Virus record (IMG/VR): IMGVR_UViG_3300017991_005548
Coordinates: 124,001 to 188,000 of that record
Length of the DNA stretch: 64,000 bases
Reading direction: 5' to 3' (one strand)
This document shows, piece after piece, positions 1 through 64,000 of this stretch. The notes beneath the pieces are model-generated. The model was not told the origin of the DNA. It saw only the letters and a list, made by a program, of their open reading frames with translations, and did not search any database. Numbering within the stretch: the first letter of the stretch is position 1; every line of letters begins with the position of its first letter. The translations under genes were made by a program, and so were the position numbers.

Positions 1-1
1 A

Positions 2-793
2 CTCATTGGCAGACCCGATAAGCTGATGGAAGTTCCCGACATTTTTAATGAAGATGTTGCTGATCTCTTCAAAGGTCCAACCAAGTTTCAAAAACCTTTT
101 GATAGCAAAAAGAAAAGCGTCTCTATGTGCTTGTGGTGCATCTTCGGCATAATCGCCAAAAACAGAAGGGTCAAAGAAGTATTCCCGATAACCATTCAGG
201 ATATGCCATTCCTTTTCTGGGGCTGATGGTTGAGGATCGCTACCGATATTAATTAAAATAAAGGGAGCCTTCTGAGAGAGAAGATTCTCAGGCTTATCCC
301 GCTTACGTCCATCAATGTCTATCTCTTCATAAAAATTAATCCCTTTGGTATCATGTGGAGAGACATAGCCCCCAAGAACAGTACCTTCTCGATCATCCTG
401 GGTTCTCATTTTTAAGTGGGGAGGGAGGGCCTTCGCAACAGATGGCATACGATTGAGATTAACCTCAATGATTGGAATCCTGTCAACGTTTTCTCCACCA
501 AGATCTTTATGGATTAGATCCTTGATATTTTTGAAGCCATCAAGATACCGTACTCTTAAAGATGAGAAGGGCGATCCATAAATGATAGGTTCTTTTGAGT
601 AAGTTCCAAAAGTCTCAACGACCTTATCTTTGATCTTGTCAAAGAGTTCTTCAAACTGATAGTTAGTGAAATAATCTTTGTTGATAACATAGAACCTTCC
701 AGAGTCGATATCATAACAGACCTGTAGAAGGTGTTTGGCATCGAATCCCTTGAACTGCTCCTTAAGAAGCTCCAAGGCGGTTTTTGCATTCAT
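2..793 (-). CDS. Hypothetical protein, 3' end runs off the window (not in the supplied ORF track)
   Basis: Manual translation from ATG at 793 gives MNAKTALELLKEQFKGFDAKHLLQVCYDIDSGRF...GNFHQLIGSANE, 264 open codons with no stop before position 1. It is co-oriented with all other genes. Confidence 0.85.
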   Translation of the reverse strand, partial: MNAKTALELLKEQFKGFDAKHLLQVCYDIDSGRFYVINKDYFTNYQFEELFDKIKDKVVETFGTYSKEPIIYGSPFSSLRVRYLDGFKNIKDLIHKDLGGENVDRIPIIEVNLNRMPSVAKALPPHLKMRTQDDREGTVLGGYVSPHDTKGINFYEEIDIDGRKRDKPENLLSQKAPFILINIGSDPQPSAPEKEWHILNGYREYFFDPSVFGDYAEDAPQAHRDAFLFAIKRFLKLGWTFEEISNIFIKNVGNFHQLIGSANE

Positions 794-854
794 GCTGACA
801 GGAGCACGAAAAATTCTGGATTTGTGGTTTTTAGTTGGTAATGACGCAAAATAA

Positions 855-2966
855 CTAACGATTTGGTTTCTTAGATTCGAGGTAGTCTGTTGCTTCGATG
901 TCATATTCAATTCTCGCTTTGAACTCGCCCAAATTCCACGAATCTGGATCAACGGGTTCGTATGTTTTGCCGTTAAGTATCAACTTATAGTTGAATATTG
1001 CTATCGTTGTTGGCCAACTCTTTCCATTGTACTGATTACACATTCCAAGACCATGAATCCAAGCGGAAGCTTCTGGTTCGTTGTATCCCTGGTCCATTAA
1101 ACCTGAGAATCCAACAGCATAACAGCCGAATCGGATTGATGGATAATGTATATGCCCAATAAATGTGTTATGACCTAACGATCTTGACGCTTTCTCCAAT
1201 TTGTTTCCATTTTGGTTGTAAAAGGTCATGTCGCCATGTATGAACTTGGCGCTACCTATTTCCAGTACATTCTTAAGATAAGTTATCTCGTATCCAGAAT
1301 TTGTCAAGTCGCAAATGAACTCAACATTGAGAATTGAGTTCAATTGAGGGTATTTTTTTATGAAATCCTGGGCAAATCGCTCATGGTTACCTGTAATCGC
1401 ATGGCGTTCCTTTGCCCATTTTGCCATTCGTTTCATAATATAGCTGGTTCTTGCCCCTTCGTTCAAATAATCACCAAAAATTACATGTCCTTTGTCCAGA
1501 TCATGGTGGTTAATTGCCTTGGCATCAAAAAAGTCTCCAACATTAACTAATACATCTGGTTTGTAATCTTTACATACTTGTTCCTGGAGATCAAGCACAT
1601 TAGCGTCATGACTTGGAGCATGCATGTCAGCCGTCACAAAAATCTTTTTACTTGGTTCATGTACGCCTTTTGAAGAAATGATTTTGTCGAAATACGAAGT
1701 GTAGTATTCGCCATTTATTTGCTGAACCAAACATGGTACAACAGTATGATCCCCATCTTCATTTACATGAACAATCAGAATCCCCTGATTCCAAATCTCA
1801 TATTTATGCTTTTGCTTTCTATACTTAGAAAACCCATCATGATAGGCGACTTTCACAGTCCTTCTGTCTTGAAAGTCAATCTGTTTGATAGTTCTAATTA
1901 TGTGTTTCTCGCATAATGATCCAGGAGACATGAAGAAATGGGAAGATCCATCAGATGCGGCTTTAGAAACAACCTCTTGTCGATGACAGTTCACAATCAT
2001 CTTGCCTGCAAAAATCTCGTTATCAAGGTTTTTAATAGAGGTTGAGACATAATCAGTGATCATATCCTGATTACTTACGGTCAGGTCATGTCCTAAATTA
2101 ATATCTTCTCTAATAATTTTATAGCTAAAGTTATGGGAGAACCTTTTCTTATGAACAAACTTGAGTTCTTCTGTTTTAGCAAGAACAATTAAGTTCTCCA
2201 CATCTCCCCACTTAAAGCTAATCTCATTATCGTCATCTAGAATATGACCTATGTGAATGACATTGTCTGCGTCAAAGAAATCGTTGACATTATTAATTAG
2301 ATCAAGCATCTTTCTCTTAGTATGCTTGCCATGAGAGTCACCAACAACGATATAGGTTCCTTCATCAAGTTGGATCGATTCCTCATTTCCCAACCCATAT
2401 TCATCAAGGTCTTGAGTTGCGAGGTCTTTAATCTCTGTAAAACAGATGGGAAGGTCTTTTTCTTGAAGGTTGATCCTTTCCAAAAAGTCGTCTTTTCTCA
2501 TCTCTTTAATTCGACAGTAATTATGTCTACTCAAAGAGACCATCGCATTAACTAGATGCTGAATCAGTTCTTCATTACTTTTGGCTTCCTCATCCTCACC
2601 TTTTTCATTAGCATGGAAAGTTGCCGCATGCCATGCTTTCCAGTCTGTATTCTGTGCTTTCCTTTCAACAGAAGAGACAGTTCTCTCCATCTTCTCTGCT
2701 ATAAAAGGGTATGATTTTTCAGAATCTAGATACGTATGGAGACGCAACATATCCTGTTGACTCCATACGCTTCGTCTATTTATGGGGTCGGTATTTTCTT
2801 CAGTATCATCGAAGAAATGTTTCCAATTTACTCTACTAAATTTTCTTCTGGCCGCATCACCACTACATCTCAGTTCCTCCCCGATCTCTGGCCATGTTTT
2901 TCCTTGATTAACTCTCAGTTCATACAATTGTTCGGTGTTGTCATTAGTCCAAAAAGACACGCTCAT
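855..2966 (-). CDS. Two Myb/HTH-like repeats fused to tandem calcineurin-like metallophosphoesterase domains (first degenerate, second intact)
   Basis: N-terminal repeats WTNDNTEQL..KTWPEIGEELRCSGDAARRKF and WSQQDMLRL..KSYPFIAEKMERTVSSVERK. Domain 1 has GDSHG, GHILD and NCHRQ. Domain 2 has ADMH, GDFFD, GNHE, HGD and GHIH. GGAG RBS. Confidence 0.85.
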   Translation of the reverse strand: MSVSFWTNDNTEQLYELRVNQGKTWPEIGEELRCSGDAARRKFSRVNWKHFFDDTEENTDPINRRSVWSQQDMLRLHTYLDSEKSYPFIAEKMERTVSSVERKAQNTDWKAWHAATFHANEKGEDEEAKSNEELIQHLVNAMVSLSRHNYCRIKEMRKDDFLERINLQEKDLPICFTEIKDLATQDLDEYGLGNEESIQLDEGTYIVVGDSHGKHTKRKMLDLINNVNDFFDADNVIHIGHILDDDNEISFKWGDVENLIVLAKTEELKFVHKKRFSHNFSYKIIREDINLGHDLTVSNQDMITDYVSTSIKNLDNEIFAGKMIVNCHRQEVVSKAASDGSSHFFMSPGSLCEKHIIRTIKQIDFQDRRTVKVAYHDGFSKYRKQKHKYEIWNQGILIVHVNEDGDHTVVPCLVQQINGEYYTSYFDKIISSKGVHEPSKKIFVTADMHAPSHDANVLDLQEQVCKDYKPDVLVNVGDFFDAKAINHHDLDKGHVIFGDYLNEGARTSYIMKRMAKWAKERHAITGNHERFAQDFIKKYPQLNSILNVEFICDLTNSGYEITYLKNVLEIGSAKFIHGDMTFYNQNGNKLEKASRSLGHNTFIGHIHYPSIRFGCYAVGFSGLMDQGYNEPEASAWIHGLGMCNQYNGKSWPTTIAIFNYKLILNGKTYEPVDPDSWNLGEFKARIEYDIEATDYLESKKPNR

Positions 2967-2998
2967 ATAAATTTCTCCACAAGAAATGATATACTATA

Positions 2999-3026
2999 AT
3001 TATAGCCAGCAATCCGCCGACTACAA
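2999..3026 (-). promoter_or_regulatory. Possible sigma70-type promoter for the phosphoesterase gene
   Basis: Minus strand reads TTGTAG-N16-TATAAT just upstream of the RBS/ATG at 2966. Confidence 0.4.
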
Positions 3027-3674
3027 GCAAAAATACGAAAATTCAACAAAACCCATTTCCTCAGGTACATTTTCATATCTAACAACAAACCCATTTTCGA
3101 GCAATTCATAGACATAAAGTCTTGGAAAATCGAATGGGCCTGGATACTCGTTTGAAGTTGTGCTACTGTCACTACTTAAAGATTGGCTTGAACTACTGGA
3201 TGAGTCTTTTGAGCTAGAACTGGACGTACTGTCTGAACTAGGAGTATCTTCGCTACTGGTGCTGGAAGAATCTAATGAGCTTGAACTAGAGGAATACTCT
3301 TGTGAGCTTGAACTAGGAGATCCTAAGCTACTTGAAGAAGATTCGCTTGCCTCTGTTGAGCTACTACTGCTTGATGAGTCTTTTGAGCTTGAAGAACTGG
3401 ATTCAGTAGAAAGTGAAATTGAAGTAAGACTGGATTCAGAAGTTGGGCTTGATGAGCTTGATGAAGATATTCCCCCTATTGATAAACTTGATTCACTAGA
3501 AGAACTATATTCAATAGCTGGATTATAAATAGGTATAGAGGCCCATGTGATAATGGCACTCGTTATAGGATAACCAGTTATGATAGTAATATATCCATCT
3601 CCTGAACCAGCGTAAGCCTTCTTTCCTGTCAGGGGATAGTTATCAGATCTTCTTAAATCGTATCGTCTTATCAT
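3021..3674 (-). CDS. Small putative virion protein: beta-rich domain interrupted by a ~120-aa Ser-rich tract
   Basis: ATGA overlap with the upstream giant gene. Beta-strand-like N- and C-terminal parts (YITIITGYPITSAIITW / LYVYELLENGFVVRY..FSYFC) flank a poly-Ser tract. Confidence 0.75.
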   Translation of the reverse strand: MIRRYDLRRSDNYPLTGKKAYAGSGDGYITIITGYPITSAIITWASIPIYNPAIEYSSSSESSLSIGGISSSSSSSPTSESSLTSISLSTESSSSSSKDSSSSSSSTEASESSSSSLGSPSSSSQEYSSSSSSLDSSSTSSEDTPSSDSTSSSSSKDSSSSSSQSLSSDSSTTSNEYPGPFDFPRLYVYELLENGFVVRYENVPEEMGFVEFSYFCL

Positions 3675-6600
3675 TCTGGTAGCCTTTTGCTTATTGGAAC
3701 GTTTATAATAGTTCCATCACTTGACCTCGGAATCCTTTTGGAAATATTATACATTACTCCAATATGATGGATAACTGCGACCTCATCAGTGAAATTTGTT
3801 ACTCTTGTTGCGACTCTGAATGATGACGCAAAGAACAAATCCATAAATATAGTTGTCGATGGGTCCTGTGGAGCCAAGAATGTAATCGTCCCTTCAATAT
3901 TATTGGCCGCGTATTCTGAAGAATCAATCAAAGTCCCTTGAGTCTCATCCAGTCCAAGTCTATAAACATTCAGTGTAAAGTTTGCATTCCATCGACCATT
4001 AACAGCCGTATAAGTTTTGAAATCTTCTGTTTGTAATAATTCATTAAACCTTGTGGGCAATATCGTATGTTGATCTGGAATGATGTTATAGTACTCTTCT
4101 GGTCTCAAGGATTCACTTTGAGTCATAAGGTATTCTACAGTAGAGTTCTCTGGGACATCTGCTTCGCTAGTTATATGAATTGAAGAAATGTATTCGTCAT
4201 CGTCCAAGTTCACTGAGATTGGTTTGAAGAAAATAACGAATTCTCTTGGGTTGTAATAATCAACTTCTACTCCACCGTTAATTACTGGGGTTTGGAAATC
4301 AGAGTTTCCAACGAGTTTGATCTCATATTGAATATATTTCTGCAAAGCATCAATTGACTTGTCATGTTCATAAGGAATTGAATAGTCAATGAAGTCAGTC
4401 CAGTCAGAATATGTAATCCCATCTACACTAGTTCTTATTCTGTAGGTTACTTCTGCTCCTGTAGGAACGGTAACTCCCGCTATTACAGTAGTGTCTGGGA
4501 TATTGGGATTCTCAAAGACAATCGTCCCAGTAAGAGTTGTTGTGTTAATTTGTAAATTATTCCCTGATGCGATCTCATTACAAATACTATTTATTTGGGC
4601 TGAAGTGCTGTTATCTAAGTAGAATACAGACGATCCTCCCTCCTCTCCATATTTCTCAAGCAAGATAGAGTCAGATGCATGGGGTTGCCCTAATTGAATC
4701 GGAATTATCTGAACTTCACCCTCTCCATCAACAAAGTTGACAGTTTGTACAGCTTGATTTAAAGAATTCTCGGATGTATTCTCGTCGCCATCTGTGACAA
4801 TGATTACAAATTTCTTATAGTCTTTGTAATCTTCGTTATTTGTTTGATATTGGACCAATTGCTCTGCGGCTCTTTTTACTGCATCATGCAATTGACTTGC
4901 ACCAAAGAAACCAAATGAATCGATTGCAGAGGCCAAGTAGATATCATCACTTGTTAACTCTGGGACTCTATGTCTAATGGATGGATACCATTGTTGAATA
5001 CTGGCCACATTGATGATGAATTGTCTTTCGGAAAGATAACCATCAGACGTTGCAGAAACTCTGGCCTTAATATGCATGTAATCTCTTTTTACTCCTGCTC
5101 CCATTACCAAGAATCCAGGATCAGTTCCTTCTTCGTCTTCTGGTGGTTTGTATGGAAGTAGTTCAACAGTAATACGAGATCCATCAGTTACAATCTCTTC
5201 TGGTACGACAATTACATTCCCGATATCGTCAACGTACTGATACTCAGGGAACTTCGCATAAACACGAATATCAAAACCTCTTTCAGTTTCTTCGATATCG
5301 GTAGCAGTATAGAATGTTGCGGACGTATCTTCACTTCCAGCAGGGCCAGCAACTCCTGATTGAGATGAAGCTTCTTCTTCGTCCTCATAATCTAATATAA
5401 AGATTGGTTCACCATTATTAAGGTCGTTCCCCAATTCTATCTTAGTAGCAAGTCGTCTTGCCAATTCAGTTCCAGCAGGCACTTCGAGCGTAGCAAACAT
5501 CATTCTGTTGCCTTCTGGATTCACAGGTTCATTTTCATATGGTTGCGAATTTGTGGGATCGTATCTAACTGTTCCATTTACAACAAAGTCTGTATCAATA
5601 TTCTTTGTTGGAAGAATGTTCGTCATGGCAACACATCTGACATTATGAGAGTGACTTAACTGCTCATCTGATTCATAGCTGGTAAACGTATGAGTATGAT
5701 TGCCAATTGAGCCGAACAAATTAATCGTACTTGTCGTAGTGCCATTCCCATTGATATCTAAGCTAATTACATGAGTGTGACTGCTTACTACTTCACCTCC
5801 GCTATCTTCGTCATATACGTCTGAACGAATTAAACCAGACTGAACAGAATAGTCAGACAAAGAAATGTCTTGGTTGGGACCGACAATCAAACAACCATCA
5901 ATCAGGTTTCTTGTATCCTTCATCTGAGGTAACTGTCCACCAGAAGCATTACTCTCTTCGCAAATTCCACTTTCAAATGTCACTTTTGGCAATGGATACT
6001 CTATTACTGACTCAAAATCGGTTCCCTCATTAATTGTGAGTTGATTGAGAATTGGTTGGCCTTTCCAAGTCAATTCAGCATAGATTCTTGCAGTAGTAAC
6101 TCCATCTCTGACAAAATTAGTCTCATATTTTAGCTCAATACCAAGGGGTTCCACATATTGTTGTAGTGGTTTTGGAATTCTAATGCCACCACCAGGAGTG
6201 GGGAGTGGCCTTCCATTGGCGATTTCTCCTCTTCTGTATCCCCCTTCTTCCTTTCTGTAAGAGGTATATGCTTCAACCTGACTTAACCAAGGCTCTCTAA
6301 AGATCTCACGTTCTCCAAGAGGTTGCTGATGTCCAATATTTTTGTTTTTAGGAATGGCTGTTAACTCAAGCCTATCTGTTTGCCAAGTGGACCTTCTAGG
6401 GTTTGAATTGAATGTTGTTAAAGTTCTTGGTAAATCATTCGGTTGTCCCAAACCTCTAAGCCTTTTTACACCATCCTCTCCAACGAAAATGTCAGTTGGG
6501 TTGAAGTCATCTTGTAAATCCACTACAATTTTTGCGTTTGGATTACTTTCTCCATCAGCGTAGATAGGTGTCAGAGCGTCTTTTGCATAAAAAATGAATG

Positions 6601-9600
6601 AATCATCCTCATCTCCAAAGTTCTGACCAGTCAAGCTAACGATCCTTCTAACTTTTCTTACATATCCAGATGGATGGAAAACTTCAATATCTACATTAAC
6701 ATCCACAATTGGAGGGCAAAGTTCTGCCGCCGCCGCACCCGCTTCCCTTGGTTCAACTGGCTCTATTGGCCCAATGAATACCCCTCCAGCCCAACCATTA
6801 TCAGTAACACTTGAGCTTGGCTCAACATTAAATTGTTTGGCTGATCTAAAAGAGAAGTTTACTTGGACGTTATCTTCAACAACTTCACTAGCGTCAAGAT
6901 ATTCCACGCCAGTCCCTATCTCATAAACTTCATTTTCAGCAGGGACCAAAACGCCTGGATTTACAGAAGTTATAGTAACTGGATTCGCTATGAAGAACAT
7001 ATCTGCTAATATTTGCTCATGTTGATCTCTGTCCCCAAACGATACAGAAGCTTCGATAAATAACAAGGAAACAATATCACTCGTTGGTATTGTTATAGAG
7101 GCTTTGCCATTAACTATTTCTAAAGAGAATTGATACTGCTCAAACTGTTTGGCATATGTCCATTCTGCTGGATCTTGATAGAAAAGTCCGCTTTCTTCCT
7201 CAGTATCTTGTTGAACAGATCCACCAACAAGTTCAATGTATTGATTAATGATGTCATTTGCGTTAGTAGATCTGAGTCCAGTTCCAGAACTTGCACTTGG
7301 TGCGCTATCCGTCTCATTAACAGATTCAAGAACTTCTTCGAACGGATTGTTTTGAACTATTTCTCTCCATTGATCGATAGCTGTTTTGGGTGTTTCCACA
7401 GGCTCCCCATTTTCATCAACAGCCACATTTTCCAATGGTCTTATATTAGCAAATTGTTGAGTTGTTGGATATGAAGAATCTTTATAAACAACATTTGATG
7501 CTGTTGCATCCAAATCAATCACTCTATTTGTATACAGAGTTATATTAATGAATTGATCGTTAGCTAAAACAAACTCATCAGCCACAATATAATTAAGAGT
7601 AATTGTACTGCCATCAGAAGCATGATATCCTCTAACATACCTTTTCTCATATCGTGGAAAACAATCTAAGCTATCTTCATCTTTTGGAGCGGCTAGATAA
7701 TATTGGACCCGATCTGATTCAACATAAGTACTGTCAATAACAATAGGGGAAATAAAAGAAACTTCAAATGGATCTAGATACAATCTAGCAAGAGTCCTCC
7801 CAGTTTCACCCATAAAATCGGCATATGCGAAAATCTCATAATCTTTCGAGAAGAATAAAGGATTTTCTATGCCAGGGATATTCAGCCCTTCAAAAGTTTT
7901 CTCCTCATATTCAGTGGCAAAACTCTGCATAGATGACGTAGCCAAACCATTAGAGGTATATATTGGAGTTTCGATTACATAATCGACATCTTCTTCTGTG
8001 GCATCAGTTTCTTCAGCAGTTGGTAATTCTGTGGCCGTTTCTTGATCCCCATCATTTTGCTCTAATTGAGCTACAATATCCGTTTCAGGAGAGTATCTGA
8101 GTAATCGACTTAAATCTTCTTCTTTGTCTTTTACTGTTTCCAATATATCTTCAACAATAGGAAGTACCCTTGCACAAACGTTACCATCAACAGTTGGCAT
8201 ATCAAGAGTTTGCCTCTGAGTAAATTTTTCTGCAAGATTCAAATCTTCATAAGGAGTTGATGGTGGAACTCTGTCGATATCATATGGTTTTAATAATGAT
8301 GGATCAACATCTTTGTCATTAACAATTGGAGTCACATCAACGCTAAGTATCTCTGTCGCAAGAATATTATCTGTTGGAGTTAACTTCTCATCTGACGATT
8401 CGTTAAGTCTTATGGTTGTTCCCAATTCAGCAGAAACATCAAACAAAAGTGGATCGACAATATCAATGTATGGCCCAAGATTTGGATCAGTTCCAATCTC
8501 ATCAATTTTGGTTGTTTGGATGTTACCTGATTTATCTAGAATATCAATAATACTTTCTCTGAAATACCCCTCAGTAGATTGTACATAAATTCTTTTTTGG
8601 CCAGCAAACGATGGGTATGTTACAAAGGCTGATTCTATTTTGTCTTTTGCAAAAATGTCTGGCTCTTTATCAACTAACAAATTGACTTCTGTTCCGTCAG
8701 GGAACGGAGTTCCATCTTTCTCAAAGAAACTCATTGGAAGAAGGGCTGTCTGCCCAAAGAAGAAGATGTTATAACTCACCCATTCACTAAATGCTTCGAA
8801 ATCCCACTCTAAATAGTAACCATCTGAATTCTGCAAATAAAAGACGACATCTCTTGAGACCTTAGTATCTCTAACAAGGATGTTTGCGGTTGATCCGTTA
8901 ATGTTTGTTATTTTGTTATAAGAACTGTCTTGAACAATACTGCCAGCTAAACTATTATTTGTGACAGCGAGGCGCACACCAGGATCGAAGGTTATTGTAT
9001 TACTATCAATCTCTGTGATTGTATGGCCAATATTAGCGGCATCCCCTTGTAAGATATCTATTACATCTCCAACTTCAAAATCAGAAGCGTCTTCAACTGT
9101 TACAGTTGTGTCTCCAACATACAAAATGCTAGTAATATTGCTTTGCGTTATTCCTGCATTTGTTAGTAGCTTTCTGGAGATAAGATTTGTAGATGCAACG
9201 ATATCTATGGACTCTTCATTATTTGGGGCATTATTCCCAAGAGTAATTGAAGGAGATTCACTGCCAGGATAAAATAACTGCCAATTAGTAAGATTTACAT
9301 CACTAATAACATTGAAGTCAACTTTGAAATCTCCAATATTGTATGTATGGTTATTTTCAAGAGTCTTAAATCCATAAGCAATCATGGGATCTTCAACAGA
9401 AACAGCAGTAACTGATGAGAAATCTATTGTCGCATCACCAGTTCCAGAAACCAGATTCAAAGTCCCACTATCAATTGGACTAGTGTTACCATATGTAATT
9501 AAAGAAATCTGATCACTTTTTAGCTTATGTTGAACCGTAAACTCAGCACCATTATTCTCATAAACAGCGTCAACATCAGCCTGAGAACCCGAAACATCAA

Positions 9601-11587
9601 AGATGTAAGTTGTTCTACTTGGGTTATTCAGGTCTAGGTTAATCGTTGCGAATGTCCCAAGTCCTGCTGTAATAGTGGATACATCAACATCAGAACCCCC
9701 GAAGGTGAACATATCAAACTTTATGTCAGACGGATAGTAGGTTTTAAATCTATTTACTAAGCACTCAACGATGTTTTGTCGGTTGTTGTATCTGTCCATC
9801 ATCCCCATACTTCCAGAACTATCTACAACAAATGAGAGTATTGCATCAGAGTACTCAATTTCACCATCAACAATGTCATCTTCAATGGTTATCGGGTCTG
9901 TGGCAGGAGGTGTTGTTATAGTACTGTTTCCTGGATCGAAAGGGTCAAAGTTACCAACAACTCTTAAAGCAAAAACGGAATTGTAAAGGTCTTCCCAAGT
10001 AGTCTCATCTTTACTTGTCCATGCAAAAGTGTCTGAATCAGCATTTTTCTCATCATATGCCCATAATACAAAATTATCTTCATCTCCATTGTGGCGCAAT
10101 GTGATGGAAAGATATCCATTACTAGGAGTTGTTTCATCCATTAAATCGAAATCGAACGCATACCAATCGTCTTTAACAATTGTTGAGGCATGAAGTGAGG
10201 CCAAATGGAGTTCGCTTTTAGGAGTCCCATCATCATAACAGTCAGATATGGACATCCTTATCCAATAATTTGATGTTCCTCTTGCCCTGTACAAGAATAC
10301 ATAAACCTTACCAATACTGTATTCCGAATCATAGACTTTGAATGTTTGTGCAAGTCTATTTCTTATGTTTGGGTTGGCCGCAGAAGACAAACCTAATAGC
10401 AATGGTTTTGTTTGGTTCCAAAAGAGACCCGAACTAGAAGAGCTTGAGGAAACATTTGCTTCACTTTCACTACTGGTACTGGAAGAATCAATACTTGAAC
10501 TACTAGAGGTTGAATTACTTGTTGGACTGGATGAAGAAGAGTTTGACTGTGAACTTTCCGATTGAGAACTATGCCCAAGGCTTGAAGAAGATGAGCTTGA
10601 ATCAAGAGAACTTGAACTAGAAGAGCTACTTGTTGTAACTGTGCTGGATGAGTAACCACCCGAATCAGAAGAGCTTGAATCAAGAGAACTTGAACTACTG
10701 CTAGAACTTGAGCTAAATTGGTTACAAGATAGGGCTAAGGTATTCGGAAATGGCAATAGGGTTCCATCCCAGTCAACTGTACCAGATAATCCACTATTGT
10801 TTTGTTCAATAAGAGTTATTGTTCCTGCGCCAGTCCTTTGACCGACAGCTATTAAGTTGATTAAGCCAACCTCCCTATAAACTCTGACCTGTTGAATTGC
10901 TCCTTGGACAAACAAACCAACATACATATTGCAATTGGTAGTGTTTCCATCTCCCATCCCTGAAAAAGTCCAGTTTGTGAAGTAAGCACAATTGCCCCCT
11001 TCGCAGAATGGACTTGTACAACATTGGGAGCTACTTGAGCTTGGAGATTGAGTCGATTGACTGCTTGTACTTGAAGAATCAATAGAGCTAGACGAACTAG
11101 AGGTGCTTCTGTCGATACAATATATTATGCCTGAATAAGAGAAGTCAAGTGGAGTCCCATCCCAATTTACTTGTCCAGTTATCCCGCTATTATCTCTTTC
11201 TTCAAGATCTATATCTGAGGCTACCAATGAAGTAACTTGCCCCAAAGCTATGATATTAAAATATGTTGGGTCTTGGTATAGTTCAACCTGCTGAGTGTTA
11301 GTTGCTGGGAAGAACACCGTTCTTACATAAATAATTTCATAATCAAGACTTACCCCAATAAGATTCCACCCAGTTAGATGAGCACAAGCAGTTCCTTCGC
11401 ATTCTGGGTATTGACAGTATCCCGAACTACTAGAGCTTGAGGAAGAGTCTATACTCGAAGATGAGCTACTAGAAGTAGAAGAAGAATCTATACTCGAAGA
11501 TGAGCTACTAGAAGTAGAAGAAGAATCTATGCTCGAACTCGAACTTGAACTTTCGCTATATTGAAAACTTGAACTTGAACTTGACAT
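3671..11587 (-). CDS. Giant (2638 aa) tail appendage/adhesin-like structural protein with Ser-rich N-terminus, two Cys modules, a split vWA (MIDAS) domain and an HxH triad
   Basis: vWA motifs FVVDSSGSM (~aa 588) and GASQLHDAV...VIIVTDGDEN (~aa 2230-2270). Duplicated C..P.CEG..CA..T.W...QQV..Y...IA.GQ...NSG..G.V.WDG module. HTH/HTH/HSH triad. Lies within the tail-gene block. Confidence 0.8.
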   Translation of the reverse strand: MSSSSSSFQYSESSSSSSSIDSSSTSSSSSSSIDSSSTSSSSSSSIDSSSSSSSSGYCQYPECEGTACAHLTGWNLIGVSLDYEIIYVRTVFFPATNTQQVELYQDPTYFNIIALGQVTSLVASDIDLEERDNSGITGQVNWDGTPLDFSYSGIIYCIDRSTSSSSSSIDSSSTSSQSTQSPSSSSSQCCTSPFCEGGNCAYFTNWTFSGMGDGNTTNCNMYVGLFVQGAIQQVRVYREVGLINLIAVGQRTGAGTITLIEQNNSGLSGTVDWDGTLLPFPNTLALSCNQFSSSSSSSSSSLDSSSSDSGGYSSSTVTTSSSSSSSSLDSSSSSSSLGHSSQSESSQSNSSSSSPTSNSTSSSSSIDSSSTSSESEANVSSSSSSSGLFWNQTKPLLLGLSSAANPNIRNRLAQTFKVYDSEYSIGKVYVFLYRARGTSNYWIRMSISDCYDDGTPKSELHLASLHASTIVKDDWYAFDFDLMDETTPSNGYLSITLRHNGDEDNFVLWAYDEKNADSDTFAWTSKDETTWEDLYNSVFALRVVGNFDPFDPGNSTITTPPATDPITIEDDIVDGEIEYSDAILSFVVDSSGSMGMMDRYNNRQNIVECLVNRFKTYYPSDIKFDMFTFGGSDVDVSTITAGLGTFATINLDLNNPSRTTYIFDVSGSQADVDAVYENNGAEFTVQHKLKSDQISLITYGNTSPIDSGTLNLVSGTGDATIDFSSVTAVSVEDPMIAYGFKTLENNHTYNIGDFKVDFNVISDVNLTNWQLFYPGSESPSITLGNNAPNNEESIDIVASTNLISRKLLTNAGITQSNITSILYVGDTTVTVEDASDFEVGDVIDILQGDAANIGHTITEIDSNTITFDPGVRLAVTNNSLAGSIVQDSSYNKITNINGSTANILVRDTKVSRDVVFYLQNSDGYYLEWDFEAFSEWVSYNIFFFGQTALLPMSFFEKDGTPFPDGTEVNLLVDKEPDIFAKDKIESAFVTYPSFAGQKRIYVQSTEGYFRESIIDILDKSGNIQTTKIDEIGTDPNLGPYIDIVDPLLFDVSAELGTTIRLNESSDEKLTPTDNILATEILSVDVTPIVNDKDVDPSLLKPYDIDRVPPSTPYEDLNLAEKFTQRQTLDMPTVDGNVCARVLPIVEDILETVKDKEEDLSRLLRYSPETDIVAQLEQNDGDQETATELPTAEETDATEEDVDYVIETPIYTSNGLATSSMQSFATEYEEKTFEGLNIPGIENPLFFSKDYEIFAYADFMGETGRTLARLYLDPFEVSFISPIVIDSTYVESDRVQYYLAAPKDEDSLDCFPRYEKRYVRGYHASDGSTITLNYIVADEFVLANDQFINITLYTNRVIDLDATASNVVYKDSSYPTTQQFANIRPLENVAVDENGEPVETPKTAIDQWREIVQNNPFEEVLESVNETDSAPSASSGTGLRSTNANDIINQYIELVGGSVQQDTEEESGLFYQDPAEWTYAKQFEQYQFSLEIVNGKASITIPTSDIVSLLFIEASVSFGDRDQHEQILADMFFIANPVTITSVNPGVLVPAENEVYEIGTGVEYLDASEVVEDNVQVNFSFRSAKQFNVEPSSSVTDNGWAGGVFIGPIEPVEPREAGAAAAELCPPIVDVNVDIEVFHPSGYVRKVRRIVSLTGQNFGDEDDSFIFYAKDALTPIYADGESNPNAKIVVDLQDDFNPTDIFVGEDGVKRLRGLGQPNDLPRTLTTFNSNPRRSTWQTDRLELTAIPKNKNIGHQQPLGEREIFREPWLSQVEAYTSYRKEEGGYRRGEIANGRPLPTPGGGIRIPKPLQQYVEPLGIELKYETNFVRDGVTTARIYAELTWKGQPILNQLTINEGTDFESVIEYPLPKVTFESGICEESNASGGQLPQMKDTRNLIDGCLIVGPNQDISLSDYSVQSGLIRSDVYDEDSGGEVVSSHTHVISLDINGNGTTTSTINLFGSIGNHTHTFTSYESDEQLSHSHNVRCVAMTNILPTKNIDTDFVVNGTVRYDPTNSQPYENEPVNPEGNRMMFATLEVPAGTELARRLATKIELGNDLNNGEPIFILDYEDEEEASSQSGVAGPAGSEDTSATFYTATDIEETERGFDIRVYAKFPEYQYVDDIGNVIVVPEEIVTDGSRITVELLPYKPPEDEEGTDPGFLVMGAGVKRDYMHIKARVSATSDGYLSERQFIINVASIQQWYPSIRHRVPELTSDDIYLASAIDSFGFFGASQLHDAVKRAAEQLVQYQTNNEDYKDYKKFVIIVTDGDENTSENSLNQAVQTVNFVDGEGEVQIIPIQLGQPHASDSILLEKYGEEGGSSVFYLDNSTSAQINSICNEIASGNNLQINTTTLTGTIVFENPNIPDTTVIAGVTVPTGAEVTYRIRTSVDGITYSDWTDFIDYSIPYEHDKSIDALQKYIQYEIKLVGNSDFQTPVINGGVEVDYYNPREFVIFFKPISVNLDDDEYISSIHITSEADVPENSTVEYLMTQSESLRPEEYYNIIPDQHTILPTRFNELLQTEDFKTYTAVNGRWNANFTLNVYRLGLDETQGTLIDSSEYAANNIEGTITFLAPQDPSTTIFMDLFFASSFRVATRVTNFTDEVAVIHHIGVMYNISKRIPRSSDGTIINVPISKRLPE
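11448..11525. repeat. Perfect 39-bp tandem duplication (codes SSTSSSSSSSIDS-type unit)
   Basis: tctatactcgaagatgagctactagaagtagaagaagaa occurs at 11448-11486 and 11487-11525. Confidence 0.9.
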
Positions 11588-11589
11588 CT

Positions 11590-14500
11590 TTAATTAACTT
11601 CTGGCTGAATCAGAGGTAAAATCTCTGAACTTCCTTTCTTTGTAGAGAAGATTTCTCCACCTGTTGTACCTGCTACTGTTTGTCCTGACGCAGATTCAAC
11701 TCTTACTATACCATTGACTTCTAAGTTGCCTTCAACGAAGTCATTTAGGTCAGCTATATTCTCCCAGGTATTCCCATCATCCTCACTATTATAAATGAAA
11801 CTGCTTGAACCCACGACCAGAATATTATTTTGGTCTTTTTTCATATCGGAAACGACATCGATTAATGCAGTGTTTCTGTGAGTATGTTGAGAAGGCAACC
11901 CTCTAATCAGATAATCTTCCACCTGGATTGTTTCAACTTGATTGTTGCGTACCATGTGCTCATGTGTATTCGAAAATTCGTCTCTCAAAACCTTTACCTG
12001 AACAGTATTCGCAACAAAATAAGCGTTACTTGCAACGATCTCTAGTTTTATGGTTGTCGAGTCGATTACTGATTTGATAAAATTGGTTTCTGATTTATTC
12101 GCAGAAGATATGATAGTAATCTTATCTCCATTAACCATATTAGTTGTATCCTCAACCTTAATCGTTGAGTCTCCCAACTCAATATCTTCTGTGACAACAT
12201 GTGTACTTGTTACAAAGTCATCATAATATATATTCTTTGTATAGCCATAATTAGTGGCGTTGATTTCCCAACTCCAAGTCTCAGAAATTTTGATATTGTT
12301 GTATTCGGTGAAGTCCCAATTAGTATTGTTGAGTAACTTAACGGTCATTGTTGTCGCTGTATGCTGAACTACCTCACTAAAATATTCAACTCCAATTTCC
12401 AATGGGTTCCAGAATCGAATTCTTGCATCTTTGAAAAGAGTTCCATCTTTTTGAACCAATGCATTGTTAAACAAGCTTGTATCAGAGACTTCAAACTTAA
12501 CAGTGGCATTTAGAACCTGTTCAAAAGAAGCTATCGATCCACTAACAAATCCACCAACCAAATCCAAATCATGATAATGGGATGAATCCGTAGAAGTAAT
12601 TTTGTTATTGAAAGAAGATAATGGTTGGTAAATCGGACCAGTTAATCTAAATACATCGTCAGACCCTATAATCAACCCCACAGGAGTTGTTATTATTTCA
12701 GTATTAATTAAGCTAGAGAAGTCATTTAGTATGATCTTATTCCTAGAATTCTGATAAACTGTCATGCCTTCTATCAACGCGGCATCACTATCACCATTGG
12801 TAACTTGGAAATCAAAATCAACCAAGAAATTATCAACAACATTTTGGGTAAAAACTACGTCAAGGTTAACTTTTCCACTACTGTCAATCCCTACGAATGA
12901 TTGCCCAGGTATGATATCTTCATTAGTAGAATCTGGAGTCTCAGCATTGTAGGGGGTGATAGTTCCGTCAATGATTATCTGATTTGACGTATTAGAAACA
13001 ACTGTGTACTCTTTGCCAAGATTTCCATTTTGATCAGTTGATACGTAAATTTTTCCGTTAGCCAATTGATTGTTTTGCGTGAGGAAGTCAAAATCAACAT
13101 CAAGAACTGACCTATCTCCAACAAATTTTATTCTCTTGCCAACATACGTTAACCAAATAGCTACGAATTCAGTTTCCAGTTCTACAGTTATTTCTCCACC
13201 AATTGTCCTAGAAGAGTTTTCCGCGATAGTGTACCCAGCTACAATAGGCAAGTCTACAACATAAAGTGTTCTTCCTTTGTATTGATTTGCTGAAATAGTA
13301 TCTGACGCTTCAATTGACAGAACTACCGCATTATTAACAGGGTTGACAGAAATCGATTTTATTAAGCCAGATACATCGATATTAGTTACCTGTCCTGGGA
13401 ATCCAACAGACCAAATCTGACCATCATAAGGGAACTCACCTGTTGTAGTTTGACTATCTTCGTAAACTCCGATATCTGTACCAAATAATATATTTCCATT
13501 GTCAGCTTCTACCATATCGTTTACAACAACTGGGTAAACTTCAAATGCCAAATTACCACTCTGGCTTTGGATAGTTTCATTAGCCTCTCTGCCAAGAACT
13601 ACAATAGATGAATCAAATCCTGAGTTGAAAATCACCCTACCACTGAAGATAGGAGTGTCGTTCCCTTCGGCAAAAATGGAGATGTTGCGTTTGTCCAATT
13701 CTCCGTCTGCATATCTAAAGTCATTTGGATATGTATAGGATACTGACATAATGGTATGTCCAAAGGTTGAAACTTTGGATGACTGAATTGTTCCCCTAAC
13801 TTCTTCAAACTTCCTATACGTACTCCATACCTTACCCAAGTCGGAACTTCTAAGAATATAGTGAATCACATTACTCAGGTCCGTTCCTGCGGCACTAGCG
13901 AGAATCCCACCAGTTGATATCGGCAAAAAGTTTACGATGTTTACGTTTTCAACTGTAGCATCAAACAATCCAGAGGTCCATACAAAATCACCAAGGTATG
14001 GGGTGTAAGCAATTTTATTCTTCCCTCCAACTAGCAAAGTATTGGTCAGGTCAACGTTACCAAGGTTTTCCTCTCCATCAAACTGTTGCCACCAAGACCC
14101 CATAGTTAATCTAACACTTGCGATTGTTTCTGGATCTTCTTCAAAAGGAGGAGAAACCTGGATAGAGTTTGGAGTAGCTTTTACAATAACATAACTTGTG
14201 TTATTTTTAGGGTTCGATGGATCACTTATAGTTTCTATCTTAACTGCTCTATTTGGTACTAACTCTGAGTAAATTCCCCCAGCCGCTTTGATAATACCAA
14301 CTGTTGGATCTCCCTCAATATTTTTAAATGAAGCTTCATGAGGTGGAATAACAACAAAACTATCTTCAGGCCATCTTAAGGACATAGAGAGTGCAGGGAA
14401 TCTGACGGCTTCCTGATCTTGAAGCGTCCATGTGATCATATCCTGAGTCAAATAAACCCCGTTATCAGTTGCAACTAACAGATTCTCATCCCCAAAGACA

Positions 14501-17500
14501 CTCATATCATAAACAGGTCTTTTCAACCCCCAAACATAGAACCAGTTCGCGTTTACATTGTCGTTTCTTCGCGCCCAGAAAACTCCGATATCAGTTCCAA
14601 CAATAATATTACCAGAGAATGTACCTGTTCCAATAAGGATCTTGTTGATTGACGTTGCTCCCTTAGCTTCAAATGGGCTTTGGAAGTTAACTAAACTGTA
14701 TGCTTCGCTATTCTCAATGTCTATGTAATTCCCATAATAGTTTTCATCCGCAGGATTTTCAGAATAATGGAAGTCATAGAAAAGGCTCTGAATCATCTCA
14801 GAATCGATTTCGGGGTAGACATACCTTACAGCTTGAGTCAACTGTAAAAGGTTGCTCAGATAGGCGTTATTTAGCTCATATGGCCTTTGATCGCTTTCAT
14901 ACGACAGCCGATCTTCTATTTCTTCATGAGTGTTGGTGCCAATGTTGGTTAAGAAACTATCATATATGTTCAATCGGATAGCCGAACTTGCATCTAAATT
15001 AGGCAATTTATAAACAGTGGCAGGAGTATCTATTTTTATTGTTGATCTCGGAGAGAATGAAATTATGTTATCTGAAACAGATGTGATTGTTCTATAAAGA
15101 TAAGATGTCTCAACTTCTCTCTCTTCAACCGATCTTTGAGCTTCAGCTTCTGCGGCTTGTTCCGCACTTGCGCCACTTTCTCCTCCAGCCACAACAGTTT
15201 CTGTTGGTGGAGGAAGCTCATCTTTCCGAATCGAAATGCGATCTCCAGCCTGAAACTGACTTGCGTCCTCAACTTCAATGAAATTATCATAAACAGATAA
15301 ACCGTTGGTCAAACTTGATGTTCCACTGAAGTCTACCAATCCTAATGTCGGATCAACTGTGAAACTCCATCCTCTAGATGCTCTATTATCGATATCTGTT
15401 TTGGTTGAGTAAATAAGTTTACTGTTAATATAGATATCATATGGCACATCTGTTGGCCATCCTCCACTCTCGGCATACCACTTATCGAAATTAACGAGAG
15501 TTGTAATAGTTTGATCAGTTACAGTAATCTCTTTTAAATAGAATGTTTTGCTTCTATTCCCATAAGCGTAATCGAAATATACATTTTCTCCGTTAAGAGT
15601 TAGTGATGGCAGTGGAGATCCAGAAAAACTAAACTTACTTGTAAACGATGAAGAATATTCATAGACTTCATTAACTGAGCCAACAAAGAATGATTCTAAA
15701 TCATATGACACTTGGAAAGAATATGCAACAATATCACTAATTTTATTCCACCCCCCAGAGTATCTATAAATGCCGTCTGGTTTAGAAAGATACATAATAC
15801 CATCATATGCAAAGAACTTGCCATTCTCACCTTCTTCTGGAAGATTGCAAATAAAATTCCATGTCTCTCCACTATCTTTTGATCTATAAACCTTTGTATT
15901 TGATACGGCATAGAGAGTTATGACTAAGCTATGGGTATGGCCATTGGCACTTTGAACAGTCCAATCGGTTACGTCATGAGTATGCCCATCTTCCAATTCA
16001 AGAGTTCCATTCCCATTAATGTTAACATCAAGAGTATGAGTGTGACCAAGCTTAGTTGTAACTTTCATAGACTTAAAATCTTGTTCAATCTGGTTGTAGT
16101 TACCTTCGAGTTTCTCAACCCAGGTCTTTCCTTGGTCTTCTGTTTTGAAAATTCCATCAGAGGCACAATATACGTTATTACTTGTGAAAACCAGTATGTC
16201 ATTAATGTTGGGAGATTCTCCTGGCCTTGTTGTATTAGAAAGTATTGTACTTCTATTGTGAGATCTGAGAACCAGAACTCCATTATTTGAAGCAACCCAA
16301 ACACTTCCTTCTTCATCTTGTTCTGCATTTTTGAACACCCCTACATTTGATGGAGTATTTGGGGCTTCCCAACTAAGATAGAAGTTATCTTGTAAGTTGA
16401 CATTTGTTGCAACGATATCTTTTCCCACAGTCAAGATTTTATCTGTTGTAACACCATTTCTTGTAATTTCTTGAACCTCGATTGATATCGCTGGGATACC
16501 ATCAAGATATCTCTCGACCTTGGCGACTGTTTTAACTGAGCCTGGATTCTCAGCAATCCTTTCTTGAACTTCTTCACTTTCTGGATCTAACAACTCATTT
16601 GTCTCTACGTCTCTAAGTTGAACCGCTATTAATGTCTCGTCATCTCCAACTTCATCAAAATCTTTAAGGTCAGTTATTTTGTAGTTTGGAACTGGAATAT
16701 ATGAAAGTTTTTGAATCATTGTTTGATCGGCATCACTATTTGATTCAGATTTCCCTACAATAAGATATGAATCTCCAGTTTCTGTAAGAGTTTCTTCCGC
16801 TAAAGCAATTTGCAGTGTGTAGATATCACTTGTAATCTTCAACGGAGTGCCAGTTTCTATCTCATAATTTTGCTTTGCTTTTTCGAACATTTCTAATAGA
16901 TCTGTTCCTGTCTCATAAAAAGGCAGATCGTTAATAACAAAAACAAACGCATCATCATTTGGGATCATGATTAAATCATCGGATGTTCCAACATATAGAT
17001 TACCGAATCGATCTTCAAACATAGAGTATGCAACTTTAACATCTCCAATAACTGATTGAATGATTTCATGAGTGTGAGAAGAATCCGTTTCAGTAGTTTC
17101 GTTTATGTCATTCTGCCAATCAAGCAATCCCTGACTCTCTGCATCCTCAACAACCCCATCTTGTACTGAGTGCAAATGGGCAACCAAATACGTTTCGTCA
17201 TCCTGCCCTACAGCATAGTATACAGGCTCGTCGTTGATGTATGTTTGTTCAGTAAGACCTGTATTCTCTTCATTTACCAATAAATTATGGTAATGGTCTA
17301 ATGTATTTTCTGTTACTGATGGTGTTACCAAGAAATTTATACCATCATTACTGATTACGGGATAGTTAAATGGTGAGAATGGTTCGTCTGTTCTTCCAAC
17401 ATGAGACAAGAATGGGATCTGAGAAATCTCAAATACTCCAGATGCGATTTTCTGAGCATTGACAAAAAAGATATTCTCATTCCTGATAACTCCTGTTACC

Positions 17501-19131
17501 TCTGAATTCCCAAGGATTTCAATCGTAACATGATCTGCCTCTAATCCTACCGTCTTTTGATAGTCGAGTAAAGTAACTTCAATATTTCTTGCCGCGTCAG
17601 GAGTGAAAACAAACGTGTCGTCTTTATCTCTTAACAATGCCTCGGCAGTTACACTTTGACTTTTCAAATCTGCAAATCCAGCAATGGACTGAGTTTCTTC
17701 ATCAAAGAATACAAATGGATTCGTGTTAATATCAACGCTTGCAAAAGAAGCATTGAATTCTGTTATCATGTTTAACATGAATCTATAAACACTACTTTGC
17801 TGTTCAGAATATTGGAATCTTGTTCCCTCATATTCAAAGTCAACACCATAAGTTTTGGTTATCCCTCCAATTATTCCTGTAAGAGAAATCGTCTTGGTTG
17901 TTGGGTCGGCAGTAATATCGTCAGATGTCTCGTCACCAACTGGGATGTTGTTTACATAAACTATGTATTGGCTTGATTCATCCCATACAAAATTTGAGAT
18001 ATCTGGGAGAACGTGAGTGTGGTCTTCAACAGTCCCAGTTGTAAACTCCTGAGTTTGCATTTCGTTCTCAACTATCTTATGATAGTGATTGTCAGCCGTT
18101 CCAACAATACCAACTGTTTGACCGTTACCATCAGTATCTATTGTAAATGTATGTCGATGTCCTTCGACAGTATCTGTTAGCTGACTTTCTGTTATGCTGA
18201 AATTTCCTCTTCTGCTTTCTGGGTTATAAGAGGTAAGAACTGCGTTTCTGAAATCTGTTTCAAGATTGATTCTTGCAGGATCGTATGATGCAGACCCACC
18301 ATGGTGATGGGCGGCAACAATTTGATTTGCATAACTGGTGATTGTAGATTCAAGATTCTTCAAAGTATTAACATCAGAAGTGTCAATAGAAACAACCTCA
18401 TTTCCTCTTGTTGTTACCAAACCTAAGAGTACTTTAGCTGGGGCCGCAGAAAAGTTTGGTGCTGAGTTAAAAGTAACTTCAGTAAAATGATTCGCAGAGT
18501 CATCTCTAAACTGATATGAGTATATCGCATCCATTTGAGTGTCGTAAGCTTCTTTTGCAACAATATAGTCATTAAAATCGTTGTAATCATTGACTGACGG
18601 TTCGGGGATCAAATATGGAGGGTAATCAGCCAAAGGCGGATAGAAATTAGAATATTTTCTAGTAACCCAAATATAAGTATCTGCATTGTTGTTTAAAGTT
18701 ATGACTTCTGGTATGACAACTTTTACGTAGGCATTTTCAATTGGTTTTGTTGGATTGAATGTTGGGTCATATTCTTGAACGACTGCGATATAGGCATCTG
18801 CTTCTGCATCAGTCATATCTTCTTCTGGGGCTTCTTGAAGTTTTACGACTTCAACTTCTCGATCTCCGCTAACCATACTTGATCTTTGTTTGACTGTATA
18901 TGGGCTTTCAGCGAAGTATCCATTAATAATTCCTCTACCTGGAAGTATTTGAACTGTTGTATCTGTTAGATGTTCTATTTCCCATCCTTCAATGACACCA
19001 ACACCAACGACTCCAACATATGACTCCATATTGTAGTCAACTGTGACGAATCTCTGGTATTCTGACTGAGCAGAATATGCTCCCCCTCTTGGGAAGTATT
19101 CTAATTTGAATCTTGGTGCAATTTTAGGCAT
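11590..19131 (-). CDS. Giant (2513 aa) tail fibre/appendage protein with Asp-box (BNR) beta-propellers and multiple HxH clusters; paralog of 39010-43377
   Basis: Asp-box-like motifs FKTEDQGKTW, YRSKDSGETW, YLTQDMITW, LRSSDLGKVW and YNSEDDGNTW. At least 12 HxH motifs. Its N-terminus aligns with that of the 1455-aa protein. Confidence 0.8.
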   Translation of the reverse strand: MPKIAPRFKLEYFPRGGAYSAQSEYQRFVTVDYNMESYVGVVGVGVIEGWEIEHLTDTTVQILPGRGIINGYFAESPYTVKQRSSMVSGDREVEVVKLQEAPEEDMTDAEADAYIAVVQEYDPTFNPTKPIENAYVKVVIPEVITLNNNADTYIWVTRKYSNFYPPLADYPPYLIPEPSVNDYNDFNDYIVAKEAYDTQMDAIYSYQFRDDSANHFTEVTFNSAPNFSAAPAKVLLGLVTTRGNEVVSIDTSDVNTLKNLESTITSYANQIVAAHHHGGSASYDPARINLETDFRNAVLTSYNPESRRGNFSITESQLTDTVEGHRHTFTIDTDGNGQTVGIVGTADNHYHKIVENEMQTQEFTTGTVEDHTHVLPDISNFVWDESSQYIVYVNNIPVGDETSDDITADPTTKTISLTGIIGGITKTYGVDFEYEGTRFQYSEQQSSVYRFMLNMITEFNASFASVDINTNPFVFFDEETQSIAGFADLKSQSVTAEALLRDKDDTFVFTPDAARNIEVTLLDYQKTVGLEADHVTIEILGNSEVTGVIRNENIFFVNAQKIASGVFEISQIPFLSHVGRTDEPFSPFNYPVISNDGINFLVTPSVTENTLDHYHNLLVNEENTGLTEQTYINDEPVYYAVGQDDETYLVAHLHSVQDGVVEDAESQGLLDWQNDINETTETDSSHTHEIIQSVIGDVKVAYSMFEDRFGNLYVGTSDDLIMIPNDDAFVFVINDLPFYETGTDLLEMFEKAKQNYEIETGTPLKITSDIYTLQIALAEETLTETGDSYLIVGKSESNSDADQTMIQKLSYIPVPNYKITDLKDFDEVGDDETLIAVQLRDVETNELLDPESEEVQERIAENPGSVKTVAKVERYLDGIPAISIEVQEITRNGVTTDKILTVGKDIVATNVNLQDNFYLSWEAPNTPSNVGVFKNAEQDEEGSVWVASNNGVLVLRSHNRSTILSNTTRPGESPNINDILVFTSNNVYCASDGIFKTEDQGKTWVEKLEGNYNQIEQDFKSMKVTTKLGHTHTLDVNINGNGTLELEDGHTHDVTDWTVQSANGHTHSLVITLYAVSNTKVYRSKDSGETWNFICNLPEEGENGKFFAYDGIMYLSKPDGIYRYSGGWNKISDIVAYSFQVSYDLESFFVGSVNEVYEYSSSFTSKFSFSGSPLPSLTLNGENVYFDYAYGNRSKTFYLKEITVTDQTITTLVNFDKWYAESGGWPTDVPYDIYINSKLIYSTKTDIDNRASRGWSFTVDPTLGLVDFSGTSSLTNGLSVYDNFIEVEDASQFQAGDRISIRKDELPPPTETVVAGGESGASAEQAAEAEAQRSVEEREVETSYLYRTITSVSDNIISFSPRSTIKIDTPATVYKLPNLDASSAIRLNIYDSFLTNIGTNTHEEIEDRLSYESDQRPYELNNAYLSNLLQLTQAVRYVYPEIDSEMIQSLFYDFHYSENPADENYYGNYIDIENSEAYSLVNFQSPFEAKGATSINKILIGTGTFSGNIIVGTDIGVFWARRNDNVNANWFYVWGLKRPVYDMSVFGDENLLVATDNGVYLTQDMITWTLQDQEAVRFPALSMSLRWPEDSFVVIPPHEASFKNIEGDPTVGIIKAAGGIYSELVPNRAVKIETISDPSNPKNNTSYVIVKATPNSIQVSPPFEEDPETIASVRLTMGSWWQQFDGEENLGNVDLTNTLLVGGKNKIAYTPYLGDFVWTSGLFDATVENVNIVNFLPISTGGILASAAGTDLSNVIHYILRSSDLGKVWSTYRKFEEVRGTIQSSKVSTFGHTIMSVSYTYPNDFRYADGELDKRNISIFAEGNDTPIFSGRVIFNSGFDSSIVVLGREANETIQSQSGNLAFEVYPVVVNDMVEADNGNILFGTDIGVYEDSQTTTGEFPYDGQIWSVGFPGQVTNIDVSGLIKSISVNPVNNAVVLSIEASDTISANQYKGRTLYVVDLPIVAGYTIAENSSRTIGGEITVELETEFVAIWLTYVGKRIKFVGDRSVLDVDFDFLTQNNQLANGKIYVSTDQNGNLGKEYTVVSNTSNQIIIDGTITPYNAETPDSTNEDIIPGQSFVGIDSSGKVNLDVVFTQNVVDNFLVDFDFQVTNGDSDAALIEGMTVYQNSRNKIILNDFSSLINTEIITTPVGLIIGSDDVFRLTGPIYQPLSSFNNKITSTDSSHYHDLDLVGGFVSGSIASFEQVLNATVKFEVSDTSLFNNALVQKDGTLFKDARIRFWNPLEIGVEYFSEVVQHTATTMTVKLLNNTNWDFTEYNNIKISETWSWEINATNYGYTKNIYYDDFVTSTHVVTEDIELGDSTIKVEDTTNMVNGDKITIISSANKSETNFIKSVIDSTTIKLEIVASNAYFVANTVQVKVLRDEFSNTHEHMVRNNQVETIQVEDYLIRGLPSQHTHRNTALIDVVSDMKKDQNNILVVGSSSFIYNSEDDGNTWENIADLNDFVEGNLEVNGIVRVESASGQTVAGTTGGEIFSTKKGSSEILPLIQPEVN

Positions 19132-19140
19132 AATTTATCC

Positions 19141-22100
19141 TTAATCGGTTGTTACTGTCCATCCTTTTCCTTGAAGGTTTGATTTTGCTGTTAGTCCTGC
19201 TCCAGTTGGGGCAGTATTCCCTAACGTATTAACGATTCCATTACTCAACCCATTCCCATCCAAGTCTATCAATATATTATTAACTGCTGTAGCAGAGAAA
19301 CTATTATTTCTACAGTCTACATCATCCAAGGATGTGTTACTTGACAAATCCAACGTTGTTAATGAGTTATTCCTACATTCCAAATCTTCTAGCACTGTGC
19401 AATTTGATACATCTAACGTTGTCAACGAATTATTTGAGCAATGGAGGATTTCCAAATCAACTAACAGAGATAAATCAAGCGAAGATATCGAATTGCTCCC
19501 ACAGTTTAATTGGAAAAGATCAGGGTGATCTTCAACAGCCAATGAAGTCAAACCATTAGACGGAACTGAAAGTACAAACAGACTTTGGTTAGTAAGATCA
19601 AGACTTGTTAGGAGAGGGTTGCTAGTGATACTAACATTATTTACACTAGTAAGTTGTGAAATGTCTATGGAAGTAATGTCTGAGTCATTTACAACAACCT
19701 GAGTTGGAGACGTTGGCGATATTCCTGAGGCAAATGCAGTATGAGATGGCTCACCATCCGTATAAGTGTGAGTTACGCTGGAAGTATCGAAGTATTTTGT
19801 CTCATCATCCATGTCCCAGTCAGTATTCCCCACTGCTCCACCACCTCCCAACGCGAAGAAGATACTATCTGGACTTGCAGATTCCGTAACAATCGTCATA
19901 ATTGGGTGACCAATGCCAGATGAAGAGCTAGAATATTCTTCGGAAGAAGTACTTGAACTTTCTGAATAACCTTCTGAACTTGAACTTTCGCTTTCTGAAC
20001 TACTTGATTCACTTTCTGAACTACTTGATTCACTTTCTGAACTACTTGATTCTGAATATTCTTCGGAACTACTACTTGATTCAGATTCTGAACTGCTTGA
20101 TTCGCTTTCTGAACTGCTTGATTCGCTTTCTGAACTGCTTGATTCGCTTTCTGAACTTTCACTCTGTGATGAGGACGATTCAGACTGAGAACTACTGGAT
20201 TCTGACTTGGACGAACTTGATTCACTTTGAGAACTAGAACTCTCTGACTGAGAACTAGAACTCTCTGACTGAGAACTACTAGATTCACTTTGAGAGCTTG
20301 AACTCTCTGAGTAGCCTGCCGAAGAAGTACTAGAACTTTCAGAGTATCCTCCTGAACTAGAAGAACTCTCTGATTGGGAACTACTAGATTCACTCTGAGA
20401 GCTTGAGCTTAAGCTTTGACTACTTTCTGATTGAGAGCTACTGGATTCACTCTGAGAGCTTGACGATTCAGAATATCCTTCTGAACTAGAAGAACTATCG
20501 GACTGTGAACTATTTGATTGACTACTGGAACTTTCTGAGACTCCTCCTGAACTGACAGAACTTTCTGAATAACCAAAAGAAGAGCTAGAGCTTGACGACT
20601 CCCCTAAACTCGAAGAACTACTTGAATCAAGAGAACTGGATGAACTATCGGAACTACTGGTATATTTAAGAACTGCGCTACAATCTTCGGTTCCTCGCCC
20701 CATGTTCCACATACCTTCCCTTTCGATGCTGTTAACAACTTTGTCAACAATCAGAAAGTTATCTAATACTCCATGGAACCAATTCCCTACACTTGATGAA
20801 CCCATATAAAATTCACTATTCGAATTGGCCATTGTTACATATCCAACGTCCACTTGAGAGCCAGAGATATCTACGTTCCTCAAATAAATTTTGATATCAG
20901 AAGTGTCATAAGTTACTACAAGATAGTTCCATTTGCCTTTTAGTAACGATTGGGAAGAACTTATTGATCTTGTGTTGATCCCATTGATCAAATCAAATTT
21001 TACTATTCCGTTCTCAACATATAAATCCCAAACCCCATCTTTAGAAGCGATATACTGTGTTCCTGTAATACTGTATGGCTTTACCCAACAAACTATTGAG
21101 AAGCTTTGATCACTGACTCCATCAGTAAAGTTTAGTTTGGTTCCAGCAGGAACCTCAATGTTCTGTTGAAGTAAGTTATCAAGAACAATAGCGTTGTTTA
21201 CTTTTCCAACAACAGACCTGGTTGAAGTATTTATTGCCACTCCATTCTGTTGCAAAGTTCCAATTTGAGAAAAGTCACCAGAAGAGTCCCACAAAAATGA
21301 GTTCCCATAATTCTCATTCAATTTCCAATATCCAACAATATTGTCACAGAGATCCCATTCTGTCTCCTCTATGGTACTGGATGAACTAGATGAAGATGAA
21401 GAACTGGAACTGAATAAGACGTTTTCTCCTTCTACTAGAGTAACCAACCCATCTTTCATACCAACAACAAAACTCATTCCAAATTCTTGAATAGAACTAT
21501 TGTCATAATCAAATTGAGCTAAGGTGTCTTCATCATCGACAGGAATAGTTATCGTTTCGATATTGGATTTCAAAATCTCCCAAGTTGATGGAACGTTTGC
21601 TTGTTCAATCTCCATCATAAAAGATGAGGAGAAGTTAGCTGTGTAAAGATCGCTATTGAAACCAGCCGCTGTCCAGAATGCAAGATCATATGTTGGTCTT
21701 TGGACCGAAGAAACTTCAATTGAGTCAATTGATGACAGAATCTCTATTTCTCCTTCTTCATCTGGAGATTCAAGAATCAATCCACCTCCATCAGCAACAT
21801 GCTCTTCTAAAATGTCAGGAATCTCTTCTGCGAAATCATCTGGAAGACCAATAAAATAGATAACATCAAATTCGTCAGCCCCAAATGTTTTAATATACTC
21901 TGTATCTATTTCTCTATAGGTTACTCCTTCAATTGAATCTATGTAGTTTTCGTAATATGTTTCAATGCTTTTAACAACACCAACATGCACTACTTCTCTT
22001 GGCAATTTCTGCCCAGCCCACTTGAGGAATGTTCTCCAAAAAGTTATTGGAGTTGTTCCATGGCCTGTTCGGAAACCTCCCAAACGGTCAGTAGTTATGG

Positions 22101-22146
22101 CAACTCTGCCATTAATATGTTCTTTTGTTATTAATGCTACATACAT
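19141..22146 (-). CDS. Modular structural protein: GATase/ThuA-like fold, LamG domain, ~245-aa Ser tract, PKD-like domain and leucine-rich repeats
   Basis: FDVIYFIG..LEEHVADGGGLILE; LamG motifs IVGYWKLNE, FSIVCWVKP, WNYLVVTYD, FHGVLDNF; LRRs L..L.C.NN.LTTLD(V/L)S; C-cap NLQGKGWTV. Confidence 0.85.
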   Translation of the reverse strand: MYVALITKEHINGRVAITTDRLGGFRTGHGTTPITFWRTFLKWAGQKLPREVVHVGVVKSIETYYENYIDSIEGVTYREIDTEYIKTFGADEFDVIYFIGLPDDFAEEIPDILEEHVADGGGLILESPDEEGEIEILSSIDSIEVSSVQRPTYDLAFWTAAGFNSDLYTANFSSSFMMEIEQANVPSTWEILKSNIETITIPVDDEDTLAQFDYDNSSIQEFGMSFVVGMKDGLVTLVEGENVLFSSSSSSSSSSSSTIEETEWDLCDNIVGYWKLNENYGNSFLWDSSGDFSQIGTLQQNGVAINTSTRSVVGKVNNAIVLDNLLQQNIEVPAGTKLNFTDGVSDQSFSIVCWVKPYSITGTQYIASKDGVWDLYVENGIVKFDLINGINTRSISSSQSLLKGKWNYLVVTYDTSDIKIYLRNVDISGSQVDVGYVTMANSNSEFYMGSSSVGNWFHGVLDNFLIVDKVVNSIEREGMWNMGRGTEDCSAVLKYTSSSDSSSSSLDSSSSSSLGESSSSSSSFGYSESSVSSGGVSESSSSQSNSSQSDSSSSSEGYSESSSSQSESSSSQSESSQSLSSSSQSESSSSQSESSSSSGGYSESSSTSSAGYSESSSSQSESSSSQSESSSSQSESSSSQSESSSSKSESSSSQSESSSSQSESSESESSSSESESSSSESESSSSESESSSSSEEYSESSSSESESSSSESESSSSESESSSSEGYSESSSTSSEEYSSSSSGIGHPIMTIVTESASPDSIFFALGGGGAVGNTDWDMDDETKYFDTSSVTHTYTDGEPSHTAFASGISPTSPTQVVVNDSDITSIDISQLTSVNNVSITSNPLLTSLDLTNQSLFVLSVPSNGLTSLAVEDHPDLFQLNCGSNSISSLDLSLLVDLEILHCSNNSLTTLDVSNCTVLEDLECRNNSLTTLDLSSNTSLDDVDCRNNSFSATAVNNILIDLDGNGLSNGIVNTLGNTAPTGAGLTAKSNLQGKGWTVTTD
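19920..20660. repeat. Ser-rich low-complexity tract built largely from 21-bp (7-aa SESSSSQ/SESSSSE) units
   Basis: ttctgaactgcttgattcgct x3 at ~20086-20148, related ttctgaactacttgattcact copies at ~19992-20050, and actgagaactagaactctctg copies at ~20230-20270. Confidence 0.9.
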
Positions 22147-24585
22147 TTATTGATTTACCAAATTGATTTTATCACCACTAAACATCAAAGCAAACTCATC
22201 CACAACAGGTAAGCTTGTATCATATGAAACCATCCTGATACCAACTCTTATATTGTCAATTTCTGGCATTTCGAAAAACTCATCAGGATTTATAATTGTG
22301 TAATCATCCCAGTCAGTTGAATTATCTGCATTATACCCAAATGTTATCTCAGTATTTGTTGGTTGAGTAATTGTCCCTGTCAACAAACCTTTCTTGATAT
22401 CAGATTCATTCTCAAGTGAGAACTTAACGGTATAGAAGTACTGTGCTCTTTTGGTTGAATATACCAAATTCACACTTGTAACTTTTGGAGTGAGGTCGTT
22501 GGAATTTGTTTCCATTAGAACCTGGAATTGAGCAAACTGCCCTTCAAGACGAACGTTGTTTAAATCCCTTACAATTGGATTAGCTTCACCATTATTTGAA
22601 TTGTAACAAGTTCCCCAAGGTGTTTGGCGCATCTCAGAGATAGAGTTTCCAGTTCTTATACATATCGTTATTTTAGTATTGTCTGGTTTATCTTCAGACC
22701 AAATGAGTTGCTTCCAGAAACCAATGTCTTCTTGAACTTGAAGGACGGGACTAACAAAAACAGCGGTCACCCTCTCAACTGGAATTGCAGTTGCGTCTTC
22801 CATATATTTCCATTTTTCTATCTCTTTGTCCTCATTGATTTCAATAATTCTTTTATATAAAGCATACATAAAGGTTTCAGCGGTTGTTTCGGAAGGATTG
22901 CCAAACCCATTTGTGACATCAGCATAAACCAACCTTTCCCCCGTTCTGTAGGCATTTAAAGTAGCCTCATCTGCATATAAGATTCTGCCGAAAGATGTTG
23001 CAAACAACACTCCACCATTTTGGGTATCTTTGGTCATGAAAGTAATCTCTTCACCATTATTAAAATGTATTATTGGAATTCCTCTGCTTTGACTGGTATC
23101 TGGTACACCTTCAGGCTCTGGTTCTGCTTCTGTATCAGTTGTTTCTGGTATACTAAACAACAATGAGAAGTCAGCATCACTTAAATCATAATCAGTCTCT
23201 GCTGGGGTTTCAGAAGCTGACAACCATTCGATGTACATTTGATAGTCCGTTCCATCCGCTAGTGACAATGGTATGTTCCACTCAAAAGTACCATCATTAG
23301 AAGTTTTCGGAGTTATTTCCAAGACCTCTGCTCCACTTTTATACAAAGCGAGTTTGACAGCATCGTTTACTCCTCTTGTTGAAGACCAAGTAATATCAAC
23401 AGTATCTCCAATTAGCCAAACCTCACCGCCATTTGGAGATGTCATGACTACTGTTTTCCCTGCATTAGGATCTTCCTCTGGTTCAGTTGGAGTCTCCTCT
23501 TCTGCTGGAGTAATATCTCCACAATGAACTAGATACAGTTTGTCTCCCATGGCCGCTAAATTGGCTCCTGTGTCAATATTCAGGAGTTGTTGTACCCCTT
23601 CTGCGTCAGTATCGAAGATGGGAGTGAGATTTCCTTGATAGTAGTTAAAAACTCTACCCCAGTTTCCACCCCCCACAGTGACTGTAGAACCATCTTGAGC
23701 AAAACTACCGATCCCAACCAATCTGTTATATGGGAATATATCAAGGATATCTTCATTTGACAACCCATCGGTTTTTATGATATCTTTTGTATTTATAAAT
23801 TCGTATGTTGTATGAGAGAAGACATTCTTAGAAACCCTTCTGGTTGTTGCAACATTATCTGGCTGTGATATTTCAATCTGCCAATTACTTCCGTCATATG
23901 AAACTACATTTTGAGCGTCCATTGCCAGGTAGATTTTGTTATCAAATGACGACATCTGGTTAATTGACGTTCCATAAGGTCTATAGAAAACAACCCATGC
24001 TTGATTTACAGCATCAAACCTATAGACAATTGCAGGTCTAGACGTTGCCGCATAAATTTCCCCATTATAGGATACAAAATTAACTACTTCTCCATTGGAA
24101 GTTTGATCAAGTGTAACCGCATTTGTTGTTAGATTTATCCTATAAATTAAACCATTAGGAGAAGTCCCTGCGAAAAGAGTTGATCCATTGACAAGCAATG
24201 CTGTGACAAGCTGATCGTCTAGTTGATAAAAGTTCTCCCATATGTATCTATCTTTACTCCTAATGATCATTCCGTCATTGCTGGTTCCAGCATAAGCATA
24301 TGTCGAATCGAATGTGATTGACCAAATAGATTTCTCAGAACTCTTTTCATAGATGAATGGCAATAGTCTCTCATCTTGGTAGTCGAGATAAGAAGAGCTA
24401 GAACTAGAACTGGAATCGATAGAACTACTAGATGAGCTAGATTCGGATTGAGAACTAGAACTAATGCCAAAACTCGAACTAGATGAACTACTAGTTGAGC
24501 TTGTACTCGATTCAGAAGAATACAAGTAACTAGAGCTAGAACTAGAGTCTAGTGAACTTGATGAACTAGATGAGTTATTGGCCAT
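22147..24585 (-). CDS. Structural protein: N-terminal Ser tract, beta-propeller, Ig-like (Kre9/KNH-N-like, SPNGGE) domain, C-terminal beta-sandwich
   Basis: Propeller blades (YAYAGT, LFAGTSPNGLIY, EIYAAT); MTSPNGGEVW...VKLALYK...GTFEWNIP; W..L.W...P..T.I.I.IR...QF.Q..V......P.V..V module. Confidence 0.8.
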   Translation of the reverse strand: MANNSSSSSSSLDSSSSSSYLYSSESSTSSTSSSSSSSFGISSSSQSESSSSSSSIDSSSSSSSSYLDYQDERLLPFIYEKSSEKSIWSITFDSTYAYAGTSNDGMIIRSKDRYIWENFYQLDDQLVTALLVNGSTLFAGTSPNGLIYRINLTTNAVTLDQTSNGEVVNFVSYNGEIYAATSRPAIVYRFDAVNQAWVVFYRPYGTSINQMSSFDNKIYLAMDAQNVVSYDGSNWQIEISQPDNVATTRRVSKNVFSHTTYEFINTKDIIKTDGLSNEDILDIFPYNRLVGIGSFAQDGSTVTVGGGNWGRVFNYYQGNLTPIFDTDAEGVQQLLNIDTGANLAAMGDKLYLVHCGDITPAEEETPTEPEEDPNAGKTVVMTSPNGGEVWLIGDTVDITWSSTRGVNDAVKLALYKSGAEVLEITPKTSNDGTFEWNIPLSLADGTDYQMYIEWLSASETPAETDYDLSDADFSLLFSIPETTDTEAEPEPEGVPDTSQSRGIPIIHFNNGEEITFMTKDTQNGGVLFATSFGRILYADEATLNAYRTGERLVYADVTNGFGNPSETTAETFMYALYKRIIEINEDKEIEKWKYMEDATAIPVERVTAVFVSPVLQVQEDIGFWKQLIWSEDKPDNTKITICIRTGNSISEMRQTPWGTCYNSNNGEANPIVRDLNNVRLEGQFAQFQVLMETNSNDLTPKVTSVNLVYSTKRAQYFYTVKFSLENESDIKKGLLTGTITQPTNTEITFGYNADNSTDWDDYTIINPDEFFEMPEIDNIRVGIRMVSYDTSLPVVDEFALMFSGDKINLVNQ

Positions 24586-24932
24586 TATTCTTTACCTTTT
24601 AATTCTACGAAACCTGGAGGGAGATCGACAGGAACACTAGGTTTATGATCCTTAAAATCTTTATTCCCCGAATCCTGTTCTCTATCCTTGATCATAACGT
24701 CATTTGGTCCTTGAGCAGTCATATCAACTTTTTCTCTTATGACAACACAAAAATCAAGATCTTCTATCTCTGGGATTTGACAATTTGTTCCAGAAATGAC
24801 AAACTCGATTTCCCCCTCATCTGTTTTAATAACATCTGCAAAATGATCAATTGTCATTGCTTCAGAAACCTCAACCTCTTCTGAATCAATTAATGATAGA
24901 GATTTATTAAATTTTATGATAGTTATCGCCAT
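24585..24932 (-). CDS. Small hypothetical protein in the tail cluster (likely start MAITIIKF)
   Basis: ATG at 24932 has a GGAG RBS and lies just after the upstream stop. Its TAA overlaps the next ATG. Confidence 0.65.
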   Translation of the reverse strand: MAITIIKFNKSLSLIDSEEVEVSEAMTIDHFADVIKTDEGEIEFVISGTNCQIPEIEDLDFCVVIREKVDMTAQGPNDVMIKDREQDSGNKDFKDHKPSVPVDLPPGFVELKGKE

Positions 24933-24934
24933 AA

Positions 24935-27900
24935 TTATCTCCAAACATCTCCATTTGAATCATGTGCCCTGATATATTTTAAGCTACCCTCACTTTGATA
25001 TGCAATTGCTGGACGACCATTGGTTTCTCTTAAAGTGAGATAAGAAGCGTTTGTATCTATTATTTGAGGCGTATCTGTCCAACTAGTTCCTCCAGTATTG
25101 TCTGCTCTAATGTACTTAAGTATCCCCCCAGTTATGATATATGCTATAGCTGGGCGACCATTTATTGAGTAGACAGATACTTGTTCAATATCCACTAAAG
25201 ATCCTTCGTCACTAGCGTCATATGTATTCCATGATAAAGACCCTATAGAAAATTTCAAGATATTATTCCCAATAGATGGGTGATATCCGAAAGCGACACC
25301 ATAAGATGCCCCAATTATTGCCACAGAAACAGAGTTATTATATCCAGTTGATGGGAAGCTATATACAGTGCTATATGGATTCCAAAAGCCAGCAGTTCCC
25401 CCAGTTACAGTCCCAATCTCATCCTTATTCGGATTAAAATATACCATCCTGGTACTTCCAATGGCATCCATATATTGAGTCACTTCTGATGTAACTAATA
25501 AAGGGGATTCTGCCCCCCAGCTAGACCCATCTGCATTATCAGCTTGTAATGAGTACATGGAAAATCCGCCTTGTGAGTATACCGCTATTGGTTTTGAACC
25601 ATAAGTTAACTTAAGTGGATATTCATAAAGTGCGCCACCTCCACTTAAAATATCAGCAGGAGTATCCGTCCAAGAAGTACCGAAAGCATCGTCTGATTGG
25701 ATATATTGTGTAACATAAGGGAAGCTGTCTCCTTTACAATATAAAACGGCTGGCTTAAAGTTTACTTCAGCTAATGAAGGTGGATAGGTTTCATCTTCTA
25801 TTCCAAATGTGCCAATTGTAGCTGGGTTATCCCATTCATCCCCTGAAGTATCTGATGCCATAAGGAATCTCATCTCACCAGAGTTGTTGTCATAATAGGC
25901 AATTGCAGGTCTACTATTTATTATTTCCATAGAAGCATATTTTGCGTCTTGAGCCAAGACTTCATATGGAGCACTGCTAGATGATGAGCTTTCTGAATAT
26001 CCCCCCGAACTTAAACTGCTGGAGCTATCACTAGACTCAGAACTAGAACTGGAACTGGAATTCTCAGAGTACATCTCGGAACTGGAGCTTTCACTAAAAG
26101 AATCTGAACTCTCTGACCAAAACTCATTATCGCAATTATAAATATATACAAATGTTCCGTCAGAAGCGGCAACCTGACTATTGTTTAAATCAACCCCCTG
26201 CCAGAAGGAAAATGTTGGTACAAACAATATCTGGATATTTTCCCAATTCTCATCAATTTTTGTGTTTACATAAATAGGAAAAGAAACGCCTACAACATGA
26301 CTGTCTTTGTAAAGTCTTGATATGTTACCTGTATTTGTTCCAAATGAACCTTGATATACCCATGATGTTCCATTAAATTCATAGACAAGACCACCATTAA
26401 CAATCAAAGTATTATCATATATTGCAACAGTCAATCCGAATTGTGTTGTAAGGCTGGGCAAAGTCTGGAACTCTGACCAAGATGAACCATTCCACCGATA
26501 AATATAAACGACTCCATTATTTGAATCGTAGCTCTTGTCTCCAACCACAATCCAGTTTCCAAAAACATCAACGCCATCTCTGTTACCATAAGAAGGAGTG
26601 GCAGTAGTTGATCCTAAAGATGGAGTGATTTTCTGTATGAAATTCCAGCCACTAGAATAATGGTAAATATATATAGCGCCAAGAAATGAGCTATATACAG
26701 GTGCTCCGACCACTAATCTTCCGTTATGAAGCTTTATTGCAGAGCCAAAATAATCCCCGACATTTTCTCCTGCAAAAAGTGCTGTGCTGGACCAAGAGGC
26801 CCCAGTATTACGATAAACATAAACTAATCCAGTAGTTGAGAGAGACAACTGAGAAGAGCATGCTAAGTCTTTTTGTCCAGATTGACTGTCGTCTAAAGCA
26901 ACAATTCCACCAAACAAATCTCCATCCCCAGATCCATTAATTTGAGTGTCATAGCTCCATGAACCACCAGCATACTCATACAAATAAACACATCCTCTGT
27001 TGTTATTCCCAGACGTGTCATACGTTGGATTGCCAATAGCCATGTAATCATCTGTCATTGAAATGTCATCAACATTACCTCCCCCAGGATTTGGTGGTTC
27101 AAGTGTTTGGATGATTTCGCAACCAAAAGAGGAACTGGAACTTTCTGAGTCGGATTGAGAACTAGAACTGTTGGAATAATTCTCAGAACTTGAGGATTCT
27201 GAGAACCCCCCACTATCAGAACTTGAAGATTCTGAGAATCCCGCAGAACTAGGGCTAGATGTACTTGACGGATCTGAAAACATCTCTGAACTTGTTGAAC
27301 TGGAACTCTCAACAAAGAAGTATTTATTCTCATCCGATATTACATAAAATGTGTCAGAGGATGGATGCTGACTTGCTCTTAAAATATATGGGAAACTATC
27401 ACTTGTTGATAAAACACCCAAATAGGTTCCACTTGAATCGAATTTAACAATTCGGAGGCTTGACTGAGTACCTCCACCAACATAAAGATAATCTGTTGAG
27501 GTGTCAATATCAAAACAGCTAACTGATTTACCTGAGAAATATGAAGTAATATTATAGTCAATAGTTTTAACTAAATTCCCATTTATATCTGCAAACTTAA
27601 AGAGCTTATTCTCAGTTAAGATGAATAGATCCCCTTTTGAATTCGATAATGCTCCAAGAACATTACTATCAGTAAAAGATCCTGTTGCAATCATATCCCC
27701 ATCAGAATTAAAGCTTAGAAGACCCAGTATCTCGTCAACTACATAACAACCTCCACTATCATGGTTAGTACAAGCTATAGTTGGGGAACTTAAGTTGATT
27801 ATCTCAATGTCAATATTAAGATCTTTGTCTGTTTTGTAAACAGATGTTCCATCAACAACCCAACACCCTAAACATTCATTATTTGTAGGGTTCTCGTCTT

Positions 27901-28210
27901 CCATGGGAACTTGATACTGAATAACAGAGATGGAGTAAGGATAAGAAAGAGACAATGAATTTAGCTCATTACCTTCATAGTCCGACTTAATAACTAATCC
28001 ATTATTGGTATCTACTCTAAATATGTTCCCACTAGACCAGCAAGAGTCTACGGCCTGTTGAATGGAGAATTTAACAGGGGTATCATAAGATATTAAGGAC
28101 GAAACAAATGTAAATGAAGAATTGTATTGACTATATATCTGTTGATACCCGTCAAACCCAAAAGCCGTAACCCCTCTACTGCGTGATGTTTGTTGATTCG
28201 CAATATTCAC
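24935..28210 (-). CDS. Three-propeller structural/adhesin protein (N-terminal propeller, FG-GAP propeller, PAIAY-repeat propeller) separated by Ser tracts
   Basis: FG-GAP-like GDLFGGIVAL and GDYFGSAIKLHNGRLVVGAP; repeats INSRPAIAY, INGRPAIAY, TNGRPAIAY. The GTG start is uncertain. Confidence 0.8.
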   Translation of the reverse strand: MNIANQQTSRSRGVTAFGFDGYQQIYSQYNSSFTFVSSLISYDTPVKFSIQQAVDSCWSSGNIFRVDTNNGLVIKSDYEGNELNSLSLSYPYSISVIQYQVPMEDENPTNNECLGCWVVDGTSVYKTDKDLNIDIEIINLSSPTIACTNHDSGGCYVVDEILGLLSFNSDGDMIATGSFTDSNVLGALSNSKGDLFILTENKLFKFADINGNLVKTIDYNITSYFSGKSVSCFDIDTSTDYLYVGGGTQSSLRIVKFDSSGTYLGVLSTSDSFPYILRASQHPSSDTFYVISDENKYFFVESSSSTSSEMFSDPSSTSSPSSAGFSESSSSDSGGFSESSSSENYSNSSSSQSDSESSSSSFGCEIIQTLEPPNPGGGNVDDISMTDDYMAIGNPTYDTSGNNNRGCVYLYEYAGGSWSYDTQINGSGDGDLFGGIVALDDSQSGQKDLACSSQLSLSTTGLVYVYRNTGASWSSTALFAGENVGDYFGSAIKLHNGRLVVGAPVYSSFLGAIYIYHYSSGWNFIQKITPSLGSTTATPSYGNRDGVDVFGNWIVVGDKSYDSNNGVVYIYRWNGSSWSEFQTLPSLTTQFGLTVAIYDNTLIVNGGLVYEFNGTSWVYQGSFGTNTGNISRLYKDSHVVGVSFPIYVNTKIDENWENIQILFVPTFSFWQGVDLNNSQVAASDGTFVYIYNCDNEFWSESSDSFSESSSSEMYSENSSSSSSSESSDSSSSLSSGGYSESSSSSSAPYEVLAQDAKYASMEIINSRPAIAYYDNNSGEMRFLMASDTSGDEWDNPATIGTFGIEDETYPPSLAEVNFKPAVLYCKGDSFPYVTQYIQSDDAFGTSWTDTPADILSGGGALYEYPLKLTYGSKPIAVYSQGGFSMYSLQADNADGSSWGAESPLLVTSEVTQYMDAIGSTRMVYFNPNKDEIGTVTGGTAGFWNPYSTVYSFPSTGYNNSVSVAIIGASYGVAFGYHPSIGNNILKFSIGSLSWNTYDASDEGSLVDIEQVSVYSINGRPAIAYIITGGILKYIRADNTGGTSWTDTPQIIDTNASYLTLRETNGRPAIAYQSEGSLKYIRAHDSNGDVWR

Positions 28211-28256
28211 AAGTTACACTCATATGATCATAGAATATCTAAACATTCTTCAATTT

Positions 28257-29348
28257 TTACTGCTCGTTTTCCTCTAACCATTTTTTAGCAAGCAAAGCCT
28301 TCCAATGATTATTCTTGACACTTTCTTGTATAGAAATGTGATCTTCTAGAGGATTTGTTAAGCAATCAAACATACATGGTTCAAATTCCCATGCGATTTT
28401 CTTCTCTTCTGCCCTTTTCCGAAGGTTGTTAACAAGATCGCATGACTTTTTGCAGTTTATGCATTCATTGTATACCATTTGCTCCCTCAACCTAGTGCAG
28501 AAAGTTCTGACATTATCCCTAAAAATCATTTTTGCATTTTCTTCGTAGTAATCAATGATTTTCTGGTATTCTTGTTTTTTCATGAACTCATAAATTGTAT
28601 CAGCATATTCCCAAAGATGATTACCTATCTCTTCTGGATAACTCCTTTTGAGTTTCGGATCAATTTGATGTCGAGAGAAGTCCCCTTCTTCCAAGAAATT
28701 TTGAACCTTGCCTAATGTTTCATCAGGATACATGATAAGATCATCAAACGAAATAACCAGAATAGGTATGTCTGGGTTCGCTAAAAGCCATTTGCATGCC
28801 TGATATGTTACGTTAATAAACATTTCGGGAGTATGAATCCTTAACCCTGACTCAACTTCTTCTTCATGAGTCATAAAAGGAAATCGTTTTAATCTTTCCT
28901 GAGATTTAGCAACTTGCCTTGGATCTCTAAGCATATAGATGATTTTGTCAATATATTCAGGATTACTGTTAAAAAGACCCTGGCTAACGATCTTGCATAT
29001 TTGGCCATCAAGCTTAGGCATATTCATGTGCCACTTGATGCCTCTAACTGAGTATCGGCATTCCCAGAATCCGTTAGGATTCATGTCTTTGCTAATCTTA
29101 AAATCTCTTTCGGCATTTGGGGCAACTATTTCTCTTATATATTGCCTGGCCTCAAACTCTTCATCTGTTTCTTCATCGTGTTTTTGTAGTCCAATCGCGA
29201 TTCTTTGTTCCTGAGGAAATTTATGACCAATTATACGATCATCTCCAAAGGCTATGCGCAAGCAATCCATCATTAATGATGTGCCAGAACGAGGACACCC
29301 AGAAACAGTAATCAGACCTTTATTTTGTTGGTCAGAAGGAACATCCAT
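28257..29348 (-). CDS. PAPS-dependent sulfotransferase (P-loop sulfotransferase family) with C-terminal 6-Cys region
   Basis: 5'-phosphosulfate-binding loop ITVSGCPRSGTSLMM, NPNGFWE, 3'-phosphate-binding IIYMLRDPRQVAKS, and ILVISFDDLI..P motif. GGAG RBS. Confidence 0.88.
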   Translation of the reverse strand: MDVPSDQQNKGLITVSGCPRSGTSLMMDCLRIAFGDDRIIGHKFPQEQRIAIGLQKHDEETDEEFEARQYIREIVAPNAERDFKISKDMNPNGFWECRYSVRGIKWHMNMPKLDGQICKIVSQGLFNSNPEYIDKIIYMLRDPRQVAKSQERLKRFPFMTHEEEVESGLRIHTPEMFINVTYQACKWLLANPDIPILVISFDDLIMYPDETLGKVQNFLEEGDFSRHQIDPKLKRSYPEEIGNHLWEYADTIYEFMKKQEYQKIIDYYEENAKMIFRDNVRTFCTRLREQMVYNECINCKKSCDLVNNLRKRAEEKKIAWEFEPCMFDCLTNPLEDHISIQESVKNNHWKALLAKKWLEENEQ

Positions 29349-29384
29349 AATAATTCTCCATGTTATGCTAATAAATCCTTAAAC

Positions 29385-29392
29385 ATTATACA
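29385..29392 (-). promoter_or_regulatory. TGTATAAT -10-like element upstream of the sulfotransferase
   Basis: The same octamer lies in the intergenic gaps at 50605-50612 and 59330-59337. Confidence 0.45.
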
Positions 29393-29409
29393 TGAAGGGC
29401 TAGGTCAGA

Positions 29410-30147
29410 TTAATCAAAATAAGCAGGAATTGAGTTTTCTATCATAATCCTGCTTACTGAACACTGGAGGTTGTTTAGATTATAAACATTGTCCAGTATC
29501 TGGAAAGGGATATCTTCAAAAACACTTGAACCTGAAGGGGCAGTTTGGCCAATGGCTGTATAGAAGGCGCTATTGACATCAAGATCATCAATAATTGGAA
29601 CCCCACCACCAACAATATCTTGATCGTCAACTCGAATAACCATAGTTACATCATTACCTATATAAGAAATCTCATCTTTATCCCAGAAAAATTCAATTTC
29701 AAAGCTAGTGTTTTTTGATATTGTGGTTTCGTCGTCTATCAATGAGTAACTGCCAGCGGAAGTTTTGACTCTAAATTCTATTCCATCTTTTGTAAAAAAC
29801 GCTCCAATCCCTGGAGATTCAATATCTGTTTCGCCCATATTGACTCCCCAAAGCATATATTCCTTTTCTGAAAATCTAGCTGGGTGGATGACTCCATTCT
29901 GCAAATTAAATGGGAAAGACATGATTAATCCGACATATCCAGTTGATATAGAGAAAAGCTTGGATGCATCATCACAGAAGATTCTACCCTGATTATGCAA
30001 AGTTTTCTTTATTGATGACGCGAAATGAGGGGTTTCGTTATCCTCCACGACCTCAAAGAAACCAGAATGACGCATTTCAGCCGCATTATCAATCAAAGGG
30101 TTGTGAATGCTTTTTAGGTCTTTTGTGTCGCTATAGTAAGTGATCAT
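29410..30147 (-). CDS. Hypothetical beta-sandwich (possibly LamG/ConA-like) structural protein
   Basis: 245-aa acidic, beta-rich ORF with an AGGAG RBS in the tail cluster. Confidence 0.65.
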   Translation of the reverse strand: MITYYSDTKDLKSIHNPLIDNAAEMRHSGFFEVVEDNETPHFASSIKKTLHNQGRIFCDDASKLFSISTGYVGLIMSFPFNLQNGVIHPARFSEKEYMLWGVNMGETDIESPGIGAFFTKDGIEFRVKTSAGSYSLIDDETTISKNTSFEIEFFWDKDEISYIGNDVTMVIRVDDQDIVGGGVPIIDDLDVNSAFYTAIGQTAPSGSSVFEDIPFQILDNVYNLNNLQCSVSRIMIENSIPAYFD

Positions 30148-30158
30148 TTGATTACTCC

Positions 30159-30599
30159 TTATGAATAGTCAAAGAACACCTTATATGCTCCATTTCCCGT
30201 TTCAAGATTAGTCGATCCAATCTCAATATCAAGATAGATGTAGTCAGATACAGCAGAACTTTTGTTCCCTATATCTTCATTGTTTGCGTCTCCAGATGTT
30301 CCTGTCGTGTTGAGTCCAGAAAAGTGGTTAGACAATGGGGAAGATGCTACTGAGGAACTAAAATCTGGTGATGTTTCGATACCGAAATGGCCATCGTCCC
30401 CAGAAGTTACACTAATTCCGCCATTTGATATGACCCCCAGTTTGATATTTCCTACTGCGGAAACATCATCAAACGCTATGTCGATGACCTTAACTCTACT
30501 ATGAGTTCCAGAAGTTATTCTCCCAAAATCCAAAATAGAGACGTTGCCTAACAGAGCGCCACTCTCATTATGATACTCCCTAACTGTAATACTAGGCAT
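30159..30599 (-). CDS. Small beta-rich structural protein (likely start MPSITVREY)
   Basis: AAGGAG RBS before ATG at 30599. The longer track start overlaps the upstream gene. Confidence 0.7.
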   Translation of the reverse strand: MPSITVREYHNESGALLGNVSILDFGRITSGTHSRVKVIDIAFDDVSAVGNIKLGVISNGGISVTSGDDGHFGIETSPDFSSSVASSPLSNHFSGLNTTGTSGDANNEDIGNKSSAVSDYIYLDIEIGSTNLETGNGAYKVFFDYS

Positions 30600-30609
30600 A
30601 GTTTTCTCC

Positions 30610-33600
30610 TTATTTTTTAGGCATAATCCATTTTTTGGTTTGGACTTCGCTCCAGCCACTATCGGCTGAGTAAACCTGAATATTTACATAATATAGTTCT
30701 CCAGGAGTCAAGTTATCTCCTCCACCATAATAGATTGAGTTCAAGTCTGTTTCAATTATACCAGAGTCCCACTTGTCGCTCAAATATGGCTGAGAACCAA
30801 CAAAAATTCTTACTTTTTCAACTGTTCCGATTTCTTTGATATGTTCGTTTTTAACAACCATGGCCGTATATTCAGTGACCCCACTGTCTACCCAACCTTG
30901 GAAAGTAAAGTCTTCGAAACTCAAGAACCCAACTAACCCACTTTGAAGAACGATAACCATTTGATTATTCTGCTCGTCATAATCAACTCCAATTGATCCA
31001 AAGAAATCGATCTCCGTTTCACTTGAAGAAGGATAAATATCAACCATACTAAAATCAGCATCTGAGAAATCTTCGTTCGCATCATTGACTTCTGCGGCAA
31101 GCCATTCCATTCTTATTTTGTAATCTGAAGCTATTTCCAAGGTTGCTGGAACATTCCAAGCAAACACTCCAGTGTTCGGAGTTGATGAAGTTATGGTTCT
31201 CAAAAATACATCTTCTTTATATAACTCAATCTTGACAGAATCATTAATGGACTTGTTAGATTTCCATAATATCTCGACTTCTCCACCAATTAAAACATTC
31301 TCACCACCATTAGGATATTCAATCTCTACAGGTTGTGTTGCTGGAGTCGGATTATCTTCCTCATCGGGCTTAAACAAAACATTAGGAGACGTTGTAACAT
31401 TGTATTCTCCGTTCAATGTATTGTAAGCGTGATGTTGAGCGACAAACTGATCTCCCCCAGCATCAATCTCAGACAATCCATATAAGAAGTTGTTAGAACA
31501 GAACTTACAATATCTAGCCTGACCGTTGGTGAATCTTTCATTAATCAATAATCTAAAGAAGTCTCTATCAAGAACTCTCAAATAACTATCATCGGACCCA
31601 TTTAATGCAATCATAAGTTGACCGTTACTTGAAATGTCGAAATCTGAGATTTCATATCCCTCAATTCCATAGATTGCTGTGATTGATCCGTCATACTTCC
31701 AAAGAACATTCGTCCCAGCAACAAATGTTGAATTGTAATAATCGGATTGTACGATTTTAAACGGAGCATCGAACCCATCAACTTCACTAACAGTTGTCAA
31801 AGCATCTGGGTCGAGTTCTTGAATCTTTCCTAACTCTGGCAGTGCTGTCCATATGTTAGTATCATACCACGACATAATTTGATAAACATTATCAACAGAT
31901 GTATTCTCAGTTACAAAAAGTTGAGGTTGATCAGAGTTGTCAATGAAATGTTCAATTGTATATTTCTTAAGTTTCTCATCTGTAGTGACATACATTTGTT
32001 GCCCTTCAGGATTAACAATAATGTTCTTAATTGTACCGTCCTCAGAGGTACTAAATGCTGATGCGGCTACATTTGAGTTATATTCGATTTTATAAAGTCT
32101 GTCGTCCGAAGTTCCAGCCCAAAATGATCCTGTTGAATCTTCTAATGGATTGTAAGAAACATTTGATGAAATTGCATCAGTAATTAAGTCTTGATTCCAA
32201 GTGAATTTAGGTATGATAAATGAGTATTTTACTTGTTCGTCTTTATATTTTTCTTCCTGAATCCTAACACTGATATTTTTAACAGGAGAGTCTTTGACAA
32301 TTAGATCCACATAAAAAATGGGTTCATGTTTAATGTTGACATCATCATCTTCTGGAACATAACAATTGCTTGCTCCAGCGATTTCCTCAACATCTGGAGG
32401 ATTCAGTAGATTGTCGTAATTGAAAAATTCATTATTAACAGTTCTAAACGAGAATTGTATTTGTTGAGTGTCGTCATCTGAATCAAATCCACTTTGTGGA
32501 GTATAGGTAAATGGAATTAAGTTGTCTGGGTTATTTCCAGCAATGATCTGGTTTAATACTTCTGTGAACTCATCTGGTAAGCTTGAAAAAGAAGATTCAG
32601 AAGAGGAGTTCACATCCCATTCGTCTCCGTCAACATCCTCGGATATTGCAAACATTAAAGAGCCATTATAAGCAATCGCTGGTCTTCCATCTACAACAGT
32701 TAAAGAAGTCCCCTCAGTATTGTTTGTCAATGAAGAGACAACCACTGGTGTTGGCCAATTCGTGCCATTTATATCTTCAGAACGAATATATCTTAATTGA
32801 GTGTCTACAGAAGCTTGATAACTAATCGCAGGATGTCCATTCACAATGGCTAGGGAGTTCCAAACCCCGACATAGCCACTATCAACATCTTTTATGTTCC
32901 CCGCCGACCAATTTAACCCATCAGCATCGTCTGCGATAGTGTATTTTAGCTTAAAGCCATGGACATCATAATAGCTTACACAAGGCTTGCCATTGGTGAT
33001 GGCTATAGACATATATCTATAACTTCCCGAATCAATTAAAAATCTATTTGTAGAGGTCCAGCTAGACCCATTAGCATCATCTGCCTGAAGATAAGATAAA
33101 AATGAGCTTTTTCTGTATACTACTGCTGGCTTGCCATTTACCTCTGCTAAAGAAGATTCCCTAATGAAGTCTGGAGTATTGTCAACTTGCTTGACATTTC
33201 CTGCTGACCAATTTGATCCATCAGCGTCATCTGCTATTGCATATTTGATATATTGATTAGTCTCATCCCAATATGATATTGCTGGCTTACCATTAATTAT
33301 TGCCAAAGATGGATTGTGCCCCACGTCACCAAATGAATCTACTGTTTGGTAATTCGACCAACTTGAACCATCAGCATCATCTGATTGAATATAAATGAGG
33401 TTTTCTACAACAGAGTCATAATATGCTATCGCAGGTTTTCCGTTTACAGAGGATAATGAAACCTCAAAACTAGAAGCCCCACCAGAAGAAATAGTTTTTA
33501 TATTGCTGGATGGCCAGAAAAGGCCCTCTATATCACTGGCAATGACATACTTTAATTGTGAATTGTCATCATCATAATATGCAATAGCTGGCTTGCCATT

Positions 33601-33663
33601 AATAACCGACAAGCTGGAGCTTGTCATGGTTGTTCCGCCAGAATCTACTGTTATAATTGCCAT
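30610..33663 (-). CDS. Structural protein: PAIAY-repeat beta-propeller, second propeller and Ig-like (YPNGGE) domain
   Basis: Seven (I/V)NG(K/H/R)PA(I/V)(A/S)Y-type blades in the first ~350 aa. The Ig-like domain is homologous to the one in 22147-24585. Confidence 0.8.
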   Translation of the reverse strand: MAIITVDSGGTTMTSSSLSVINGKPAIAYYDDDNSQLKYVIASDIEGLFWPSSNIKTISSGGASSFEVSLSSVNGKPAIAYYDSVVENLIYIQSDDADGSSWSNYQTVDSFGDVGHNPSLAIINGKPAISYWDETNQYIKYAIADDADGSNWSAGNVKQVDNTPDFIRESSLAEVNGKPAVVYRKSSFLSYLQADDANGSSWTSTNRFLIDSGSYRYMSIAITNGKPCVSYYDVHGFKLKYTIADDADGLNWSAGNIKDVDSGYVGVWNSLAIVNGHPAISYQASVDTQLRYIRSEDINGTNWPTPVVVSSLTNNTEGTSLTVVDGRPAIAYNGSLMFAISEDVDGDEWDVNSSSESSFSSLPDEFTEVLNQIIAGNNPDNLIPFTYTPQSGFDSDDDTQQIQFSFRTVNNEFFNYDNLLNPPDVEEIAGASNCYVPEDDDVNIKHEPIFYVDLIVKDSPVKNISVRIQEEKYKDEQVKYSFIIPKFTWNQDLITDAISSNVSYNPLEDSTGSFWAGTSDDRLYKIEYNSNVAASAFSTSEDGTIKNIIVNPEGQQMYVTTDEKLKKYTIEHFIDNSDQPQLFVTENTSVDNVYQIMSWYDTNIWTALPELGKIQELDPDALTTVSEVDGFDAPFKIVQSDYYNSTFVAGTNVLWKYDGSITAIYGIEGYEISDFDISSNGQLMIALNGSDDSYLRVLDRDFFRLLINERFTNGQARYCKFCSNNFLYGLSEIDAGGDQFVAQHHAYNTLNGEYNVTTSPNVLFKPDEEDNPTPATQPVEIEYPNGGENVLIGGEVEILWKSNKSINDSVKIELYKEDVFLRTITSSTPNTGVFAWNVPATLEIASDYKIRMEWLAAEVNDANEDFSDADFSMVDIYPSSSETEIDFFGSIGVDYDEQNNQMVIVLQSGLVGFLSFEDFTFQGWVDSGVTEYTAMVVKNEHIKEIGTVEKVRIFVGSQPYLSDKWDSGIIETDLNSIYYGGGDNLTPGELYYVNIQVYSADSGWSEVQTKKWIMPKK

Positions 33664-33671
33664 TCTTTACC

Positions 33672-34493
33672 TCAAGGAATCGGCTGTTCTTCTAAGTAAG
33701 CCGTACCTAATAATTTATTATTATCTCTAAAAATCTGTTGTATGTAGTAATTGACAGTATCATTTATTATAACAAAAGCATTCCCAGAACTTCTATCTAT
33801 ACTGACACAAGTTAAATTCTCTAATCTCTCGTCCTTCAAATCGTTCTCAATGATCTGCTGAGTATCAAAATCAACCATATAAAGAACCGAATCTGCGACA
33901 AACCATAAACGATTCAAATTAGTGTCATAATCCATCGTGAAATTCTTAGGAAGCGTTGATAGATACGGCTTCTCATATTCAATTGTGGTTGAAGGGATTG
34001 TTCCAGGAAATTCAAACTCAAACAACGTTTCGCCAATATTATTTAATTGAGTCACTTTCTGAGTTGAAGCGTCAACAAAACTCTTTACAAAAATCGTTCG
34101 ATTATTCCTGTTAAGAATAATTGAATGTGGCAAAGTGAATCCTTCAATTGAACGAATAAAAGAATTGTCAACAGAACTTAAAGACAAAACATTCCCATTA
34201 CCCGCATCGGCTATCCAATATCTTCTATTAAATGGATTCCAAGCCGTATCTAGAGGAAAATTAAGGTCCCCATAGTCCGTTATGGATTTGATCGTTGTTG
34301 CGCTATAATCATCGTTATTTGGGTTCTGAGGGTATAGTATGACGGTTCCATCATCTAACAATGGGTAACAGGTCAAAAACGTTCCATTAATAGGGTGAAT
34401 TTTAATAGATTGAACTTCATCAATATTCTCGACTGTTCTAGTTTCGAGAAGACTGATTTCTCCTAAATTAATTGTATTGATTCTATCTGACAT
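33672..34493 (-). CDS. NHL/YncE-like beta-propeller protein
   Basis: LNFPLDTAWNP..RRYWIADAGNGNV and FTLPHSI blades. Confidence 0.7.
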   Translation of the reverse strand: MSDRINTINLGEISLLETRTVENIDEVQSIKIHPINGTFLTCYPLLDDGTVILYPQNPNNDDYSATTIKSITDYGDLNFPLDTAWNPFNRRYWIADAGNGNVLSLSSVDNSFIRSIEGFTLPHSIILNRNNRTIFVKSFVDASTQKVTQLNNIGETLFEFEFPGTIPSTTIEYEKPYLSTLPKNFTMDYDTNLNRLWFVADSVLYMVDFDTQQIIENDLKDERLENLTCVSIDRSSGNAFVIINDTVNYYIQQIFRDNNKLLGTAYLEEQPIP

Positions 34494-36632
34494 TTAGCAC
34501 CCCCAATCTCCATTTCCTCTTTCCCATTTAATAGTTACTCCATCAGTTGTCAGAATATATCCAAATTGCCCATTAGCTATCTCTGATCCTAATGTCCATG
34601 TAGCAGGGTTTATATTGTCATTAGATAAGTTTATTGGATTTTGCCAAGTTCCTGAGTAATATCCAACGTATCTATTCCAGTCACCTCCATGACCATTGTT
34701 ATCATAACGAACATTAAGGTACATCCATGTACTAGTATATCCAGTATAATATATTGACACAAAGGCATTCATATTAATTCTGTCGTCACCTTCAGTTTGC
34801 CGCCAATATTCTCCACCAGGAGGGCCAGGATTACAATTATAATTATCTGGGCAAACTTCCTGAGGTTTCCCATTTGCAAATTGGCATCCAAGGAAACTTC
34901 TTTCTGTAGGTGTCTCTCCAGACCAAGATAAAGTAACAAATATTGTTGGACCTGTATCTCCAGGACAATTGCACTGAGGAAGTCCAGACGAACTTGAGCT
35001 AGAGGTAATTCCGAGAGAGCTATCACTACTTGAGGAATCCAAAGAACTAGAAGAACTACTTGATGTACTAGAGGAACTACCCTCTCTTGCACCAGTACAT
35101 TCATACATATATGCTTTCCCAGGATTTCCATCATTATAGATATATGAACCAATCCCTATATAATCTCCATTAACTGCAACCTCATTATATGTTTGGTTAC
35201 TTGGGTTTGGTTCTGTAAAATTCTGATAAAATATCCAAGAATCATCAATCCATCTATATAGATTTTGTCCGATTAATAGTTGATCTCCATCTATAGAAGT
35301 CTGAAATGAAGTGGAACCTAAAGAAAATCCCTGAACATAATCCCATGAATCTCCATTCCACTCATATGCATAAACATATCTTGGATTGTTTTGGGAAATT
35401 GTCATTCTATCCCCATTAATCCTTACGAGATAACCAAGCCCATCATTTGGAGTTGGCCCAGTGAAAGTTTGAATATGTTTCCATTTGCCATTTATTCTTT
35501 CATAAGCGTATGCCCTACCCCTTTCGCCATATTCTCTACGAGCACCAACAATTGCATGATCTCCATAAATAGATACTGCGTTTCCAAAATACCCATTAGA
35601 TTCTGCGTTGGGAGATGAGAGTCTTTTCTCTAGATACCATGTGCTCCCACTTCTTGCATAAATATAAGCCAACCCACCATTTGTTTCATAAGTACCTTGA
35701 TATGCTCCAATAATAATCCTATCCCCACTCATATAGCATGATACGCCAAAATAATCATCAATATTAGGATCTTGTATAATTTGATGCTGAACCCATGATG
35801 ATCCATTCCATCTATAAATAAATAGATATCCCTCTTCCCTTTCTGTGGTTATAGCACAATAATTTCCTCCATCATATGCAACCTGCCATCCGAAATGCCG
35901 ATACAGAGAACTATCTGCTTCGATCATTTGCTTTTGAGTCCAAGAACCATTTTCCAATTCATAATAAAAAACTTTCCCATATGAGTCCAAACTGTCATAA
36001 TGACTAGCCCCAACAAACATTTTTTTACCAGAGATCTTTATTTGTGTACCATATCTGTCACCGTTTATTGGCCCCTCAATGGCTTGTTTGTATTCGAAAC
36101 ACCCATCATTAAAACTTGATGACGAACTATTTGGAAGACAGGCATGTTCACAAACTTCAATTGTTTGCCCCTTCTCGTATTTAGAACTTGCGCTGAGATT
36201 GTCAAGGGTAATAACATCCTCTGCACCTTTGTTTACATAAGTTCCTTGATCAACTCCATCTATACAAACAGTTCCTTCAGGTATTACCCCCAAAAATGGA
36301 GGTGGAGAGAACCACATAGTGCCGTGAGATTGCGAAATGTTTCCGATTGCTGTTGTTACACAAATAAGAGAGCTAGAAGAAGAAATATTCTCCAAAGATT
36401 CCGAAGATGAAGATTCCCCACCAATAGATTCAGAGCTTTCTGAAATTGAGCTTGGCATGAAGCTATCAGATGACGAACTAACAAGTTCACATTCCAAACA
36501 GGTTGAGAAAGTTCCCTCAATACTTAATGGATCAGTATCGACAGGGTCATAGGTTCTCTCAGTGTACGTATAGCACGTCCCCTCTATCCTAACTGTCTTC
36601 CCCTGATATTCTTCAAATACTATATGTCCCAT
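34494..36632 (-). CDS. Putative receptor-binding/adhesin protein: Cys/Ser-rich N-terminus, FG-GAP propeller, Ser tract, Cys-bracketed tip domain
   Basis: DYFGVSCYMSGDRIIIGA and GYFGNAVSIYGDHAIVGA. Its C-terminal domain is shared with 36646-39003. Confidence 0.8.
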   Translation of the reverse strand: MGHIVFEEYQGKTVRIEGTCYTYTERTYDPVDTDPLSIEGTFSTCLECELVSSSSDSFMPSSISESSESIGGESSSSESLENISSSSSLICVTTAIGNISQSHGTMWFSPPPFLGVIPEGTVCIDGVDQGTYVNKGAEDVITLDNLSASSKYEKGQTIEVCEHACLPNSSSSSFNDGCFEYKQAIEGPINGDRYGTQIKISGKKMFVGASHYDSLDSYGKVFYYELENGSWTQKQMIEADSSLYRHFGWQVAYDGGNYCAITTEREEGYLFIYRWNGSSWVQHQIIQDPNIDDYFGVSCYMSGDRIIIGAYQGTYETNGGLAYIYARSGSTWYLEKRLSSPNAESNGYFGNAVSIYGDHAIVGARREYGERGRAYAYERINGKWKHIQTFTGPTPNDGLGYLVRINGDRMTISQNNPRYVYAYEWNGDSWDYVQGFSLGSTSFQTSIDGDQLLIGQNLYRWIDDSWIFYQNFTEPNPSNQTYNEVAVNGDYIGIGSYIYNDGNPGKAYMYECTGAREGSSSSTSSSSSSSLDSSSSDSSLGITSSSSSSGLPQCNCPGDTGPTIFVTLSWSGETPTERSFLGCQFANGKPQEVCPDNYNCNPGPPGGEYWRQTEGDDRINMNAFVSIYYTGYTSTWMYLNVRYDNNGHGGDWNRYVGYYSGTWQNPINLSNDNINPATWTLGSEIANGQFGYILTTDGVTIKWERGNGDWGC

Positions 36633-36645
36633 TATTCACTCCTAC

Positions 36646-39003
36646 TTATGGACAGTTCTCATTTCCTGTTGTTGGAACGTAATTCAAAGAGCCATTTTTC
36701 CAACTACCCCAAGGTTGTCCTGATCCCGAAATTGGCTCCCACTTAATAGTAACTCCCTCTAAGTGACCCGACGTAACAGTACATTTCCCAAACATGATGT
36801 CTCTAATGTCAGTGTAAGCCGAAGCGCTACTCCCCCAAACCCCACACAATGTTGTTGGAGATACGTTAATCATATTGTCTACATTAAAGTGAGGATTGCA
36901 ACCAGTTGTTGTACCATATCCTCCACCTTCATTATAGTTCAAACCTACATAAAACTGGGCTTGGTTATTTCTTATTATAACTGCTATGTCTGCTTCTCCT
37001 GGGCTATATCCACTTCCTTGGTCTACACTGAGTCGAACTGAGTCATCTATGGCTATTCTCCAAACTTCTCTGCCTGAAGTCCAGTAATTGCTTGGACAAA
37101 TTATTTTACTCTCCCCATTTTCCCACTCTTCTCTTAAGAAAACCCTAAGACCTGGACCACTCCAACAAAGTGTCATTTTTACTCTTGGATCGGAATTCCC
37201 CTCACAATTTATCTGATCTAACGCATCGCTTTCAGAACTAGAAGAGCTAATAGAACTACTGCCCAAACTGCTCTCACTTGAGTCAGAACTGAACAAGAGA
37301 CTGCTTTTACTTGATTCAGATGAAGATGTATTTCCAATACTTTCTGAGGAACTACTAATTGATTCACTAATTGAACTGATACTTTCAGTAAATAGCTCGC
37401 ATGCATCATATCGCCAATTTAAGAAACCTGATGAATCTGATGAAGAAGACGGAGGATCAAAACTAGAACTCGATTCAGAAATGGTTATACTTGATTCACT
37501 TGAACTTGAATCAGATCCGACAACCCCAGAACTTGACGACTCAGAATTTCCTAAGGAACTTGACTCGGATTGTGAACTGGAAGATTGTGAAATCGAACTT
37601 GATGACTCAGAATAATTCTCACTTGAGGAGCTAGACGAAGGACTAGATAAACTTGAACCACTCAGAGTTGACTCACTTTGGGTTGACTGACTTTGGGTTG
37701 ACTGGCTTGTGGAAGATACAGCGCTTACTTCTGATATACTACTAGTAGAATATCTATCACTAGAGCTACTGGATGAGTCAAGAGATGATGAACTTGACGA
37801 TTGAGAACTCGAACTTGAGCTTTGATCTAGGTCAGCCTCTCCATAAACGGCTCGATACCTGAAAGCTGTATGAGAGGGCATTGTTTGACTAGCAAGATCA
37901 ATGGCAATTGTGTCATCATTTATCGGCAATCTTTTGAATTCAACTCCTTCGTCTCTCAAACAAGTAACTAAACCTCCACCAGAATAAATTACAGAAGAAT
38001 CGTTTCCTCTAGCCTTCAAAAAACCTTGATTCCCAGGAATAATTCTTGCTGACCACTCTTCAGTATAGGGAATAGAAAACTTAACTGCATCGTCCAAACC
38101 TTCGTCTATTAGATAAAAAACATCCATATCACCACTAATATTGGTGACATTAGTTCTGCCAGTCGCCAAATATGTCTCATCTAATGTCCCTGAATCAAAC
38201 CTGCCAAGATATTGATTTCCGAACACAACAAAATAACCGGAATTGCCTTTGCCTATATCTAGAATAAGATTGGCAGACGTATCAGATGATACAGAGTCAG
38301 AGTAATAATCCAATTCAAAAATTTCATACCCTGATAAAGTTTGAGCAGAAATGACTACATTACCATTTCTTTTGTTTAAGAACTTTCTAACATTACCCGA
38401 GATAGAAGATCCTAATAAATACTTCTCCAATACCTTGGCATTCTCTAAAGACCTCTTGAGTACTTGGGTCTTCTGAACCTGCCAGAAAACGCCTCGACTC
38501 CCATCAACGATAATCTCTAAGGCTTCAGATCCCAGATTAAATGATTTCTTGATTCGAATAGTGTCGGCAGTACCAAAGCAAAATAGTGTTTTGTCATAAT
38601 AAGAATAGACATTGTTGGTTTTATTGTCTACTGAGAGCATTGACAGGTCAACACCTGTATCAAATCTCTCAATAATATGGGTGCAATCTCCTGTTAAACG
38701 ATAAATAATTCCATCGCTAACAGCGAAAACATTCTCACGCATCGCGTTAACTATTTTAACGCGCATTGTGTAGTCAGTATAGAATTTTACGCCTTCTTCG
38801 CCTAAAGGAAAATCAATAAAATTAACGCCATCAAAGCTGTAAAATATTGACCCTTTTACTGCATTCTCCCTAAAAGTCGAGAGATTGTACAGCACAGAGC
38901 CTTCATTGAGTCTGTAGAACTCAAATTCATAACCAACTGGAACCCCAACTTGATCTGGATTTATATTGACATCCCATTCGAAAAATTTTGCTTTGTATGA
39001 CAT
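36646..39003 (-). CDS. Putative receptor-binding/adhesin protein: beta-propeller, ~200-aa Ser tract, Cys-bracketed tip domain
   Basis: Propeller-like N-terminal half, long Ser tract, and C-terminal C.G...P....L.WSG...CP.NY...E.WR...GVTIKWE domain. Confidence 0.78.
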   Translation of the reverse strand: MSYKAKFFEWDVNINPDQVGVPVGYEFEFYRLNEGSVLYNLSTFRENAVKGSIFYSFDGVNFIDFPLGEEGVKFYTDYTMRVKIVNAMRENVFAVSDGIIYRLTGDCTHIIERFDTGVDLSMLSVDNKTNNVYSYYDKTLFCFGTADTIRIKKSFNLGSEALEIIVDGSRGVFWQVQKTQVLKRSLENAKVLEKYLLGSSISGNVRKFLNKRNGNVVISAQTLSGYEIFELDYYSDSVSSDTSANLILDIGKGNSGYFVVFGNQYLGRFDSGTLDETYLATGRTNVTNISGDMDVFYLIDEGLDDAVKFSIPYTEEWSARIIPGNQGFLKARGNDSSVIYSGGGLVTCLRDEGVEFKRLPINDDTIAIDLASQTMPSHTAFRYRAVYGEADLDQSSSSSSQSSSSSSLDSSSSSSDRYSTSSISEVSAVSSTSQSTQSQSTQSESTLSGSSLSSPSSSSSSENYSESSSSISQSSSSQSESSSLGNSESSSSGVVGSDSSSSESSITISESSSSFDPPSSSSDSSGFLNWRYDACELFTESISSISESISSSSESIGNTSSSESSKSSLLFSSDSSESSLGSSSISSSSSESDALDQINCEGNSDPRVKMTLCWSGPGLRVFLREEWENGESKIICPSNYWTSGREVWRIAIDDSVRLSVDQGSGYSPGEADIAVIIRNNQAQFYVGLNYNEGGGYGTTTGCNPHFNVDNMINVSPTTLCGVWGSSASAYTDIRDIMFGKCTVTSGHLEGVTIKWEPISGSGQPWGSWKNGSLNYVPTTGNENCP

Positions 39004-39009
39004 ATTCCA

Positions 39010-42000
39010 TTATGTACTTAGTAAGACATTACCACTTATCATTGGTCTAACATCTCTTGGCTTAACCAAGTAATTCTCTCCGAAAGACCATAATATATTT
39101 CCCCAAGAATCGACTTTTATCAATCTACTGGTAAAAGGTGACTCCAACCCATCGCTCTCCAATATATAATACAAATCTCTTGACGATAATCTTTGTCTTG
39201 TGACGTTTATTTTGCCAGTCAGGATATCTGGATATACAAACCAGTCAAATTCTCCATCATCAATGAACTCAAACGAGTAAGTTTCTCCTGGGTCTAATAC
39301 AGGAGATGTAAACACCGTACCATACAAAGTGAGGTCTGGGTCTTGTTGGAATAAATCATAGGTAGTTGTTCCAGAATAAATGGTAATAGGAGAAGAACTG
39401 CTATTTCTCCAAACAACAGTAGTACCCTGTCTGACAAATATGTTATTCTCACTAACAGAATCATTGTATATGTCGATAACTCTTTGCTCCTGAGGAACTA
39501 TATGGAAATCTGGTATGTATTTATCTGAGTCAAACTGCCATTCAATTTCTGGAGTCTGAGTTTCTAGGTCAGTATAAATAATAATGGCTCTCTGCCTTAT
39601 CGAATCACCAATCAACAACTCATATGCTCCGATCTTTTCGGCACTACCCAAGATTACTTTGGCCCTTTCCTTGCTTTCTGCAAATCTTGCGGCATTATTT
39701 GAGAATACTGTGTCTCCACTCTCATCTAACTGAACAACACTATGGCCATTCAAATATTTCGTTCCGAAAATTAACTGATTCGTTGGGACATCTGCCAAAT
39801 CTGGGTTAGGAGTTAAAAGATCTAGCCCACTCGCTTCTCTTGCAATATTTTCTAATCGTAAGGCGAATTCGTCTGCGTTTTCTTGTCCTGCAAGTCCATC
39901 AAGCCAAGAAGGAGATCTTAGTTTAGCAACAAGTATAGATAATTCCCCTCCTGCTAAACCACTTGTATCATCTGGAATGATTTGCAAATCTATTGGAGAA
40001 TAGATATTCTGTATGAATACATTTGCGACATCAGTATTTGTTCTAGAAGTTTCAACACTCCTGTCGTCTTCACTAACGATAGCTCCCCTGTTCATATAAA
40101 GTTTCAGAAGAGCATTGGAATTTAACCCAACAATAAACTCAGAAGTTATATCACCATGGTCATAAACCAATTGGTTTCCATCAGCATCAACAGTATAGAT
40201 TCTGATTGTATGTTTACCTGGGTCTAAATCTTCAAGAGTAATTGGTTCTGTAGAATAATAATCGATTGCTGGATCACTATCAATTTGATATTGAACATGC
40301 TGACCCGTTGGAACAACAGGAAAATTCTCAGATGTGAATTCGACAACGACAGGGTTATTAGAGTAAGTTTGATTTGGTCGGGGGTATTGTATGCTTAGAT
40401 ATGGGTTGGTGTATGTAGATCTACGAACGAAATTTAATGTTGCAGATGCCTCGTCATTTGTTTGCTCAACATCATTATAATCCACCAAGATAATATCAAC
40501 TTCATGATCTCCAGTACTCAATCCAGAAAATGTATAATTATCCTCATAGATAATAAAACTAGTACCACCATCAATAGACAACTTAATTCCATACTCCCCT
40601 TCATCACTCCCTAATTCTGCATTTCTCAATAAAAAATTCACCTTAACAGAACTGCTAGACGTTCTGAAGTTCTGATATGGTGCTCCAACAGCAATTGCTG
40701 GATCTGTTTGACTCAAAACGTTATTAAGAGCCGTTTTGTCTGCTCCCTGTAGTGTGATTTTCAGAACATGAGACTTGAACGAGAAATGACTTGAGAATAT
40801 CGCTTCTTCATCTGTTGACGTTGATAAATCTCCCCAAATTTCATATTTCGCTTGAGGGATGCCAACCAATTCAGTTGTAGAGTCCGATAAATTGAATCTG
40901 TGCGCTCCAACCTTTAAATAGATCTTGTCCATGTCAAATGTTGCCGAAGCGTTATAGATATTCGTTAAATTACTGTCAAATACTATGTAAAGTATCCCCT
41001 GCTCTTCATTATATATACTATGAAGAACTGTCATGTCATCTTCAGTCGTTTCTGCTGTCTCTTCAGTTTCTTCAGTTGTCTCTGTTGTATTAGATCCTGG
41101 GCCGTTCTCTTCAAATCCATAAGGATCATTTGGAGCTTCCAAGAAACTTCCATAAAAACCAATTTCCAAATTTCCATATCTATCCACTTTCACAATTCTA
41201 TCGTTGTCAGTATCTGCCAACCATAATGAACCTGCGTCCCCTCTTGCAACTCCAGATAAATAGCCGAATGAAGGAGTAATGTCGTTCATTGCTTGATAAG
41301 TCGTTGTTGGTAATGTTGATCCTCCAAAGGCGAAAGCAACATCAAAATCACTCTCTAGCTGACCTGCACTTCCATCTGTCGCAAAGTAATAGGTCCCGAT
41401 ATCATCGACATCTGCAACCTGTATTGATCCTGGATCTGTAGTTGTGTCTATGTTGAAGAGCTTGCCCGTTTCCCAATCTGTTTGAGAAGTAAACTCAAAT
41501 TCAGCATCTTCATCACTAACATAGAAGTCTAGATAAAGCTTCTTCATACAAGCGGTCCTACTATTTGTAATAGAGGACTCAAAATATGCTTCGATCTCAA
41601 TATACTTATAAAGTGTTCCGCTTGTAGGGATAGTTGTTCCGCTAACAGTCGTATATTCTGACCATTCAGCTACAGCCAACCCAGCTTCTGTATTAGAAAC
41701 TCTACTTCTAACTTTGAAGGCCACTCCAGTTGACGATGTGTCTGTAGGAATTACTGTATTCCATCTCAGTCTCCAGTAATCGACTAGCAAATCGTTCCCG
41801 TAAATAACTCTTACATAACCATCATCTTCATAGAAATTTCCAGTACTTAAGATAAAGTCATCAATATTAAGGTCGAATGGTTTTGAATTATCCCAACCAA
41901 GTTGGGTAGAGGTATATATTGCCATTTGATTTACAGATGATCGAATATACCCTCTTAAATCAACTCTAACTTCCTGCCAACCATTTTCTAAAGTATCAAC

Positions 42001-43377
42001 ATTAATGGTTGGAGTGTTTCTTTCAAGAGCCAAGAAATAAGAATTCTGAATACCTGCAACTGAATCGCTAAAGTAGAAAACCCAGTCTCCATGTTCAACA
42101 TCTTCTGTCTTCAAATAGAAGGTAAGGAAATCGTAGTCACTCCAGTCTTGAGCATCGAAATCTTTTCTAATAACCAAAGCCATCTCGGTTTCTTCATTAG
42201 TAACGTCTATTTTCCCACTTGTTGGAGCAGAGACATACTCTGAACTATCCAGAGACAAATTCCCAGTTGTAGTTGAGCTAAGATCTTCTGTGAATACGGT
42301 CCATTCATCAATATTATTAAATTCATCTAGGACTAACTCATTGTTAGTTGTGGCAAGACAAACTGAATCTCCGTCAATAAATACATTACTGTTGGTACTG
42401 TCACTAAAATCATCTTCAGTATCCCAAATTCTTGTGTATGTAGTGAATCCAGCGATTGGAGTCATCGTTATAGTGTGTTCACCACCCTCGGAAAATGTTC
42501 TATAATCAACTTCAGCAGTTGTATTGATCATGTCAACGAAATCATCTGGGCTGATACCTGGAATAAAAGCAATCTCATTTACCAAATACTCATCAATATC
42601 TGGATAAACGTGTTTCAGAGCCAATATGAGTTGCAACAAATTGATTGTGGAGACCTCTCCCATCTTTTTGTTGTCAGTAATATTAAGAGTCTCTACAAAC
42701 GCATCTAATTGAGCATGAGTTAATGTTCCCTGTTCTGTTAATCCTTCGATATGGTCAATCTTTGGTATTCTATTCTCATCAAGAACCCCAGTTTTGATTT
42801 TACTTGCGTCTAAATCTGGAATGTTTTGTTGATTTAAAACTCCTTGGACTTCACTTGAAAGATCAATTGGAGATGGATTACCAGTACCACCGATATGCCT
42901 ATGTTCTTCAACAGCTTGATTGATTAGGGCTTGGAATCCAAGAACTTCTCGTCCATCTGTTGATATAGCTGTTACAGAAACATCATCAGTTGTGACAGAT
43001 CCAAGGTAAAGACTTTCATCATCTGTCTCATGGAAGGACAAATATGCAGAAAAGTTAACATTTTGACTCCAATAACTATCTTCTTGAATCTCAGCGTAGA
43101 CATACATTGTTGTATTTTGATTCAATCCTTCAATAGTAAATGAATCAGTTGATTCTACAGCTACAAAAGCCACATGTCCTGATCCTGGGCCAACTGTAAT
43201 ATTAAGACCCTCGGATACGGTAAGGCCCCATCCTGTTTTTATTCCGTTACCCAGTACATCGAACACTGCAAAAAGCTGAGCATCTAGAGATTCCCATCTC
43301 TGCATCTCAGTTGCGGCATCGGTAGTATCATCTTGTTCGAAATACGATAACTGATATTTATTAGTTCTTCTACTCAT
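39010..43377 (-). CDS. Tail fibre/baseplate-associated protein (1455 aa) with attachment domain, CBM-like sandwich, NHL blade, Ig-like pair and cupredoxin-like fold
   Basis: N-terminal GNGIKTGW....LNITVGPGSG fibre-attachment-like motif; QDWSDYDFLTFYLK...GWQEVRVDL; LWLADTDNDRIV; GTTVVWRN...SPVLDPGETYSFEF..GEFDW. Confidence 0.78.
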   Translation of the reverse strand: MSRRTNKYQLSYFEQDDTTDAATEMQRWESLDAQLFAVFDVLGNGIKTGWGLTVSEGLNITVGPGSGHVAFVAVESTDSFTIEGLNQNTTMYVYAEIQEDSYWSQNVNFSAYLSFHETDDESLYLGSVTTDDVSVTAISTDGREVLGFQALINQAVEEHRHIGGTGNPSPIDLSSEVQGVLNQQNIPDLDASKIKTGVLDENRIPKIDHIEGLTEQGTLTHAQLDAFVETLNITDNKKMGEVSTINLLQLILALKHVYPDIDEYLVNEIAFIPGISPDDFVDMINTTAEVDYRTFSEGGEHTITMTPIAGFTTYTRIWDTEDDFSDSTNSNVFIDGDSVCLATTNNELVLDEFNNIDEWTVFTEDLSSTTTGNLSLDSSEYVSAPTSGKIDVTNEETEMALVIRKDFDAQDWSDYDFLTFYLKTEDVEHGDWVFYFSDSVAGIQNSYFLALERNTPTINVDTLENGWQEVRVDLRGYIRSSVNQMAIYTSTQLGWDNSKPFDLNIDDFILSTGNFYEDDGYVRVIYGNDLLVDYWRLRWNTVIPTDTSSTGVAFKVRSRVSNTEAGLAVAEWSEYTTVSGTTIPTSGTLYKYIEIEAYFESSITNSRTACMKKLYLDFYVSDEDAEFEFTSQTDWETGKLFNIDTTTDPGSIQVADVDDIGTYYFATDGSAGQLESDFDVAFAFGGSTLPTTTYQAMNDITPSFGYLSGVARGDAGSLWLADTDNDRIVKVDRYGNLEIGFYGSFLEAPNDPYGFEENGPGSNTTETTEETEETAETTEDDMTVLHSIYNEEQGILYIVFDSNLTNIYNASATFDMDKIYLKVGAHRFNLSDSTTELVGIPQAKYEIWGDLSTSTDEEAIFSSHFSFKSHVLKITLQGADKTALNNVLSQTDPAIAVGAPYQNFRTSSSSVKVNFLLRNAELGSDEGEYGIKLSIDGGTSFIIYEDNYTFSGLSTGDHEVDIILVDYNDVEQTNDEASATLNFVRRSTYTNPYLSIQYPRPNQTYSNNPVVVEFTSENFPVVPTGQHVQYQIDSDPAIDYYSTEPITLEDLDPGKHTIRIYTVDADGNQLVYDHGDITSEFIVGLNSNALLKLYMNRGAIVSEDDRSVETSRTNTDVANVFIQNIYSPIDLQIIPDDTSGLAGGELSILVAKLRSPSWLDGLAGQENADEFALRLENIAREASGLDLLTPNPDLADVPTNQLIFGTKYLNGHSVVQLDESGDTVFSNNAARFAESKERAKVILGSAEKIGAYELLIGDSIRQRAIIIYTDLETQTPEIEWQFDSDKYIPDFHIVPQEQRVIDIYNDSVSENNIFVRQGTTVVWRNSSSSPITIYSGTTTYDLFQQDPDLTLYGTVFTSPVLDPGETYSFEFIDDGEFDWFVYPDILTGKINVTRQRLSSRDLYYILESDGLESPFTSRLIKVDSWGNILWSFGENYLVKPRDVRPMISGNVLLST

Positions 43378-43595
43378 TCTGCAACCACATCATTTTGTCC
43401 CCATTGACTTGCGCCAATGATAAAGACATCTTCATTAAGTTTAGCGTCCGTTACATTACCTTGTGATAAATCAGATATAGGGTGATCATAAAAAGTCAAT
43501 GAGCCAGTATCAATGGTCTGTCCAAAGCCACCACCATCGAATGCTTGTTGCCCTTGCCTGATTGTAGTTACTAAATTTTGCCAATTAACATTCAT
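43374..43595 (-). CDS. Small hypothetical tail-tip protein
   Basis: 73-aa ORF that fills the gap exactly, with an ATGA overlap to the next gene. Confidence 0.65.
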   Translation of the reverse strand: MNVNWQNLVTTIRQGQQAFDGGGFGQTIDTGSLTFYDHPISDLSQGNVTDAKLNEDVFIIGASQWGQNDVVAE

Positions 43596-43598
43596 AAT

Positions 43599-46301
43599 TT
43601 AACCATTTAACCATCTTGCTTCATATTCTTGTGAGAAGTCATTGCTATCTGCATTGTAGTTTCTTCTCACTGATGTCAACCTATAAGGTAGATCATCCAC
43701 ATCTATAAACTGCAATGGGGTCGCTATTTCTTGCTGAACTCCAACAGTCTTAAAACTTATTCCTCGAATTGGTTGAAAAACTCTTTCTGCCAATCGATAC
43801 ATATGTGCTCTTGCAACATCAATATCCCCATACGCAGGCTGATCTATCATAATTGGTTTCTTAAATAAGATCTTATTGTCTTTGTTCTTAGGTATAGTTG
43901 AAACCGCTATAAGATTTCTGGTATCTCTGTCCAAAGTAAATATACTAATTAAGTTCGCCGTACTATCAAAAGTAACCTCAATATCTCTTTGGTCTAGAAT
44001 TGTCGTTTTGTTAACATCTGTAGGATCAGAAGAGAAGTAATGATCTATCACACCAGGTCCAAATGTGGCCTTATCATATCCGAGTAACCCTCCAGGCAAT
44101 CTATCAATATGCATTGTACCATCAGCGTCAAAATATGTAAAAGCCTCAAATCTTTTCACGATTGTCATTATGCAGTCGAAAATTTTATCAGTTGATTTAA
44201 ACCTCATCCTTGGGCTAGTAAAAGAATACCCTGAGGGTAAAAAGTATTCTTCAATATTAGGAACCCAATCTTTTTGAAAGGAGCCGATCCCTGCTCTTTT
44301 AGCGAGATCTCTAACTGCATGATACCCAACCATTCCATCATAAAATGGACTGTTAACAACTGGAGTGTTTTGCAAAATATAGTTATAATCCTCACAAACA
44401 AGTGTTATTGTCTCTTTTCCTGGAACTTCATTTGTGCTAGTAGATACAATAACCCCAGTAAATGTTTTTGTGAAATCTTTTGCCGTAGATGTATTGTCAG
44501 CATTCCACGTCCATCTTATATCTATGCCATACTGCCTTTGTTTTAAAGCATCATATTTTCCATTCTCATTATAGAGAACAACAGTAGCACTTTTCTTTAT
44601 GTGGAAGAAGTCTGGTGCGGATGCTTCTTCTGTAATGTCTATTAAATCTTCAGTAACTCCAACTGGGGAAAGTTTTCTAGGTTTCCTTGCTTGGACATCA
44701 ACTCCTTTAAGTCTGAAGAAATATGGGGTTGCAGAATATCTAAGAGTTGTATTGTCCCAAACTTTATCATCTGGACGCATAAACAGAAGAAAGAAGTCAG
44801 TACCTTTCAAATTACCAATTGCTGGATCACCATATTTCTTAGCAAATTCTTTCACGCTAATAAACAATGCACGACCTTCACGATGTAATCCAAATGCCGT
44901 AGGTGGTATATTATTGACAGTTTTGTTTATTCCCTCATCTCGGAAAGACTCTGCATCAATGCCATATTGCTGTTCTTTAGTTATATTTTGTGGACCAGAT
45001 GGCAGAAGACTTGTCGCCTCGCCAGTTGGATCACCAGTTTCATCTGCGGCTGAATATTGAATAATTTCAATTTTGGGATTGTTGGGATCGCCAAGAACAG
45101 GAGTCTCTTTTCTATCAACTATTGGGAAGGCCATCGCACTAAGTCTGGCAAAAGTCATTGGATAAGCGTAAACACTTGCCCTCATATTAGATCCATAAAC
45201 TCTAATTTTGCCTTTGGCAATATTACATGGTTTTAATTTCCCCTTGTCATCCTTATTGCCAGTTCTAACAATTCTGGTGTAAATATAGTTGAAGTTATTT
45301 ATTGTGACTACTAACCTCCCACCAATAGTCATAAACCCAACGTCGATTCTCTTGTCGGTTGTTACCAAACGAGTAGACTCATGATCAATTACTCTACCTT
45401 GAACAGGAAACGCATTATTCCCGTAGTAGTCCATTAATCTAGGCAGTTCGTTAAGGCTCAAAACTAAATCAAATCGATCTTGATTGTTGTTCGAATCCAC
45501 TCCCAAACTAATAATCCAGAATGTTTCATATTGAGCAGGATATGGGGGCCTTTCGCTCGTCTCTATTGTCACCCAGAATGGCATATTTTCTGTAAGGAAG
45601 TCGTCTGACTCCAACCCCCACCACAAACCATCTTGCACTTTACTTTGATGGGGACAATCAAGAGTTCTTTTCTCTGGGGGTTGTTCATCAGTGCCAGTTT
45701 CGTCTGGTTGGCCAGGAGGTATGGGTTTAGCTGGAAATGAAGCGCCAAAATTTTGTAGGAATTCTTTGATTTCTGCGTCATCTGTTGTTCCATCTGTTTT
45801 CGCTTCTTTGTAGTTAGACATATTCCAGATTGGACCAACATATGTTGACCCAGGCTCTGTATCTGGATCAATAGGCTCTCTATAAAGTGTATTATTTTTA
45901 TTAGTGATATCTGTATAGTATGATGGAAAGTTTTGAGAATCCAATTTTTCTTCAATCGCCCCTGGAGTTTTTACTCCTTTTAAACTACATGGAGTCCAAC
46001 TGATACGTCCATCTGCACTTGGAAGTGATGACCCAGCACTTGATGAACCTGGAGTAATGTTGCTAAGATAATTGTCCACAAAGAATTTCTTTCTAGCTGG
46101 GAAACAAGCGGCAAAATCACTATTGTTGTCTTGAACCTGTTCCGTCAACAATGGCTCAACATAAGGAGATTTATTAATAGCAGGCCAATGACGAGCAGTA
46201 ATGTCAAAATTATACACTTGAGATTCCTGCACGACTTTGGGAAGCCTATGCAATATTCTTACTAGTGGTGTTGCTATACCATAATTTTTGTTGTCAGCCA
46301 T
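43599..46301 (-). CDS. Baseplate hub / tail-tip (gp27/Tal-like) protein with large N-terminal extension
   Basis: C-terminal hub-like pattern FTGVIVSTS..ITLVCEDY..L, F.YFDADGTMHI, YRLTSVRRNY. Third gene after the tape measure. Confidence 0.6.
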   Translation of the reverse strand: MADNKNYGIATPLVRILHRLPKVVQESQVYNFDITARHWPAINKSPYVEPLLTEQVQDNNSDFAACFPARKKFFVDNYLSNITPGSSSAGSSLPSADGRISWTPCSLKGVKTPGAIEEKLDSQNFPSYYTDITNKNNTLYREPIDPDTEPGSTYVGPIWNMSNYKEAKTDGTTDDAEIKEFLQNFGASFPAKPIPPGQPDETGTDEQPPEKRTLDCPHQSKVQDGLWWGLESDDFLTENMPFWVTIETSERPPYPAQYETFWIISLGVDSNNNQDRFDLVLSLNELPRLMDYYGNNAFPVQGRVIDHESTRLVTTDKRIDVGFMTIGGRLVVTINNFNYIYTRIVRTGNKDDKGKLKPCNIAKGKIRVYGSNMRASVYAYPMTFARLSAMAFPIVDRKETPVLGDPNNPKIEIIQYSAADETGDPTGEATSLLPSGPQNITKEQQYGIDAESFRDEGINKTVNNIPPTAFGLHREGRALFISVKEFAKKYGDPAIGNLKGTDFFLLFMRPDDKVWDNTTLRYSATPYFFRLKGVDVQARKPRKLSPVGVTEDLIDITEEASAPDFFHIKKSATVVLYNENGKYDALKQRQYGIDIRWTWNADNTSTAKDFTKTFTGVIVSTSTNEVPGKETITLVCEDYNYILQNTPVVNSPFYDGMVGYHAVRDLAKRAGIGSFQKDWVPNIEEYFLPSGYSFTSPRMRFKSTDKIFDCIMTIVKRFEAFTYFDADGTMHIDRLPGGLLGYDKATFGPGVIDHYFSSDPTDVNKTTILDQRDIEVTFDSTANLISIFTLDRDTRNLIAVSTIPKNKDNKILFKKPIMIDQPAYGDIDVARAHMYRLAERVFQPIRGISFKTVGVQQEIATPLQFIDVDDLPYRLTSVRRNYNADSNDFSQEYEARWLNG

Positions 46302-46309
46302 AATAACTC

Positions 46310-49033
46310 CTAGAAATTGTTACTCACCATCCAAGTTTGATTTGTGCCTTCGGATGAGCAAATCTTTCCATCATCGTCGTAATAAAAAATTCGGAAAACA
46401 CCTGTATCATCTTCGTGAGCAGTTAATTTCTGCTTCTGTACTGGACCTGTATTTAGAGGTGTTGTTATTTGAGTATCAAACGTCTCTTGGATTAATTCTA
46501 TAAAATTAGCGTCACTACCTGCTGTCGCACTCATAGCTTCATTTAATAATGTCTCTGTTACAATCTTTGCTTGTATCCCTGTTTCAGTAATATAAAACAA
46601 CAATCCGCCATCATATATCGCCGCCTCTCCATCTTTAGCAACAATTATCTCAGATGAACCCCACTCTTCACCAGAAACCCTTGAAAAAATCATCCTTACT
46701 CCATCTAAAGAGTCGTAGAAAACGACGATAGAACCATCAGCAAGACGTTTCGAAGAAACAACACCAAAGTCCTCAATATTGTCTACAGTAAATTGAGCGA
46801 CTCCAGTTGATTCTGAAACTATTGGGATGATCTTGTCTTCAAAGAACCAATCAGAAAACTTAAAAGTAAAATTATCAACTACAGGATTTGGGTTGTAAGT
46901 TGGATTTTCAATTGCTGGTGGCCTCCAAAGAAAATCTTGCCTACTATCTTCAGGAACACATGCAAAATTCTGATAACTCAAAGTCAATATATTAACAATA
47001 AAGACCCCAAGATATCGGCTTCCATTATCATAGCTAACGAAGAAAATATACATCTTCTCAGAAAGTTCGTCGTAAATAGAACAACAATATAGAGCGTTAT
47101 CTAAAATCAATAATCCATATTGGTTATCTTTGTTAGTTTCGACTTTATCGCTCAACTGTGGATTCCCCCAAAAATATCCACCATTCTTTGATCCAATAAC
47201 GAATACTCCATTTTTTTCTGGCCACTCGGTTGCTCCAGAGTTACTAACTGTTGATACAGAATTCTGAACAGTAAACCCCCTAAAACCCCTGCCCATAAAA
47301 ATCATAAGCTCTTCATCACTAATAGAAAAGATATCAAAGAGTCTAGCATTATCAATCACTTGGTTATTGTTGATATAGTCTATGTTAGCAGAATTAATTA
47401 ATGGTCCCACATTTACATTAGGATTACTTATAATAATTGGGCCATCTCCTGTAGCGGCACTAATCATTACTCTTCTAGAATCAGTTCTTGAATATCTGCC
47501 AGTCATATATTCGTAAATAGGAGAAACAAGATTACCATCATAAGTATATAAATCTTTATTTTGTGTAACTCCTCCACCTCTCTCAAATCCTATGAGATTC
47601 ATTTCACCATCTCCACATATGGTAGTCCCATAGTATTCTCCTTGAGATCCCAAAGAAAATAATAACACATCATTTCCAGGAGGAATCTCTACCTCTAATA
47701 ACTTTACTCTATCTTGCCCTGTGTCGAGAGCTATTGTAGAGTTAGTACCTTTCGAGATAGAAGCTGTTGCAACCCAAGCAGATTCTCCAATAGAAATGTC
47801 ATAATGTTTGGGGTATTCAGTATAACCTAAAGTTCCTCGTCTTATCGCTACATTTTTGCTCTCATAATCATAATAGAGAAGTAAATCTTCATTCGATAGG
47901 TAATAGTATGCTGATGAAATTCCAAAGATACCCTCAACAGTTCTCATGAATATGATCGCGTTATCATTATCTGGGGCTTGATCTCCCAGCCCCCAATATC
48001 TACCCCCACATAATCCGAGTCTAGTTCCACTAGGGATATCTACTTTAAATTCAGGGGCCAACCAATAACCATCCAAACAAATTCTTACGTTGGTATCTCC
48101 TGGAGGAGGTGGTATGTCACTAACGTCAACAGAGTATATTCCATTTAGCGCCGTCCTTCTCTCTACAGGAGTTCTACTAAAAGTGGCGTAAACAGTATCT
48201 CCTACGTTAAAGTTTGTAGGCTCTTCAGTAAATCGGATTATTGCTTCATATGACTCACCCTGAGTCCTATTTTGCACTCCAATCCTCTCAATTGGATAAC
48301 TATCTCCATTTGAATTATGTATATACCAACCTTTATATTTGGAATAGAGTTTCCTGGGGTTACTATTTATGTCATGGGAATATTGATTCATAAACCTGTC
48401 ATAGAAACTAATAAATTCTCTAGATCCCATGTTAAAATAACCTTGTCCATAAGTGGTTGCTATGTTTTCTCCAGTAACCTGAATTCTGATGGATTTTGAG
48501 CTTAGGTTTATTGCATTAATCTCTCCACCAAGGAACTGGGTCCGACTGTCTGACATGTACCACTCAACCGCTTTCCATGCCTTTTGTTGAGGGATTATAT
48601 AATCTGGATCAGCATCTGGGTTGAATACATATGTCTTAGTAATATCATTAATGTACACATCTATAATATGCCCTCCCTCCTGACCTATGATCTCAAAATA
48701 TCTGTTATTTTGAACCACAAAACTACCAACCAATGCATCATCATGGAAGTTCGTTCTTGTTGATCTGCCACCTTGACTTATTTCCATTTTTATGTAAGAA
48801 GTATCTTCATCAAGCAGAAATTCATTATAGTCAGACTTATCTGCCGTATCCATTGGAACCTCTTCTAAGGAAACAGTTCCCTCATCAACAGTCCTAACAA
48901 TGACATATCGATTATTGTCACTATATATTTCACTCTGACTTGTTCCTGTTGTAATTGGATAGAACTCCCAATAATGACTCTCAGTAACGGCCATATCTGT
49001 ATCAGGACTAGGCATGTCAATTGGATTTGGCAT
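46310..49033 (-). CDS. Tail-tip/baseplate structural protein (907 aa)
   Basis: Acidic, beta-rich, with propeller-like C-terminal half. Downstream of the tape measure and coupled by a TAATG overlap. Confidence 0.65.
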   Translation of the reverse strand: MPNPIDMPSPDTDMAVTESHYWEFYPITTGTSQSEIYSDNNRYVIVRTVDEGTVSLEEVPMDTADKSDYNEFLLDEDTSYIKMEISQGGRSTRTNFHDDALVGSFVVQNNRYFEIIGQEGGHIIDVYINDITKTYVFNPDADPDYIIPQQKAWKAVEWYMSDSRTQFLGGEINAINLSSKSIRIQVTGENIATTYGQGYFNMGSREFISFYDRFMNQYSHDINSNPRKLYSKYKGWYIHNSNGDSYPIERIGVQNRTQGESYEAIIRFTEEPTNFNVGDTVYATFSRTPVERRTALNGIYSVDVSDIPPPPGDTNVRICLDGYWLAPEFKVDIPSGTRLGLCGGRYWGLGDQAPDNDNAIIFMRTVEGIFGISSAYYYLSNEDLLLYYDYESKNVAIRRGTLGYTEYPKHYDISIGESAWVATASISKGTNSTIALDTGQDRVKLLEVEIPPGNDVLLFSLGSQGEYYGTTICGDGEMNLIGFERGGGVTQNKDLYTYDGNLVSPIYEYMTGRYSRTDSRRVMISAATGDGPIIISNPNVNVGPLINSANIDYINNNQVIDNARLFDIFSISDEELMIFMGRGFRGFTVQNSVSTVSNSGATEWPEKNGVFVIGSKNGGYFWGNPQLSDKVETNKDNQYGLLILDNALYCCSIYDELSEKMYIFFVSYDNGSRYLGVFIVNILTLSYQNFACVPEDSRQDFLWRPPAIENPTYNPNPVVDNFTFKFSDWFFEDKIIPIVSESTGVAQFTVDNIEDFGVVSSKRLADGSIVVFYDSLDGVRMIFSRVSGEEWGSSEIIVAKDGEAAIYDGGLLFYITETGIQAKIVTETLLNEAMSATAGSDANFIELIQETFDTQITTPLNTGPVQKQKLTAHEDDTGVFRIFYYDDDGKICSSEGTNQTWMVSNNF

Positions 49034-50571
49034 TATTGTAAATCCTCTTCTATTCTATCAATTGGATCATTAGGTGTTGTTCCAATAGGATCGTCAACAG
49101 GAATAGTTGGTGTTGTTCCAATAGGATCGTCAACAGGAGTAGTATTTGCAGGAGGATCAAATACTGCATCTGGGTTATTTGGGGAGAAGTATTCATCGTT
49201 TATTTGGTCAAAATCAAATGGATCATCACTAATCGGATCTTGTTCAAAGTCCGACCTTCTATTTGGAGAGTCAATAGTCTCAGAGATAACTCTTATTGGA
49301 TCTATTACTTGGACTTCATCAGGTTGATCTTCCTGCTGTCTATCATCAACAACAAACACCTCATCAACAGATATATTTCTGCCAACTTCACCATTATTGA
49401 ACTCAATATCTACAACTTCCACTACAAAAAACTGTGGTGGCTGAGTTTCCTCTTCAGGAGCATCGGGATTTTCGGGACTATCTTGGTTTGGAACATCTTC
49501 GTCATTACCTGACTGATCAGTTGCATTTGAGGTAGATGCCGCACTCGAAGCTGTTGTATTTGAGCTAGATGGGCTTGATCCATTAACCGCCGTAACTGTG
49601 CCAGTTTTCCCACTTGACACAACACTATCTCCAACAGCTATATTTCTTCTTCTAATATATACTCCTGTTGCAGAACCCTCTGATAATTGAGAGTTTTGAT
49701 CAGTTCGGAATATGGTTTGAGAACCTGTTGGTAAAGCTCCAGTTGAGATTCTATTCATCACTCCATCTAACAAATATGGATCTTGTATCCACCAAGATCT
49801 TGACAAAACAAAAAAATCACTTGCTTGAAAGTTTGGGTCTGCTGTCCCTTGGAACTCTACGTCGATTTCTATAGATCCAGTTACTCCCCTTACTTCATTA
49901 ATGGAAAATGCCATAGAGCTACCATCGTTTCTACTATAGAGAGTAATAGTATCGTTTACACTAGAGAAATTTATGGTCCCAACAGATGTCGTTTCTGCTT
50001 TAGTGTCGATTGTAACTGTATAGGTTTTCTTAGCCGCATCCAGAACAGTAAATGATCTAATGATCCCATGATTTAAGTAAAACTGTTCGAATTTCGATCT
50101 AAAGATTAGATCTTCTGTGCTCGAACCTAAGAAATCTATGTTGAGGATATTTTGGGCGGTTATTTCAGAGTAGACTTTTTCCTTAAAAAGCGTCCCTACA
50201 CAATATCCCAATTCAGGCCCTACATACTCTCGTCCAAGTCCATAATTTGCAGAAGACTTTTGAGCGAATGCTTGTTCGACCTGATTTATGCCACTTAAGG
50301 CTCCAATGACACTTCCAGGGGCTGAATTGGCTGTTCGTATAAAGTCGGTCCAAGGGTCGTTAAAACCGCCCCAAGGGGCTATTATGGTACATGTAGTTGT
50401 TTCTGCGGCATACTGAGACAGAGATGCAGGAAGAAGTTCGTCTGGCATTTCTGCATAAGGAATTGAACGAGCAGTATCTAGGACATCACTTCTTAGTAGA
50501 GGAACCCACCTCCATCTTGAATATCCGAGGTCGTTTTCAACTTGTGTTGCAGTAATAACATTAATAGCCAT
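49033..50571 (-). CDS. First gene after the tape measure (distal-tail position), with acidic Pro/Asp-rich C-terminus
   Basis: Synteny; PVDDPIGTTP duplicated (ccaataggatcgtcaacagga x2 at ~49082-49140). Confidence 0.6.
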   Translation of the reverse strand: MAINVITATQVENDLGYSRWRWVPLLRSDVLDTARSIPYAEMPDELLPASLSQYAAETTTCTIIAPWGGFNDPWTDFIRTANSAPGSVIGALSGINQVEQAFAQKSSANYGLGREYVGPELGYCVGTLFKEKVYSEITAQNILNIDFLGSSTEDLIFRSKFEQFYLNHGIIRSFTVLDAAKKTYTVTIDTKAETTSVGTINFSSVNDTITLYSRNDGSSMAFSINEVRGVTGSIEIDVEFQGTADPNFQASDFFVLSRSWWIQDPYLLDGVMNRISTGALPTGSQTIFRTDQNSQLSEGSATGVYIRRRNIAVGDSVVSSGKTGTVTAVNGSSPSSSNTTASSAASTSNATDQSGNDEDVPNQDSPENPDAPEEETQPPQFFVVEVVDIEFNNGEVGRNISVDEVFVVDDRQQEDQPDEVQVIDPIRVISETIDSPNRRSDFEQDPISDDPFDFDQINDEYFSPNNPDAVFDPPANTTPVDDPIGTTPTIPVDDPIGTTPNDPIDRIEEDLQ

Positions 50572-50604
50572 GACATTTGTTCTGTGTTATTGGTTGGTAA
50601 AAGT

Positions 50605-50612
50605 ATTATACA
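50605..50612 (-). promoter_or_regulatory. TGTATAAT -10-like element upstream of the tail-tip block
   Basis: Intergenic octamer shared with 29385-29392 and 59330-59337. Confidence 0.45.
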
Positions 50613-50626
50613 TTCGAACAGAAGGA

Positions 50627-53600
50627 TTAGGCCATTTTTTCGAAAGACATTCTTAGCCTACTATTCTTTGTCATTTCGGCATCAATTTTATCACTGAGTG
50701 TTATTTTAAGCTCACCTAAAACTTCTTTCCCGCCACTTTCACTTGGGCCTCCATCGAGTCCAGCCATCTCTCTTCCCGAAGATCTTCTGTATTCTGCTTG
50801 TGTTGCCGCATCTGATACAATATCGCTTCTTACAACGCCACCCTTCCCTTTGCCTACTGCTCTAGGAGTTTGGGGTTTAGCTTTACCCCCTCTGTGAACA
50901 ATAATACCTTGATTTCCACCAAGTGCTGTTGGGACTCTACCTCCAGTACTTTCTGGGGCATTCGCTCTAGCATCGGCATAAGCCTTTTCTCTTTCTTTTA
51001 CTCTAGCGGCTTCGGCTTCGGCTTCAGCTTGTCGATCTGGGTCATATCGCACATGTCCACCTAGTGCAGTTGAACCCCACTTAAGTGCAGATTTATCTGC
51101 CCCTTTCAATTTTTCTAATTCGGATCTAGCGGCGGCTCTCTCTGCTGATGTAGCATCACGATCAAGAGCTTTGCTTTGGAGTTCTTTCATTCGAGTTATG
51201 TTTTGGCTATATGGTGTTGCAGGCAGTTTTTTATTAACCTTTGGCATACTAAGATAGTTAACACCTTCTCCCGCTGGCCTTGTATCTCGTCCTGCCCTAC
51301 TTTTTGCAAGTCCCTTTCTAGCAATTTCTCTTGCTTCCTCATCCGACATTACTTTTTGGCCAATTGACGCTGTTGGGATTTTTGGAACACCCATCTTTTC
51401 GATTGGTCCTGTAAGATCCACTGTCCCAATGTCTTCTGGAACTGAAGCGTATCTGTCCAATACTGGAGTAGGTGTTGGAGTAGGTGTTGGAGTAGGTGTT
51501 GGAGCTTTGGAAGAAGGTCTAGTGGCTTTAGTGGATTTAGGTAAAACGTTCTTCTTGACTTCTTCTGGAATCGCTTCCTTTCCCATTTGCCTGGCAGTTG
51601 CAAGTCTAATCCCTTTTGAACGAGAAAGTTTCCCTTTTTCAGCTTTGGTCAGGAAGTCCTCCCATTCTATTCCTTTCTTGAATTGAGGTCCTTGAGCCTG
51701 TTTGGCAGGTTCCTTCTTAACCCTTCTAGATTGTTGACTTCCTGGCTCTGGAATGCCTTTTCGTTTTCTATATTCGGCATCCACCTTATCCATATACTCT
51801 TCCTCTCTTCTTATGGCTTCAGCACTAGCTTTCTTCCTTTTTTCGGCTCGATCTTGTCTGTTTTTTCGGATAATTTTCGACACTTTGGCTTTCCCATGAG
51901 CGATAGCTTCTTTATCATCAGTATATCCCATAACAGATGCCATTATGTCTCTAAATTCAGCTTCCTGTTCTTTAAGGCTTTTACTTCTGAAAACCTCTTC
52001 TTTCATCAATTCTTCAAAGACATACTCAGCTTGTGCCGCAATAGCGCTTCTTTTATCTTGTCCTTCTCCTTTTTGTAGGAGAACATGCATCCTTTCTTGT
52101 GCCGTGCCAACAAGCGATCCTCTTTTTATAGATAGTGCCTCCCCCATGCGAATAGCTTTGCTCATATCCTCTTGTTTCTTAGAACCAGAGGACATACTTA
52201 CTGCAACCTCTTTATGGGCTTTCATCAACTCTGTCGCATTTTCACTTACGGCATGGACTTTTTTAATAATTTCATCCTCTGTCATCCCTAAAGATTTGGC
52301 AAGTCTTTCTGTACTTTTCGATATTGTGTAAGCATTAAGGTTACCTTCTTTAATTAAATTGTCAAGGTGATTCATCTCCTCCTTGACTATTTGAGATTGT
52401 ATTGTCTCTGCCATTCTACTATCACGTTTGCGCAATTCTTTTATAGCAGTTCCCATACTATATTCAAGTCCCATCATCTCATAAGAATTTTCTTCAGCAT
52501 TCTTCATGGAGCTTTGGATATTCATGGCCAAACTAGCAATGGCTTGAGCCTCTACCCCCTTAAATTCGTTCATCCTTGCATCAAGTTGATTCCACGACTC
52601 AATCTGAGTACTCATTATGTATTCCTGCTCTCTGGAAAGCTTCTTTATTTCTGATGTCGCAGTAGCAGTTCCCCCTTTAGGAGTGGCTCCTCCAGTTACA
52701 GGTTTTGCGGCTGGTTTTCTAGTAGGTCCTGTCGCAGGTGCAGGAGCGCCTTCCATTGGTCCTCTATGTCCTCCCCATGACAAGAATTGTTTTACATCTA
52801 CTCCCCAATGCATTGATCCATCTGAAAGCGTTTGACTCGCGCCAGAAAATCCTTTAGCAATATCTCTTTGCCTTCTAACAATTGCCTTGCTAACTTTGAC
52901 CTGTTCCTTCTGAAGAGATTTGAGTGTTTTAGAATCGTTTCTCCCAGAATCGTTAAGCTCTGTCATCTTATTGGAGATCTCTTGGCTATATTTGAGAAGT
53001 CCCTGCATTTTTGGATCTTTCTGCATCTGTCTCAACATAACTGGAGGTATGCCCATTGGACCTGGAGCGGCAGATGGCGCAAAAACATTTGTAGCTTCTG
53101 GAGTCGTTCCACGAGATCCACCTGCGACCGCTCCTGCAAAAGCAGTTACCGTATTTGCCCCTCTTCTAGTCCTTCTTTCTTGACCTGGAGCACCTTTACC
53201 ACCTTCTCCTGTTCTTACATCGATCTTAACGGATTGGAGGTTATTGCCACCACCAGACCAAGTATGAAGTGCTCGACTGAACTCACTTTCCATAAACCCT
53301 TGTTTATTGATGTTTTGTTCTAAAATTGCTCCTTTTGTATTCTCATGCTCTCTATTATCACCTATGTATCCAGCAGTTGGAGCGGCACCTTTGCCCATCA
53401 TATGTTGTTGGAAAGCCTGGGCAGATCTTCCATAACCAAAGATGTCATCAACTTGAGCACCAGCAAATGCTCCCGCTTGGAATCCGCCAATGGTGTATTT
53501 TGAAGGTGCGGCCATTCTAGCTTTTGAAGCCTCAGACCCTTGAATAGTATATCCACCAAGAGCCATCGTATTAAGAAAGTCAATCCCTGTTACGCCTTTT

Positions 53601-56600
53601 ACAGAATCCATTAACTGAGTTACACCCATCTCCTGGGTTCCGATGATAGCCTCAAACTCCCCAGCACCGAACGACATCTCTCTCAAAGCGTCAAGATAAC
53701 CTTCACGTATATCTTTTGTTAGTTCATAGATTTTATTTTGAGCGCTTAAAGATTTTTGTTGCAAGTCATTGAAGTCACCTATTTGTTTATTAAGGATACC
53801 ATGAATCATTCGACGTTTATTATCTGTGACACCCATTTCTTTAAGAGTAGCCAGCCCTTGGCCAAGAGCCGCTTGTATACCTTCTGTGGTGTCTTGATTC
53901 TTTGCGGCATTAAACGTAGAGAGCATGATCATCTTAGCCCTTTCTCGCTCTTCCTTCGTTAAGCCTTTCATGATCTTTTCATCTGAGACTTCGATGGCAA
54001 CTCGTTGATCCTGAAGCTGTATTTGTTCTTGAATCGCTTTAATATTATCGTATGACAAATTTACTTGTTTCTGCATCATCTGAATTGATGCACCCATACC
54101 AAATTGAGCATTTTCCATCAAAGTTCTTTCAGTATCCAACCTGGATTCCAATACTGAATTCATTTTCAAATGCTCGTCAACCGCTCCTCTAATAACTTTA
54201 CTAACTGCGTCTGCCGCTGTTTTCTGATTATCGATAACTGTCTTCTGTTGCTCTGCTATTTTAAGAACTTCTGTTGTTAGACTTCGACGCATGAGTTCGT
54301 TAGCATTCAACTCATCCATCTTCTTCTTGACAGCATCTAAGTCATTAATCTGTTTCGCCGCTTGAACATCAAGCTCTAACTGAATACCTTCTTCTCCAAG
54401 TTGTCGGATTCTATCCTCGATAGCTGAAACAGCTTCATCCAGAGTCCCTAGACGATTTTTATCAACTCCAAGGCCAATCATAATTTCTCTTCTGGCCCCT
54501 AATACTTCATCCAAGTATCTCTGTGCTTCTTCTGTTTCTTTTAAAATAACTTGGAATGCTTCACTATATGCCTCTGATGCTTGTTTGGAAGTCATAACAA
54601 ACATTTCGTTTAATGCGTCGATTTGTGAGTAAATAACATCCCTCTGAGAAGCTAACAATTTGAGGTTTGCTTCATGAGTTTTCTTAATTCTTTCCCATCT
54701 TTTGAGCATTTCTCCAAGAGTATCTGACTCATCTTTGATCCCTGTGAGTGAACCAGTTCTGAATTTTTTTCTACTTCGTTGATCAGCCTCCTCATTCTTC
54801 TTTTTTTCTAGTTCTTCTCTATTAATGGCTTCTGAAATCTTTTGACCAACAATACCGCCAATAGTAGCTCCAATCATTGTCCCCGCTGGGCCAGCCAAAG
54901 ATCCAAGCAATCCACCAACAATAGCCCCACCGCCAGCGCCGACACCAGAAACAGCACTTCTTCTTAAGGAATCCCCTTTGTCAAACCCTGCACTTCTAGA
55001 TCTTGAATATTCCCCCATCCCACTCATGACAGCCCCAATCACTGCCATTGGGATGGCCATCTTCATTCCTGCCATCATTTGAGAGCCTGCACCCCCTGCG
55101 CTTCCCGCTCTCATTCCAGCGCCTGCTTCTTGCCCACCTCTTCTTAGAGCGGATCTGACATATTCCGAATTTCTTCTATCTGCGATCCTTCTGCCTCTAT
55201 TGGCAATTTGATCACCCCTTATTCGTCTATTGGCCCCTTGCTCAATGGTGTCTGTCCATCTTCTTGCAGACTCTTCAAAGGCATCTGCTCTACTTCTAGT
55301 TGCAGAGGCTACCGCAGAAGCGGCTCTCCCAGCCCCTCCTCTTCCTCTACCAGCAGAAGCGACACCTTCACCAGCCCTTCCTATGGCATCACTTACATCT
55401 TCTGTCTTATCTCTTATTTTTTCTAATGAATCAAGCCAAATCTCAAATCTTTTGGGCACTTTACCAATCTGACTAGCGATGCCTGTTCCCATAAGTGTGG
55501 TCAATGCTTGGAACGCACCAACAACCAGAAATACCTTTTCTGGCAGACTATTCATATATTCCAGTACTTTGGACATACCCTCTGCAATGGTTTTTATATG
55601 AGGTTCAAGAGCTTGCCCCATCTTCAATACAGCATCTGCACTTTGTTGTTGTACTTTGGCTACTGACTTATTGGTTTGTAGAAGATCTTGCTCTTTTTGG
55701 TTGGTTTCTGTAGTATATTTTAAGAGACGTTCTCTTTGTTGAGCACTCATGTTCCCATATTCACCAGCAACCGCCAATGACGTTCTTAGAACCTTCAACC
55801 TTTCTCTTGCTCCTGCGGCCTCATCTTTATCACCAGTTCTGATCTCCTCCATAACCTTACTGACTTCCATCATAGCATCTAAAGCAGGAGGATAGCTCTC
55901 AAAAACACCTAACAAATCTTGAGCGACTTCTTTGGCAACTTTTACATTAGGTCCGAACTGTGTTTGAAGGATCTTCGCGAATTGAGCTATCTGTTGAACA
56001 GTAGGAGTCATTCCAACATAACCAGAAGCAACACTTTGAGCAAAATCAACGAATTCTTTTTTGGAGAAACTTGTCTCTTTGCTGACATATCGCATGGTGT
56101 CGGCCATATTTTTATTGCCAACCCCGAATACTTTATATGTCCTTTCCAAATCATAAAGAGACTGGTTGTACTCAAGAACACTATTCATTGCATTCCCGAT
56201 AGAGAATGTCTGAGCGCCAAATGCTCCAAGGAATTTATTAAACTCCGCGCCAGCGGCCCTCATTGCACTTTGCATTTTGTGAAGTGCTTTTATGTTGTCT
56301 TTAATTTTCTCAGAATAAGTTCTAGATTCTTTGGCTATTTTTTCTTTTGCTAAGGCATGCCTTTTTTCTTCAATCCTTGCTTCTTTGGTTTTCTTAATGC
56401 TTTCTTTGATAGCATTGAGTTCTTTTATAATACTTTCCCGACTTCTATCAGTGAGTTGGCTATTTCTTCCTTTTTCTTCAGCCTCTTTTCTTATAGCTTT
56501 GATAGCTTTGTCAATATTACCAGACATACGTCCGTAACTAATCAAAGTGTCTTCAACAGTCTTGTGTAATTCATTTTGAGCTTCGGCACTTTTCTTGGAT

Positions 56601-56860
56601 TGAGATCTAATAGACTCCAGGGCTTCTTTGTATTTTTTGAAAGCACTATCTACATCTTTTACGGACTTGATGAAGTCTTTGAGTTTATCTTCACTCATAC
56701 CGAGAGATTTTGCAAAATCCTTAAGATTTTTTTCGGCCTCTTTAGTGTTTAAGGAAAGACTGGCGGCTCTTTTAAGAGCTTCAATAAAGTTATTCAACTG
56801 AGTCATTTGCTCAGGAGTAACAACCAAATCTTCTATAAAATCTCGTGAAATGTCTGCCAT
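50627..56860 (-). CDS. Tape measure protein (2077 aa)
   Basis: Long helical/coiled-coil composition; Gly-zipper hydrophobic segment GAGGGAIVGGLLGSLAGPAGTMIGATIGGIVG; downstream of the tail tube and frameshifting chaperone. Confidence 0.88.
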   Translation of the reverse strand: MADISRDFIEDLVVTPEQMTQLNNFIEALKRAASLSLNTKEAEKNLKDFAKSLGMSEDKLKDFIKSVKDVDSAFKKYKEALESIRSQSKKSAEAQNELHKTVEDTLISYGRMSGNIDKAIKAIRKEAEEKGRNSQLTDRSRESIIKELNAIKESIKKTKEARIEEKRHALAKEKIAKESRTYSEKIKDNIKALHKMQSAMRAAGAEFNKFLGAFGAQTFSIGNAMNSVLEYNQSLYDLERTYKVFGVGNKNMADTMRYVSKETSFSKKEFVDFAQSVASGYVGMTPTVQQIAQFAKILQTQFGPNVKVAKEVAQDLLGVFESYPPALDAMMEVSKVMEEIRTGDKDEAAGARERLKVLRTSLAVAGEYGNMSAQQRERLLKYTTETNQKEQDLLQTNKSVAKVQQQSADAVLKMGQALEPHIKTIAEGMSKVLEYMNSLPEKVFLVVGAFQALTTLMGTGIASQIGKVPKRFEIWLDSLEKIRDKTEDVSDAIGRAGEGVASAGRGRGGAGRAASAVASATRSRADAFEESARRWTDTIEQGANRRIRGDQIANRGRRIADRRNSEYVRSALRRGGQEAGAGMRAGSAGGAGSQMMAGMKMAIPMAVIGAVMSGMGEYSRSRSAGFDKGDSLRRSAVSGVGAGGGAIVGGLLGSLAGPAGTMIGATIGGIVGQKISEAINREELEKKKNEEADQRSRKKFRTGSLTGIKDESDTLGEMLKRWERIKKTHEANLKLLASQRDVIYSQIDALNEMFVMTSKQASEAYSEAFQVILKETEEAQRYLDEVLGARREIMIGLGVDKNRLGTLDEAVSAIEDRIRQLGEEGIQLELDVQAAKQINDLDAVKKKMDELNANELMRRSLTTEVLKIAEQQKTVIDNQKTAADAVSKVIRGAVDEHLKMNSVLESRLDTERTLMENAQFGMGASIQMMQKQVNLSYDNIKAIQEQIQLQDQRVAIEVSDEKIMKGLTKEERERAKMIMLSTFNAAKNQDTTEGIQAALGQGLATLKEMGVTDNKRRMIHGILNKQIGDFNDLQQKSLSAQNKIYELTKDIREGYLDALREMSFGAGEFEAIIGTQEMGVTQLMDSVKGVTGIDFLNTMALGGYTIQGSEASKARMAAPSKYTIGGFQAGAFAGAQVDDIFGYGRSAQAFQQHMMGKGAAPTAGYIGDNREHENTKGAILEQNINKQGFMESEFSRALHTWSGGGNNLQSVKIDVRTGEGGKGAPGQERRTRRGANTVTAFAGAVAGGSRGTTPEATNVFAPSAAPGPMGIPPVMLRQMQKDPKMQGLLKYSQEISNKMTELNDSGRNDSKTLKSLQKEQVKVSKAIVRRQRDIAKGFSGASQTLSDGSMHWGVDVKQFLSWGGHRGPMEGAPAPATGPTRKPAAKPVTGGATPKGGTATATSEIKKLSREQEYIMSTQIESWNQLDARMNEFKGVEAQAIASLAMNIQSSMKNAEENSYEMMGLEYSMGTAIKELRKRDSRMAETIQSQIVKEEMNHLDNLIKEGNLNAYTISKSTERLAKSLGMTEDEIIKKVHAVSENATELMKAHKEVAVSMSSGSKKQEDMSKAIRMGEALSIKRGSLVGTAQERMHVLLQKGEGQDKRSAIAAQAEYVFEELMKEEVFRSKSLKEQEAEFRDIMASVMGYTDDKEAIAHGKAKVSKIIRKNRQDRAEKRKKASAEAIRREEEYMDKVDAEYRKRKGIPEPGSQQSRRVKKEPAKQAQGPQFKKGIEWEDFLTKAEKGKLSRSKGIRLATARQMGKEAIPEEVKKNVLPKSTKATRPSSKAPTPTPTPTPTPTPVLDRYASVPEDIGTVDLTGPIEKMGVPKIPTASIGQKVMSDEEAREIARKGLAKSRAGRDTRPAGEGVNYLSMPKVNKKLPATPYSQNITRMKELQSKALDRDATSAERAAARSELEKLKGADKSALKWGSTALGGHVRYDPDRQAEAEAEAARVKEREKAYADARANAPESTGGRVPTALGGNQGIIVHRGGKAKPQTPRAVGKGKGGVVRSDIVSDAATQAEYRRSSGREMAGLDGGPSESGGKEVLGELKITLSDKIDAEMTKNSRLRMSFEKMA
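51464..51503. repeat. 12-bp tandem repeat encoding a Pro-Thr linker in the tape measure protein
   Basis: tggagtaggtgt x3, giving PTPTPTPTPTP. Confidence 0.85.
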
Positions 56861-56863
56861 TTA

Positions 56864-57967
56864 TTAAACCGTACTTTTTTCCAAAATACCTTGCTCTAAT
56901 TTTGCCAATAAGAGTGATACTGATAATATGTATCCTGCATGGACGATAGAATTCTCACTAAATTCCATCATTACATTTGGAGGTTCTTCTGTTTCTGGGA
57001 TTTCAGGATATCCCATATCCCCAAACTCACCTTTTGCTTTATTGTAAGCATCATAATCCAGTTTTGTTCGTTCGTATTCCATCTCAGAATCTGTCTTTGA
57101 AAAGGTTGACAAGTCTAAATTCTCAAGAATCTCTCTTCTGGCATTATTAAATGCCCCAACAAGCCCCCCTTTGTTTAGATAAGTTCCACTAATAACACCA
57201 TTGTATATCTTGTAAACTACTTGATCGACTTTATTCAAACGTGGTATATAAGGTAACGCATTCAGCATTTCCGCATAATCAGAGAGTTCGTTCGATCTTA
57301 TCAATGCTTTTGTTTTGTCCCAATATTCTTGGTCTCCTAATGCACCTAGAATCTCGTTTGAGAAATGATGCAGGAAGAAACTAAATGTGTTATGAAGTCT
57401 TTCTCTTCTTTCTTTCTCTCTCTTGCCCTTCTCTTTTTGTAAGAATTCTTTAGCTCCCCAATGACTTTCTAAATCTTTTGTCTCTTGAACATATTTGCTT
57501 TCATAAGCATTTACCATTTTTCCCATAGACGTTGCTATGGCATTCTCTTCTGCTTCTGAAGATTCGACTGAGTCAAATGCTGATAGATATGTTGCGTAAT
57601 TAGATAGATATTCGCGATATTGCCCTCTAGCTAATAATGTAGACAATGTTTTATAAATGAAGGGATATTGCCTGAATTTTGCCGTGTTATTCATTAATGA
57701 ACCCAACACACTAGAATAAAATTCTGAGACATTGTCAGATCGAGGGTTCGGTCTTCTAGAGAAAGATTTCCCTGCATTTTCAAAAAGGTAAACTAAAGCT
57801 TGAGGGACTTCTTTGACAGACAACTCTCTTGTAGGAAACGTCTTTACAAAGTCATGGAAATCTTTTTCTTGACCTTCTGCCAATTTGAGAAAAAGATCTT
57901 CAATTTTCTTATTCTTGGAGGTACAAGCTAACTTATTTAGGTCCTGGAGTAATTCATAGGGGATCAT
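56864..57967 (-). CDS. Hypothetical alpha-helical protein between the chaperones and the tape measure
   Basis: 367-aa ORF preceded by the AAAGG-N19-GAATA motif. No recognisable family. Confidence 0.75.
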   Translation of the reverse strand: MIPYELLQDLNKLACTSKNKKIEDLFLKLAEGQEKDFHDFVKTFPTRELSVKEVPQALVYLFENAGKSFSRRPNPRSDNVSEFYSSVLGSLMNNTAKFRQYPFIYKTLSTLLARGQYREYLSNYATYLSAFDSVESSEAEENAIATSMGKMVNAYESKYVQETKDLESHWGAKEFLQKEKGKREKERRERLHNTFSFFLHHFSNEILGALGDQEYWDKTKALIRSNELSDYAEMLNALPYIPRLNKVDQVVYKIYNGVISGTYLNKGGLVGAFNNARREILENLDLSTFSKTDSEMEYERTKLDYDAYNKAKGEFGDMGYPEIPETEEPPNVMMEFSENSIVHAGYILSVSLLLAKLEQGILEKSTV

Positions 57968-58000
57968 AACACAACACCGACAAAAGATTATTTAATCTTT

Positions 58001-58029
58001 TATTCAAATAAATGAATCACAAGACCTTT
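58001..58029 (-). promoter_or_regulatory. Putative late promoter AAAGG-N19-GAATA
   Basis: AAAGGtcttgtgattcatttatttGAATA, with identical boxes and spacing at 60431-60459 and 61450-61478. Confidence 0.65.
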
Positions 58030-58558
58030 AGAAAAGTCCGTTGCCAGCGATTTTTTCAGATACCTTTGCTCTCAAAGCCTTGACAATTTTCGGATGTAGT
58101 TGAGCCATATCTGTAAGTGGTCTCTCCATAGTCCATGATCTAACCAATGTCATGAGCCTAACATTTTCAAGCTCTATGAAGTCAGCAAATTGAGCATCTT
58201 CAATACTTTGAATGGGCCTGGAGTTCATGATATACTCAGTGTCTTTTTGACTAGGGTATTTAAAAGTCATATTGAAAGAATGAGTTTTCTTGTCAGTACC
58301 TTCATACTCTTCGTCAAAATCTTTGATCACTGGTTCTCTTAGATCATCAAGATAATACTCAACATCTATCTCGAAAGTGTCACTTTCTGTAATGAAGATG
58401 TCGTCATTGTTATCAACCTTAGGCTTTTCAACTTTTGGCTTTTCGGCCTTAACTTCCTCGACCTTTGGTTCTTCAACCTTTGGTTCTTCAACTTTAACTT
58501 CCTCAACCTTTGGTTCTTCAACCTTTGGCTTTTCAACTGTAGGTTTTTGCTCGTCCAT
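58028..58558 (-). CDS. Second tail assembly chaperone-like protein (paralog of 58866-59297) with N-terminal KVEEP repeats
   Basis: FITESDTFEIDVEYY vs FIKEDSTVDVIIYY; RLMTLVRSW vs RLVQLIHSW; LHPKIVKAL vs LAPEIAETI. Start is probably MDEQ (AGGA RBS); the alternative is ATG at 58594. Confidence 0.65.
   Translation of the reverse strand: MDEQKPTVEKPKVEEPKVEEVKVEEPKVEEPKVEEVKAEKPKVEKPKVDNNDDIFITESDTFEIDVEYYLDDLREPVIKDFDEEYEGTDKKTHSFNMTFKYPSQKDTEYIMNSRPIQSIEDAQFADFIELENVRLMTLVRSWTMERPLTDMAQLHPKIVKALRAKVSEKIAGNGLF
58414..58535. repeat. 15-bp degenerate tandem repeat (KVEEP/KVEEV/KVEKP)
   Basis: aacctttggttcttc-type units. Confidence 0.85.
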
Positions 58559-58590
58559 TTTTTTCTTTCCTTTTTGTCTTCTGCGCCTTC

Positions 58591-58869
58591 TCATATTTCT
58601 CTCATCATTTTTGTTCCAGGCTTCATTGTTGACCTGGCCTCAGATTTGAATTTTTGTGCTTGCGCCTTAGCGTCCAATGCGGCATTCTTTACCCTTTTCA
58701 TGTAATTATGTTTTTGAATCCATTTATAAGGTAAAGATGCAATATACGTGGGAGTCCAGCCATATTCTTCAATAAAGCTGAGTTCCACAAGGTCTCTCAT
58801 AATATCAGGATCTACAGCAGTTGTTATGGACCCCGTGCTCATAAAATAGCCTAACAACTGCTCATCTAT
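58591..58869 (-). CDS. C-terminal (T) portion of the frameshifted tail assembly chaperone (gpGT-like)
   Basis: The -1 frame is open across the upstream stop (ATA GAT GAG CAG TTG TTA GGC...). YGWTP..I..LP motif is typical of the T segment. It has no clear RBS of its own. Confidence 0.8.
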   Translation of the reverse strand: MDEQLLGYFMSTGSITTAVDPDIMRDLVELSFIEEYGWTPTYIASLPYKWIQKHNYMKRVKNAALDAKAQAQKFKSEARSTMKPGTKMMREI

Positions 58870-59297
58870 TTTTTTTCCTCTTCCTCGCTCAAATAAGTTA
58901 TCTCATCATAGGCGTTGAGGATAGTTTCGGCAATCTCTGGAGCCAAACTTTTAATAGATTTCTCTGTCACTCTAACAGGGACTTGATTACCTTTGTTGTC
59001 GGTTGCTGTCGCATCCCAACTATGAATCAATTGGACAAGTCGGTTCTCTTTGTATAACTTATAATTGAATCGACGGTTTCCTTCCCCGTCCAATTCAATC
59101 CCACCTTCTTGTAAGTCATTGTAAAGCCCCCAAGTCAACTGTTTCATTTTAACAGTAATCTTCTTCAGCTTTTCCTTATCTTCATCTGTTAGGTCTTCAG
59201 AAGTTTTGAACTCTTGTTCTGAGTAGGATTGATAATGCAGTCCTATTTTTTTGTAGTAGATAATGACATCTACTGTGCTGTCTTCTTTGATAAACAT
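58866..59297 (-). CDS. Tail assembly chaperone (gpG-like)
   Basis: Immediately after the tail tube; ends EEEEKK* on the slippery GAA AAA AAA TAG; AGGAG RBS. Confidence 0.82.
   Translation of the reverse strand: MFIKEDSTVDVIIYYKKIGLHYQSYSEQEFKTSEDLTDEDKEKLKKITVKMKQLTWGLYNDLQEGGIELDGEGNRRFNYKLYKENRLVQLIHSWDATATDNKGNQVPVRVTEKSIKSLAPEIAETILNAYDEITYLSEEEEKK
58869..58875 (-). other. Programmed -1 ribosomal frameshift site A AAA AAA
   Basis: The A8 run at 58869-58876 forms an X XXY YYZ heptamer in frame just before TAG. A -1 slip enters the 58591-58857 ORF. Confidence 0.85.
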
Positions 59298-59329
59298 AGC
59301 ACAACTTTCTCCTATTGTTATGTGTTGGT

Positions 59330-59337
59330 ATTATACA
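59330..59337 (-). promoter_or_regulatory. TGTATAAT -10-like element upstream of the chaperone
   Basis: Directly follows the terminator U-tract. Shared octamer with 29385-29392 and 50605-50612. Confidence 0.45.
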
Positions 59338-59338
59338 G

Positions 59339-59366
59339 AAAAAAGCCCTCTAAAAGATAGAGGGCT
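59339..59366 (-). terminator. Rho-independent terminator after the tail tube gene
   Basis: AGCCCTCTA-TCTTT-TAGAGGGCT 9-bp stem followed by TTTTT on the minus strand. Confidence 0.8.
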
Positions 59367-59379
59367 AGAAATAGAAGGT

Positions 59380-59402
59380 GGTCCCTTTTTATTAAAGGGA
59401 CC
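59380..59402. other. Second perfect hairpin in the tail tube 3' UTR
   Basis: GGTCCCTTT-TTATT-AAAGGGACC 9-bp stem, without a clean U-tract. Confidence 0.7.
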
Positions 59403-59433
59403 TTGATAAATTGTGCAAATGAGTAACTTGGTA

Positions 59434-60363
59434 TTATGGGGAAGCAGAAAGATCCCAAGGGAATCCAGTCTGATGGGTAACTCCCGTAAATCCAACTGTT
59501 GAAATGACAGGACCCGTATTCAAGGTAGGTTCTACCCTGTGGAATCTAACTTTCATTTCGGTTGTTGAAGATCCACCCGTACAATTACTGCTCAATCCAA
59601 ACTGGAGGGTATGTACTCCGTCTGCACAATAATCTTCGAATGTTTCAGCCCCGTTAAAGTCTGGTGCATTGTAAACAGAAAGCGTTCCAGAGATCTGTCT
59701 GATACCAGGAACAATATCGAATGGGAACAAGTCAGCTTGACCCAAACCATATACTGTTTCAATGTTGTTGTTCACGGTGAATTCGAAATTACTGAATTTA
59801 ATATCAGTCAAAACGGCAGGGATGTCGTTATTTACTGGGTCAGTTGCACCGCCAGCAATGATTGTGACGTTGACTTTATCCCAAGTAAGCAACTTTTCCG
59901 CATCAGTGAAGTGAGGTGGAGGATTGGAACCAAACGCATTTGCGCTTGTACCAATAACATCCAAAGAAAACTGAGCAACTTCACCAGCCGCTACTGAAAA
60001 ATTGAAAGTATTTACAAAGAGGTTTTCAAACAATCTGTCTCTGCTACAGAAGTAATAAAGCTGGATATCTTTAGTACTGAGACCACCACAAGCATCGCCT
60101 GCGTCATCTCTACCAGCGGCCCATTGGATCACGCTGTCTGTTCCAGATAGAAATGTTTCGGTGACGGGTCCGCTAATGCTTCCGCCAACCTCGATTTTAC
60201 CGTATACGTAGGCATCCCTGTCCCAGTCACCTGAAACAAGGTCGGGTGCCTCGATTTCTTGTCTTGCAGTGATATTAGCATCGGAGAATCGGAGTTGAGT
60301 ACCACCGATATCTGCAATACCTCTATAACCTGCATTTACTAAACCATTAGCTCCTATTGACAT
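59434..60363 (-). CDS. Major tail (tube) protein, siphovirus-type
   Basis: VGGSISGP, FNFSVAAGEVAQFSLDVIG and FSNFEFTVNNNIE...GIRQISGTLSV patterns. Strong AAGGAGA RBS, own promoter motif and terminator. Precedes the chaperone and tape measure. Confidence 0.8.
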   Translation of the reverse strand: MSIGANGLVNAGYRGIADIGGTQLRFSDANITARQEIEAPDLVSGDWDRDAYVYGKIEVGGSISGPVTETFLSGTDSVIQWAAGRDDAGDACGGLSTKDIQLYYFCSRDRLFENLFVNTFNFSVAAGEVAQFSLDVIGTSANAFGSNPPPHFTDAEKLLTWDKVNVTIIAGGATDPVNNDIPAVLTDIKFSNFEFTVNNNIETVYGLGQADLFPFDIVPGIRQISGTLSVYNAPDFNGAETFEDYCADGVHTLQFGLSSNCTGGSSTTEMKVRFHRVEPTLNTGPVISTVGFTGVTHQTGFPWDLSASP

Positions 60364-60430
60364 ATCATTTATCTCCTTCTTGTCGCAATTGATTTAAGGT
60401 TTCTCCCTAAATCTGCACCAATATTAATTA

Positions 60431-60459
60431 TATTCTCTAACTTTTTACAAAATCCCTTT
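60431..60459 (-). promoter_or_regulatory. Putative late promoter AAAGG-N19-GAATA (tail tube)
   Basis: AAAGGgattttgtaaaaagttagaGAATA, also followed by TATAAT. Confidence 0.65.
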
Positions 60460-60468
60460 GTTACGATA

Positions 60469-60822
60469 CTAAAATGCCATAGGTGCCCTGTACGACACTC
60501 CACTGCTGTATAAATCGGCGGCGTGACCATTGACATAATCGTACAAATAGTCCTCTATCATATCATTAATATCTGTATACGCAGAGGCCGTATCGGTTCT
60601 TCTCTGCTTAACACCATTCAAGACCAATTCATCCAAACTCATAACCAAAAGTTCAGGAAGATTAACTCCATCAGTATCTCTTGCGCTTGTTCTAATCCTG
60701 AAGTAATAGCTTACCTCAGAAATAAAAGTACCAGCACTTTGTGCGAGAATATTACCTAAGAAATCAACATTAATCGTTCTGGTGTTGTTAGCTGTCTCAT
60801 CATATATTCTAAATGTGGCCAT
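60469..60822 (-). CDS. Small putative virion protein, paralog of 60835-61416
   Basis: MATFRIYDE..TRTINV..IL..Y..IRTS.R..DG...P aligns with MATVQIFHE..TSTVSV..IL..Y..ISTS.R..DG...P. AGGAGG RBS. Confidence 0.75.
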   Translation of the reverse strand: MATFRIYDETANNTRTINVDFLGNILAQSAGTFISEVSYYFRIRTSARDTDGVNLPELLVMSLDELVLNGVKQRRTDTASAYTDINDMIEDYLYDYVNGHAADLYSSGVSYRAPMAF

Positions 60823-60834
60823 TCTCTTTCCTCC

Positions 60835-61416
60835 TTAAGCAGACGAACTGCTTGACTCAGATTGAGAACTCATACTCTGAGAACTCATACTCTGAGAACT
60901 ATCACTTTGAGAACTATCAGACTGAGAACTCATACTCTGAGAGCTACTAGATTCACTTTGTGAACTTTCAGATTTTGAACTCATACTCTGCGAACTCATA
61001 CTCTGCGAACTCATGCTTTGAGTACTTGAGCTATTACTTTGTGAGCTTCCAGATACTCCACCAGAACTACTTGAACTTTCTGAGTAATTTTCAGATGAAG
61101 TCGAGCTTTCTGATTGACTGGATGAACTATCACTTGAAGACTGACCATATTCTGCTTGATCAACAAAATATTCAATCCAACCATTAACCAACTCTGTGAA
61201 GTCAGCGGCAGGTGAGGAGGCTCCAGGAGCCACATCAGCCAAATCTTTAATTAAATAGGTAGGAAACGTAGATCCATCAACCTTCCTGATACTCGTAGAT
61301 ATAAGAAGATATGAATCTCTCGTCATCAAACCATCAGACAATATGGCAGTCTGCAAATTTACAGATACTGTCGAAGTACTGCCATCTTCTTCATGAAATA
61401 TTTGAACAGTTGCCAT
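60835..61416 (-). CDS. Small putative virion protein with a free ~100-aa C-terminal Ser tract
   Basis: Folded ~90-aa N-terminal domain followed by a Ser tract that runs to the stop codon. Confidence 0.8.
   Translation of the reverse strand: MATVQIFHEEDGSTSTVSVNLQTAILSDGLMTRDSYLLISTSIRKVDGSTFPTYLIKDLADVAPGASSPAADFTELVNGWIEYFVDQAEYGQSSSDSSSSQSESSTSSENYSESSSSSGGVSGSSQSNSSSTQSMSSQSMSSQSMSSKSESSQSESSSSQSMSSQSDSSQSDSSQSMSSQSMSSQSESSSSSA
60863..61015. repeat. 15-bp tandem repeats (SQSMS/SQSDS)
   Basis: tgagaactcatactc and tgcgaactcatactc units. Confidence 0.85.
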
Positions 61417-61449
61417 GTTTACAACCCCTAAATATAAAGTTTTAAGTCT

Positions 61450-61478
61450 TATTCTATATCAAATTGCCGAAACCCTTT
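61450..61478 (-). promoter_or_regulatory. Putative late promoter AAAGG-N19-GAATA
   Basis: AAAGGgtttcggcaatttgatataGAATA. Confidence 0.65.
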
Positions 61479-61501
61479 CAACAATTTGTTATTTTTCCCC
61501 T

Positions 61502-62524
61502 TTAATCACTTGAGCTAGAACATTCGCAATCATCGTCAGGATCAAAGCAAATAACCTTACGATCATGCTGTGGAAATTCAAGTTCGTTGACTTCCTTACC
61601 GAACCAACTAAGTTCTGATGCCCTAAGGACTGCGCTACCCTTTTGCTTAACCCCAAATGTGACATTGTCTACACGGGCATCATAATAATATCTCTTCATC
61701 CTGATTGCTACAGCAAATTCAGACAAAGAAAAATCTGCTTCAAATTCATGATCAACTTCCAAACGGATCTCACAATCTATGATATCCCTGTTGATAATCT
61801 CGTATCGAGAACACCTTGGAGTCTCATTATCTTGAAAAGAATAATTCTGACTTTCTGTAGTAATGACAAAGTTCTCTCGATTCTCTTCTGTATCACATAC
61901 ATAAAAGTAAACGTCACCCTCCGATACTGGCCTAGTCATAGGTGCTTGATAATCATTTATGTTAATGTGCAAACTATAATTGAGTACATCATATACTGCT
62001 TTTGAATATTTACTGAGGATTCTCATGCCCTCTTCCGTTTCAACTGATTGCCCATAAACAGTAACTGTTATTCTGGACTCTTCTGATAATCCACCTTGAA
62101 GGTAAATCCATTCATTCGAAATACTGACAGGTTCAACAGTAATTGCTACAGCATCTGTTGGAATAACTTCTCTATCCCCAAAAAGAACATTCTCTTCATA
62201 AAGAGGATCATGACCTATTGTCTTCTGTATAAAAGCTCCATCAGAAACCAACCAATTATCGATAACATCAGTTGTTAACGTAATCGTTGTCGTATCAACA
62301 ATCTCTTTAATAACCGCATACTCAAATCTTTGATAATGAGGAGATGTTTCGTCATTGTAACCATAGTCAATAAGAACTATCTCTTGATTAGGATGGAAGT
62401 GAAAAGAGTTCTCTACACTAAGAGTAGTATCGCCAGTTGTCGCATCTGTTGTTAACTTAGTTTTGGCGATCAATTCTTCTTTGATCAAATCAATTATAGC
62501 ATCAACTACTCCAGTAATTTCCAT
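61502..62524 (-). CDS. Probable tail terminator/neck protein with two inserted beta domains (likely start MEITGV)
   Basis: Terminator-like core (VVDAIIDLIKEEL, AITVEP, ITVTVYG, KAVYDVL). Position between adaptor and tube. TAATG overlap at 62524. Confidence 0.6.
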   Translation of the reverse strand: MEITGVVDAIIDLIKEELIAKTKLTTDATTGDTTLSVENSFHFHPNQEIVLIDYGYNDETSPHYQRFEYAVIKEIVDTTTITLTTDVIDNWLVSDGAFIQKTIGHDPLYEENVLFGDREVIPTDAVAITVEPVSISNEWIYLQGGLSEESRITVTVYGQSVETEEGMRILSKYSKAVYDVLNYSLHININDYQAPMTRPVSEGDVYFYVCDTEENRENFVITTESQNYSFQDNETPRCSRYEIINRDIIDCEIRLEVDHEFEADFSLSEFAVAIRMKRYYYDARVDNVTFGVKQKGSAVLRASELSWFGKEVNELEFPQHDRKVICFDPDDDCECSSSSD

Positions 62525-62739
62525 TATCCAGAATATCCCGTTTTTATATCGCGATACCAATCGCCAAGTCGCAATTCCATATCACCACTTTTCTCTTTTT
62601 CAATCTCTTCCATGTTTTTTCTAAGTCTAGACATTGGTTTCAAACGCCCCTGATCCAATGTATCAAAAGATCCATTGACACAAGATTTGTAAATTTCCAT
62701 TTTTCTAGCATATCTAGCGAATCTGTTCTTTATCCTCAT
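62524..62739 (-). CDS. Small basic hypothetical protein
   Basis: 71 aa, with ATGA and TAATG overlaps on the two sides. Confidence 0.65.
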   Translation of the reverse strand: MRIKNRFARYARKMEIYKSCVNGSFDTLDQGRLKPMSRLRKNMEEIEKEKSGDMELRLGDWYRDIKTGYSG

Positions 62740-63434
62740 GGAGACTCCCTTCCAAATTGAATATCATCAGTAGGTGTTTTGTAAGAATCAAATAAACTAT
62801 GTCTTGCGAATCTCTTGCCAACATGTTCTTGACCCATCAAGATCACATTTCCAGTAATAATACTGTCCATAGAAAACATAGCAAGCTTTCTTTGCTCTGT
62901 TCCGTACTGAGAGACATCTGGAGACTGTTCTGCGGCAAATAGGCGGTCATACGCATACGATACGGCCAATCTAGCTGTAACCAAAGGAATAGGATCTGGA
63001 TATTCCAATATGCTGATTAAACTATCAGCGTCATAACTGGAAGTAACTGAGTTCAGAATCAATTGATCTAAATTAGGAATTGATTCAATAACCGCTTCTT
63101 CATAATCACATTCACTTTGAAGTCTAACTAACTGACCTTTGGCGAATGGCCCAGTATCATGAACTGAAACTTTTACATTTGTTCCAGAAGAAACATTATT
63201 GAGGATCTCTGTTTCATGGATTTTGATTCGCCTCAATGGACATACATATATTGGGCGAAGTCTTGCGTCAACTTCCTGTTGGGCAAACTTAATGAATTCG
63301 CAAATCTGATCTGGAGTAAATTTACTCCTATTTGTATTATCACATTTGCCAGGAACAGGAGTTCCTATGTTTCTGTCGCCAACTGTAACATTCTCAGGTA
63401 GTAATGTGATGGCATTTTGAACTGTACAATACAT
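62736..63434 (-). CDS. Mu gp36-like (DUF1320) head-tail adaptor with an inserted beta domain
   Basis: MYCTVQN, IKFAQQEVDARLRPIYVCPL, then after ~70 aa PDPIPLVTARLAVSYAY...MDSIITGNVIL. Confidence 0.75.
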   Translation of the reverse strand: MYCTVQNAITLLPENVTVGDRNIGTPVPGKCDNTNRSKFTPDQICEFIKFAQQEVDARLRPIYVCPLRRIKIHETEILNNVSSGTNVKVSVHDTGPFAKGQLVRLQSECDYEEAVIESIPNLDQLILNSVTSSYDADSLISILEYPDPIPLVTARLAVSYAYDRLFAAEQSPDVSQYGTEQRKLAMFSMDSIITGNVILMGQEHVGKRFARHSLFDSYKTPTDDIQFGRESP

Positions 63435-63444
63435 ACTTCACTCC

Positions 63445-63490
63445 AAAAAAAAGCACTCTTGTTATTTATTTCAATAACAGGAGTGCTTTT
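63445..63490 (-). terminator. Long-stem intrinsic terminator (possibly bidirectional)
   Basis: AAAAGCACTC(C)TGTTATT-loop-AATAACA(A)GAGTGCTTTT with one mismatch, ending in a T8 run on the minus strand. Confidence 0.8.
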
Positions 63491-63514
63491 CCCTATGGAG
63501 CTAGGTCTATAGTT

Positions 63515-63730
63515 TTATAGATCGTACAGATAATCCCCGATATTTATGAACTCAAAAGCTACATCATTTACTCTGTTCACTTTATCGGTTGTTTCTGAAT
63601 TCCTTTCACTACATTCACAAATTCCATCATACCAAGGAAAAGTACATTGCGTACATAATCCATTCGCTTTTGCCCAAGCGATATGATCTTTAAGATACTT
63701 TCGTTTCTCTTTCCGTTCTTGTTTAGTCAT
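63515..63730 (-). CDS. Small hypothetical protein with a CxxC...CxC zinc-finger-like motif
   Basis: LCTQCTFPWYDGICEC; TAATG overlap with the upstream gene. Confidence 0.65.
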   Translation of the reverse strand: MTKQERKEKRKYLKDHIAWAKANGLCTQCTFPWYDGICECSERNSETTDKVNRVNDVAFEFINIGDYLYDL

Positions 63731-63963
63731 TATTTGTTTTTCTTTTGGAAATCTGCTTGCGCTCTAATGCAAGAACCCTGAGAAACAGAATAAAATGGAC
63801 TTTTGGAATGCCTTACTTGCCAGACATCAAATGGAAACTCAGAATCGTCCAAGCATTCCTTAAACATCTTACAATATCCCTTAGGCATCGAAGTCCCCCC
63901 AGAAATTACAATTTCAATTTCACCATCAATCTCTGCGTCTTTGGACCTAAATTCCTGAGACAT
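63730..63963 (-). CDS. Small hypothetical protein
   Basis: 77-aa ORF coupled to the next gene. Confidence 0.55.
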   Translation of the reverse strand: MSQEFRSKDAEIDGEIEIVISGGTSMPKGYCKMFKECLDDSEFPFDVWQVRHSKSPFYSVSQGSCIRAQADFQKKNK

Positions 63964-64000
63964 ATGATGGATAATACGATTGATTGTCTCTTGGTAGTAA

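Follow-up and report, generated by a model that had tools for sequence, protein, structure and literature searches.

We found that a very large uncultured phage carries long serine-rich tracts in more than forty fibre-like proteins, and that in other phages such tracts are tied far more strongly to a set of sugar-transferase genes than to the sulfotransferase encoded among them, so that the likely coat is a sugar-decorated, mucin-like brush and not a tyrosine-sulfated one. We give this reading, in which every chemical step is inferred, a probability of roughly 0.5.

Serine tracts and the tail module

We analyzed a window of 64,000 nucleotides (the whole stretch of DNA under study) together with the 296-kb phage record from which it comes. 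An earlier note had described Ser/Glu/Asp tracts with an aromatic-SESS punctuation in eight putative virion genes surrounding a sulfotransferase gene. This observation was confirmed and in fact understated: all eight ORFs (minus strand) carry tracts at the places described, as do 30610-33663 and the end of 61502-62560 (short tracts), with Ser tracts counted in nine window ORFs. The 28 ORFs of the window hold 92 runs of four or more Ser, against 10.8 +/- 2.9 (maximum 21) when each protein is shuffled. Across the record, tracts occur in 44 ORFs and are thus not confined to the tail block, accounting for 6,942 of 91,552 residues (7.6%) with a composition of 61% Ser, 12% Glu and 6.7% Gln and almost no Lys, Arg or His, and including a 4,276-aa protein with 3,232 tract residues. 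To assess the punctuation, we shuffled residues within tracts: genome-wide, [YF]SESS occurs 67 times in 16 proteins against 4.2 expected, G[YF]S[ES]SS 42 times against 0.9, and [LI]DSSS 26 times against 1.2. However, the commonest residue before SESS is Gln (358), followed by Tyr (45), Lys (43), Glu (42) and Phe (22), and Tyr and Phe are depleted in tracts, at 0.36 times their frequency outside. The tract proteins, described in the note as otherwise non-homologous, in some cases share domains (FG-GAP in 24935 and 34494, a Kre9/KNH Ig-like domain in 22147 and 30610).

The tracts are selected protein features. All six Ser codons are used in the same proportions as outside tracts, adjacent identical Ser codons occur at 0.158 against 0.229 expected, and tract positions are conserved in orthologues from L022, a close relative of different GC content. 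Tracts flank Laminin_G_3, FG-GAP, Ig-like, LRR, DUF285 and BclA_C-like modules.

The block is a tail module, as the note had proposed, with all genes below on the minus strand. A 193-aa protein between the head and tail genes (60835..61416) has a C-terminal Ser/Gln/Glu/Met tract of 106 residues (nt 60838-61155) underlain by a 15/45-nt tandem repeat. It is followed by the tail tube protein (59434..60363; Pfam Phage_tube_2, PF18906, 1.2e-11; phrog_290, 7.8e-14), a tape measure protein of 2,077 aa without tracts (50627..56860; phrog_167, 6e-18; glycine zipper) and four distal-tail or baseplate-size proteins (39010..50571; 512, 907, 900 and 1,455 aa) without tracts or family matches. Next come a 785-aa fibre-like protein with 201 tract residues (36646..39003; nt 37213-37389 and 37414-37839), a 712-aa FG-GAP repeat protein with two tracts (34494..36632; FG-GAP_2, 1.4e-23; nt 36363-36485 and 34968-35093), a 1,017-aa protein with BNR-like and Ig-like (Kre9/KNH) domains and one short tract (30610..33663; nt 32569-32619), and two small ORFs of 245 and 166 aa (29410..30659) just upstream of the sulfotransferase that are conserved only in L022. 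Immediately downstream of the sulfotransferase (28257..29348), a 1,091-aa FG-GAP protein (24935..28210) has two tracts (nt 27113-27322 and 25955-26122) carrying G-F/Y-SESS punctuation. It is followed by an 812-aa protein with a Kre9/KNH Ig-like domain (22147..24585), whose 71-residue N-terminal tract (nt 24373-24585) sits at the same position in the L022 orthologue, and by a 1,001-aa protein (19141..22146) with a ConA-like lectin domain (Laminin_G_3), a 255-residue SESSSSQ-type tract (nt 19909-20673), a short tract (nt 21358-21429) and an LRR-like C-terminus. The remaining genes encode a 2,513-aa beta-propeller-type giant protein with essentially no tracts (11590..19131), a 2,638-aa protein (3671..11587) whose first ~390 residues alternate Ser tracts (nt 11405-11587, 11006-11122 and 10412-10735) with two homologous Cys-containing modules of about 100 aa, and a 217-aa protein that is 37% Ser, with a 125-residue central tract (3021..3674; nt 3147-3521). 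The tracts sit in lectin- or adhesin-like giant proteins.

The sulfotransferase and its link to tracts

The 363-aa product of 28257..29348 matches Sulfotransfer_1 at 27.3 bits (cut-off 22) and Sulfotransfer_3 at 26.6 bits (cut-off 27). Its catalytic domain spans residues 12-240 and is followed by a conserved five-Cys C-terminal domain (about residues 280-350). We retrieved 443 homologues; in 37 homologues, GCPRSGTS and RxPRxVAKSQE of the PAPS-binding site are invariant or nearly invariant. The AF2 model has a pLDDT of 90.5, and the enzyme looks catalytically intact. The family is phage-specific, with only 1 relative found in 185,579 bacterial and archaeal species genomes, and is usually encoded in tail modules beside fibre genes, with a tape measure gene 4-6 kb upstream in six loci.

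The earlier note interpreted the block as a virion-surface modification system in which this enzyme sulfates Tyr, Ser or O-glycans on the tracts, an interpretation that our comparisons support only in part. To check whether the enzyme and the tracts co-occur, as the note had suggested doing, we compared sulfotransferase loci with control loci from unrelated large phages. Tract ORFs lie near 8 of 33 sulfotransferase loci, against 6 of 79 control loci (p=0.026), are directly adjacent in 7 of those 8, and occur in at least 3 separate branches of the sulfotransferase tree. However, 25 of 33 loci have no tract ORF within 10 kb and none of 5 tract-bearing control phage records has the enzyme, which is therefore neither necessary nor sufficient for tracts. 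We also looked for the other genes the note had asked about: glycosyltransferase genes exist in abundance elsewhere in the genome, whereas no PAPS-synthesis genes and no Pkinase-type protein kinase are encoded.

A glycan island and a transferase module

A stronger partner for the tracts is a roughly 27-kb glycan island about 85-96 kb from the sulfotransferase (record coordinates about 28-54.6 kb). It encodes a NeuB-like synthase (8e-33; best NCBIfam match PseI; short, 233 aa), a cytidylyltransferase (7e-19; best match PseF), a GT2 enzyme (5.8e-29), several GT1/4 enzymes, a GT32-like enzyme, six methyltransferases and a second sulfotransferase (Sulfotransfer_3, 77 bits). No multi-pass membrane protein was found, and hence no flippase or polymerase.

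The island includes a conserved three-transferase module comprising a double GT-A protein, a GT2-like protein and a Maf/CstII-like putative CMP-ulosonic-acid transferase. All three assignments are weak: the Maf-like gene matches PF01973 at 1.2e-5, below the gathering cut-off, its family profile hits the CMP-sialic-acid transferase CstII at only E 0.005, and its Atlas neighbours (MptE-like/WaaZ families) serve as leads only. The partner genes look like GT8-type and GT2-type GT-A enzymes. Of 20 loci with the double GT-A gene, 17 also carry the Maf-like gene and 16 the GT2-like gene. A tract ORF of at least 40 residues lies within 10 kb in 15 of 20 loci (12 of 16 clusters at 60% identity, GC 0.27-0.62), against 6 of 79 control loci (Fisher p = 2.7e-9 by loci and 4.7e-8 by clusters), although the control loci are not tail modules, so part of the enrichment could reflect the position of fibre genes. 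Four Maf-like and four GT-A lineages have no tract ORF within 10 kb, and three phages (G001-G003) have tracts and the sulfotransferase but no detectable module. In the genome under study, the module lies about 115 kb from the sulfotransferase and about 4 kb from the nearest tract gene. In one other phage locus (L056) the order is tape measure, tract proteins, then the module, and in a sulfotransferase locus (L049) the sulfotransferase sits between Ser-rich tail proteins and the module. In three further sulfotransferase loci (L023, L024 and L026), glycosyltransferases directly follow the sulfotransferase.

Interpretation and comparison with known systems

In our preferred reading, the tracts are selected, intrinsically disordered, Lys/Arg-free stalks or spacers that present lectin- and adhesin-type modules on the tail, and probably other virion surfaces, of a very large siphovirus-like phage, and most likely serve as acceptors for cytoplasmic O-glycosylation on Ser by the phage-encoded module and island enzymes. 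The product would be a mucin-like or serine-rich-repeat-glycoprotein-like anionic brush. The tail-block sulfotransferase would probably use host PAPS during late infection to sulfate the glycan on a fibre, or less likely the fibre itself, as an optional tailoring step and not as the core of the system, and would not be a tyrosine sulfotransferase aimed at the aromatic-SESS motif. Our analysis establishes the sequences, their conservation and the gene-neighborhood statistics, whereas each chemical step and the presence of these proteins in the virion are inferred, without direct evidence of modification or proteomic evidence.

The leading alternative, which we consider possible but less likely, is that the tracts are unmodified, flexible, protease-tolerant hydrophilic linkers like those of Cellvibrionaceae carbohydrate-active enzymes, and that the island and both sulfotransferases act on something else, such as host envelope glycans or phage DNA. 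Tracts lie between or at the ends of folded modules, 42-46 proteins per genome carry polyserine linkers with no known modification in Teredinibacter and Saccharophagus (PMC2699552), and the tract ORFs at 6 of 79 control loci and in G001-G003, without the module, are in line with this view. Against it stand the neighborhood of module and tracts in 12 of 16 lineages, tracts of 800-3,232 residues with regular SESSSSQ repeats that are far longer than the roughly 40-residue linkers, and the lack in the island of export machinery for a polysaccharide product.

Receptor masking is unlikely. Here the tail-block sulfotransferase would sulfate precursors of a host surface glycan late in infection, preventing progeny or competitors from adsorbing to infected cells and debris, and would sit beside fibre genes because it co-evolves with receptor specificity. 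The enzyme does lie next to fibre-like genes whether or not they carry tracts, receptor-modifying genes beside tail spike or fibre genes are well known in other phages, and PAPS is available only inside cells while the phage encodes no PAPS synthesis. However, the family is almost absent from bacterial and archaeal species genomes and this record has no integrase, so it does not behave like a lysogenic-conversion gene; it is followed by soluble glycosyltransferases with no membrane or export partners, and it carries the conserved Cys-rich extra domain of unknown role.

Tyrosine sulfation of the G-Y-S-E-S-S punctuation by a TPST/RaxST-like enzyme, the leading idea of the earlier note, is very unlikely. 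In its favor, the top Foldseek hits are TPST2 and TPST1, the GxPRSGT(S/T) loop resembles that of TPST, the motif is 16-fold over-represented, Tyr outnumbers Phe 43 to 7 outside the giant protein, and Glu and Gly flank the Tyr with no basic residues nearby. However, the Foldseek match is weak (E about 1e-5, TM 0.27-0.33, 13-17% identity), and a sequence profile aligns only 18 residues to TPST (E 0.2) but about 100 residues to cytosolic sulfotransferases (3e-5). The motif is also lineage-specific: tracts next to the enzyme in seven other loci (L021, L026, L028, L029, L031, L032 and L049) have 0-1.5% Tyr and no such motif, which does occur in two phages lacking the enzyme (L279 and L289). Moreover, the giant protein uses Phe 15 times against Tyr 2, and two Tyr in the N-terminal tract of the 812-aa protein are not conserved in the L022 orthologue. 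Direct O-sulfation of Ser, or its phosphorylation by a host kinase at S-x-E sites to give a phosphophoryn- or polysulfate-like chain, is equally unlikely, since no Pkinase-type gene was found, no bacterial or phage Ser O-sulfotransferase is known to have been described and the enzyme is absent from most tract-bearing loci, even though Ser is the only feature shared by all sulfotransferase-adjacent tracts, the S-x-E and DSS periodicity resembles heavily phosphorylated secreted proteins of animals and a calcineurin-like phosphoesterase domain lies at the end of the block (855-2966).

Tyrosylprotein sulfotransferases (TPST1/2, RaxST) and carbohydrate sulfotransferases (HS 3-OST, NodH, Stf0) share the PAPS-binding fold with its 5'-PSB and 3'-PB motifs, but the phage enzyme, at the low identity and TM given above, has the extra five-Cys domain, is phage-specific and encoded in tail modules, and has an acceptor that cannot be read from its sequence. 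Polyserine linkers of Saccharophagus, Teredinibacter and Cellvibrio enzymes (Howard et al. 2004; PMC2699552) likewise join dozens of multidomain proteins in one genome, often with carbohydrate-binding modules, through runs of about 80% Ser; those linkers average 39-44 residues and are nearly pure Ser, while tracts here reach thousands of residues, carry regular Glu/Gln and G-Y/F punctuation and co-occur with transferase modules. Autotransporter heptosyltransferases (AAH, TibC) O-heptosylate Ser of AIDA-I and TibA (PMC3835316); a GT9 (heptosyltransferase-family) gene follows the sulfotransferase in L023 and L026, directly in L026, and the genome under study encodes a GmhB-like heptose phosphatase fused to a kinase, but no GT9 gene was seen in its island and the link to Ser tracts is only positional. 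Maf flagellin glycosyltransferases with Pse/Leg biosynthesis islands (PMC11339370, PMC7874193) similarly involve a PF01973-type enzyme, a NeuB/PseI-like synthase and a PseF-like CMP-transferase, and carry out cytoplasmic O-linkage of an acidic nine-carbon sugar to surface Ser/Thr of a filament protein before assembly; here the PF01973 match is below the curated cut-off, the synthase is short, the genes belong to a phage and the presumed substrates are poly-Ser tracts, not folded flagellin domains.

In the serine-rich repeat glycoproteins of Gram-positive bacteria (Fap1, GspB, SraP) and the staphylococcal SD-repeat proteins glycosylated by SdgA/SdgB (PMC7661464, PMC6973325, PMC3794999), hundreds to thousands of residues of short Ser-based repeats also form a stalk presenting a binding domain, and are glycosylated in the cytoplasm by soluble glycosyltransferases encoded nearby, including a GT8-type second enzyme. 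The putatively glycosylated phage proteins are tail or fibre candidates without signal peptide, LPXTG anchor or accessory Sec system, more than 40 per genome carry tracts instead of one or two, and the transferase set differs (Maf/CstII-like plus GT-A enzymes), with sulfo- and methyltransferases added. Finally, in mycobacteriophage virion glycosylation (Freeman et al. 2023, cited in PMC11256854 and PMC11652166) and in the self-encoded glycosylation of giant-virus fibrils, the virus encodes its own glycosyltransferases and decorates structural proteins made in the cytoplasm. Those phages reportedly use two transferases next to the capsid and tube genes, acting on short C-terminal extensions, whereas here we found about 25-30 glycan genes, apparently dedicated poly-Ser stalks of up to 3,232 residues, a predicted acidic-sugar pathway and two sulfotransferases.

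Ser tracts in the window and across the record

The window comprises bases 124001-188000 of a 296,327-bp IMG/VR record (GC 38.5%, CheckV completeness 98%) that is labelled a provirus, and all its large ORFs run on the minus strand. In transcription order we found a tail tube protein (59434-60363; PF18906 1.2e-11, phrog_290), a 2,077-aa tape measure protein (50627-56860; phrog_167 6e-18), four large proteins without family matches, and a 36-kb run of giant fibre- or adhesin-like proteins carrying FG-GAP, ConA-like lectin (Laminin_G_3), Kre9/KNH Ig-like, BNR and LRR modules. This is the tail module of a very large siphovirus-like phage, although that the tract proteins are virion parts is inferred from their position and domain type. 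Between the tube and tape measure genes, a 188-aa Glu-rich ORF (58028-58594) contains a 15/30/45-nt tandem repeat (58413-58545) and weakly matches a tape-measure PHROG, and may be a tail assembly chaperone with a repeat. At the far end of the fibre block, a 703-aa protein (855-2966, minus strand) has a calcineurin-like phosphoesterase domain (residues 441-638, 1.6e-9), a second enzyme-like domain next to the tract genes.

The earlier note had listed Ser/acidic tracts in a set of putative virion genes of this block, and every one of them is present. To assess whether such runs could arise by chance, we shuffled residues within each protein: the window's ORFs hold 92 runs of four or more Ser, against 10.8 +/- 2.9 in the shuffles. 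The punctuation is also real, as genome-wide [YF]SESS was observed 67 times, in 16 proteins, against 4.2 expected from within-tract shuffling, G[YF]S[ES]SS 42 times against 0.9, and [LI]DSSS 26 times against 1.2. The aromatic residue is however a minority punctuation: Gln precedes SESS 358 times, Tyr 45, Lys 43, Glu 42 and Phe 22, and Tyr and Phe are depleted about three-fold inside tracts. The tracts are moreover a genome-wide habit and not a tail-block feature, since 44 ORFs of the record carry them, amounting to 6,942 of 91,552 residues (61% Ser, 12% Glu, 6.7% Gln, almost no Lys, Arg or His).

One of these is a 4,276-aa protein (record 261791-274621, minus strand) that is 52% Ser and has 3,232 tract residues, with an NHL-like beta-propeller start followed by thousands of residues of SESSSSQ-type heptads interrupted by small Cys-containing modules. 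It uses Phe and not Tyr in the G-x-SESS punctuation (15 against 2). Outside this protein Tyr outnumbers Phe 43 to 7, so that the possibility that the two residues are freely interchangeable in the motif did not hold up. In the window protein at 3671-11587, two homologous Cys-containing modules of about 100 aa (residues 62-155 and 195-284) are strung between Ser tracts like beads on a string, and small modules similar to these interrupt tracts in the giant protein and in the IMG/VR locus L055. Elsewhere in the record (14524-20104, minus strand) are six tandem paralogues of about 300 aa, each with one short Ser tract, of which the one scanned has a ConA-like lectin domain; they look like an exchangeable set of binding heads, and similar genes are in G004, another large phage that carries the sulfotransferase. 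The record's left edge (1-3798; locus L296 7258-14841) cuts through a further 2,527-aa protein with 1,863 tract residues, and more tract genes follow beyond it. IMG/VR lists a 476-kb region on a 524,692-bp scaffold, and a search of the record found no integrase. The provirus label and the 296-kb size are therefore doubtful, and the phage may be much larger.

Codon usage and conservation show that the tracts are selected protein features. All six Ser codons are used in the same proportions as elsewhere in the genome, neighbouring Ser codons are identical less often than chance (0.158 against 0.229), and only a few tracts are DNA tandem repeats. In L022, a phage with 33% GC whose orthologues are 46-62% identical, tracts sit at the same positions (for example residues 1-71 in both 812/811-aa proteins, and 240-263 and 492-746 against 243-265 and 496 onward), although lengths can differ several-fold. 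Tracts lie at protein ends or between folded modules, which outside the window include Laminin_G_3, DUF285, LRR and a BclA C-terminal-like domain.

The sulfotransferase family and its association with Ser tracts

The 363-aa protein encoded at 28257-29348 has the 5'-phosphosulfate-binding loop GCPRSGTS (residues 17-24) and the 3'-phosphate-binding motif MLRDPRQVAKS (139-149). It scores 27.3 bits against PF00685 (cut-off 22) and 26.6 against PF13469, just under the cut-off of 27, reaching 27.1 with neighbouring matches in frame. A search for relatives yielded 443 metagenomic homologues. In an alignment of 37 of them R141 and S149 are invariant, R20, S21, T23 and S24 are at least 90% conserved, and an NPNGFWE motif, a near-invariant His and five Cys in a C-terminal domain of about 80 residues (~280-350), possibly metal-binding, are invariant or nearly so. 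The same Cys-rich domain occurs as a free-standing 151-aa protein placed exactly between Ser-tract tail proteins and a three-transferase module, described below, in two phages that lack the enzyme (L055 2428-2883; L056 9995-10450).

The AF2 model is confident (pLDDT 90.5), and all top Foldseek hits are sulfotransferases at probability 1.00, with TM of only 0.23-0.34 because of inserts and the extra domain. TPST2 (E 1.7e-5) and TPST1 rank first, but at TM 0.27-0.33 and 13-17% identity, and heparan-sulfate 3-O-sulfotransferase, CurM (2e-4 for both) and cytosolic sulfotransferases follow within one order of magnitude. A sequence profile of the family aligns only 18 residues, in the P-loop, to TPST (E 0.2) but about 100 residues to SULT2A8 and SULT1A3 (3e-5). 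Similarity specific to tyrosylprotein sulfotransferases across the catalytic domain was thus not found, and the acceptor cannot be read from the protein. A complex prediction of the enzyme with a 31-residue tract peptide returned a score of 0.00, which is evidence neither way. APS kinase, ATP sulfurylase and PAPS-reductase/CysD-type families were not found in the record, so PAPS must come from the host; Pkinase families were not found in the record either.

The family is essentially phage-specific, with 34 IMG/VR loci but only one relative in one genome each of 185,579 bacterial and archaeal species. A tblastn search of the sulfotransferase against 50,697 GenBank phage records found nothing, and PHROGs gave nothing for ten proteins around it. 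Five large phages that carry it (G001-G005) share almost nothing else with this genome, the sulfotransferase, at 40-49% identity, being the only protein matched in all five. In six loci a tape measure gene lies 4-6 kb upstream. In seven loci the gene immediately upstream is a fibre-like protein with a conserved C-terminal domain, and in G002 that protein's shaft is replaced by poly-Ser. In the IMG/VR loci L023, L026 and L024 the enzyme heads or adjoins a run of glycan genes (GT9, GT1, pyruvyl transferase, MurB-like, two Methyltransf_24, GT2, a hexapeptide acyltransferase and another sulfotransferase). The conserved context is therefore a tail fibre gene followed by glycan tailoring genes.

The earlier note had proposed co-occurrence of the sulfotransferase with tract genes among related phages as a test. 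To carry it out, we searched for ORFs with at least 40 tract residues within 10 kb of the enzyme, calling ORFs in the fetched loci with a simple longest-ORF rule. Because an alignment of tape measure proteins had no conserved stretch from which tail-module controls could be drawn, we used a CCA-adding-enzyme probe to collect 79 control loci from large phages, which are not tail modules. The record encodes a 675-aa protein (201003-203030, plus strand), for which a terminase assignment was considered and rejected because its alignment shows a CCA-adding tRNA nucleotidyltransferase with an HD domain; it is conserved in G002, G004 and G005 and in more than 300 IMG/VR contigs, while no tRNA gene lies in the window. 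Tract ORFs were found at 8 of 33 sulfotransferase loci against 6 of 79 control loci (L205/L207, L220, L221, L222 and L262; odds ratio 3.9, p=0.026), and when present the tract ORF is the immediate neighbour of the enzyme in 7 of 8 cases. Poly-Ser proteins thus recur in large environmental phages, and the two most complete of these control records have weak hits to the GT-A and Maf-like profiles of the module described below. The tract proteins adjacent to the enzyme belong to different families, and the association needs 3-5 changes on the enzyme's tree.

The association between the enzyme and the tracts is thus real but partial, and is confounded by both genes being fibre-module genes. No tracts were found at 25 of 33 loci, and none of 5 tract-bearing control records has the enzyme. 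The tracts beside the enzyme in seven other phages (L021, L026, L028, L029, L031, L032 and L049) contain 0-1.5% Tyr and no aromatic-SESS motif, and several are not even acidic, being Ser with Ile or Val, or Thr-Ser repeats, whereas the motif does turn up in L279 and L289, which lack the enzyme. Tyrosine sulfation of the motif, one of the modifications that the earlier note had suggested, therefore cannot be the family's conserved job; the case against it rests on this cross-phage comparison.

A glycan island and a three-transferase module

At record coordinates of about 28.0-54.6 kb, 85-96 kb from the window's sulfotransferase, we identified a co-directional island holding a second, more canonical sulfotransferase (PF13469, 77 bits), a NeuB-family synthase (8e-33; best NCBIfam match PseI), a cytidylyltransferase (CTP_transf_3 7e-19; best match PseF), three GT2, four GT1/4-type and one GT32-like transferase, six methyltransferases, and a 436-aa protein with a sub-threshold MptE/Maf match. 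The synthase and cytidylyltransferase, both below the equivalog cut-offs, are encoded about 10 kb from the Maf-like gene. The island also encodes a P-loop kinase fused to a GmhB-like (heptose bisphosphate phosphatase type) HAD domain (53130-54557, minus strand) which, together with the GT9 heptosyltransferase-family gene that follows the sulfotransferase in L023 and L026, hints at heptose chemistry. No protein in the island has more than two hydrophobic segments, so there is no flippase, polymerase or membrane-bound initiating transferase, and a RecD-like helicase marks the island's end. This fits glycosylation of a cytoplasmic target better than export of a polysaccharide.

Homologues of three island genes travel together in other phages. 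The first encodes a 616-aa protein whose look-alikes in the Atlas are GT8-type double GT-A enzymes, the second a 246-aa protein that looks GT2-like, and the third the Maf-like protein. The latter scores 25.5 bits against PF01973, below the cut-off of 34.6, although the source database lists PF01973 for it and for several relatives; its Atlas neighbours are MptE-like/WaaZ families, and a 21-sequence profile hits the CMP-sialic-acid transferase CstII (1RO7) at E 0.005 over about 80 residues. All three assignments thus rest on weak, though concordant, similarities.

Of 20 IMG/VR loci found with the first gene, 17 hold the third and 16 the second. A tract ORF lies within 10 kb in 15 of the 20, often a huge one (1,426, 1,092, 821 or 685 tract residues), or in 12 of 16 clusters at 60% identity, spanning GC 0.27-0.62, against 6 of 79 control loci (Fisher p = 2.7e-9 by loci and 4.7e-8 by clusters). 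Loci found with the Maf-like gene alone show tracts in 54 of 79 cases, or 6 of 10 clusters including this phage's own. In a large lineage of 30-50-kb high-GC phages (L145 9890-12288 and about 45 similar loci, GC 0.58-0.70), a short Maf-like gene is always followed by a protein of about 500 aa made of Ser/Gly tracts around a Hint- or intein-like core (it starts with C and ends with HN). The arrangement is clearest in two loci: in L056 the order is tape measure, three tract proteins, the free-standing Cys-rich domain, then the module, and in L049 it is tape measure, two Ser-rich proteins, the sulfotransferase, then the module. This is the strongest comparative signal that we obtained, and it points to glycosyltransferases as the tract-linked enzymes.

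Interpretation and comparison with known systems

The tracts, their conservation and the gene-neighbourhood counts are results of the analysis, while all function, including sulfate transfer from PAPS, is inferred from these and from what is established for serine-rich repeat glycoproteins, SD-repeat glycosylation and Maf-dependent flagellin glycosylation. In the most likely working, soluble phage transferases would O-glycosylate the Ser stalks of fibre and decoration proteins in the cytoplasm late in infection. An ulosonic acid made and CMP-activated by phage enzymes would cap the glycan, with methyl groups and, in some phages, sulfate from host PAPS tailoring it. The stalks would become extended, protease-resistant, strongly anionic brushes that hold lectin-like heads away from the particle. 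The tail-block sulfotransferase would most plausibly work on the glycan of its neighbouring fibre, and its Cys-rich domain may recognise the protein. We give this composite a probability of about 0.5; that the sulfotransferase acts on virion-bound glycan or protein at all is less likely than not, and Tyr sulfation is very unlikely.

The main alternative is that the tracts are plain polyserine linkers, as in Saccharophagus and Teredinibacter enzymes, whose linkers have no known modification (PMC2699552). A receptor-masking role for the sulfotransferase is also possible, although the near-absence of the enzyme family from cellular genomes and the lack of an integrase in the record speak against a lysogenic-conversion role. 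Direct sulfation or phosphorylation of Ser is a further alternative. A more far-reaching reading, which we consider unlikely on present evidence, is that a self-contained phage pathway builds methylated, sulfated O-glycans capped with ulosonic acid on poly-Ser stalks of more than 40 virion proteins, giving the particle a mucin- or proteoglycan-like polyanionic brush. The three-transferase module would then be a widespread, undescribed phage system dedicated to poly-Ser proteins, and the tail-module sulfotransferase family the first virion-directed sulfation enzyme of a phage.

If the tracts are glycosylated, phages would be shown to build mucin-like glycoprotein coats with their own enzymes, on a scale known so far only from giant viruses and bacterial adhesins. 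That bears on how large environmental phages stick to, or avoid sticking to, mucus, particles, cell debris and host capsules, and on how they evade recognition. Two uncharacterised, mostly phage-borne enzyme families would become testable, namely the three-transferase module and the tail-module sulfotransferase with its Cys-rich domain, and the clear genomic signature (poly-Ser gene plus module) could be used to find such phages. If the tracts are unmodified, the result still extends polyserine linkers from a few marine bacteria to many phage lineages.

Searches of the open literature on polyserine in bacteriophages, on phage or viral sulfotransferases and on pseudaminic acid in jumbo phages found no description of phage poly-Ser proteins, of a phage sulfotransferase or of this transferase module. 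As in serine-rich repeat glycoproteins with accessory Sec, the proteins have long Ser-based repeat regions, with tracts of 17 to 3,232 residues and heptad SESSSSQ arrays, but no export signal, LPXTG anchor, SecA2/SecY2 or GtfA/GtfB was noticed in the ORFs scanned and the proteins lie in a phage tail module, so this is a resemblance in working and not membership. As with the polyserine linkers of Howard et al. 2004, Ser runs lie between or beside recognisable modules in many proteins of one genome (here 44 ORFs), although their length and regular punctuation go beyond the described class. Sulfation of the virion would be a categorically new element and remains unproven, whereas virion glycosylation by phage enzymes is known in mycobacteriophages, and self-glycosylation of fibrils in giant viruses.

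What the first reader, a model, noticed from the sequence alone, without database searches (positions are those of the whole stretch)
4560..9845. vWA/MIDAS domain split by a ~1570-residue insertion
The first half (ILSFVVDSSGSMG = DxSxS, helix, IKFDMFTFG; ~9700-9845) and the second half (GASQLHDAVKRA, KKFVIIVTDGDENTS, IIPIQLG, LLEKYGEEGGSSVF; ~4560-4910) are about 4.7 kb apart in one ORF, with MIDAS ligands apparently retained. Pilus adhesins have arms inserted in vWA domains, but an insert of this size with several domains and an HxH triad would be extreme. It implies a giant looped-out appendage.
Basis: partly seen in the sequence, partly recalled or inferred. Interest (0 to 1): 0.72.

Follow-up and report, generated by a model that had tools for sequence, protein, structure and literature searches.

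The report
Phage vWA domain split by giant insert
A 2,638-residue tail-module protein of an uncultivated huge marine-sediment phage has a metal-binding vWA adhesion domain cut in two by a conserved multi-domain insert of about 1,560 residues, and in a sister lineage the same gene is split into two genes that each keep one half.

Summary
ORF 3671-11587 (-) encodes 2,638 aa. Residues 576-636 are the first beta-alpha-beta unit of a vWA domain, with DxSxS. Residues 2199-2344 are the rest of the domain, with GAS, TDG and four more helix/strand units. The two pieces match complementary, adjoining parts of the Pfam VWA profile, of solved vWA chains and of an alignment of unsplit vWA domains.

The C-half model matches more than 40 solved vWA domains that lack exactly their first 45-60 residues (Z up to 12.5). 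The two halves co-fold in silico (ipSAE 0.84; best control 0.00). All MIDAS ligands are invariant or nearly so in 72 homologues down to about 20% identity. Neither half has a second half next to it.

About 70 cluster representatives keep a gap of 1,405-1,843 aa. A sister family has a gap of 1,976-2,241 aa, with Laminin-G and Kelch modules in the insert. One subclade has the gene split by TAA-ATG into two ORFs, one half each.

The insert holds tailspike-like beta-barrels, macroglobulin/Ig-like sandwiches and an invariant 3xHxH module. The gene closes a tail module that begins with a tape-measure gene.

The best reading is a tail adhesin whose vWA fold clasps a giant loop. Cis versus trans assembly and metal binding are untested.

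The parts
3671..11587 (-). Whole ORF, 2,638 aa (P0001): giant tail-module protein with a split vWA domain
   Evidence: The identical protein lies on an ENA contig of about 524 kb. The DNA is held by three sediment or seawater runs.
10448..11587 (-). aa 1-380: Ser-rich linkers and two copies of a Cys-flanked domain of about 100 aa (aa ~63-160 and ~195-290). This is the least conserved part of the family.
   Evidence: The internal repeat is 38% identical, E 5e-17. A 39-bp tandem repeat lies at 11427-11537. Pfam finds nothing here.
9863..10447 (-). aa 381-575: conserved domain of unknown fold in front of the vWA N-half
   Evidence: It is conserved in the family. Pfam gives no match. It was not modelled.
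9680..9862 (-). aa 576-636: vWA N-half. It comprises strand beta1 (582-589), the DxSxS loop (D589, S591, S593), helix alpha1 and strand beta2 (622-629).
   Evidence: It matches Pfam VWA positions 3-49 and columns 19-70 of the unsplit vWA alignment. D589, S591 and G592 are invariant and S593 at least 90% conserved in 72 sequences.
4994..9679 (-). aa 637-2198: the insert, about 1,560 residues, mostly beta, with many domains. It leaves the vWA fold at the beta2/beta3 turn.
   Evidence: The AF2 models have mean pLDDT 85.3 and 84.7. The gap between the halves is 1,405-1,843 aa in about 70 homologues. Foldseek finds arrays of macroglobulin/Ig-like sandwiches.
8912..9154 (-). aa 812-892: small beta-barrel of the kind inserted in phage tailspikes
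   Evidence: VIA-align gives Z 10.2 to LKA1 gp49 and Z 7.0 to the Solidus tailspike. A sequence-similar module occurs in the neighbouring ORF.
8387..8647 (-). aa 981-1067: second small beta-barrel of the same kind
   Evidence: Z 11.9 (rmsd 1.4) to the phage Mystique tail tube domain, Z 11.6 to the K1 lyase tailspike, Z 8.7 to Phi92 gp150 and Z 6.6 to the lambda tail tip.
5645..5779 (-). aa 1937-1981: triple HxH module (H1937/1939, H1964/1966, H1979/1981, with a DxxGNG turn)
   Evidence: Four His are invariant and two at least 90% conserved in 72 sequences. pLDDT is 91-95. The same module occurs at least twice in the neighbouring ORF.
4556..4993 (-). aa 2199-2344: vWA C-half. It comprises the beta3 region, the GAS(Q) loop (S2231 in the place of the MIDAS Thr), beta4 with T-D2266-G-D-E-N, and beta5, beta6 and their helices.
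   Evidence: It matches Pfam VWA positions 65-167 at 25.1 bits and columns 66-179 of the unsplit vWA alignment, E 3e-23. VIA gives Z up to 12.5 to more than 40 solved vWA domains. G2229, D2235 and D2266 are invariant; S2231 and E2269 are at least 90% conserved.
3674..4555 (-). aa 2345-2638: conserved C-terminal region, shared with the sister family
   Evidence: BLASTP aligns P0001 2199-2637 with P0130 2466-2908, 26% identity, E 2e-21. Pfam gives no match. The Atlas look-alikes are viral hypothetical proteins only.
11590..19131 (-). Upstream neighbour, 2,513 aa. It has propeller repeats, at least two triple-HxH modules and barrel modules like those of the insert.
50627..56860 (-). Tape-measure protein, 2,077 aa. 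It marks the start of the tail module that P0001 closes.
   Evidence: phrog_167, E 6e-18

Best explanation
P0001 is a tail-associated giant adhesin or fibre-like protein of an uncultivated huge phage from marine sediment. Its vWA (integrin I-like) domain is assembled from two segments of the chain about 1,560 residues apart. Residues 576-636 give strand beta1, the DxSxS loop, helix alpha1 and strand beta2. Residues 2199-2344 give beta3 to beta6, their helices, and the Ser and Asp ligands that complete the MIDAS metal site. The chain leaves the fold at the beta2/beta3 turn. By the known topology of vWA domains that turn lies on the MIDAS face, where integrin beta subunits carry their specificity-determining loop and pilus adhesins their arms (inference from textbook topology). 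The chain then runs through a string of tailspike-type beta-barrels, macroglobulin/Ig-like sandwiches and a six-histidine (3xHxH) module, and returns. The vWA fold therefore acts as a clasp that closes a giant loop. Its metal site most likely binds a carboxylate ligand, either on the host surface or on a partner tail protein, with the inserted array around it giving reach and specificity. Shown here: the split, its conservation, the complementarity of the halves, their predicted co-folding, and the tail-module context. Inferred: metal binding, the ligand, assembly in cis, and presence in the virion.
For: The motifs and the ORF are confirmed. The two halves match complementary parts of the Pfam profile. 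Profile searches place the N-half on the first 50 or so residues of solved vWA domains, and the C-half on the following part of the same chains: ITIH1 276-332 then 369-450, and PTMP1 255-305 then 320-375. hhalign maps the halves to adjoining columns of an unsplit vWA alignment. In the AF2 model, aa 2202-2344 match ITIH1 335-476, the CD11b I domain 178-301, TEM8 87-215 and LapA vWFA 58-194, with Z of 9-12.5. The N-half is predicted as a beta-alpha-beta unit. The co-fold scores ipSAE 0.84 against 0.00 for the best of 3 controls; that mark was reached by 58 of 80 solved complexes and 2 of 110 mismatched pairs. The MIDAS residues are invariant or at least 90% conserved in 72 sequences. The split is kept in about 70 representatives and in a sister family with a larger, partly different insert. 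The gene is split naturally into an ORF with the N-half and an ORF with the C-half. For the tail context, the tape measure lies at 50627-56860, the neighbours carry Laminin_G_3, FG-GAP, LRR and Ig-like domains, and the insert barrels resemble tailspike and tail-tip domains.
Against: No model of the whole chain or of a joined construct could be made, so closure in cis is not shown. The co-fold score may reflect the model's memory of the very common vWA fold: it shows that the halves are complementary parts of such a fold, not that they bind (caveat stated). The N-half evidence by sequence alone is modest: Pfam E 0.02-0.03, hhalign probability 65%. Its DSSGSMGWNDRFNNR stretch also resembles the blade motif of NHL/'Pizza' propellers, at about 4 bits per blade. 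The MIDAS Thr is Ser here. No virion proteomics exist, and PHROGs does not match the protein. The phage is uncultivated and its host is unknown.
Confidence: 0.8

Rival explanations
1. The halves assemble in trans. The N-half of one chain completes the C-half of another chain (3D domain swapping). This would give head-to-tail dimers, trimers or rings of the giant protein rather than a closed loop within one chain.
For: In the sister lineage the two halves sit on two separate polypeptides, so complementation between chains must work there if the fold forms at all. HxH motifs are known from trimeric phage fibres (PMC11705849). The co-fold test used two separate chains and cannot tell cis from trans.
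Against: Covalent linkage favours closure within the chain on entropic grounds. The three HxH motifs lie within 45 residues of one chain and could form a six-His site without partners (inference). Nothing here shows oligomers.
Confidence: 0.15
2. The vWA is a relic. The C-half is a truncated, non-functional remnant, and the N-half motif is an unrelated stretch, for example an NHL-like blade motif, that happens to carry DxSxS.
For: The N-half profile's best-scoring PDB hits by summed score are designed NHL 'Pizza' propellers. A scan of the full-length protein against Pfam gives only a sub-threshold VWA_2 match.
Against: The Pizza match is a 19-residue motif at about 4 bits per blade, and it scores only because it is summed over six blades. 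The same search also finds the N-terminal part of real vWA domains (LapA vWFA, PilB, ITIH1, integrin alpha-M). A helix follows DxSxS, as in vWA, not the strands of a blade. All five MIDAS positions on both halves are invariant or nearly so over sequences only about 20% identical, which a relic would not keep. The halves are predicted to pack on each other, and the controls are not.
Confidence: 0.04
3. The split is an assembly or gene-calling artefact: a chimeric contig, or two genes fused by an error.
For: None was found. It was considered because the sequence comes from a metagenome assembly.
Against: The ORF is continuous. The stretch is held by three runs from different samples. About 70 cluster representatives from JGI, ENA, Logan and NCBI share the architecture.
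Confidence: 0.01

Closest known systems
Pilus-tip vWA adhesins with inserted 'arms' (RrgA, GBS104, PilB of S. sanguinis, SpaC, PitA, Mfa5)
   Same: They have a vWA fold with a MIDAS site, extra structure inserted into loops on the MIDAS face, and an adhesive role at the tip of a filament (PMC8179133; PMC7893114). Several of them are structural matches of the C-half: Mfa5, PitA and SpaC, with Z 9.1-10.2.
   Different: Their arms are hairpins or small sheets. In one search the chain ranges of the matched solved chains exceed the aligned length by about 50-100 residues. Here a single insert of about 1,560 residues (up to about 2,240 in the sister family) holds many complete domains. There is no signal peptide and no sortase or pilin context, and the gene lies in a phage tail module.
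Integrin beta-subunit I-like domain with its specificity-determining loop (SDL)
   Same: An insertion projects from a vWA-type domain next to the MIDAS and shapes ligand specificity (PMC3255974). By my own knowledge the SDL sits in the beta2-beta3 (B-C) loop, the same site as here.
   Different: The SDL is a disulfide-bonded loop of about 30 residues. The integrin domain is itself the inserted partner, within the hybrid domain. No sequence relationship beyond the vWA superfamily was found.
ITIH / calcium-channel alpha2-delta type vWA domains
   Same: These are the closest solved vWA sequences and structures to the C-half, including the 'W-P' strand before the Thr/Ser loop: ITIH4 321-392 and alpha2delta-1 296-373, and ITIH1 at Z 12.5.
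   Different: Those domains are continuous, and the E-values are weak (0.01-0.05). This is superfamily-level likeness only.
HxH iron sites of phage fibres and spikes (T4 gp37, R-pyocin fibres, P2 spike apex)
   Same: Conserved HxH motifs occur in a phage tail protein (PMC11705849; titles).
   Different: In those proteins three chains each give one HxH to a site. Here three HxH lie within 45 residues of one chain, together with a DxxGNG turn. No sequence or fold match to gp37 was found, and metal binding is untested.

Membership tests
vWA domain superfamily (Pfam PF00092 / clan CL0128) | Sequence match to the family profile above the curated threshold | tested here: met
   The C-half alone scores 25.1 bits against a cut-off of 23.8, at profile positions 65-167. 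The N-half is sub-threshold (15.1 bits, positions 3-49). The full-length scan misses the domain because it is split. The own-genome scan gives 23.8 bits, at the cut-off.
vWA domain superfamily (Pfam PF00092 / clan CL0128) | Rossmann-like alpha/beta fold: a six-stranded sheet (order 3-2-1-4-5-6) flanked by helices | tested here: met
   This rests on prediction only. The C-half model matches more than 40 solved vWA domains, Z up to 12.5, rmsd about 2.5-3 A over 125-138 residues. The N-half is predicted as beta-alpha-beta. The halves are predicted to pack: beta1 and the DxSxS loop touch the beta4 TDG segment and the GAS loop. No experimental structure exists.
vWA domain superfamily (Pfam PF00092 / clan CL0128) | Domain formed by one continuous stretch of about 170-200 residues | tested here: not met
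   The halves are 1,405-1,843 aa apart in this family and 1,976-2,241 aa apart in the sister family. Ordinary vWA proteins in the same hit list have gaps of 4-36 aa.
MIDAS-bearing vWA/I domains | DxSxS, plus Thr, plus Asp as metal ligands | tested here: met
   D589-x-S591-x-S593; S2231 at the Thr position, a conservative change (aligned to the Thr of GGxT); and D2266 in TDG. D589, S591 and D2266 are invariant, and S593 and S2231 at least 90% conserved, in 72 sequences. The sister family keeps DxSGS and TD(N).
MIDAS-bearing vWA/I domains | Binding of a divalent cation and of a ligand carboxylate | not testable with these tools
   This needs protein: ITC or a crystal structure with Mg2+/Mn2+, and D589A or D2266A mutants.
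Sortase- or type IV-pilus tip adhesins with vWA arms (RrgA/PilB type) | Signal peptide plus an LPXTG sorting signal or pilin module; a bacterial pilus operon | tested here: not met
   The N-terminus is Ser-rich with no hydrophobic signal. There are no pilin or sortase-related Pfam matches. The gene lies in a phage tail module.
Phage tail fibre / receptor-binding proteins | Position at the distal end of the tail gene module, and domains shared with known tail fibres or spikes | tested here: inconclusive
   It is the last large ORF downstream of the tape measure. Two barrels match tailspike or tail-tip domains, Z 10-12. However, there is no PHROG match, no tblastn match to 50,697 phage records, and no virion data.
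Trimeric HxH iron-binding fibre tips (T4 gp37 type) | HxH motifs that form inter-chain octahedral Fe sites in a trimeric beta-structure | not tested
   Only the motifs and their conservation were seen. Oligomeric state and metal content were not examined.

The most novel reading that the evidence does not exclude
The vWA fold serves here as a natural split-protein clasp. Its first beta-alpha-beta unit and the rest of the domain are independent pieces that find each other and are perhaps locked by the MIDAS metal. In single-gene phages this closes a loop of 1,500-2,200 residues made of exchangeable host-binding modules. In the fissioned lineage it holds two separate giant tail proteins together. 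This would be a new assembly principle for phage fibres, and a naturally evolved fragment-complementation pair.
Probability: 0.35. Interest if true: 0.8.

Novelty: new variant of a known kind. Interest (0 to 1): 0.66.

Why it matters
Domain insertions are common, but an insert eight to twelve times the size of its host domain is far outside what is described for vWA domains. This one holds ten or more folded modules and is kept for a long evolutionary time. The arms and loops found in the papers read here and in the solved structures matched are tens to about a hundred residues. The finding shows that the beta2/beta3 turn next to the MIDAS site can carry almost any load. It offers a natural gene-fission experiment on whether a vWA fold can be rebuilt from two chains. 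It also gives huge-phage tail biology a recognisable, testable adhesion module in proteins that are otherwise annotated as hypothetical, or wrongly as 'Mg-chelatase ChlD' and 'YegL'. Standard domain scans miss or under-score the domain because it is split, so other such cases may be hidden.

Tried and rejected
- PHROGs found nothing for P0001 or for most neighbours.
- A tblastn search of aa 380-1400 against 50,697 phage records found nothing.
- Pfam found nothing in the insert, the N-terminal region or the C-terminal region.
- Pfam tail sheath and terminase models found nothing in the 296-kb virus record, so the tail type is unknown.
- Protein Atlas look-alikes were only viral hypothetical clusters. 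One search failed on a length limit.
- I considered reading the N-half as an NHL or 'Pizza' propeller blade and rejected it. The match is a 19-residue motif, a helix follows it, and real vWA N-termini are hit too.
It was replaced by HMM-anchored coordinates.
- Literature searches for a split, interrupted or discontinuous vWA domain found no such case. A huge-phage fold survey does not mention vWA.
A two-chain co-fold was used instead.
- Read laying was not used, because continuity of the ORF was not in doubt.
Full report
**The observation**

The region lies in one uninterrupted minus-strand ORF, window 3671-11587, which encodes 2,638 residues. VVDSSGSMG (DxSxS) is at aa 587-595. IKFDMFTFG is at 622-630. 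GASQL starts at 2229, VTDGDEN is at 2264-2270, and IIPIQLG is at 2294-2300. The three HxH motifs start at 1937, 1964 and 1979. From the end of the first piece (about aa 636) to the start of the second (about aa 2199) there are about 1,560 residues.

**Are the two pieces halves of one vWA domain?** Five independent lines say yes.

1. Pfam. Scanned alone, aa 585-636 match the VWA profile (PF00092) at positions 3-49. Aa 2219-2329 match positions 65-167, at 25.1 bits against a curated cut-off of 23.8. In the full-length scan the domain is almost invisible.
2. Solved structures, by sequence. Family profiles of each piece place the N-half on the first 50 or so residues of vWA domains, and the C-half on the following part of the same chains: ITIH1 276-332 then 369-450, and PTMP1 255-305 then 320-375.
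3. Unsplit vWA domains. I took ordinary vWA domains from the weak end of the homologue list and aligned them (A7). hhalign maps the N-half to columns 19-70 (E 5.8e-5) and the C-half to columns 66-179 (E 3e-23). The pieces abut at strand beta3.
4. Structure prediction.
   - An AlphaFold2 model of aa 1197-2344, built on a 72-sequence alignment, has mean pLDDT 84.7.
   - An exhaustive structural search aligns its last 143 residues to more than 40 solved vWA domains, with Z up to 12.5.
   - In every case the solved domain lacks exactly its first 45-60 residues in the alignment: CD11b I domain 178-301, TEM8 87-215, LapA vWFA 58-194.
   - The model of aa 576-1199 (pLDDT 85.3) shows the missing unit: strand 582-589, helices, strand 622-629.
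5. Co-folding.
   - Given as two separate chains, the halves are predicted to pack with about 250 contacts.
   - The ipSAE score is 0.84, against 0.00 for the best of three controls. That mark was reached by 58 of 80 solved complexes and 2 of 110 mismatched pairs.
   - Because the vWA fold is very common, this shows that the halves are complementary parts of such a fold. It does not show that they bind.

**MIDAS site**

In 72 homologues, down to about 20% identity, D589, S591, G592, G2229, D2235 and D2266 are invariant. S593, S2231 and E2269 are at least 90% conserved. S2231 aligns with the MIDAS Thr of ordinary vWA domains. All five ligand positions are therefore kept, with Thr replaced by Ser.

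**Where the insert sits**

The N-half ends just after strand beta2, and the C-half profile begins with the beta3 region. By textbook vWA topology the beta2/beta3 turn is on the MIDAS face. Integrin beta subunits carry their specificity-determining loop near the MIDAS (PMC3255974). My assignment of that loop to the beta2-beta3 turn comes from my own knowledge. Pilus adhesins carry short arms around the MIDAS (PMC8179133; PMC7893114).

**How widespread it is**

- A word-index search found 30 clusters.
- An exhaustive profile search found 91 representatives at E <= 1e-30.
- Local HMMs of each half show about 70 full-length giants with the halves 1,405-1,843 residues apart.
- A sister family of 2,900-3,260 residues has the halves 1,976-2,241 residues apart. 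It keeps DxSGS and TD(N).
- The sister family shares the vWA frame and the C-terminal region with P0001. It also shares a core of the insert, roughly P0001 1500-1830.
- The sister family lacks the HxH triad and carries Laminin_G_3 and Kelch modules instead.
- The insertion therefore predates both families, and its content has been remodelled since.
- Ordinary vWA proteins in the same hit list have a gap of 4-36 residues.

**Natural gene fission**

Eight representatives of about 1,000-1,050 residues (one of them shorter) carry only the C-half, and seven of them start with Met at the same conserved place inside the end of the insert.

In two loci with enough DNA, the adjacent upstream ORF carries only the N-half. 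These ORFs are L004:3446-9298 (1,950 aa) and L005:3478-9999 (2,173 aa), which score 51 and 50 bits against the N-half HMM. Each is separated from the C-half ORF by a TAA stop and 1-3 nt. The pair is collinear with the single-ORF protein P0130, at residues 276-2197 and 2207-3256. Two further contigs show a truncated upstream ORF that ends 3 to 31 nt before the start.

Partial sequences of the main family start at scattered places and look like contig-end fragments.

Gene order around the locus is shared with the window: an FG-GAP protein upstream, and a helicase and a D12 methyltransferase downstream.

**What the insert is made of**

- Two small beta-barrels (aa 812-892 and 981-1067) match barrels found in phage tailspikes, tail tubes and tail tips, with Z 10-12.
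- The second half of the insert resembles arrays of macroglobulin/Ig-like sandwiches: C3, TEP1 and alpha-2-macroglobulin, Foldseek E down to 1e-9 but with low TM-scores.
- The triple HxH module is modelled with high confidence and is invariant or nearly so.
- The same module, with its DxxGNG turn, recurs at least twice in the upstream 2,513-residue ORF.
- HxH motifs bind iron in trimeric phage fibres (PMC11705849). Here three motifs lie in one chain.

**Context**

- The window is part of a 296-kb IMG/VR virus record, and the same gene lies on an ENA contig of about 524 kb.
- The DNA is held by sediment and seawater metagenome runs.
- ORF 50627-56860 is a tape-measure protein.
- Downstream of it, all on the same strand, come about 45 kb of large ORFs with Laminin_G_3, LRR, FG-GAP, Ig-like and propeller repeats. 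P0001 is the last large one.
- Then come a metallophosphatase and replication-type genes.
- This is where tail fibres and receptor-binding proteins usually lie.

**Interpretation**

The structural claim is well supported: one vWA fold is rebuilt from two distant segments that bracket a giant, conserved, multi-domain insert. The functional reading is inferred from family knowledge and context. In that reading the protein is a tail adhesin, the MIDAS binds a carboxylate on the host or on a partner protein, and the vWA fold acts as a clasp.

The main open rival is assembly in trans (domain swapping). The fissioned lineage makes that physically plausible, and none of the tests here can exclude it.

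**Novelty**

The domain family is known, and inserted arms near the MIDAS are known. An insert of 1,500-2,200 residues in a domain of about 200 residues, together with a natural two-gene version, was not found in the literature searched. I class it as a new variant of a known kind.

Noticed in passing
window 11590-19131 (-), aa 325-373 and 1030-1067; also P0001 aa 1937-1981: A compact module of about 45 residues, HxH-x5-D-x-x-G-N-G ... HxH ... HxH, recurs in the two adjacent giant ORFs. Its six His are invariant or nearly so in the P0001 family. It has no Pfam match and may be a single-chain version of the trimeric HxH metal site of phage fibres.
   Followed up: partly
L004:3446-12364 and L005:3478-13147: In a sister lineage the split-vWA gene is cut by TAA-ATG into two ORFs, one with the N-half and one with the C-half. 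Seven cluster representatives start with Met at the same conserved position.
   Followed up: yes
window 10448-11587 (-), P0001 aa 1-380: The region has Ser-rich low-complexity linkers, including a 39-bp tandem repeat at 11427-11537. It also has two copies (38% identical) of a Cys-flanked domain of about 100 aa with no known family. It is the least conserved part of the protein.
   Followed up: partly
window 50001-56000: The tape-measure gene has higher G+C than the rest of the window (0.425 against about 0.38) and a strong negative AT skew (-0.19 to -0.25).
   Followed up: no
G000:C1:253503-253880 (locus L002): The same virus record encodes a second, ordinary, unsplit vWA protein: an open frame of 258 aa that matches Pfam VWA positions 2-126.
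   Followed up: no
window 3021-3674 (-) and 3671-11587 (-): The 217-aa ORF downstream of P0001 starts 4 nt before the end of P0001 (overlap 3671-3674), which suggests translational coupling. It has no family match.
   Followed up: no
whole record: IMG/VR lists the source as a 296-kb 'provirus', but the same gene lies on an ENA contig of about 524 kb. No sheath or terminase Pfam model matched the record. The true genome size, and whether it is integrated, remain unclear.
   Followed up: no
L005:13147-15736: In the fissioned lineage three glycosyltransferase genes directly follow the ORF with the C-half. They are absent at that place in the window.
   Followed up: no
window 855-2966 (-): A 703-aa protein has a calcineurin-like metallophosphatase domain and matches PHROG 'DNA transfer protein' and D5-like or HNH families in its N-terminal part. 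It lies at the border between the tail module and the replication genes.
   Followed up: no

What the first reader, a model, noticed from the sequence alone, without database searches (positions are those of the whole stretch)
5640..18165. Five single-chain 3xHxH modules: potential intramolecular hexa-His metal sites
Triads: HRH/HYH/HTH (~18010-18165), HYH/HLH/HTH (~17065-17300), HTH/HTH/HTH (~15930-16048), HYH..HEH/HTH (~11875-12580, itself split by an insert) and HTH/HTH/HSH in the neighbouring protein (~5645-5785). Three share HxH-x6-GNG. Established: in T4 gp37 and contractile-tail spikes, three chains each contribute one HxH to bind Fe octahedrally. Inference: here one chain may supply all six His, forming compact, insertable metal-binding modules, so the virion could carry many Fe or Zn ions.
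Basis: partly seen in the sequence, partly recalled or inferred. Interest (0 to 1): 0.62.

Follow-up and report, generated by a model that had tools for sequence, protein, structure and literature searches.

The report
Single-chain triple-HxH mini-domains in phage tail giants
Two giant tail proteins of a 296-kb marine or sediment phage carry five copies of a roughly 50-residue mini-domain whose six invariant histidines probably clasp one metal ion within a single chain, and this unannotated domain turns out to be widespread in phages.

Summary
P0001 (window 11590-19131, minus strand, 2513 aa) has 13 HxH motifs, against 0.6 expected. P0002 (3671-11587, 2638 aa) has 3, against 0.3 expected. Every HxH is invariant in 16 and 19 homologues at 27-72% identity.

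The triads are copies of one roughly 50-aa module, [G]-H-x-H-x-hydrophobic repeated three times, with hairpins between the repeats. A profile search found 952 cluster representatives. These include many stand-alone 53-100-aa phage proteins with exactly six His, and the C-terminal tails of XkdF-type prohead proteases.

AlphaFold2 folds a 53-aa stand-alone member as a monomer (pLDDT 94) with a threefold-repeated strand pattern. ESM Atlas holds the same fold in prohead proteases and in YmaF proteins (TM 0.83). One homologue lacks module 3 by clean excision from a beta-propeller.

Convergence of the six His and metal binding remain inferences: no coordinates were available and no metal was modelled. 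Modules 1, 3 and the P0002 module are canonical. Module 2 is expanded. Module 4 (split) is only weakly supported.

A 13th, lone invariant HxH was missed.

I rate this a new variant of a known kind, with moderately high interest.

The parts
11590..19131 (-). P0001, a 2513-aa giant protein with beta-propeller (BNR/Asp-box, Reg_prop) parts and four HxH triads plus one lone HxH
   Evidence: ORF and translation. Pfam Reg_prop hit. The AF2 model of aa 590-1185 matches beta-propellers. 16 homologues.
3671..11587 (-). P0002, a 2638-aa giant neighbour with a poly-Ser N-terminus, VWA-like parts and one HxH triad
   Evidence: The gene pair is syntenic in relative L007.
17989..18183 (-). Module 1 (P0001 aa 317-381), canonical: HRH-x7-GNG ... 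HYH ... HTH
   Evidence: A profile built from stand-alone proteins only gives i-E 1.4e-13. Invariant His.
17047..17319 (-). Module 2 (P0001 aa 605-695), an expanded variant: HYH ... HLH ... HTH with an extra hairpin and a helix inserted
   Evidence: Profile i-E 1.4e-3 for the first two thirds and 0.16 for the last. AF2 pLDDT 66-83, with hairpins after HxH 1 and 2. Invariant His.
15907..16068 (-). Module 3 (P0001 aa 1022-1075), canonical and the most compact: three HTH, spacing 20/15, inserted between propeller blades
   Evidence: Profile i-E 4.8e-13. AF2 pLDDT 82-90 in context. Cleanly absent from homologue P0019.
12547..12600 (-). Module 4, first third (P0001 aa 2178-2195): TS..HYH strand. 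Putative split module.
   Evidence: Weak profile piece (i-E 0.47) aligned to the correct profile positions 2-14. H2185/H2187 invariant.
11857..11985 (-). Module 4, second and third thirds (P0001 aa 2383-2425): HEH ... HTH, about 190 aa after the first third
   Evidence: Weak profile piece (i-E 0.68) at profile positions 31-45. H2390/2392/2416/2418 invariant. Not folded here.
5621..5803 (-). P0002 module (aa 1929-1989), canonical: HTH-x7-GNG ... HTH ... HSH
   Evidence: Profile i-E 1.9e-9. Triad kept in 19 homologues. Aligns with P0001 modules.
18301..18309 (-). Lone invariant HxH (HHH followed by GG, aa 275-279), not part of any triad
   Evidence: Resembles HYHGGG at aa 742 of T4 gp37. Role unknown.

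Best explanation
Each triad is an autonomous mini-domain of about 50 residues. It consists of three [G]-H-x-H-x-hydrophobic strands, the first two each followed by a beta-hairpin (the third runs on into the C-terminal strand), wound around a pseudo-threefold axis within ONE polypeptide. The six invariant His and three or four hydrophobic side chains form essentially the whole core.

The most likely arrangement is that the six imidazoles clasp a single octahedral transition-metal ion (Fe2+ or Zn2+). That would make it a single-chain counterpart of the site that three chains build in T4 gp37, P2 gpV and pyocin fibres. Its architecture would be analogous to the monomeric, locally threefold, metal-stapled PAAR/gp5.4 cone.

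In this roughly 296-kb phage from sediment and seawater metagenomes, the domain has been grafted five times into loops of two adjacent giant proteins at the distal end of the tail gene block. There it would act as a metal-stapled rigid knob or rivet. Insertions are tolerated only at the hairpin tips (modules 2 and 4).

Shown here: the motifs, their invariance, the family, its stand-alone existence, the confident monomeric fold prediction, and the insertion and excision behaviour.

Inferred: convergence of the six His, the presence and identity of the metal, the structural role, and that these proteins are in the virion.
For: (1) Enrichment and invariance of all HxH.

(2) A profile search of 1.84 billion representatives finds 952 proteins at E<=1e-3. 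Of 68 hits of 400 aa or fewer, 56 have exactly 3 HxH and 4 have 6. Many 53-80-aa proteins have exactly six His in total.

(3) Each of the three repeats shows H, x, H, x, hydrophobic (85/100/96%). His and the hydrophobic residue therefore lie on one strand face.

(4) AF2 of the 53-aa protein P0143 as a monomer gives pLDDT 94.1 and pTM 0.73. DSSP shows the same bridge-x-x-bridge(His)-x-x-strand pattern three times. ESMFold-based Atlas models contain the same fold at TM 0.90-0.95 and rmsd 0.7-1.2 A, so two predictors agree.

(5) Module 3 is predicted at pLDDT 82-90 inside a monomeric beta-propeller. Homologue P0019 lacks it by clean excision with conserved flanks, so its two ends must be adjacent.

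(6) It occurs in non-fibre contexts: C-terminal tails of XkdF-like prohead proteases of cultured Vibrio, Stenotrophomonas and Rhizobium phages, and YmaF proteins of Bacillota.

(7) Among the weak PDB matches, the ones with the best rmsd over most of the domain are PAAR cones: T4 gp5.4 at Z 3.4 and 2.2 A over 49 residues, c1882 at Z 3.0 and 2.4 A over 49. These are monomers of three hairpins with a small core and a metal staple (PMC12407873).

(8) The module profile does not match the trimeric Fe needle of T4 gp37 (score -19.4).
Against: No His-His distances could be measured, because the fold tool returns no coordinates. No metal was modelled and no experiment exists.

The PDB matches are all below significance (Z<4). 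Three HxH sites per chain also occur in genuinely trimeric fibre tips, for example Alteromonas phage V22 gp23 (PMC10579305). The local G-x-H-x-H-x-hydrophobic context is shared with T4 gp37. The count of three alone therefore does not prove an intramolecular site.

Module 4 is supported only by motif order and invariance. The oligomeric state of P0001 and P0002 is unknown, and tail-tip proteins are often trimers.
Confidence: 0.6

Rival explanations
1. Classical trimeric sites. P0001, P0002 and the small proteins are homotrimers, and each HxH joins its two symmetry mates on a threefold axis. Each 'triad' would then be three stacked metal sites, as in the T4 gp37 needle.
For: All structurally established HxH metal sites in phage fibres and spikes are of this kind (PMC12407873; PMC11705849). 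A modelled trimeric fibre tip with exactly three HxH sites is described (PMC10579305). The local motif context resembles gp37. Tail-tip proteins are commonly trimers (general knowledge).
Against: - The fold is confident as a monomer in two predictors.
- Hairpins return the chain to the same level after the first two HxH.
- The module sits in a loop of a monomeric propeller and is excised as a unit in P0019.
- It is found at the C-terminus of prohead proteases and in YmaF proteins, which are not fibres.
- HxH counts are 3 or 6 in nearly all small members, unlike the irregular 7-8 of gp37.
- The module profile does not match gp37.
Confidence: 0.15
2. Same single-chain fold, but a different use of the histidines. 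Possibilities are two facial 3-His sites (two metals), partly solvent-exposed His that bind a ligand or partner through a metal (for example a receptor or siderophore-type interaction), or a pH- or metal-sensing switch, rather than one buried octahedral ion.
For: The first His of each HxH and the second His of each HxH form two separate layers of three. The domain occurs in functionally diverse contexts: proteases, small proteins, spore-associated YmaF. Nothing here fixes the stoichiometry.
Against: In every solved HxH trimer site, both layers share one octahedral ion (PMC12407873). With only three or four other hydrophobic core residues, the His cluster must be interior (inference).
Confidence: 0.17
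3. The conserved His have no metal role. They would be, for example, a purely hydrogen-bonded structural motif or the residues of a small enzyme.
For: No direct evidence for metal was obtained here. HxH motifs also occur in metallohydrolase active sites (general knowledge).
Against: Six invariant His in a 53-aa protein with no other invariant polar residue leave no room for an enzyme. Paired i/i+2 His on beta-strands in threefold arrangement are a known metal ligand set in phage proteins.
Confidence: 0.05

Closest known systems
Trimeric HxH Fe/Zn sites of phage fibres and spikes (T4 gp37 tip, T4 gp12, P2 gpV apex, R-pyocin fibres)
   Same: Paired His at i/i+2 on a beta-strand, usually preceded by Gly or a small residue and followed by x-hydrophobic. 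Threefold arrangement, giving a six-His ligand set. Located in phage tail proteins.
   Different: In those sites three chains give one HxH each, and the sites are stacked irregularly along a fibre axis (gp37 spacings 32, 14, 37, 14, 9, 9). Here three HxH lie in one chain with return hairpins. The unit is autonomous and occurs as a 53-aa protein. The module profile does not match gp37.
PAAR-repeat spike tips (T4 gp5.4, E. coli c1882; PF05488)
   Same: A monomer with local threefold symmetry made of three beta-hairpins, a very small hydrophobic core and a metal staple needed for folding (PMC12407873). These give the best rmsd over most of the domain among the PDB matches (2.2-2.4 A over 49 of 53 residues).
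   Different: No PAAR motifs and no Pfam match. Z is only 2.8-3.4. The PAAR metal site is tetrahedral (3 His + Cys) at the hairpin tips, whereas here there are six His and no Cys. PAAR caps a trimeric spike, whereas here the module is inserted in loops or stands alone.
YmaF family (Pfam PF12788; Bacillota, spore-associated, function unknown)
   Same: Predicted fold matches: TM 0.83 and rmsd 1.4 A over all 53 residues. Protein-language-model neighbours score 0.86-0.88 with 156-181 shared features. Sub-threshold HMM hits reach 13-23 bits in stand-alone and XkdF-linked members.
   Different: The Pfam cut-off (27 bits) is never reached. The window's own modules and genome give no YmaF hit even at E<=10. 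No metal role is described for YmaF in the papers found.
C-terminal extension of XkdF-type / S78 prohead proteases of cultured phages (e.g. Vibrio phage vB_VpS_PG28, Stenotrophomonas phage Summit)
   Same: The same module (TS..GHxH..F.V.FD.NG...GHxHKI...HxH) lies directly after the Peptidase_S78_2 domain. Atlas fold matches are TM 0.90-0.95.
   Different: That context is head maturation, not tail. There is one copy per protein. It is unannotated there too.

Membership tests
Trimeric HxH metal site of phage fibres/spikes | Conserved HxH on a beta-strand | tested here: met
   15 triad HxH plus 1 lone HxH, invariant in homologues. Strand or bridge state in the AF2 models.
Trimeric HxH metal site of phage fibres/spikes | Each site is built from three identical chains on a true threefold axis | tested here: inconclusive
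   Monomer folds are confident, and the loop insertion and excision argue against this feature. The only direct trimer test gave no answer, and the oligomeric state of the giants is unknown.
Trimeric HxH metal site of phage fibres/spikes | Octahedral Fe or Zn bound by six His | not testable with these tools
   No coordinates are returned, no metal was modelled, and there is no experiment.
YmaF (PF12788) | Match to the Pfam HMM at or above the gathering score (27 bits) | tested here: not met
   No hit for the window's modules at E<=10 or in the whole genome. Relatives reach 13-23 bits.
YmaF (PF12788) | Same three-dimensional fold | tested here: met
   TM 0.83 and rmsd 1.4 A over 53 aa to an Atlas cluster in which 100% of members carry PF12788. 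Both sides are predictions.
YmaF (PF12788) | Profile-profile homology to YmaF sequences | not tested
PAAR repeat (PF05488) | PAAR sequence motifs / Pfam match | tested here: not met
   No Pfam PAAR hit in any scan.
PAAR repeat (PF05488) | Three-hairpin cone with local threefold symmetry | tested here: inconclusive
   Z 2.8-3.4, rmsd 2.2-2.4 A over 49 aa to 5iv5_ZA, 4jiw_D and 9vyi_A. This is below the level at which a shared fold can be claimed.
HxH-triad module family defined here (stand-alone phage proteins, XkdF tails) | Match to a profile built only from stand-alone proteins of 160 aa or fewer | tested here: met
   Module 1 i-E 1.4e-13, module 3 4.8e-13, P0002 module 1.9e-9. Module 2 is partial (1.4e-3). 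Module 4 is matched only in weak pieces (0.47, 0.68).

The most novel reading that the evidence does not exclude
The triads define a large, so far unannotated superfamily (YmaF-like) of natural single-chain 'His6 clasp' domains: a roughly 50-residue pseudo-threefold fold whose core is one octahedral metal ion held by three HxH strands. It would be the intramolecular counterpart of the trimeric phage Fe site. Phages use it as a portable metal-stapled knob in giant tail proteins, in prohead proteases and as free small proteins. It would be a new metal-binding fold class with no solved representative.
Probability: 0.5. Interest if true: 0.75.

Novelty: new variant of a known kind. Interest (0 to 1): 0.63.

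Why it matters
If the six His do hold one ion inside a single 50-residue chain, this would be a compact natural His6 metal domain. No solved structure matched by sequence, and structure searches gave only weak matches (Z<4). The family has 952 cluster representatives at E<=1e-3, is present in cultured phages, and is unannotated apart from a distant link to the uncharacterised YmaF family.

It would show that the phage 'HxH iron rivet' exists in a portable, oligomer-independent form. Such a form can be grafted into loops of monomeric domains.

It would also change how HxH counts in marine phage proteins are converted into metal-per-virion estimates (the 'Ferrojan Horse' line of work). Three HxH in one chain would mean one ion per chain here, whereas three HxH per chain in a trimeric fibre mean three ions per trimer.

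Finally, it would give a testable function to YmaF-like and XkdF C-terminal regions. The 53-aa stand-alone members are ideal for NMR, crystallography and ICP-MS.

Tried and rejected
- **Trimer test.** Complex prediction of stand-alone P0143 x3 with Fe x3 scored ipSAE 0.00 in both runs. The verdict was 'no answer', so it is neither support nor evidence against trimerisation.
- **PHROGs.** P0001 and P0002 gave no family.
- **Pfam on excised modules.** No YmaF hit; only chance-level hits.
- **YmaF HMM over the whole genome.** Nothing at E<=10.
- **NCBIfam.** Nothing relevant.
- **PDB by sequence.** The first small module profile (A1) matched only designed Kelch 'SAKe' proteins through a shared DGHTH motif in each repeat, which I judged a motif-level artefact. 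The larger profile (A6) matched only EF-hand loops through DxNGNG at E>0.4. XkdF protein P0187 and the P0001 N-terminal domain matched nothing.
- **Foldseek of the module.** Against PDB there was nothing at E<=0.001. pdb_via gave Z<=2.4. BFVD gave two plausible viral relatives only.
- **tblastn against the phage collection.** P0001 aa 300-1100, and the small proteins at E<=1e-3, found no match. Only at E<=10 did the XkdF hits appear.
- **Plasmid search.** It found one more XkdF-like protein and chance hits. The Priestia hit has no HxH.
- I left them out of every later submission.
- **Literature.** Searches for single-chain HxH triads, for YmaF structure or metal binding, and for XkdF plus histidine found no description of this module. 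The YHYH domain of jumbo-phage tail proteins (PMC7824862) is a different, larger domain and was not hit.
Full report
**What is there.** The window is bases 124001-188000 of a 296,327-bp IMG/VR virus record classed as 'provirus' and 98% complete. The finding covers two adjacent minus-strand ORFs:
- P0001, window 11590-19131, 2513 aa
- P0002, window 3671-11587, 2638 aa

P0001 has 13 HxH, holding 26 of its 39 His. Shuffles give a mean of 0.59, and none of 20,000 reaches 13. P0002 has 3 against 0.27 (45 of 20,000 shuffles). No other ORF of the window has a triad. A six-frame scan of the whole genome with a module profile and a triad pattern finds triads only in these two ORFs.

Two details need correcting. 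The spacer to GNG is seven residues, not six. A 13th, lone HxH (HHH followed by GG, aa 275-279) was overlooked.

**Conservation.** Word-based searches found 17 other P0001-like proteins (35-72% identity), 16 of which were aligned, and 19 relatives of P0002 (27-65% identity), all metagenomic. In the 17-row alignment, every HxH His is invariant or at least 90% conserved, while the middle residue varies. Each P0001 homologue has the same 13 HxH, with two exceptions: P0012 has one extra, and P0019 lacks module 3. The P0002 triad keeps spacing 27-28/15-17 in all 19 homologues.

**One module, not scattered motifs.** The compact triads align with each other. This covers P0001 modules 1 and 3 and the P0002 module. 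The shared consensus is T[ST]xxxGHxHxxx[IV]DxxGNGxT...HxHxI..W.V...GHxHxL.

Each third has the same local pattern of [G]-H-x-H-x-hydrophobic. The hydrophobic position is filled in 85%, 100% and 96% of 231 modules. The two His and the hydrophobic residue therefore lie on one face of a strand.

**Distribution.** I searched all 1.84 billion cluster representatives with a profile of 51 module rows. The search gave 952 proteins at E<=1e-3 and 76 at E<=1e-10.

Besides giant proteins of 2200-3300 aa, many hits are stand-alone proteins of 53-100 aa that consist of one module. Of 68 hits of 400 aa or fewer, 56 have exactly three HxH and 4 have six. The smallest members have exactly six His in total. 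Spacing modes are 24 and 15.

The stand-alone genes lie on phage contigs. One is near a terminase with an intein, and another is next to a KTSC-domain gene.

In cultured phages the module is the C-terminal tail of XkdF-like or S78 prohead proteases, directly after the Pfam protease domain. Examples are Vibrio phages PG28 and SIO-2, Stenotrophomonas phages Summit and DLP_5, and Rhizobium phages.

I also built a profile from stand-alone proteins only and ran it against the window's ORFs:

| Module | i-E | Assessment |
|---|---|---|
| Module 1 | 1.4e-13 | canonical |
| Module 3 | 4.8e-13 | canonical |
| P0002 module | 1.9e-9 | canonical |
| Module 2 | 1.4e-3, plus 0.16 for the last third | expanded variant |
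| Module 4 (two parts) | 0.47 and 0.68 | very weak, though at the correct profile positions |

**Fold.** AlphaFold2 of P0001 aa 590-1185 with 17 homologues gave pLDDT 83.8 and pTM 0.77. The scaffold matches beta-propellers, in line with the Reg_prop and BNR signals. Module 3 lies between blades at pLDDT 82-90, with a short hairpin after each of the first two HxH; the third HxH leads into the next propeller blade. Module 2 (pLDDT 66-83) shows the same plan with an extra hairpin and a helix.

AlphaFold2 of the 53-aa stand-alone protein P0143 with 70 module rows gave pLDDT 94.1 and pTM 0.73 as a monomer. The pattern 'bridge, x, x, bridge (first His), x, x, strand' occurs three times, at residues 9/12/15-18, 29/32/35-37 and 44/47/51.

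ESM Atlas holds the same fold in three settings:
- prohead-protease proteins, at TM 0.90-0.95 and rmsd 0.7-1.2 A over all 53 residues
- a YmaF (PF12788) cluster of Bacillota, at TM 0.83 and rmsd 1.4 A
- unnamed bacterial proteins

Language-model neighbours are again YmaF clusters.

No solved structure matches by sequence or by Foldseek. In an exhaustive structural alignment all Z scores are below 4. Among those weak hits, the ones with the best rmsd over most of the domain are PAAR cones: T4 gp5.4 at Z 3.4 and 2.2 A over 49 residues, c1882 at Z 3.0, and a phage P1 baseplate chain at Z 2.8. PAAR cones are described as monomers of three hairpins with local threefold symmetry, a core of 6-8 residues and a metal staple required for folding (PMC12407873).

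**Insertability.** Homologue P0019 lacks the whole of module 3, and the propeller sequence on both sides is conserved and contiguous. The module is therefore dispensable as a unit, and its ends must be adjacent. Length variation and large insertions fall in the hairpins, never next to the HxH. Examples are the insert in P0013 module 1, the extra elements of module 2, and about 190 aa in module 4.

**Interpretation.** The chemical idea of six His around one Fe or Zn is the most economical reading, for three reasons:
- There are six invariant His on three equivalent strand faces.
- Only three or four other core residues exist.
- There is the precedent of trimeric HxH sites and the PAAR analogy.

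It was not tested, however. The fold tool returns no coordinates and no metal was modelled.

The main rival is classical trimeric stacking. It is not excluded by the count of three, because a trimeric fibre tip with three HxH sites has been modelled in Alteromonas phage V22 (PMC10579305). T4 gp37 also shares the local G-x-H-x-H-x-hydrophobic context. Several results argue against this rival:
- The fold is confident as a monomer in two predictors.
- Hairpins return the chain to the same level after the first two HxH.
- The module is a loop insertion in a propeller.
- It occurs in non-fibre contexts.
- gp37 has irregular spacing and does not match the module profile.

A direct trimer prediction gave no answer and is not used as evidence.

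**Context.** All large ORFs of the window are on the minus strand. In transcription order:
1. a Phage_tube_2 tail tube protein (59434-60363)
2. a 2077-aa glycine-zipper protein that is probably the tape measure (50627-56860)
3. a series of large proteins with FG-GAP, BNR, Kre9/KNH Ig-like and Laminin_G_3 domains
4. P0001
5. P0002
6. a 217-aa protein
7. a metallophosphoesterase

The order Laminin_G_3, P0001-like, P0002-like, 218-aa protein, Metallophos is kept in a relative (L007). Placement at the distal end of a tail block suggests tail-tip or fibre proteins. This is an inference; no proteomics exist.

Near-identical DNA stands in two sediment metagenomes and one seawater metagenome. One of these may be the source sample.

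**Known families.** By Pfam's threshold the modules are not YmaF members, but the predicted fold agrees. I treat them as distant relatives. They are not PAAR proteins: they have no PAAR motifs, a different ligand set, and Z<4. They work like the trimeric HxH sites, with a six-His ligand set on a threefold arrangement, but they differ in the defining feature that three chains build the site.

The papers found do not describe this module or a metal role for YmaF.

**Verdict.** This is a real, strongly conserved feature. It is best explained as five grafted copies (three canonical, one expanded, one putatively split) of a widespread, unannotated single-chain triple-HxH mini-domain that probably holds one metal ion. 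I rate it a new variant of a known kind, with confidence 0.6 in the mechanism and interest 0.63.

Noticed in passing
window 18301-18309 (P0001 aa 275-279): A lone invariant HxH followed by GG (HHHGG; family consensus HxHGGxxxFDP) belongs to no triad. T4 gp37 has a similar HYHGGG at aa 742, outside its seven-site Fe needle. It could be a classical intermolecular site if P0001 is a trimer. Its role is unexplained.
   Followed up: partly
window 16012-16035, 18127-18150, 5747-5770 (hairpin 1 of modules 3, 1 and the P0002 module): The first hairpin loop, [DN]-x-[DN]-G-[ND]-G-x-T, reads like an EF-hand / DxDxDG calcium loop. The module profile's only PDB sequence hits are calmodulin-type loops, at non-significant E values. 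A second (Ca2+) site at the hairpin tip is possible.
   Followed up: partly
window ~10300-11587 (P0002 aa 1-430): The N-terminus of P0002 consists of long poly-serine runs (SSSSSSSIDSSSTSS repeats). They separate two Cys-containing segments of roughly 100-130 aa that look like repeats of each other (...C.YPECEG..CA... / ...CC.SPFCEG..CA...). This is unusual for a phage structural protein.
   Followed up: no
window ~9685-9830 (P0002 aa 586-634) and ~4600-4900: There are VWA-like segments with a DSSGSM (MIDAS-type) motif. The Pfam VWA_2 hit is only weak here, but relatives carry PF00092/PF13519. These would be further possible divalent-cation sites in the same protein.
   Followed up: no
window 28257-29348: A sulfotransferase-domain gene (PF00685/PF13469) sits in the middle of the block of large tail and adhesin-like genes.
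   Followed up: no
window 50627-56860 and 59434-60363: A 2077-aa glycine-zipper protein (likely tape measure) lies downstream of a Phage_tube_2 tail tube gene. By the usual rule of thumb of about 1.5 A of tail per tape-measure residue (general knowledge), this would imply a very long non-contractile tail of roughly 300 nm. No sheath search was made.
   Followed up: no
whole record (G000) /: The record is classed as a 296-kb 'provirus', yet P0001 and P0002 are also on record on a contig of 524,692 bp. It was not examined whether the rest is host DNA or more phage.
   Followed up: no
L005 2111-2740 (Vibrio phage vB_VpS_PG28 XkdF); L006 2108-2710 (Stenotrophomonas phage Summit serine protease): Prohead proteases of cultured phages end in one unannotated triple-HxH module after the Peptidase_S78_2 domain. 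They lie next to the major capsid gene, which makes this an experimentally accessible entry to the family.
   Followed up: partly
P0060, P0064, P0068, P0076 (metagenomic proteins of 179-355 aa): These proteins carry two modules in tandem (six HxH). Two of them (P0060, P0064) have long N-terminal regions rich in charged residues, scaffold-like in appearance.
   Followed up: no
window 855-2966: A metallophosphoesterase (PF00149; PHROG 'DNA transfer protein' also hits) is conserved two genes downstream of the P0001-P0002 pair in a relative.
   Followed up: no
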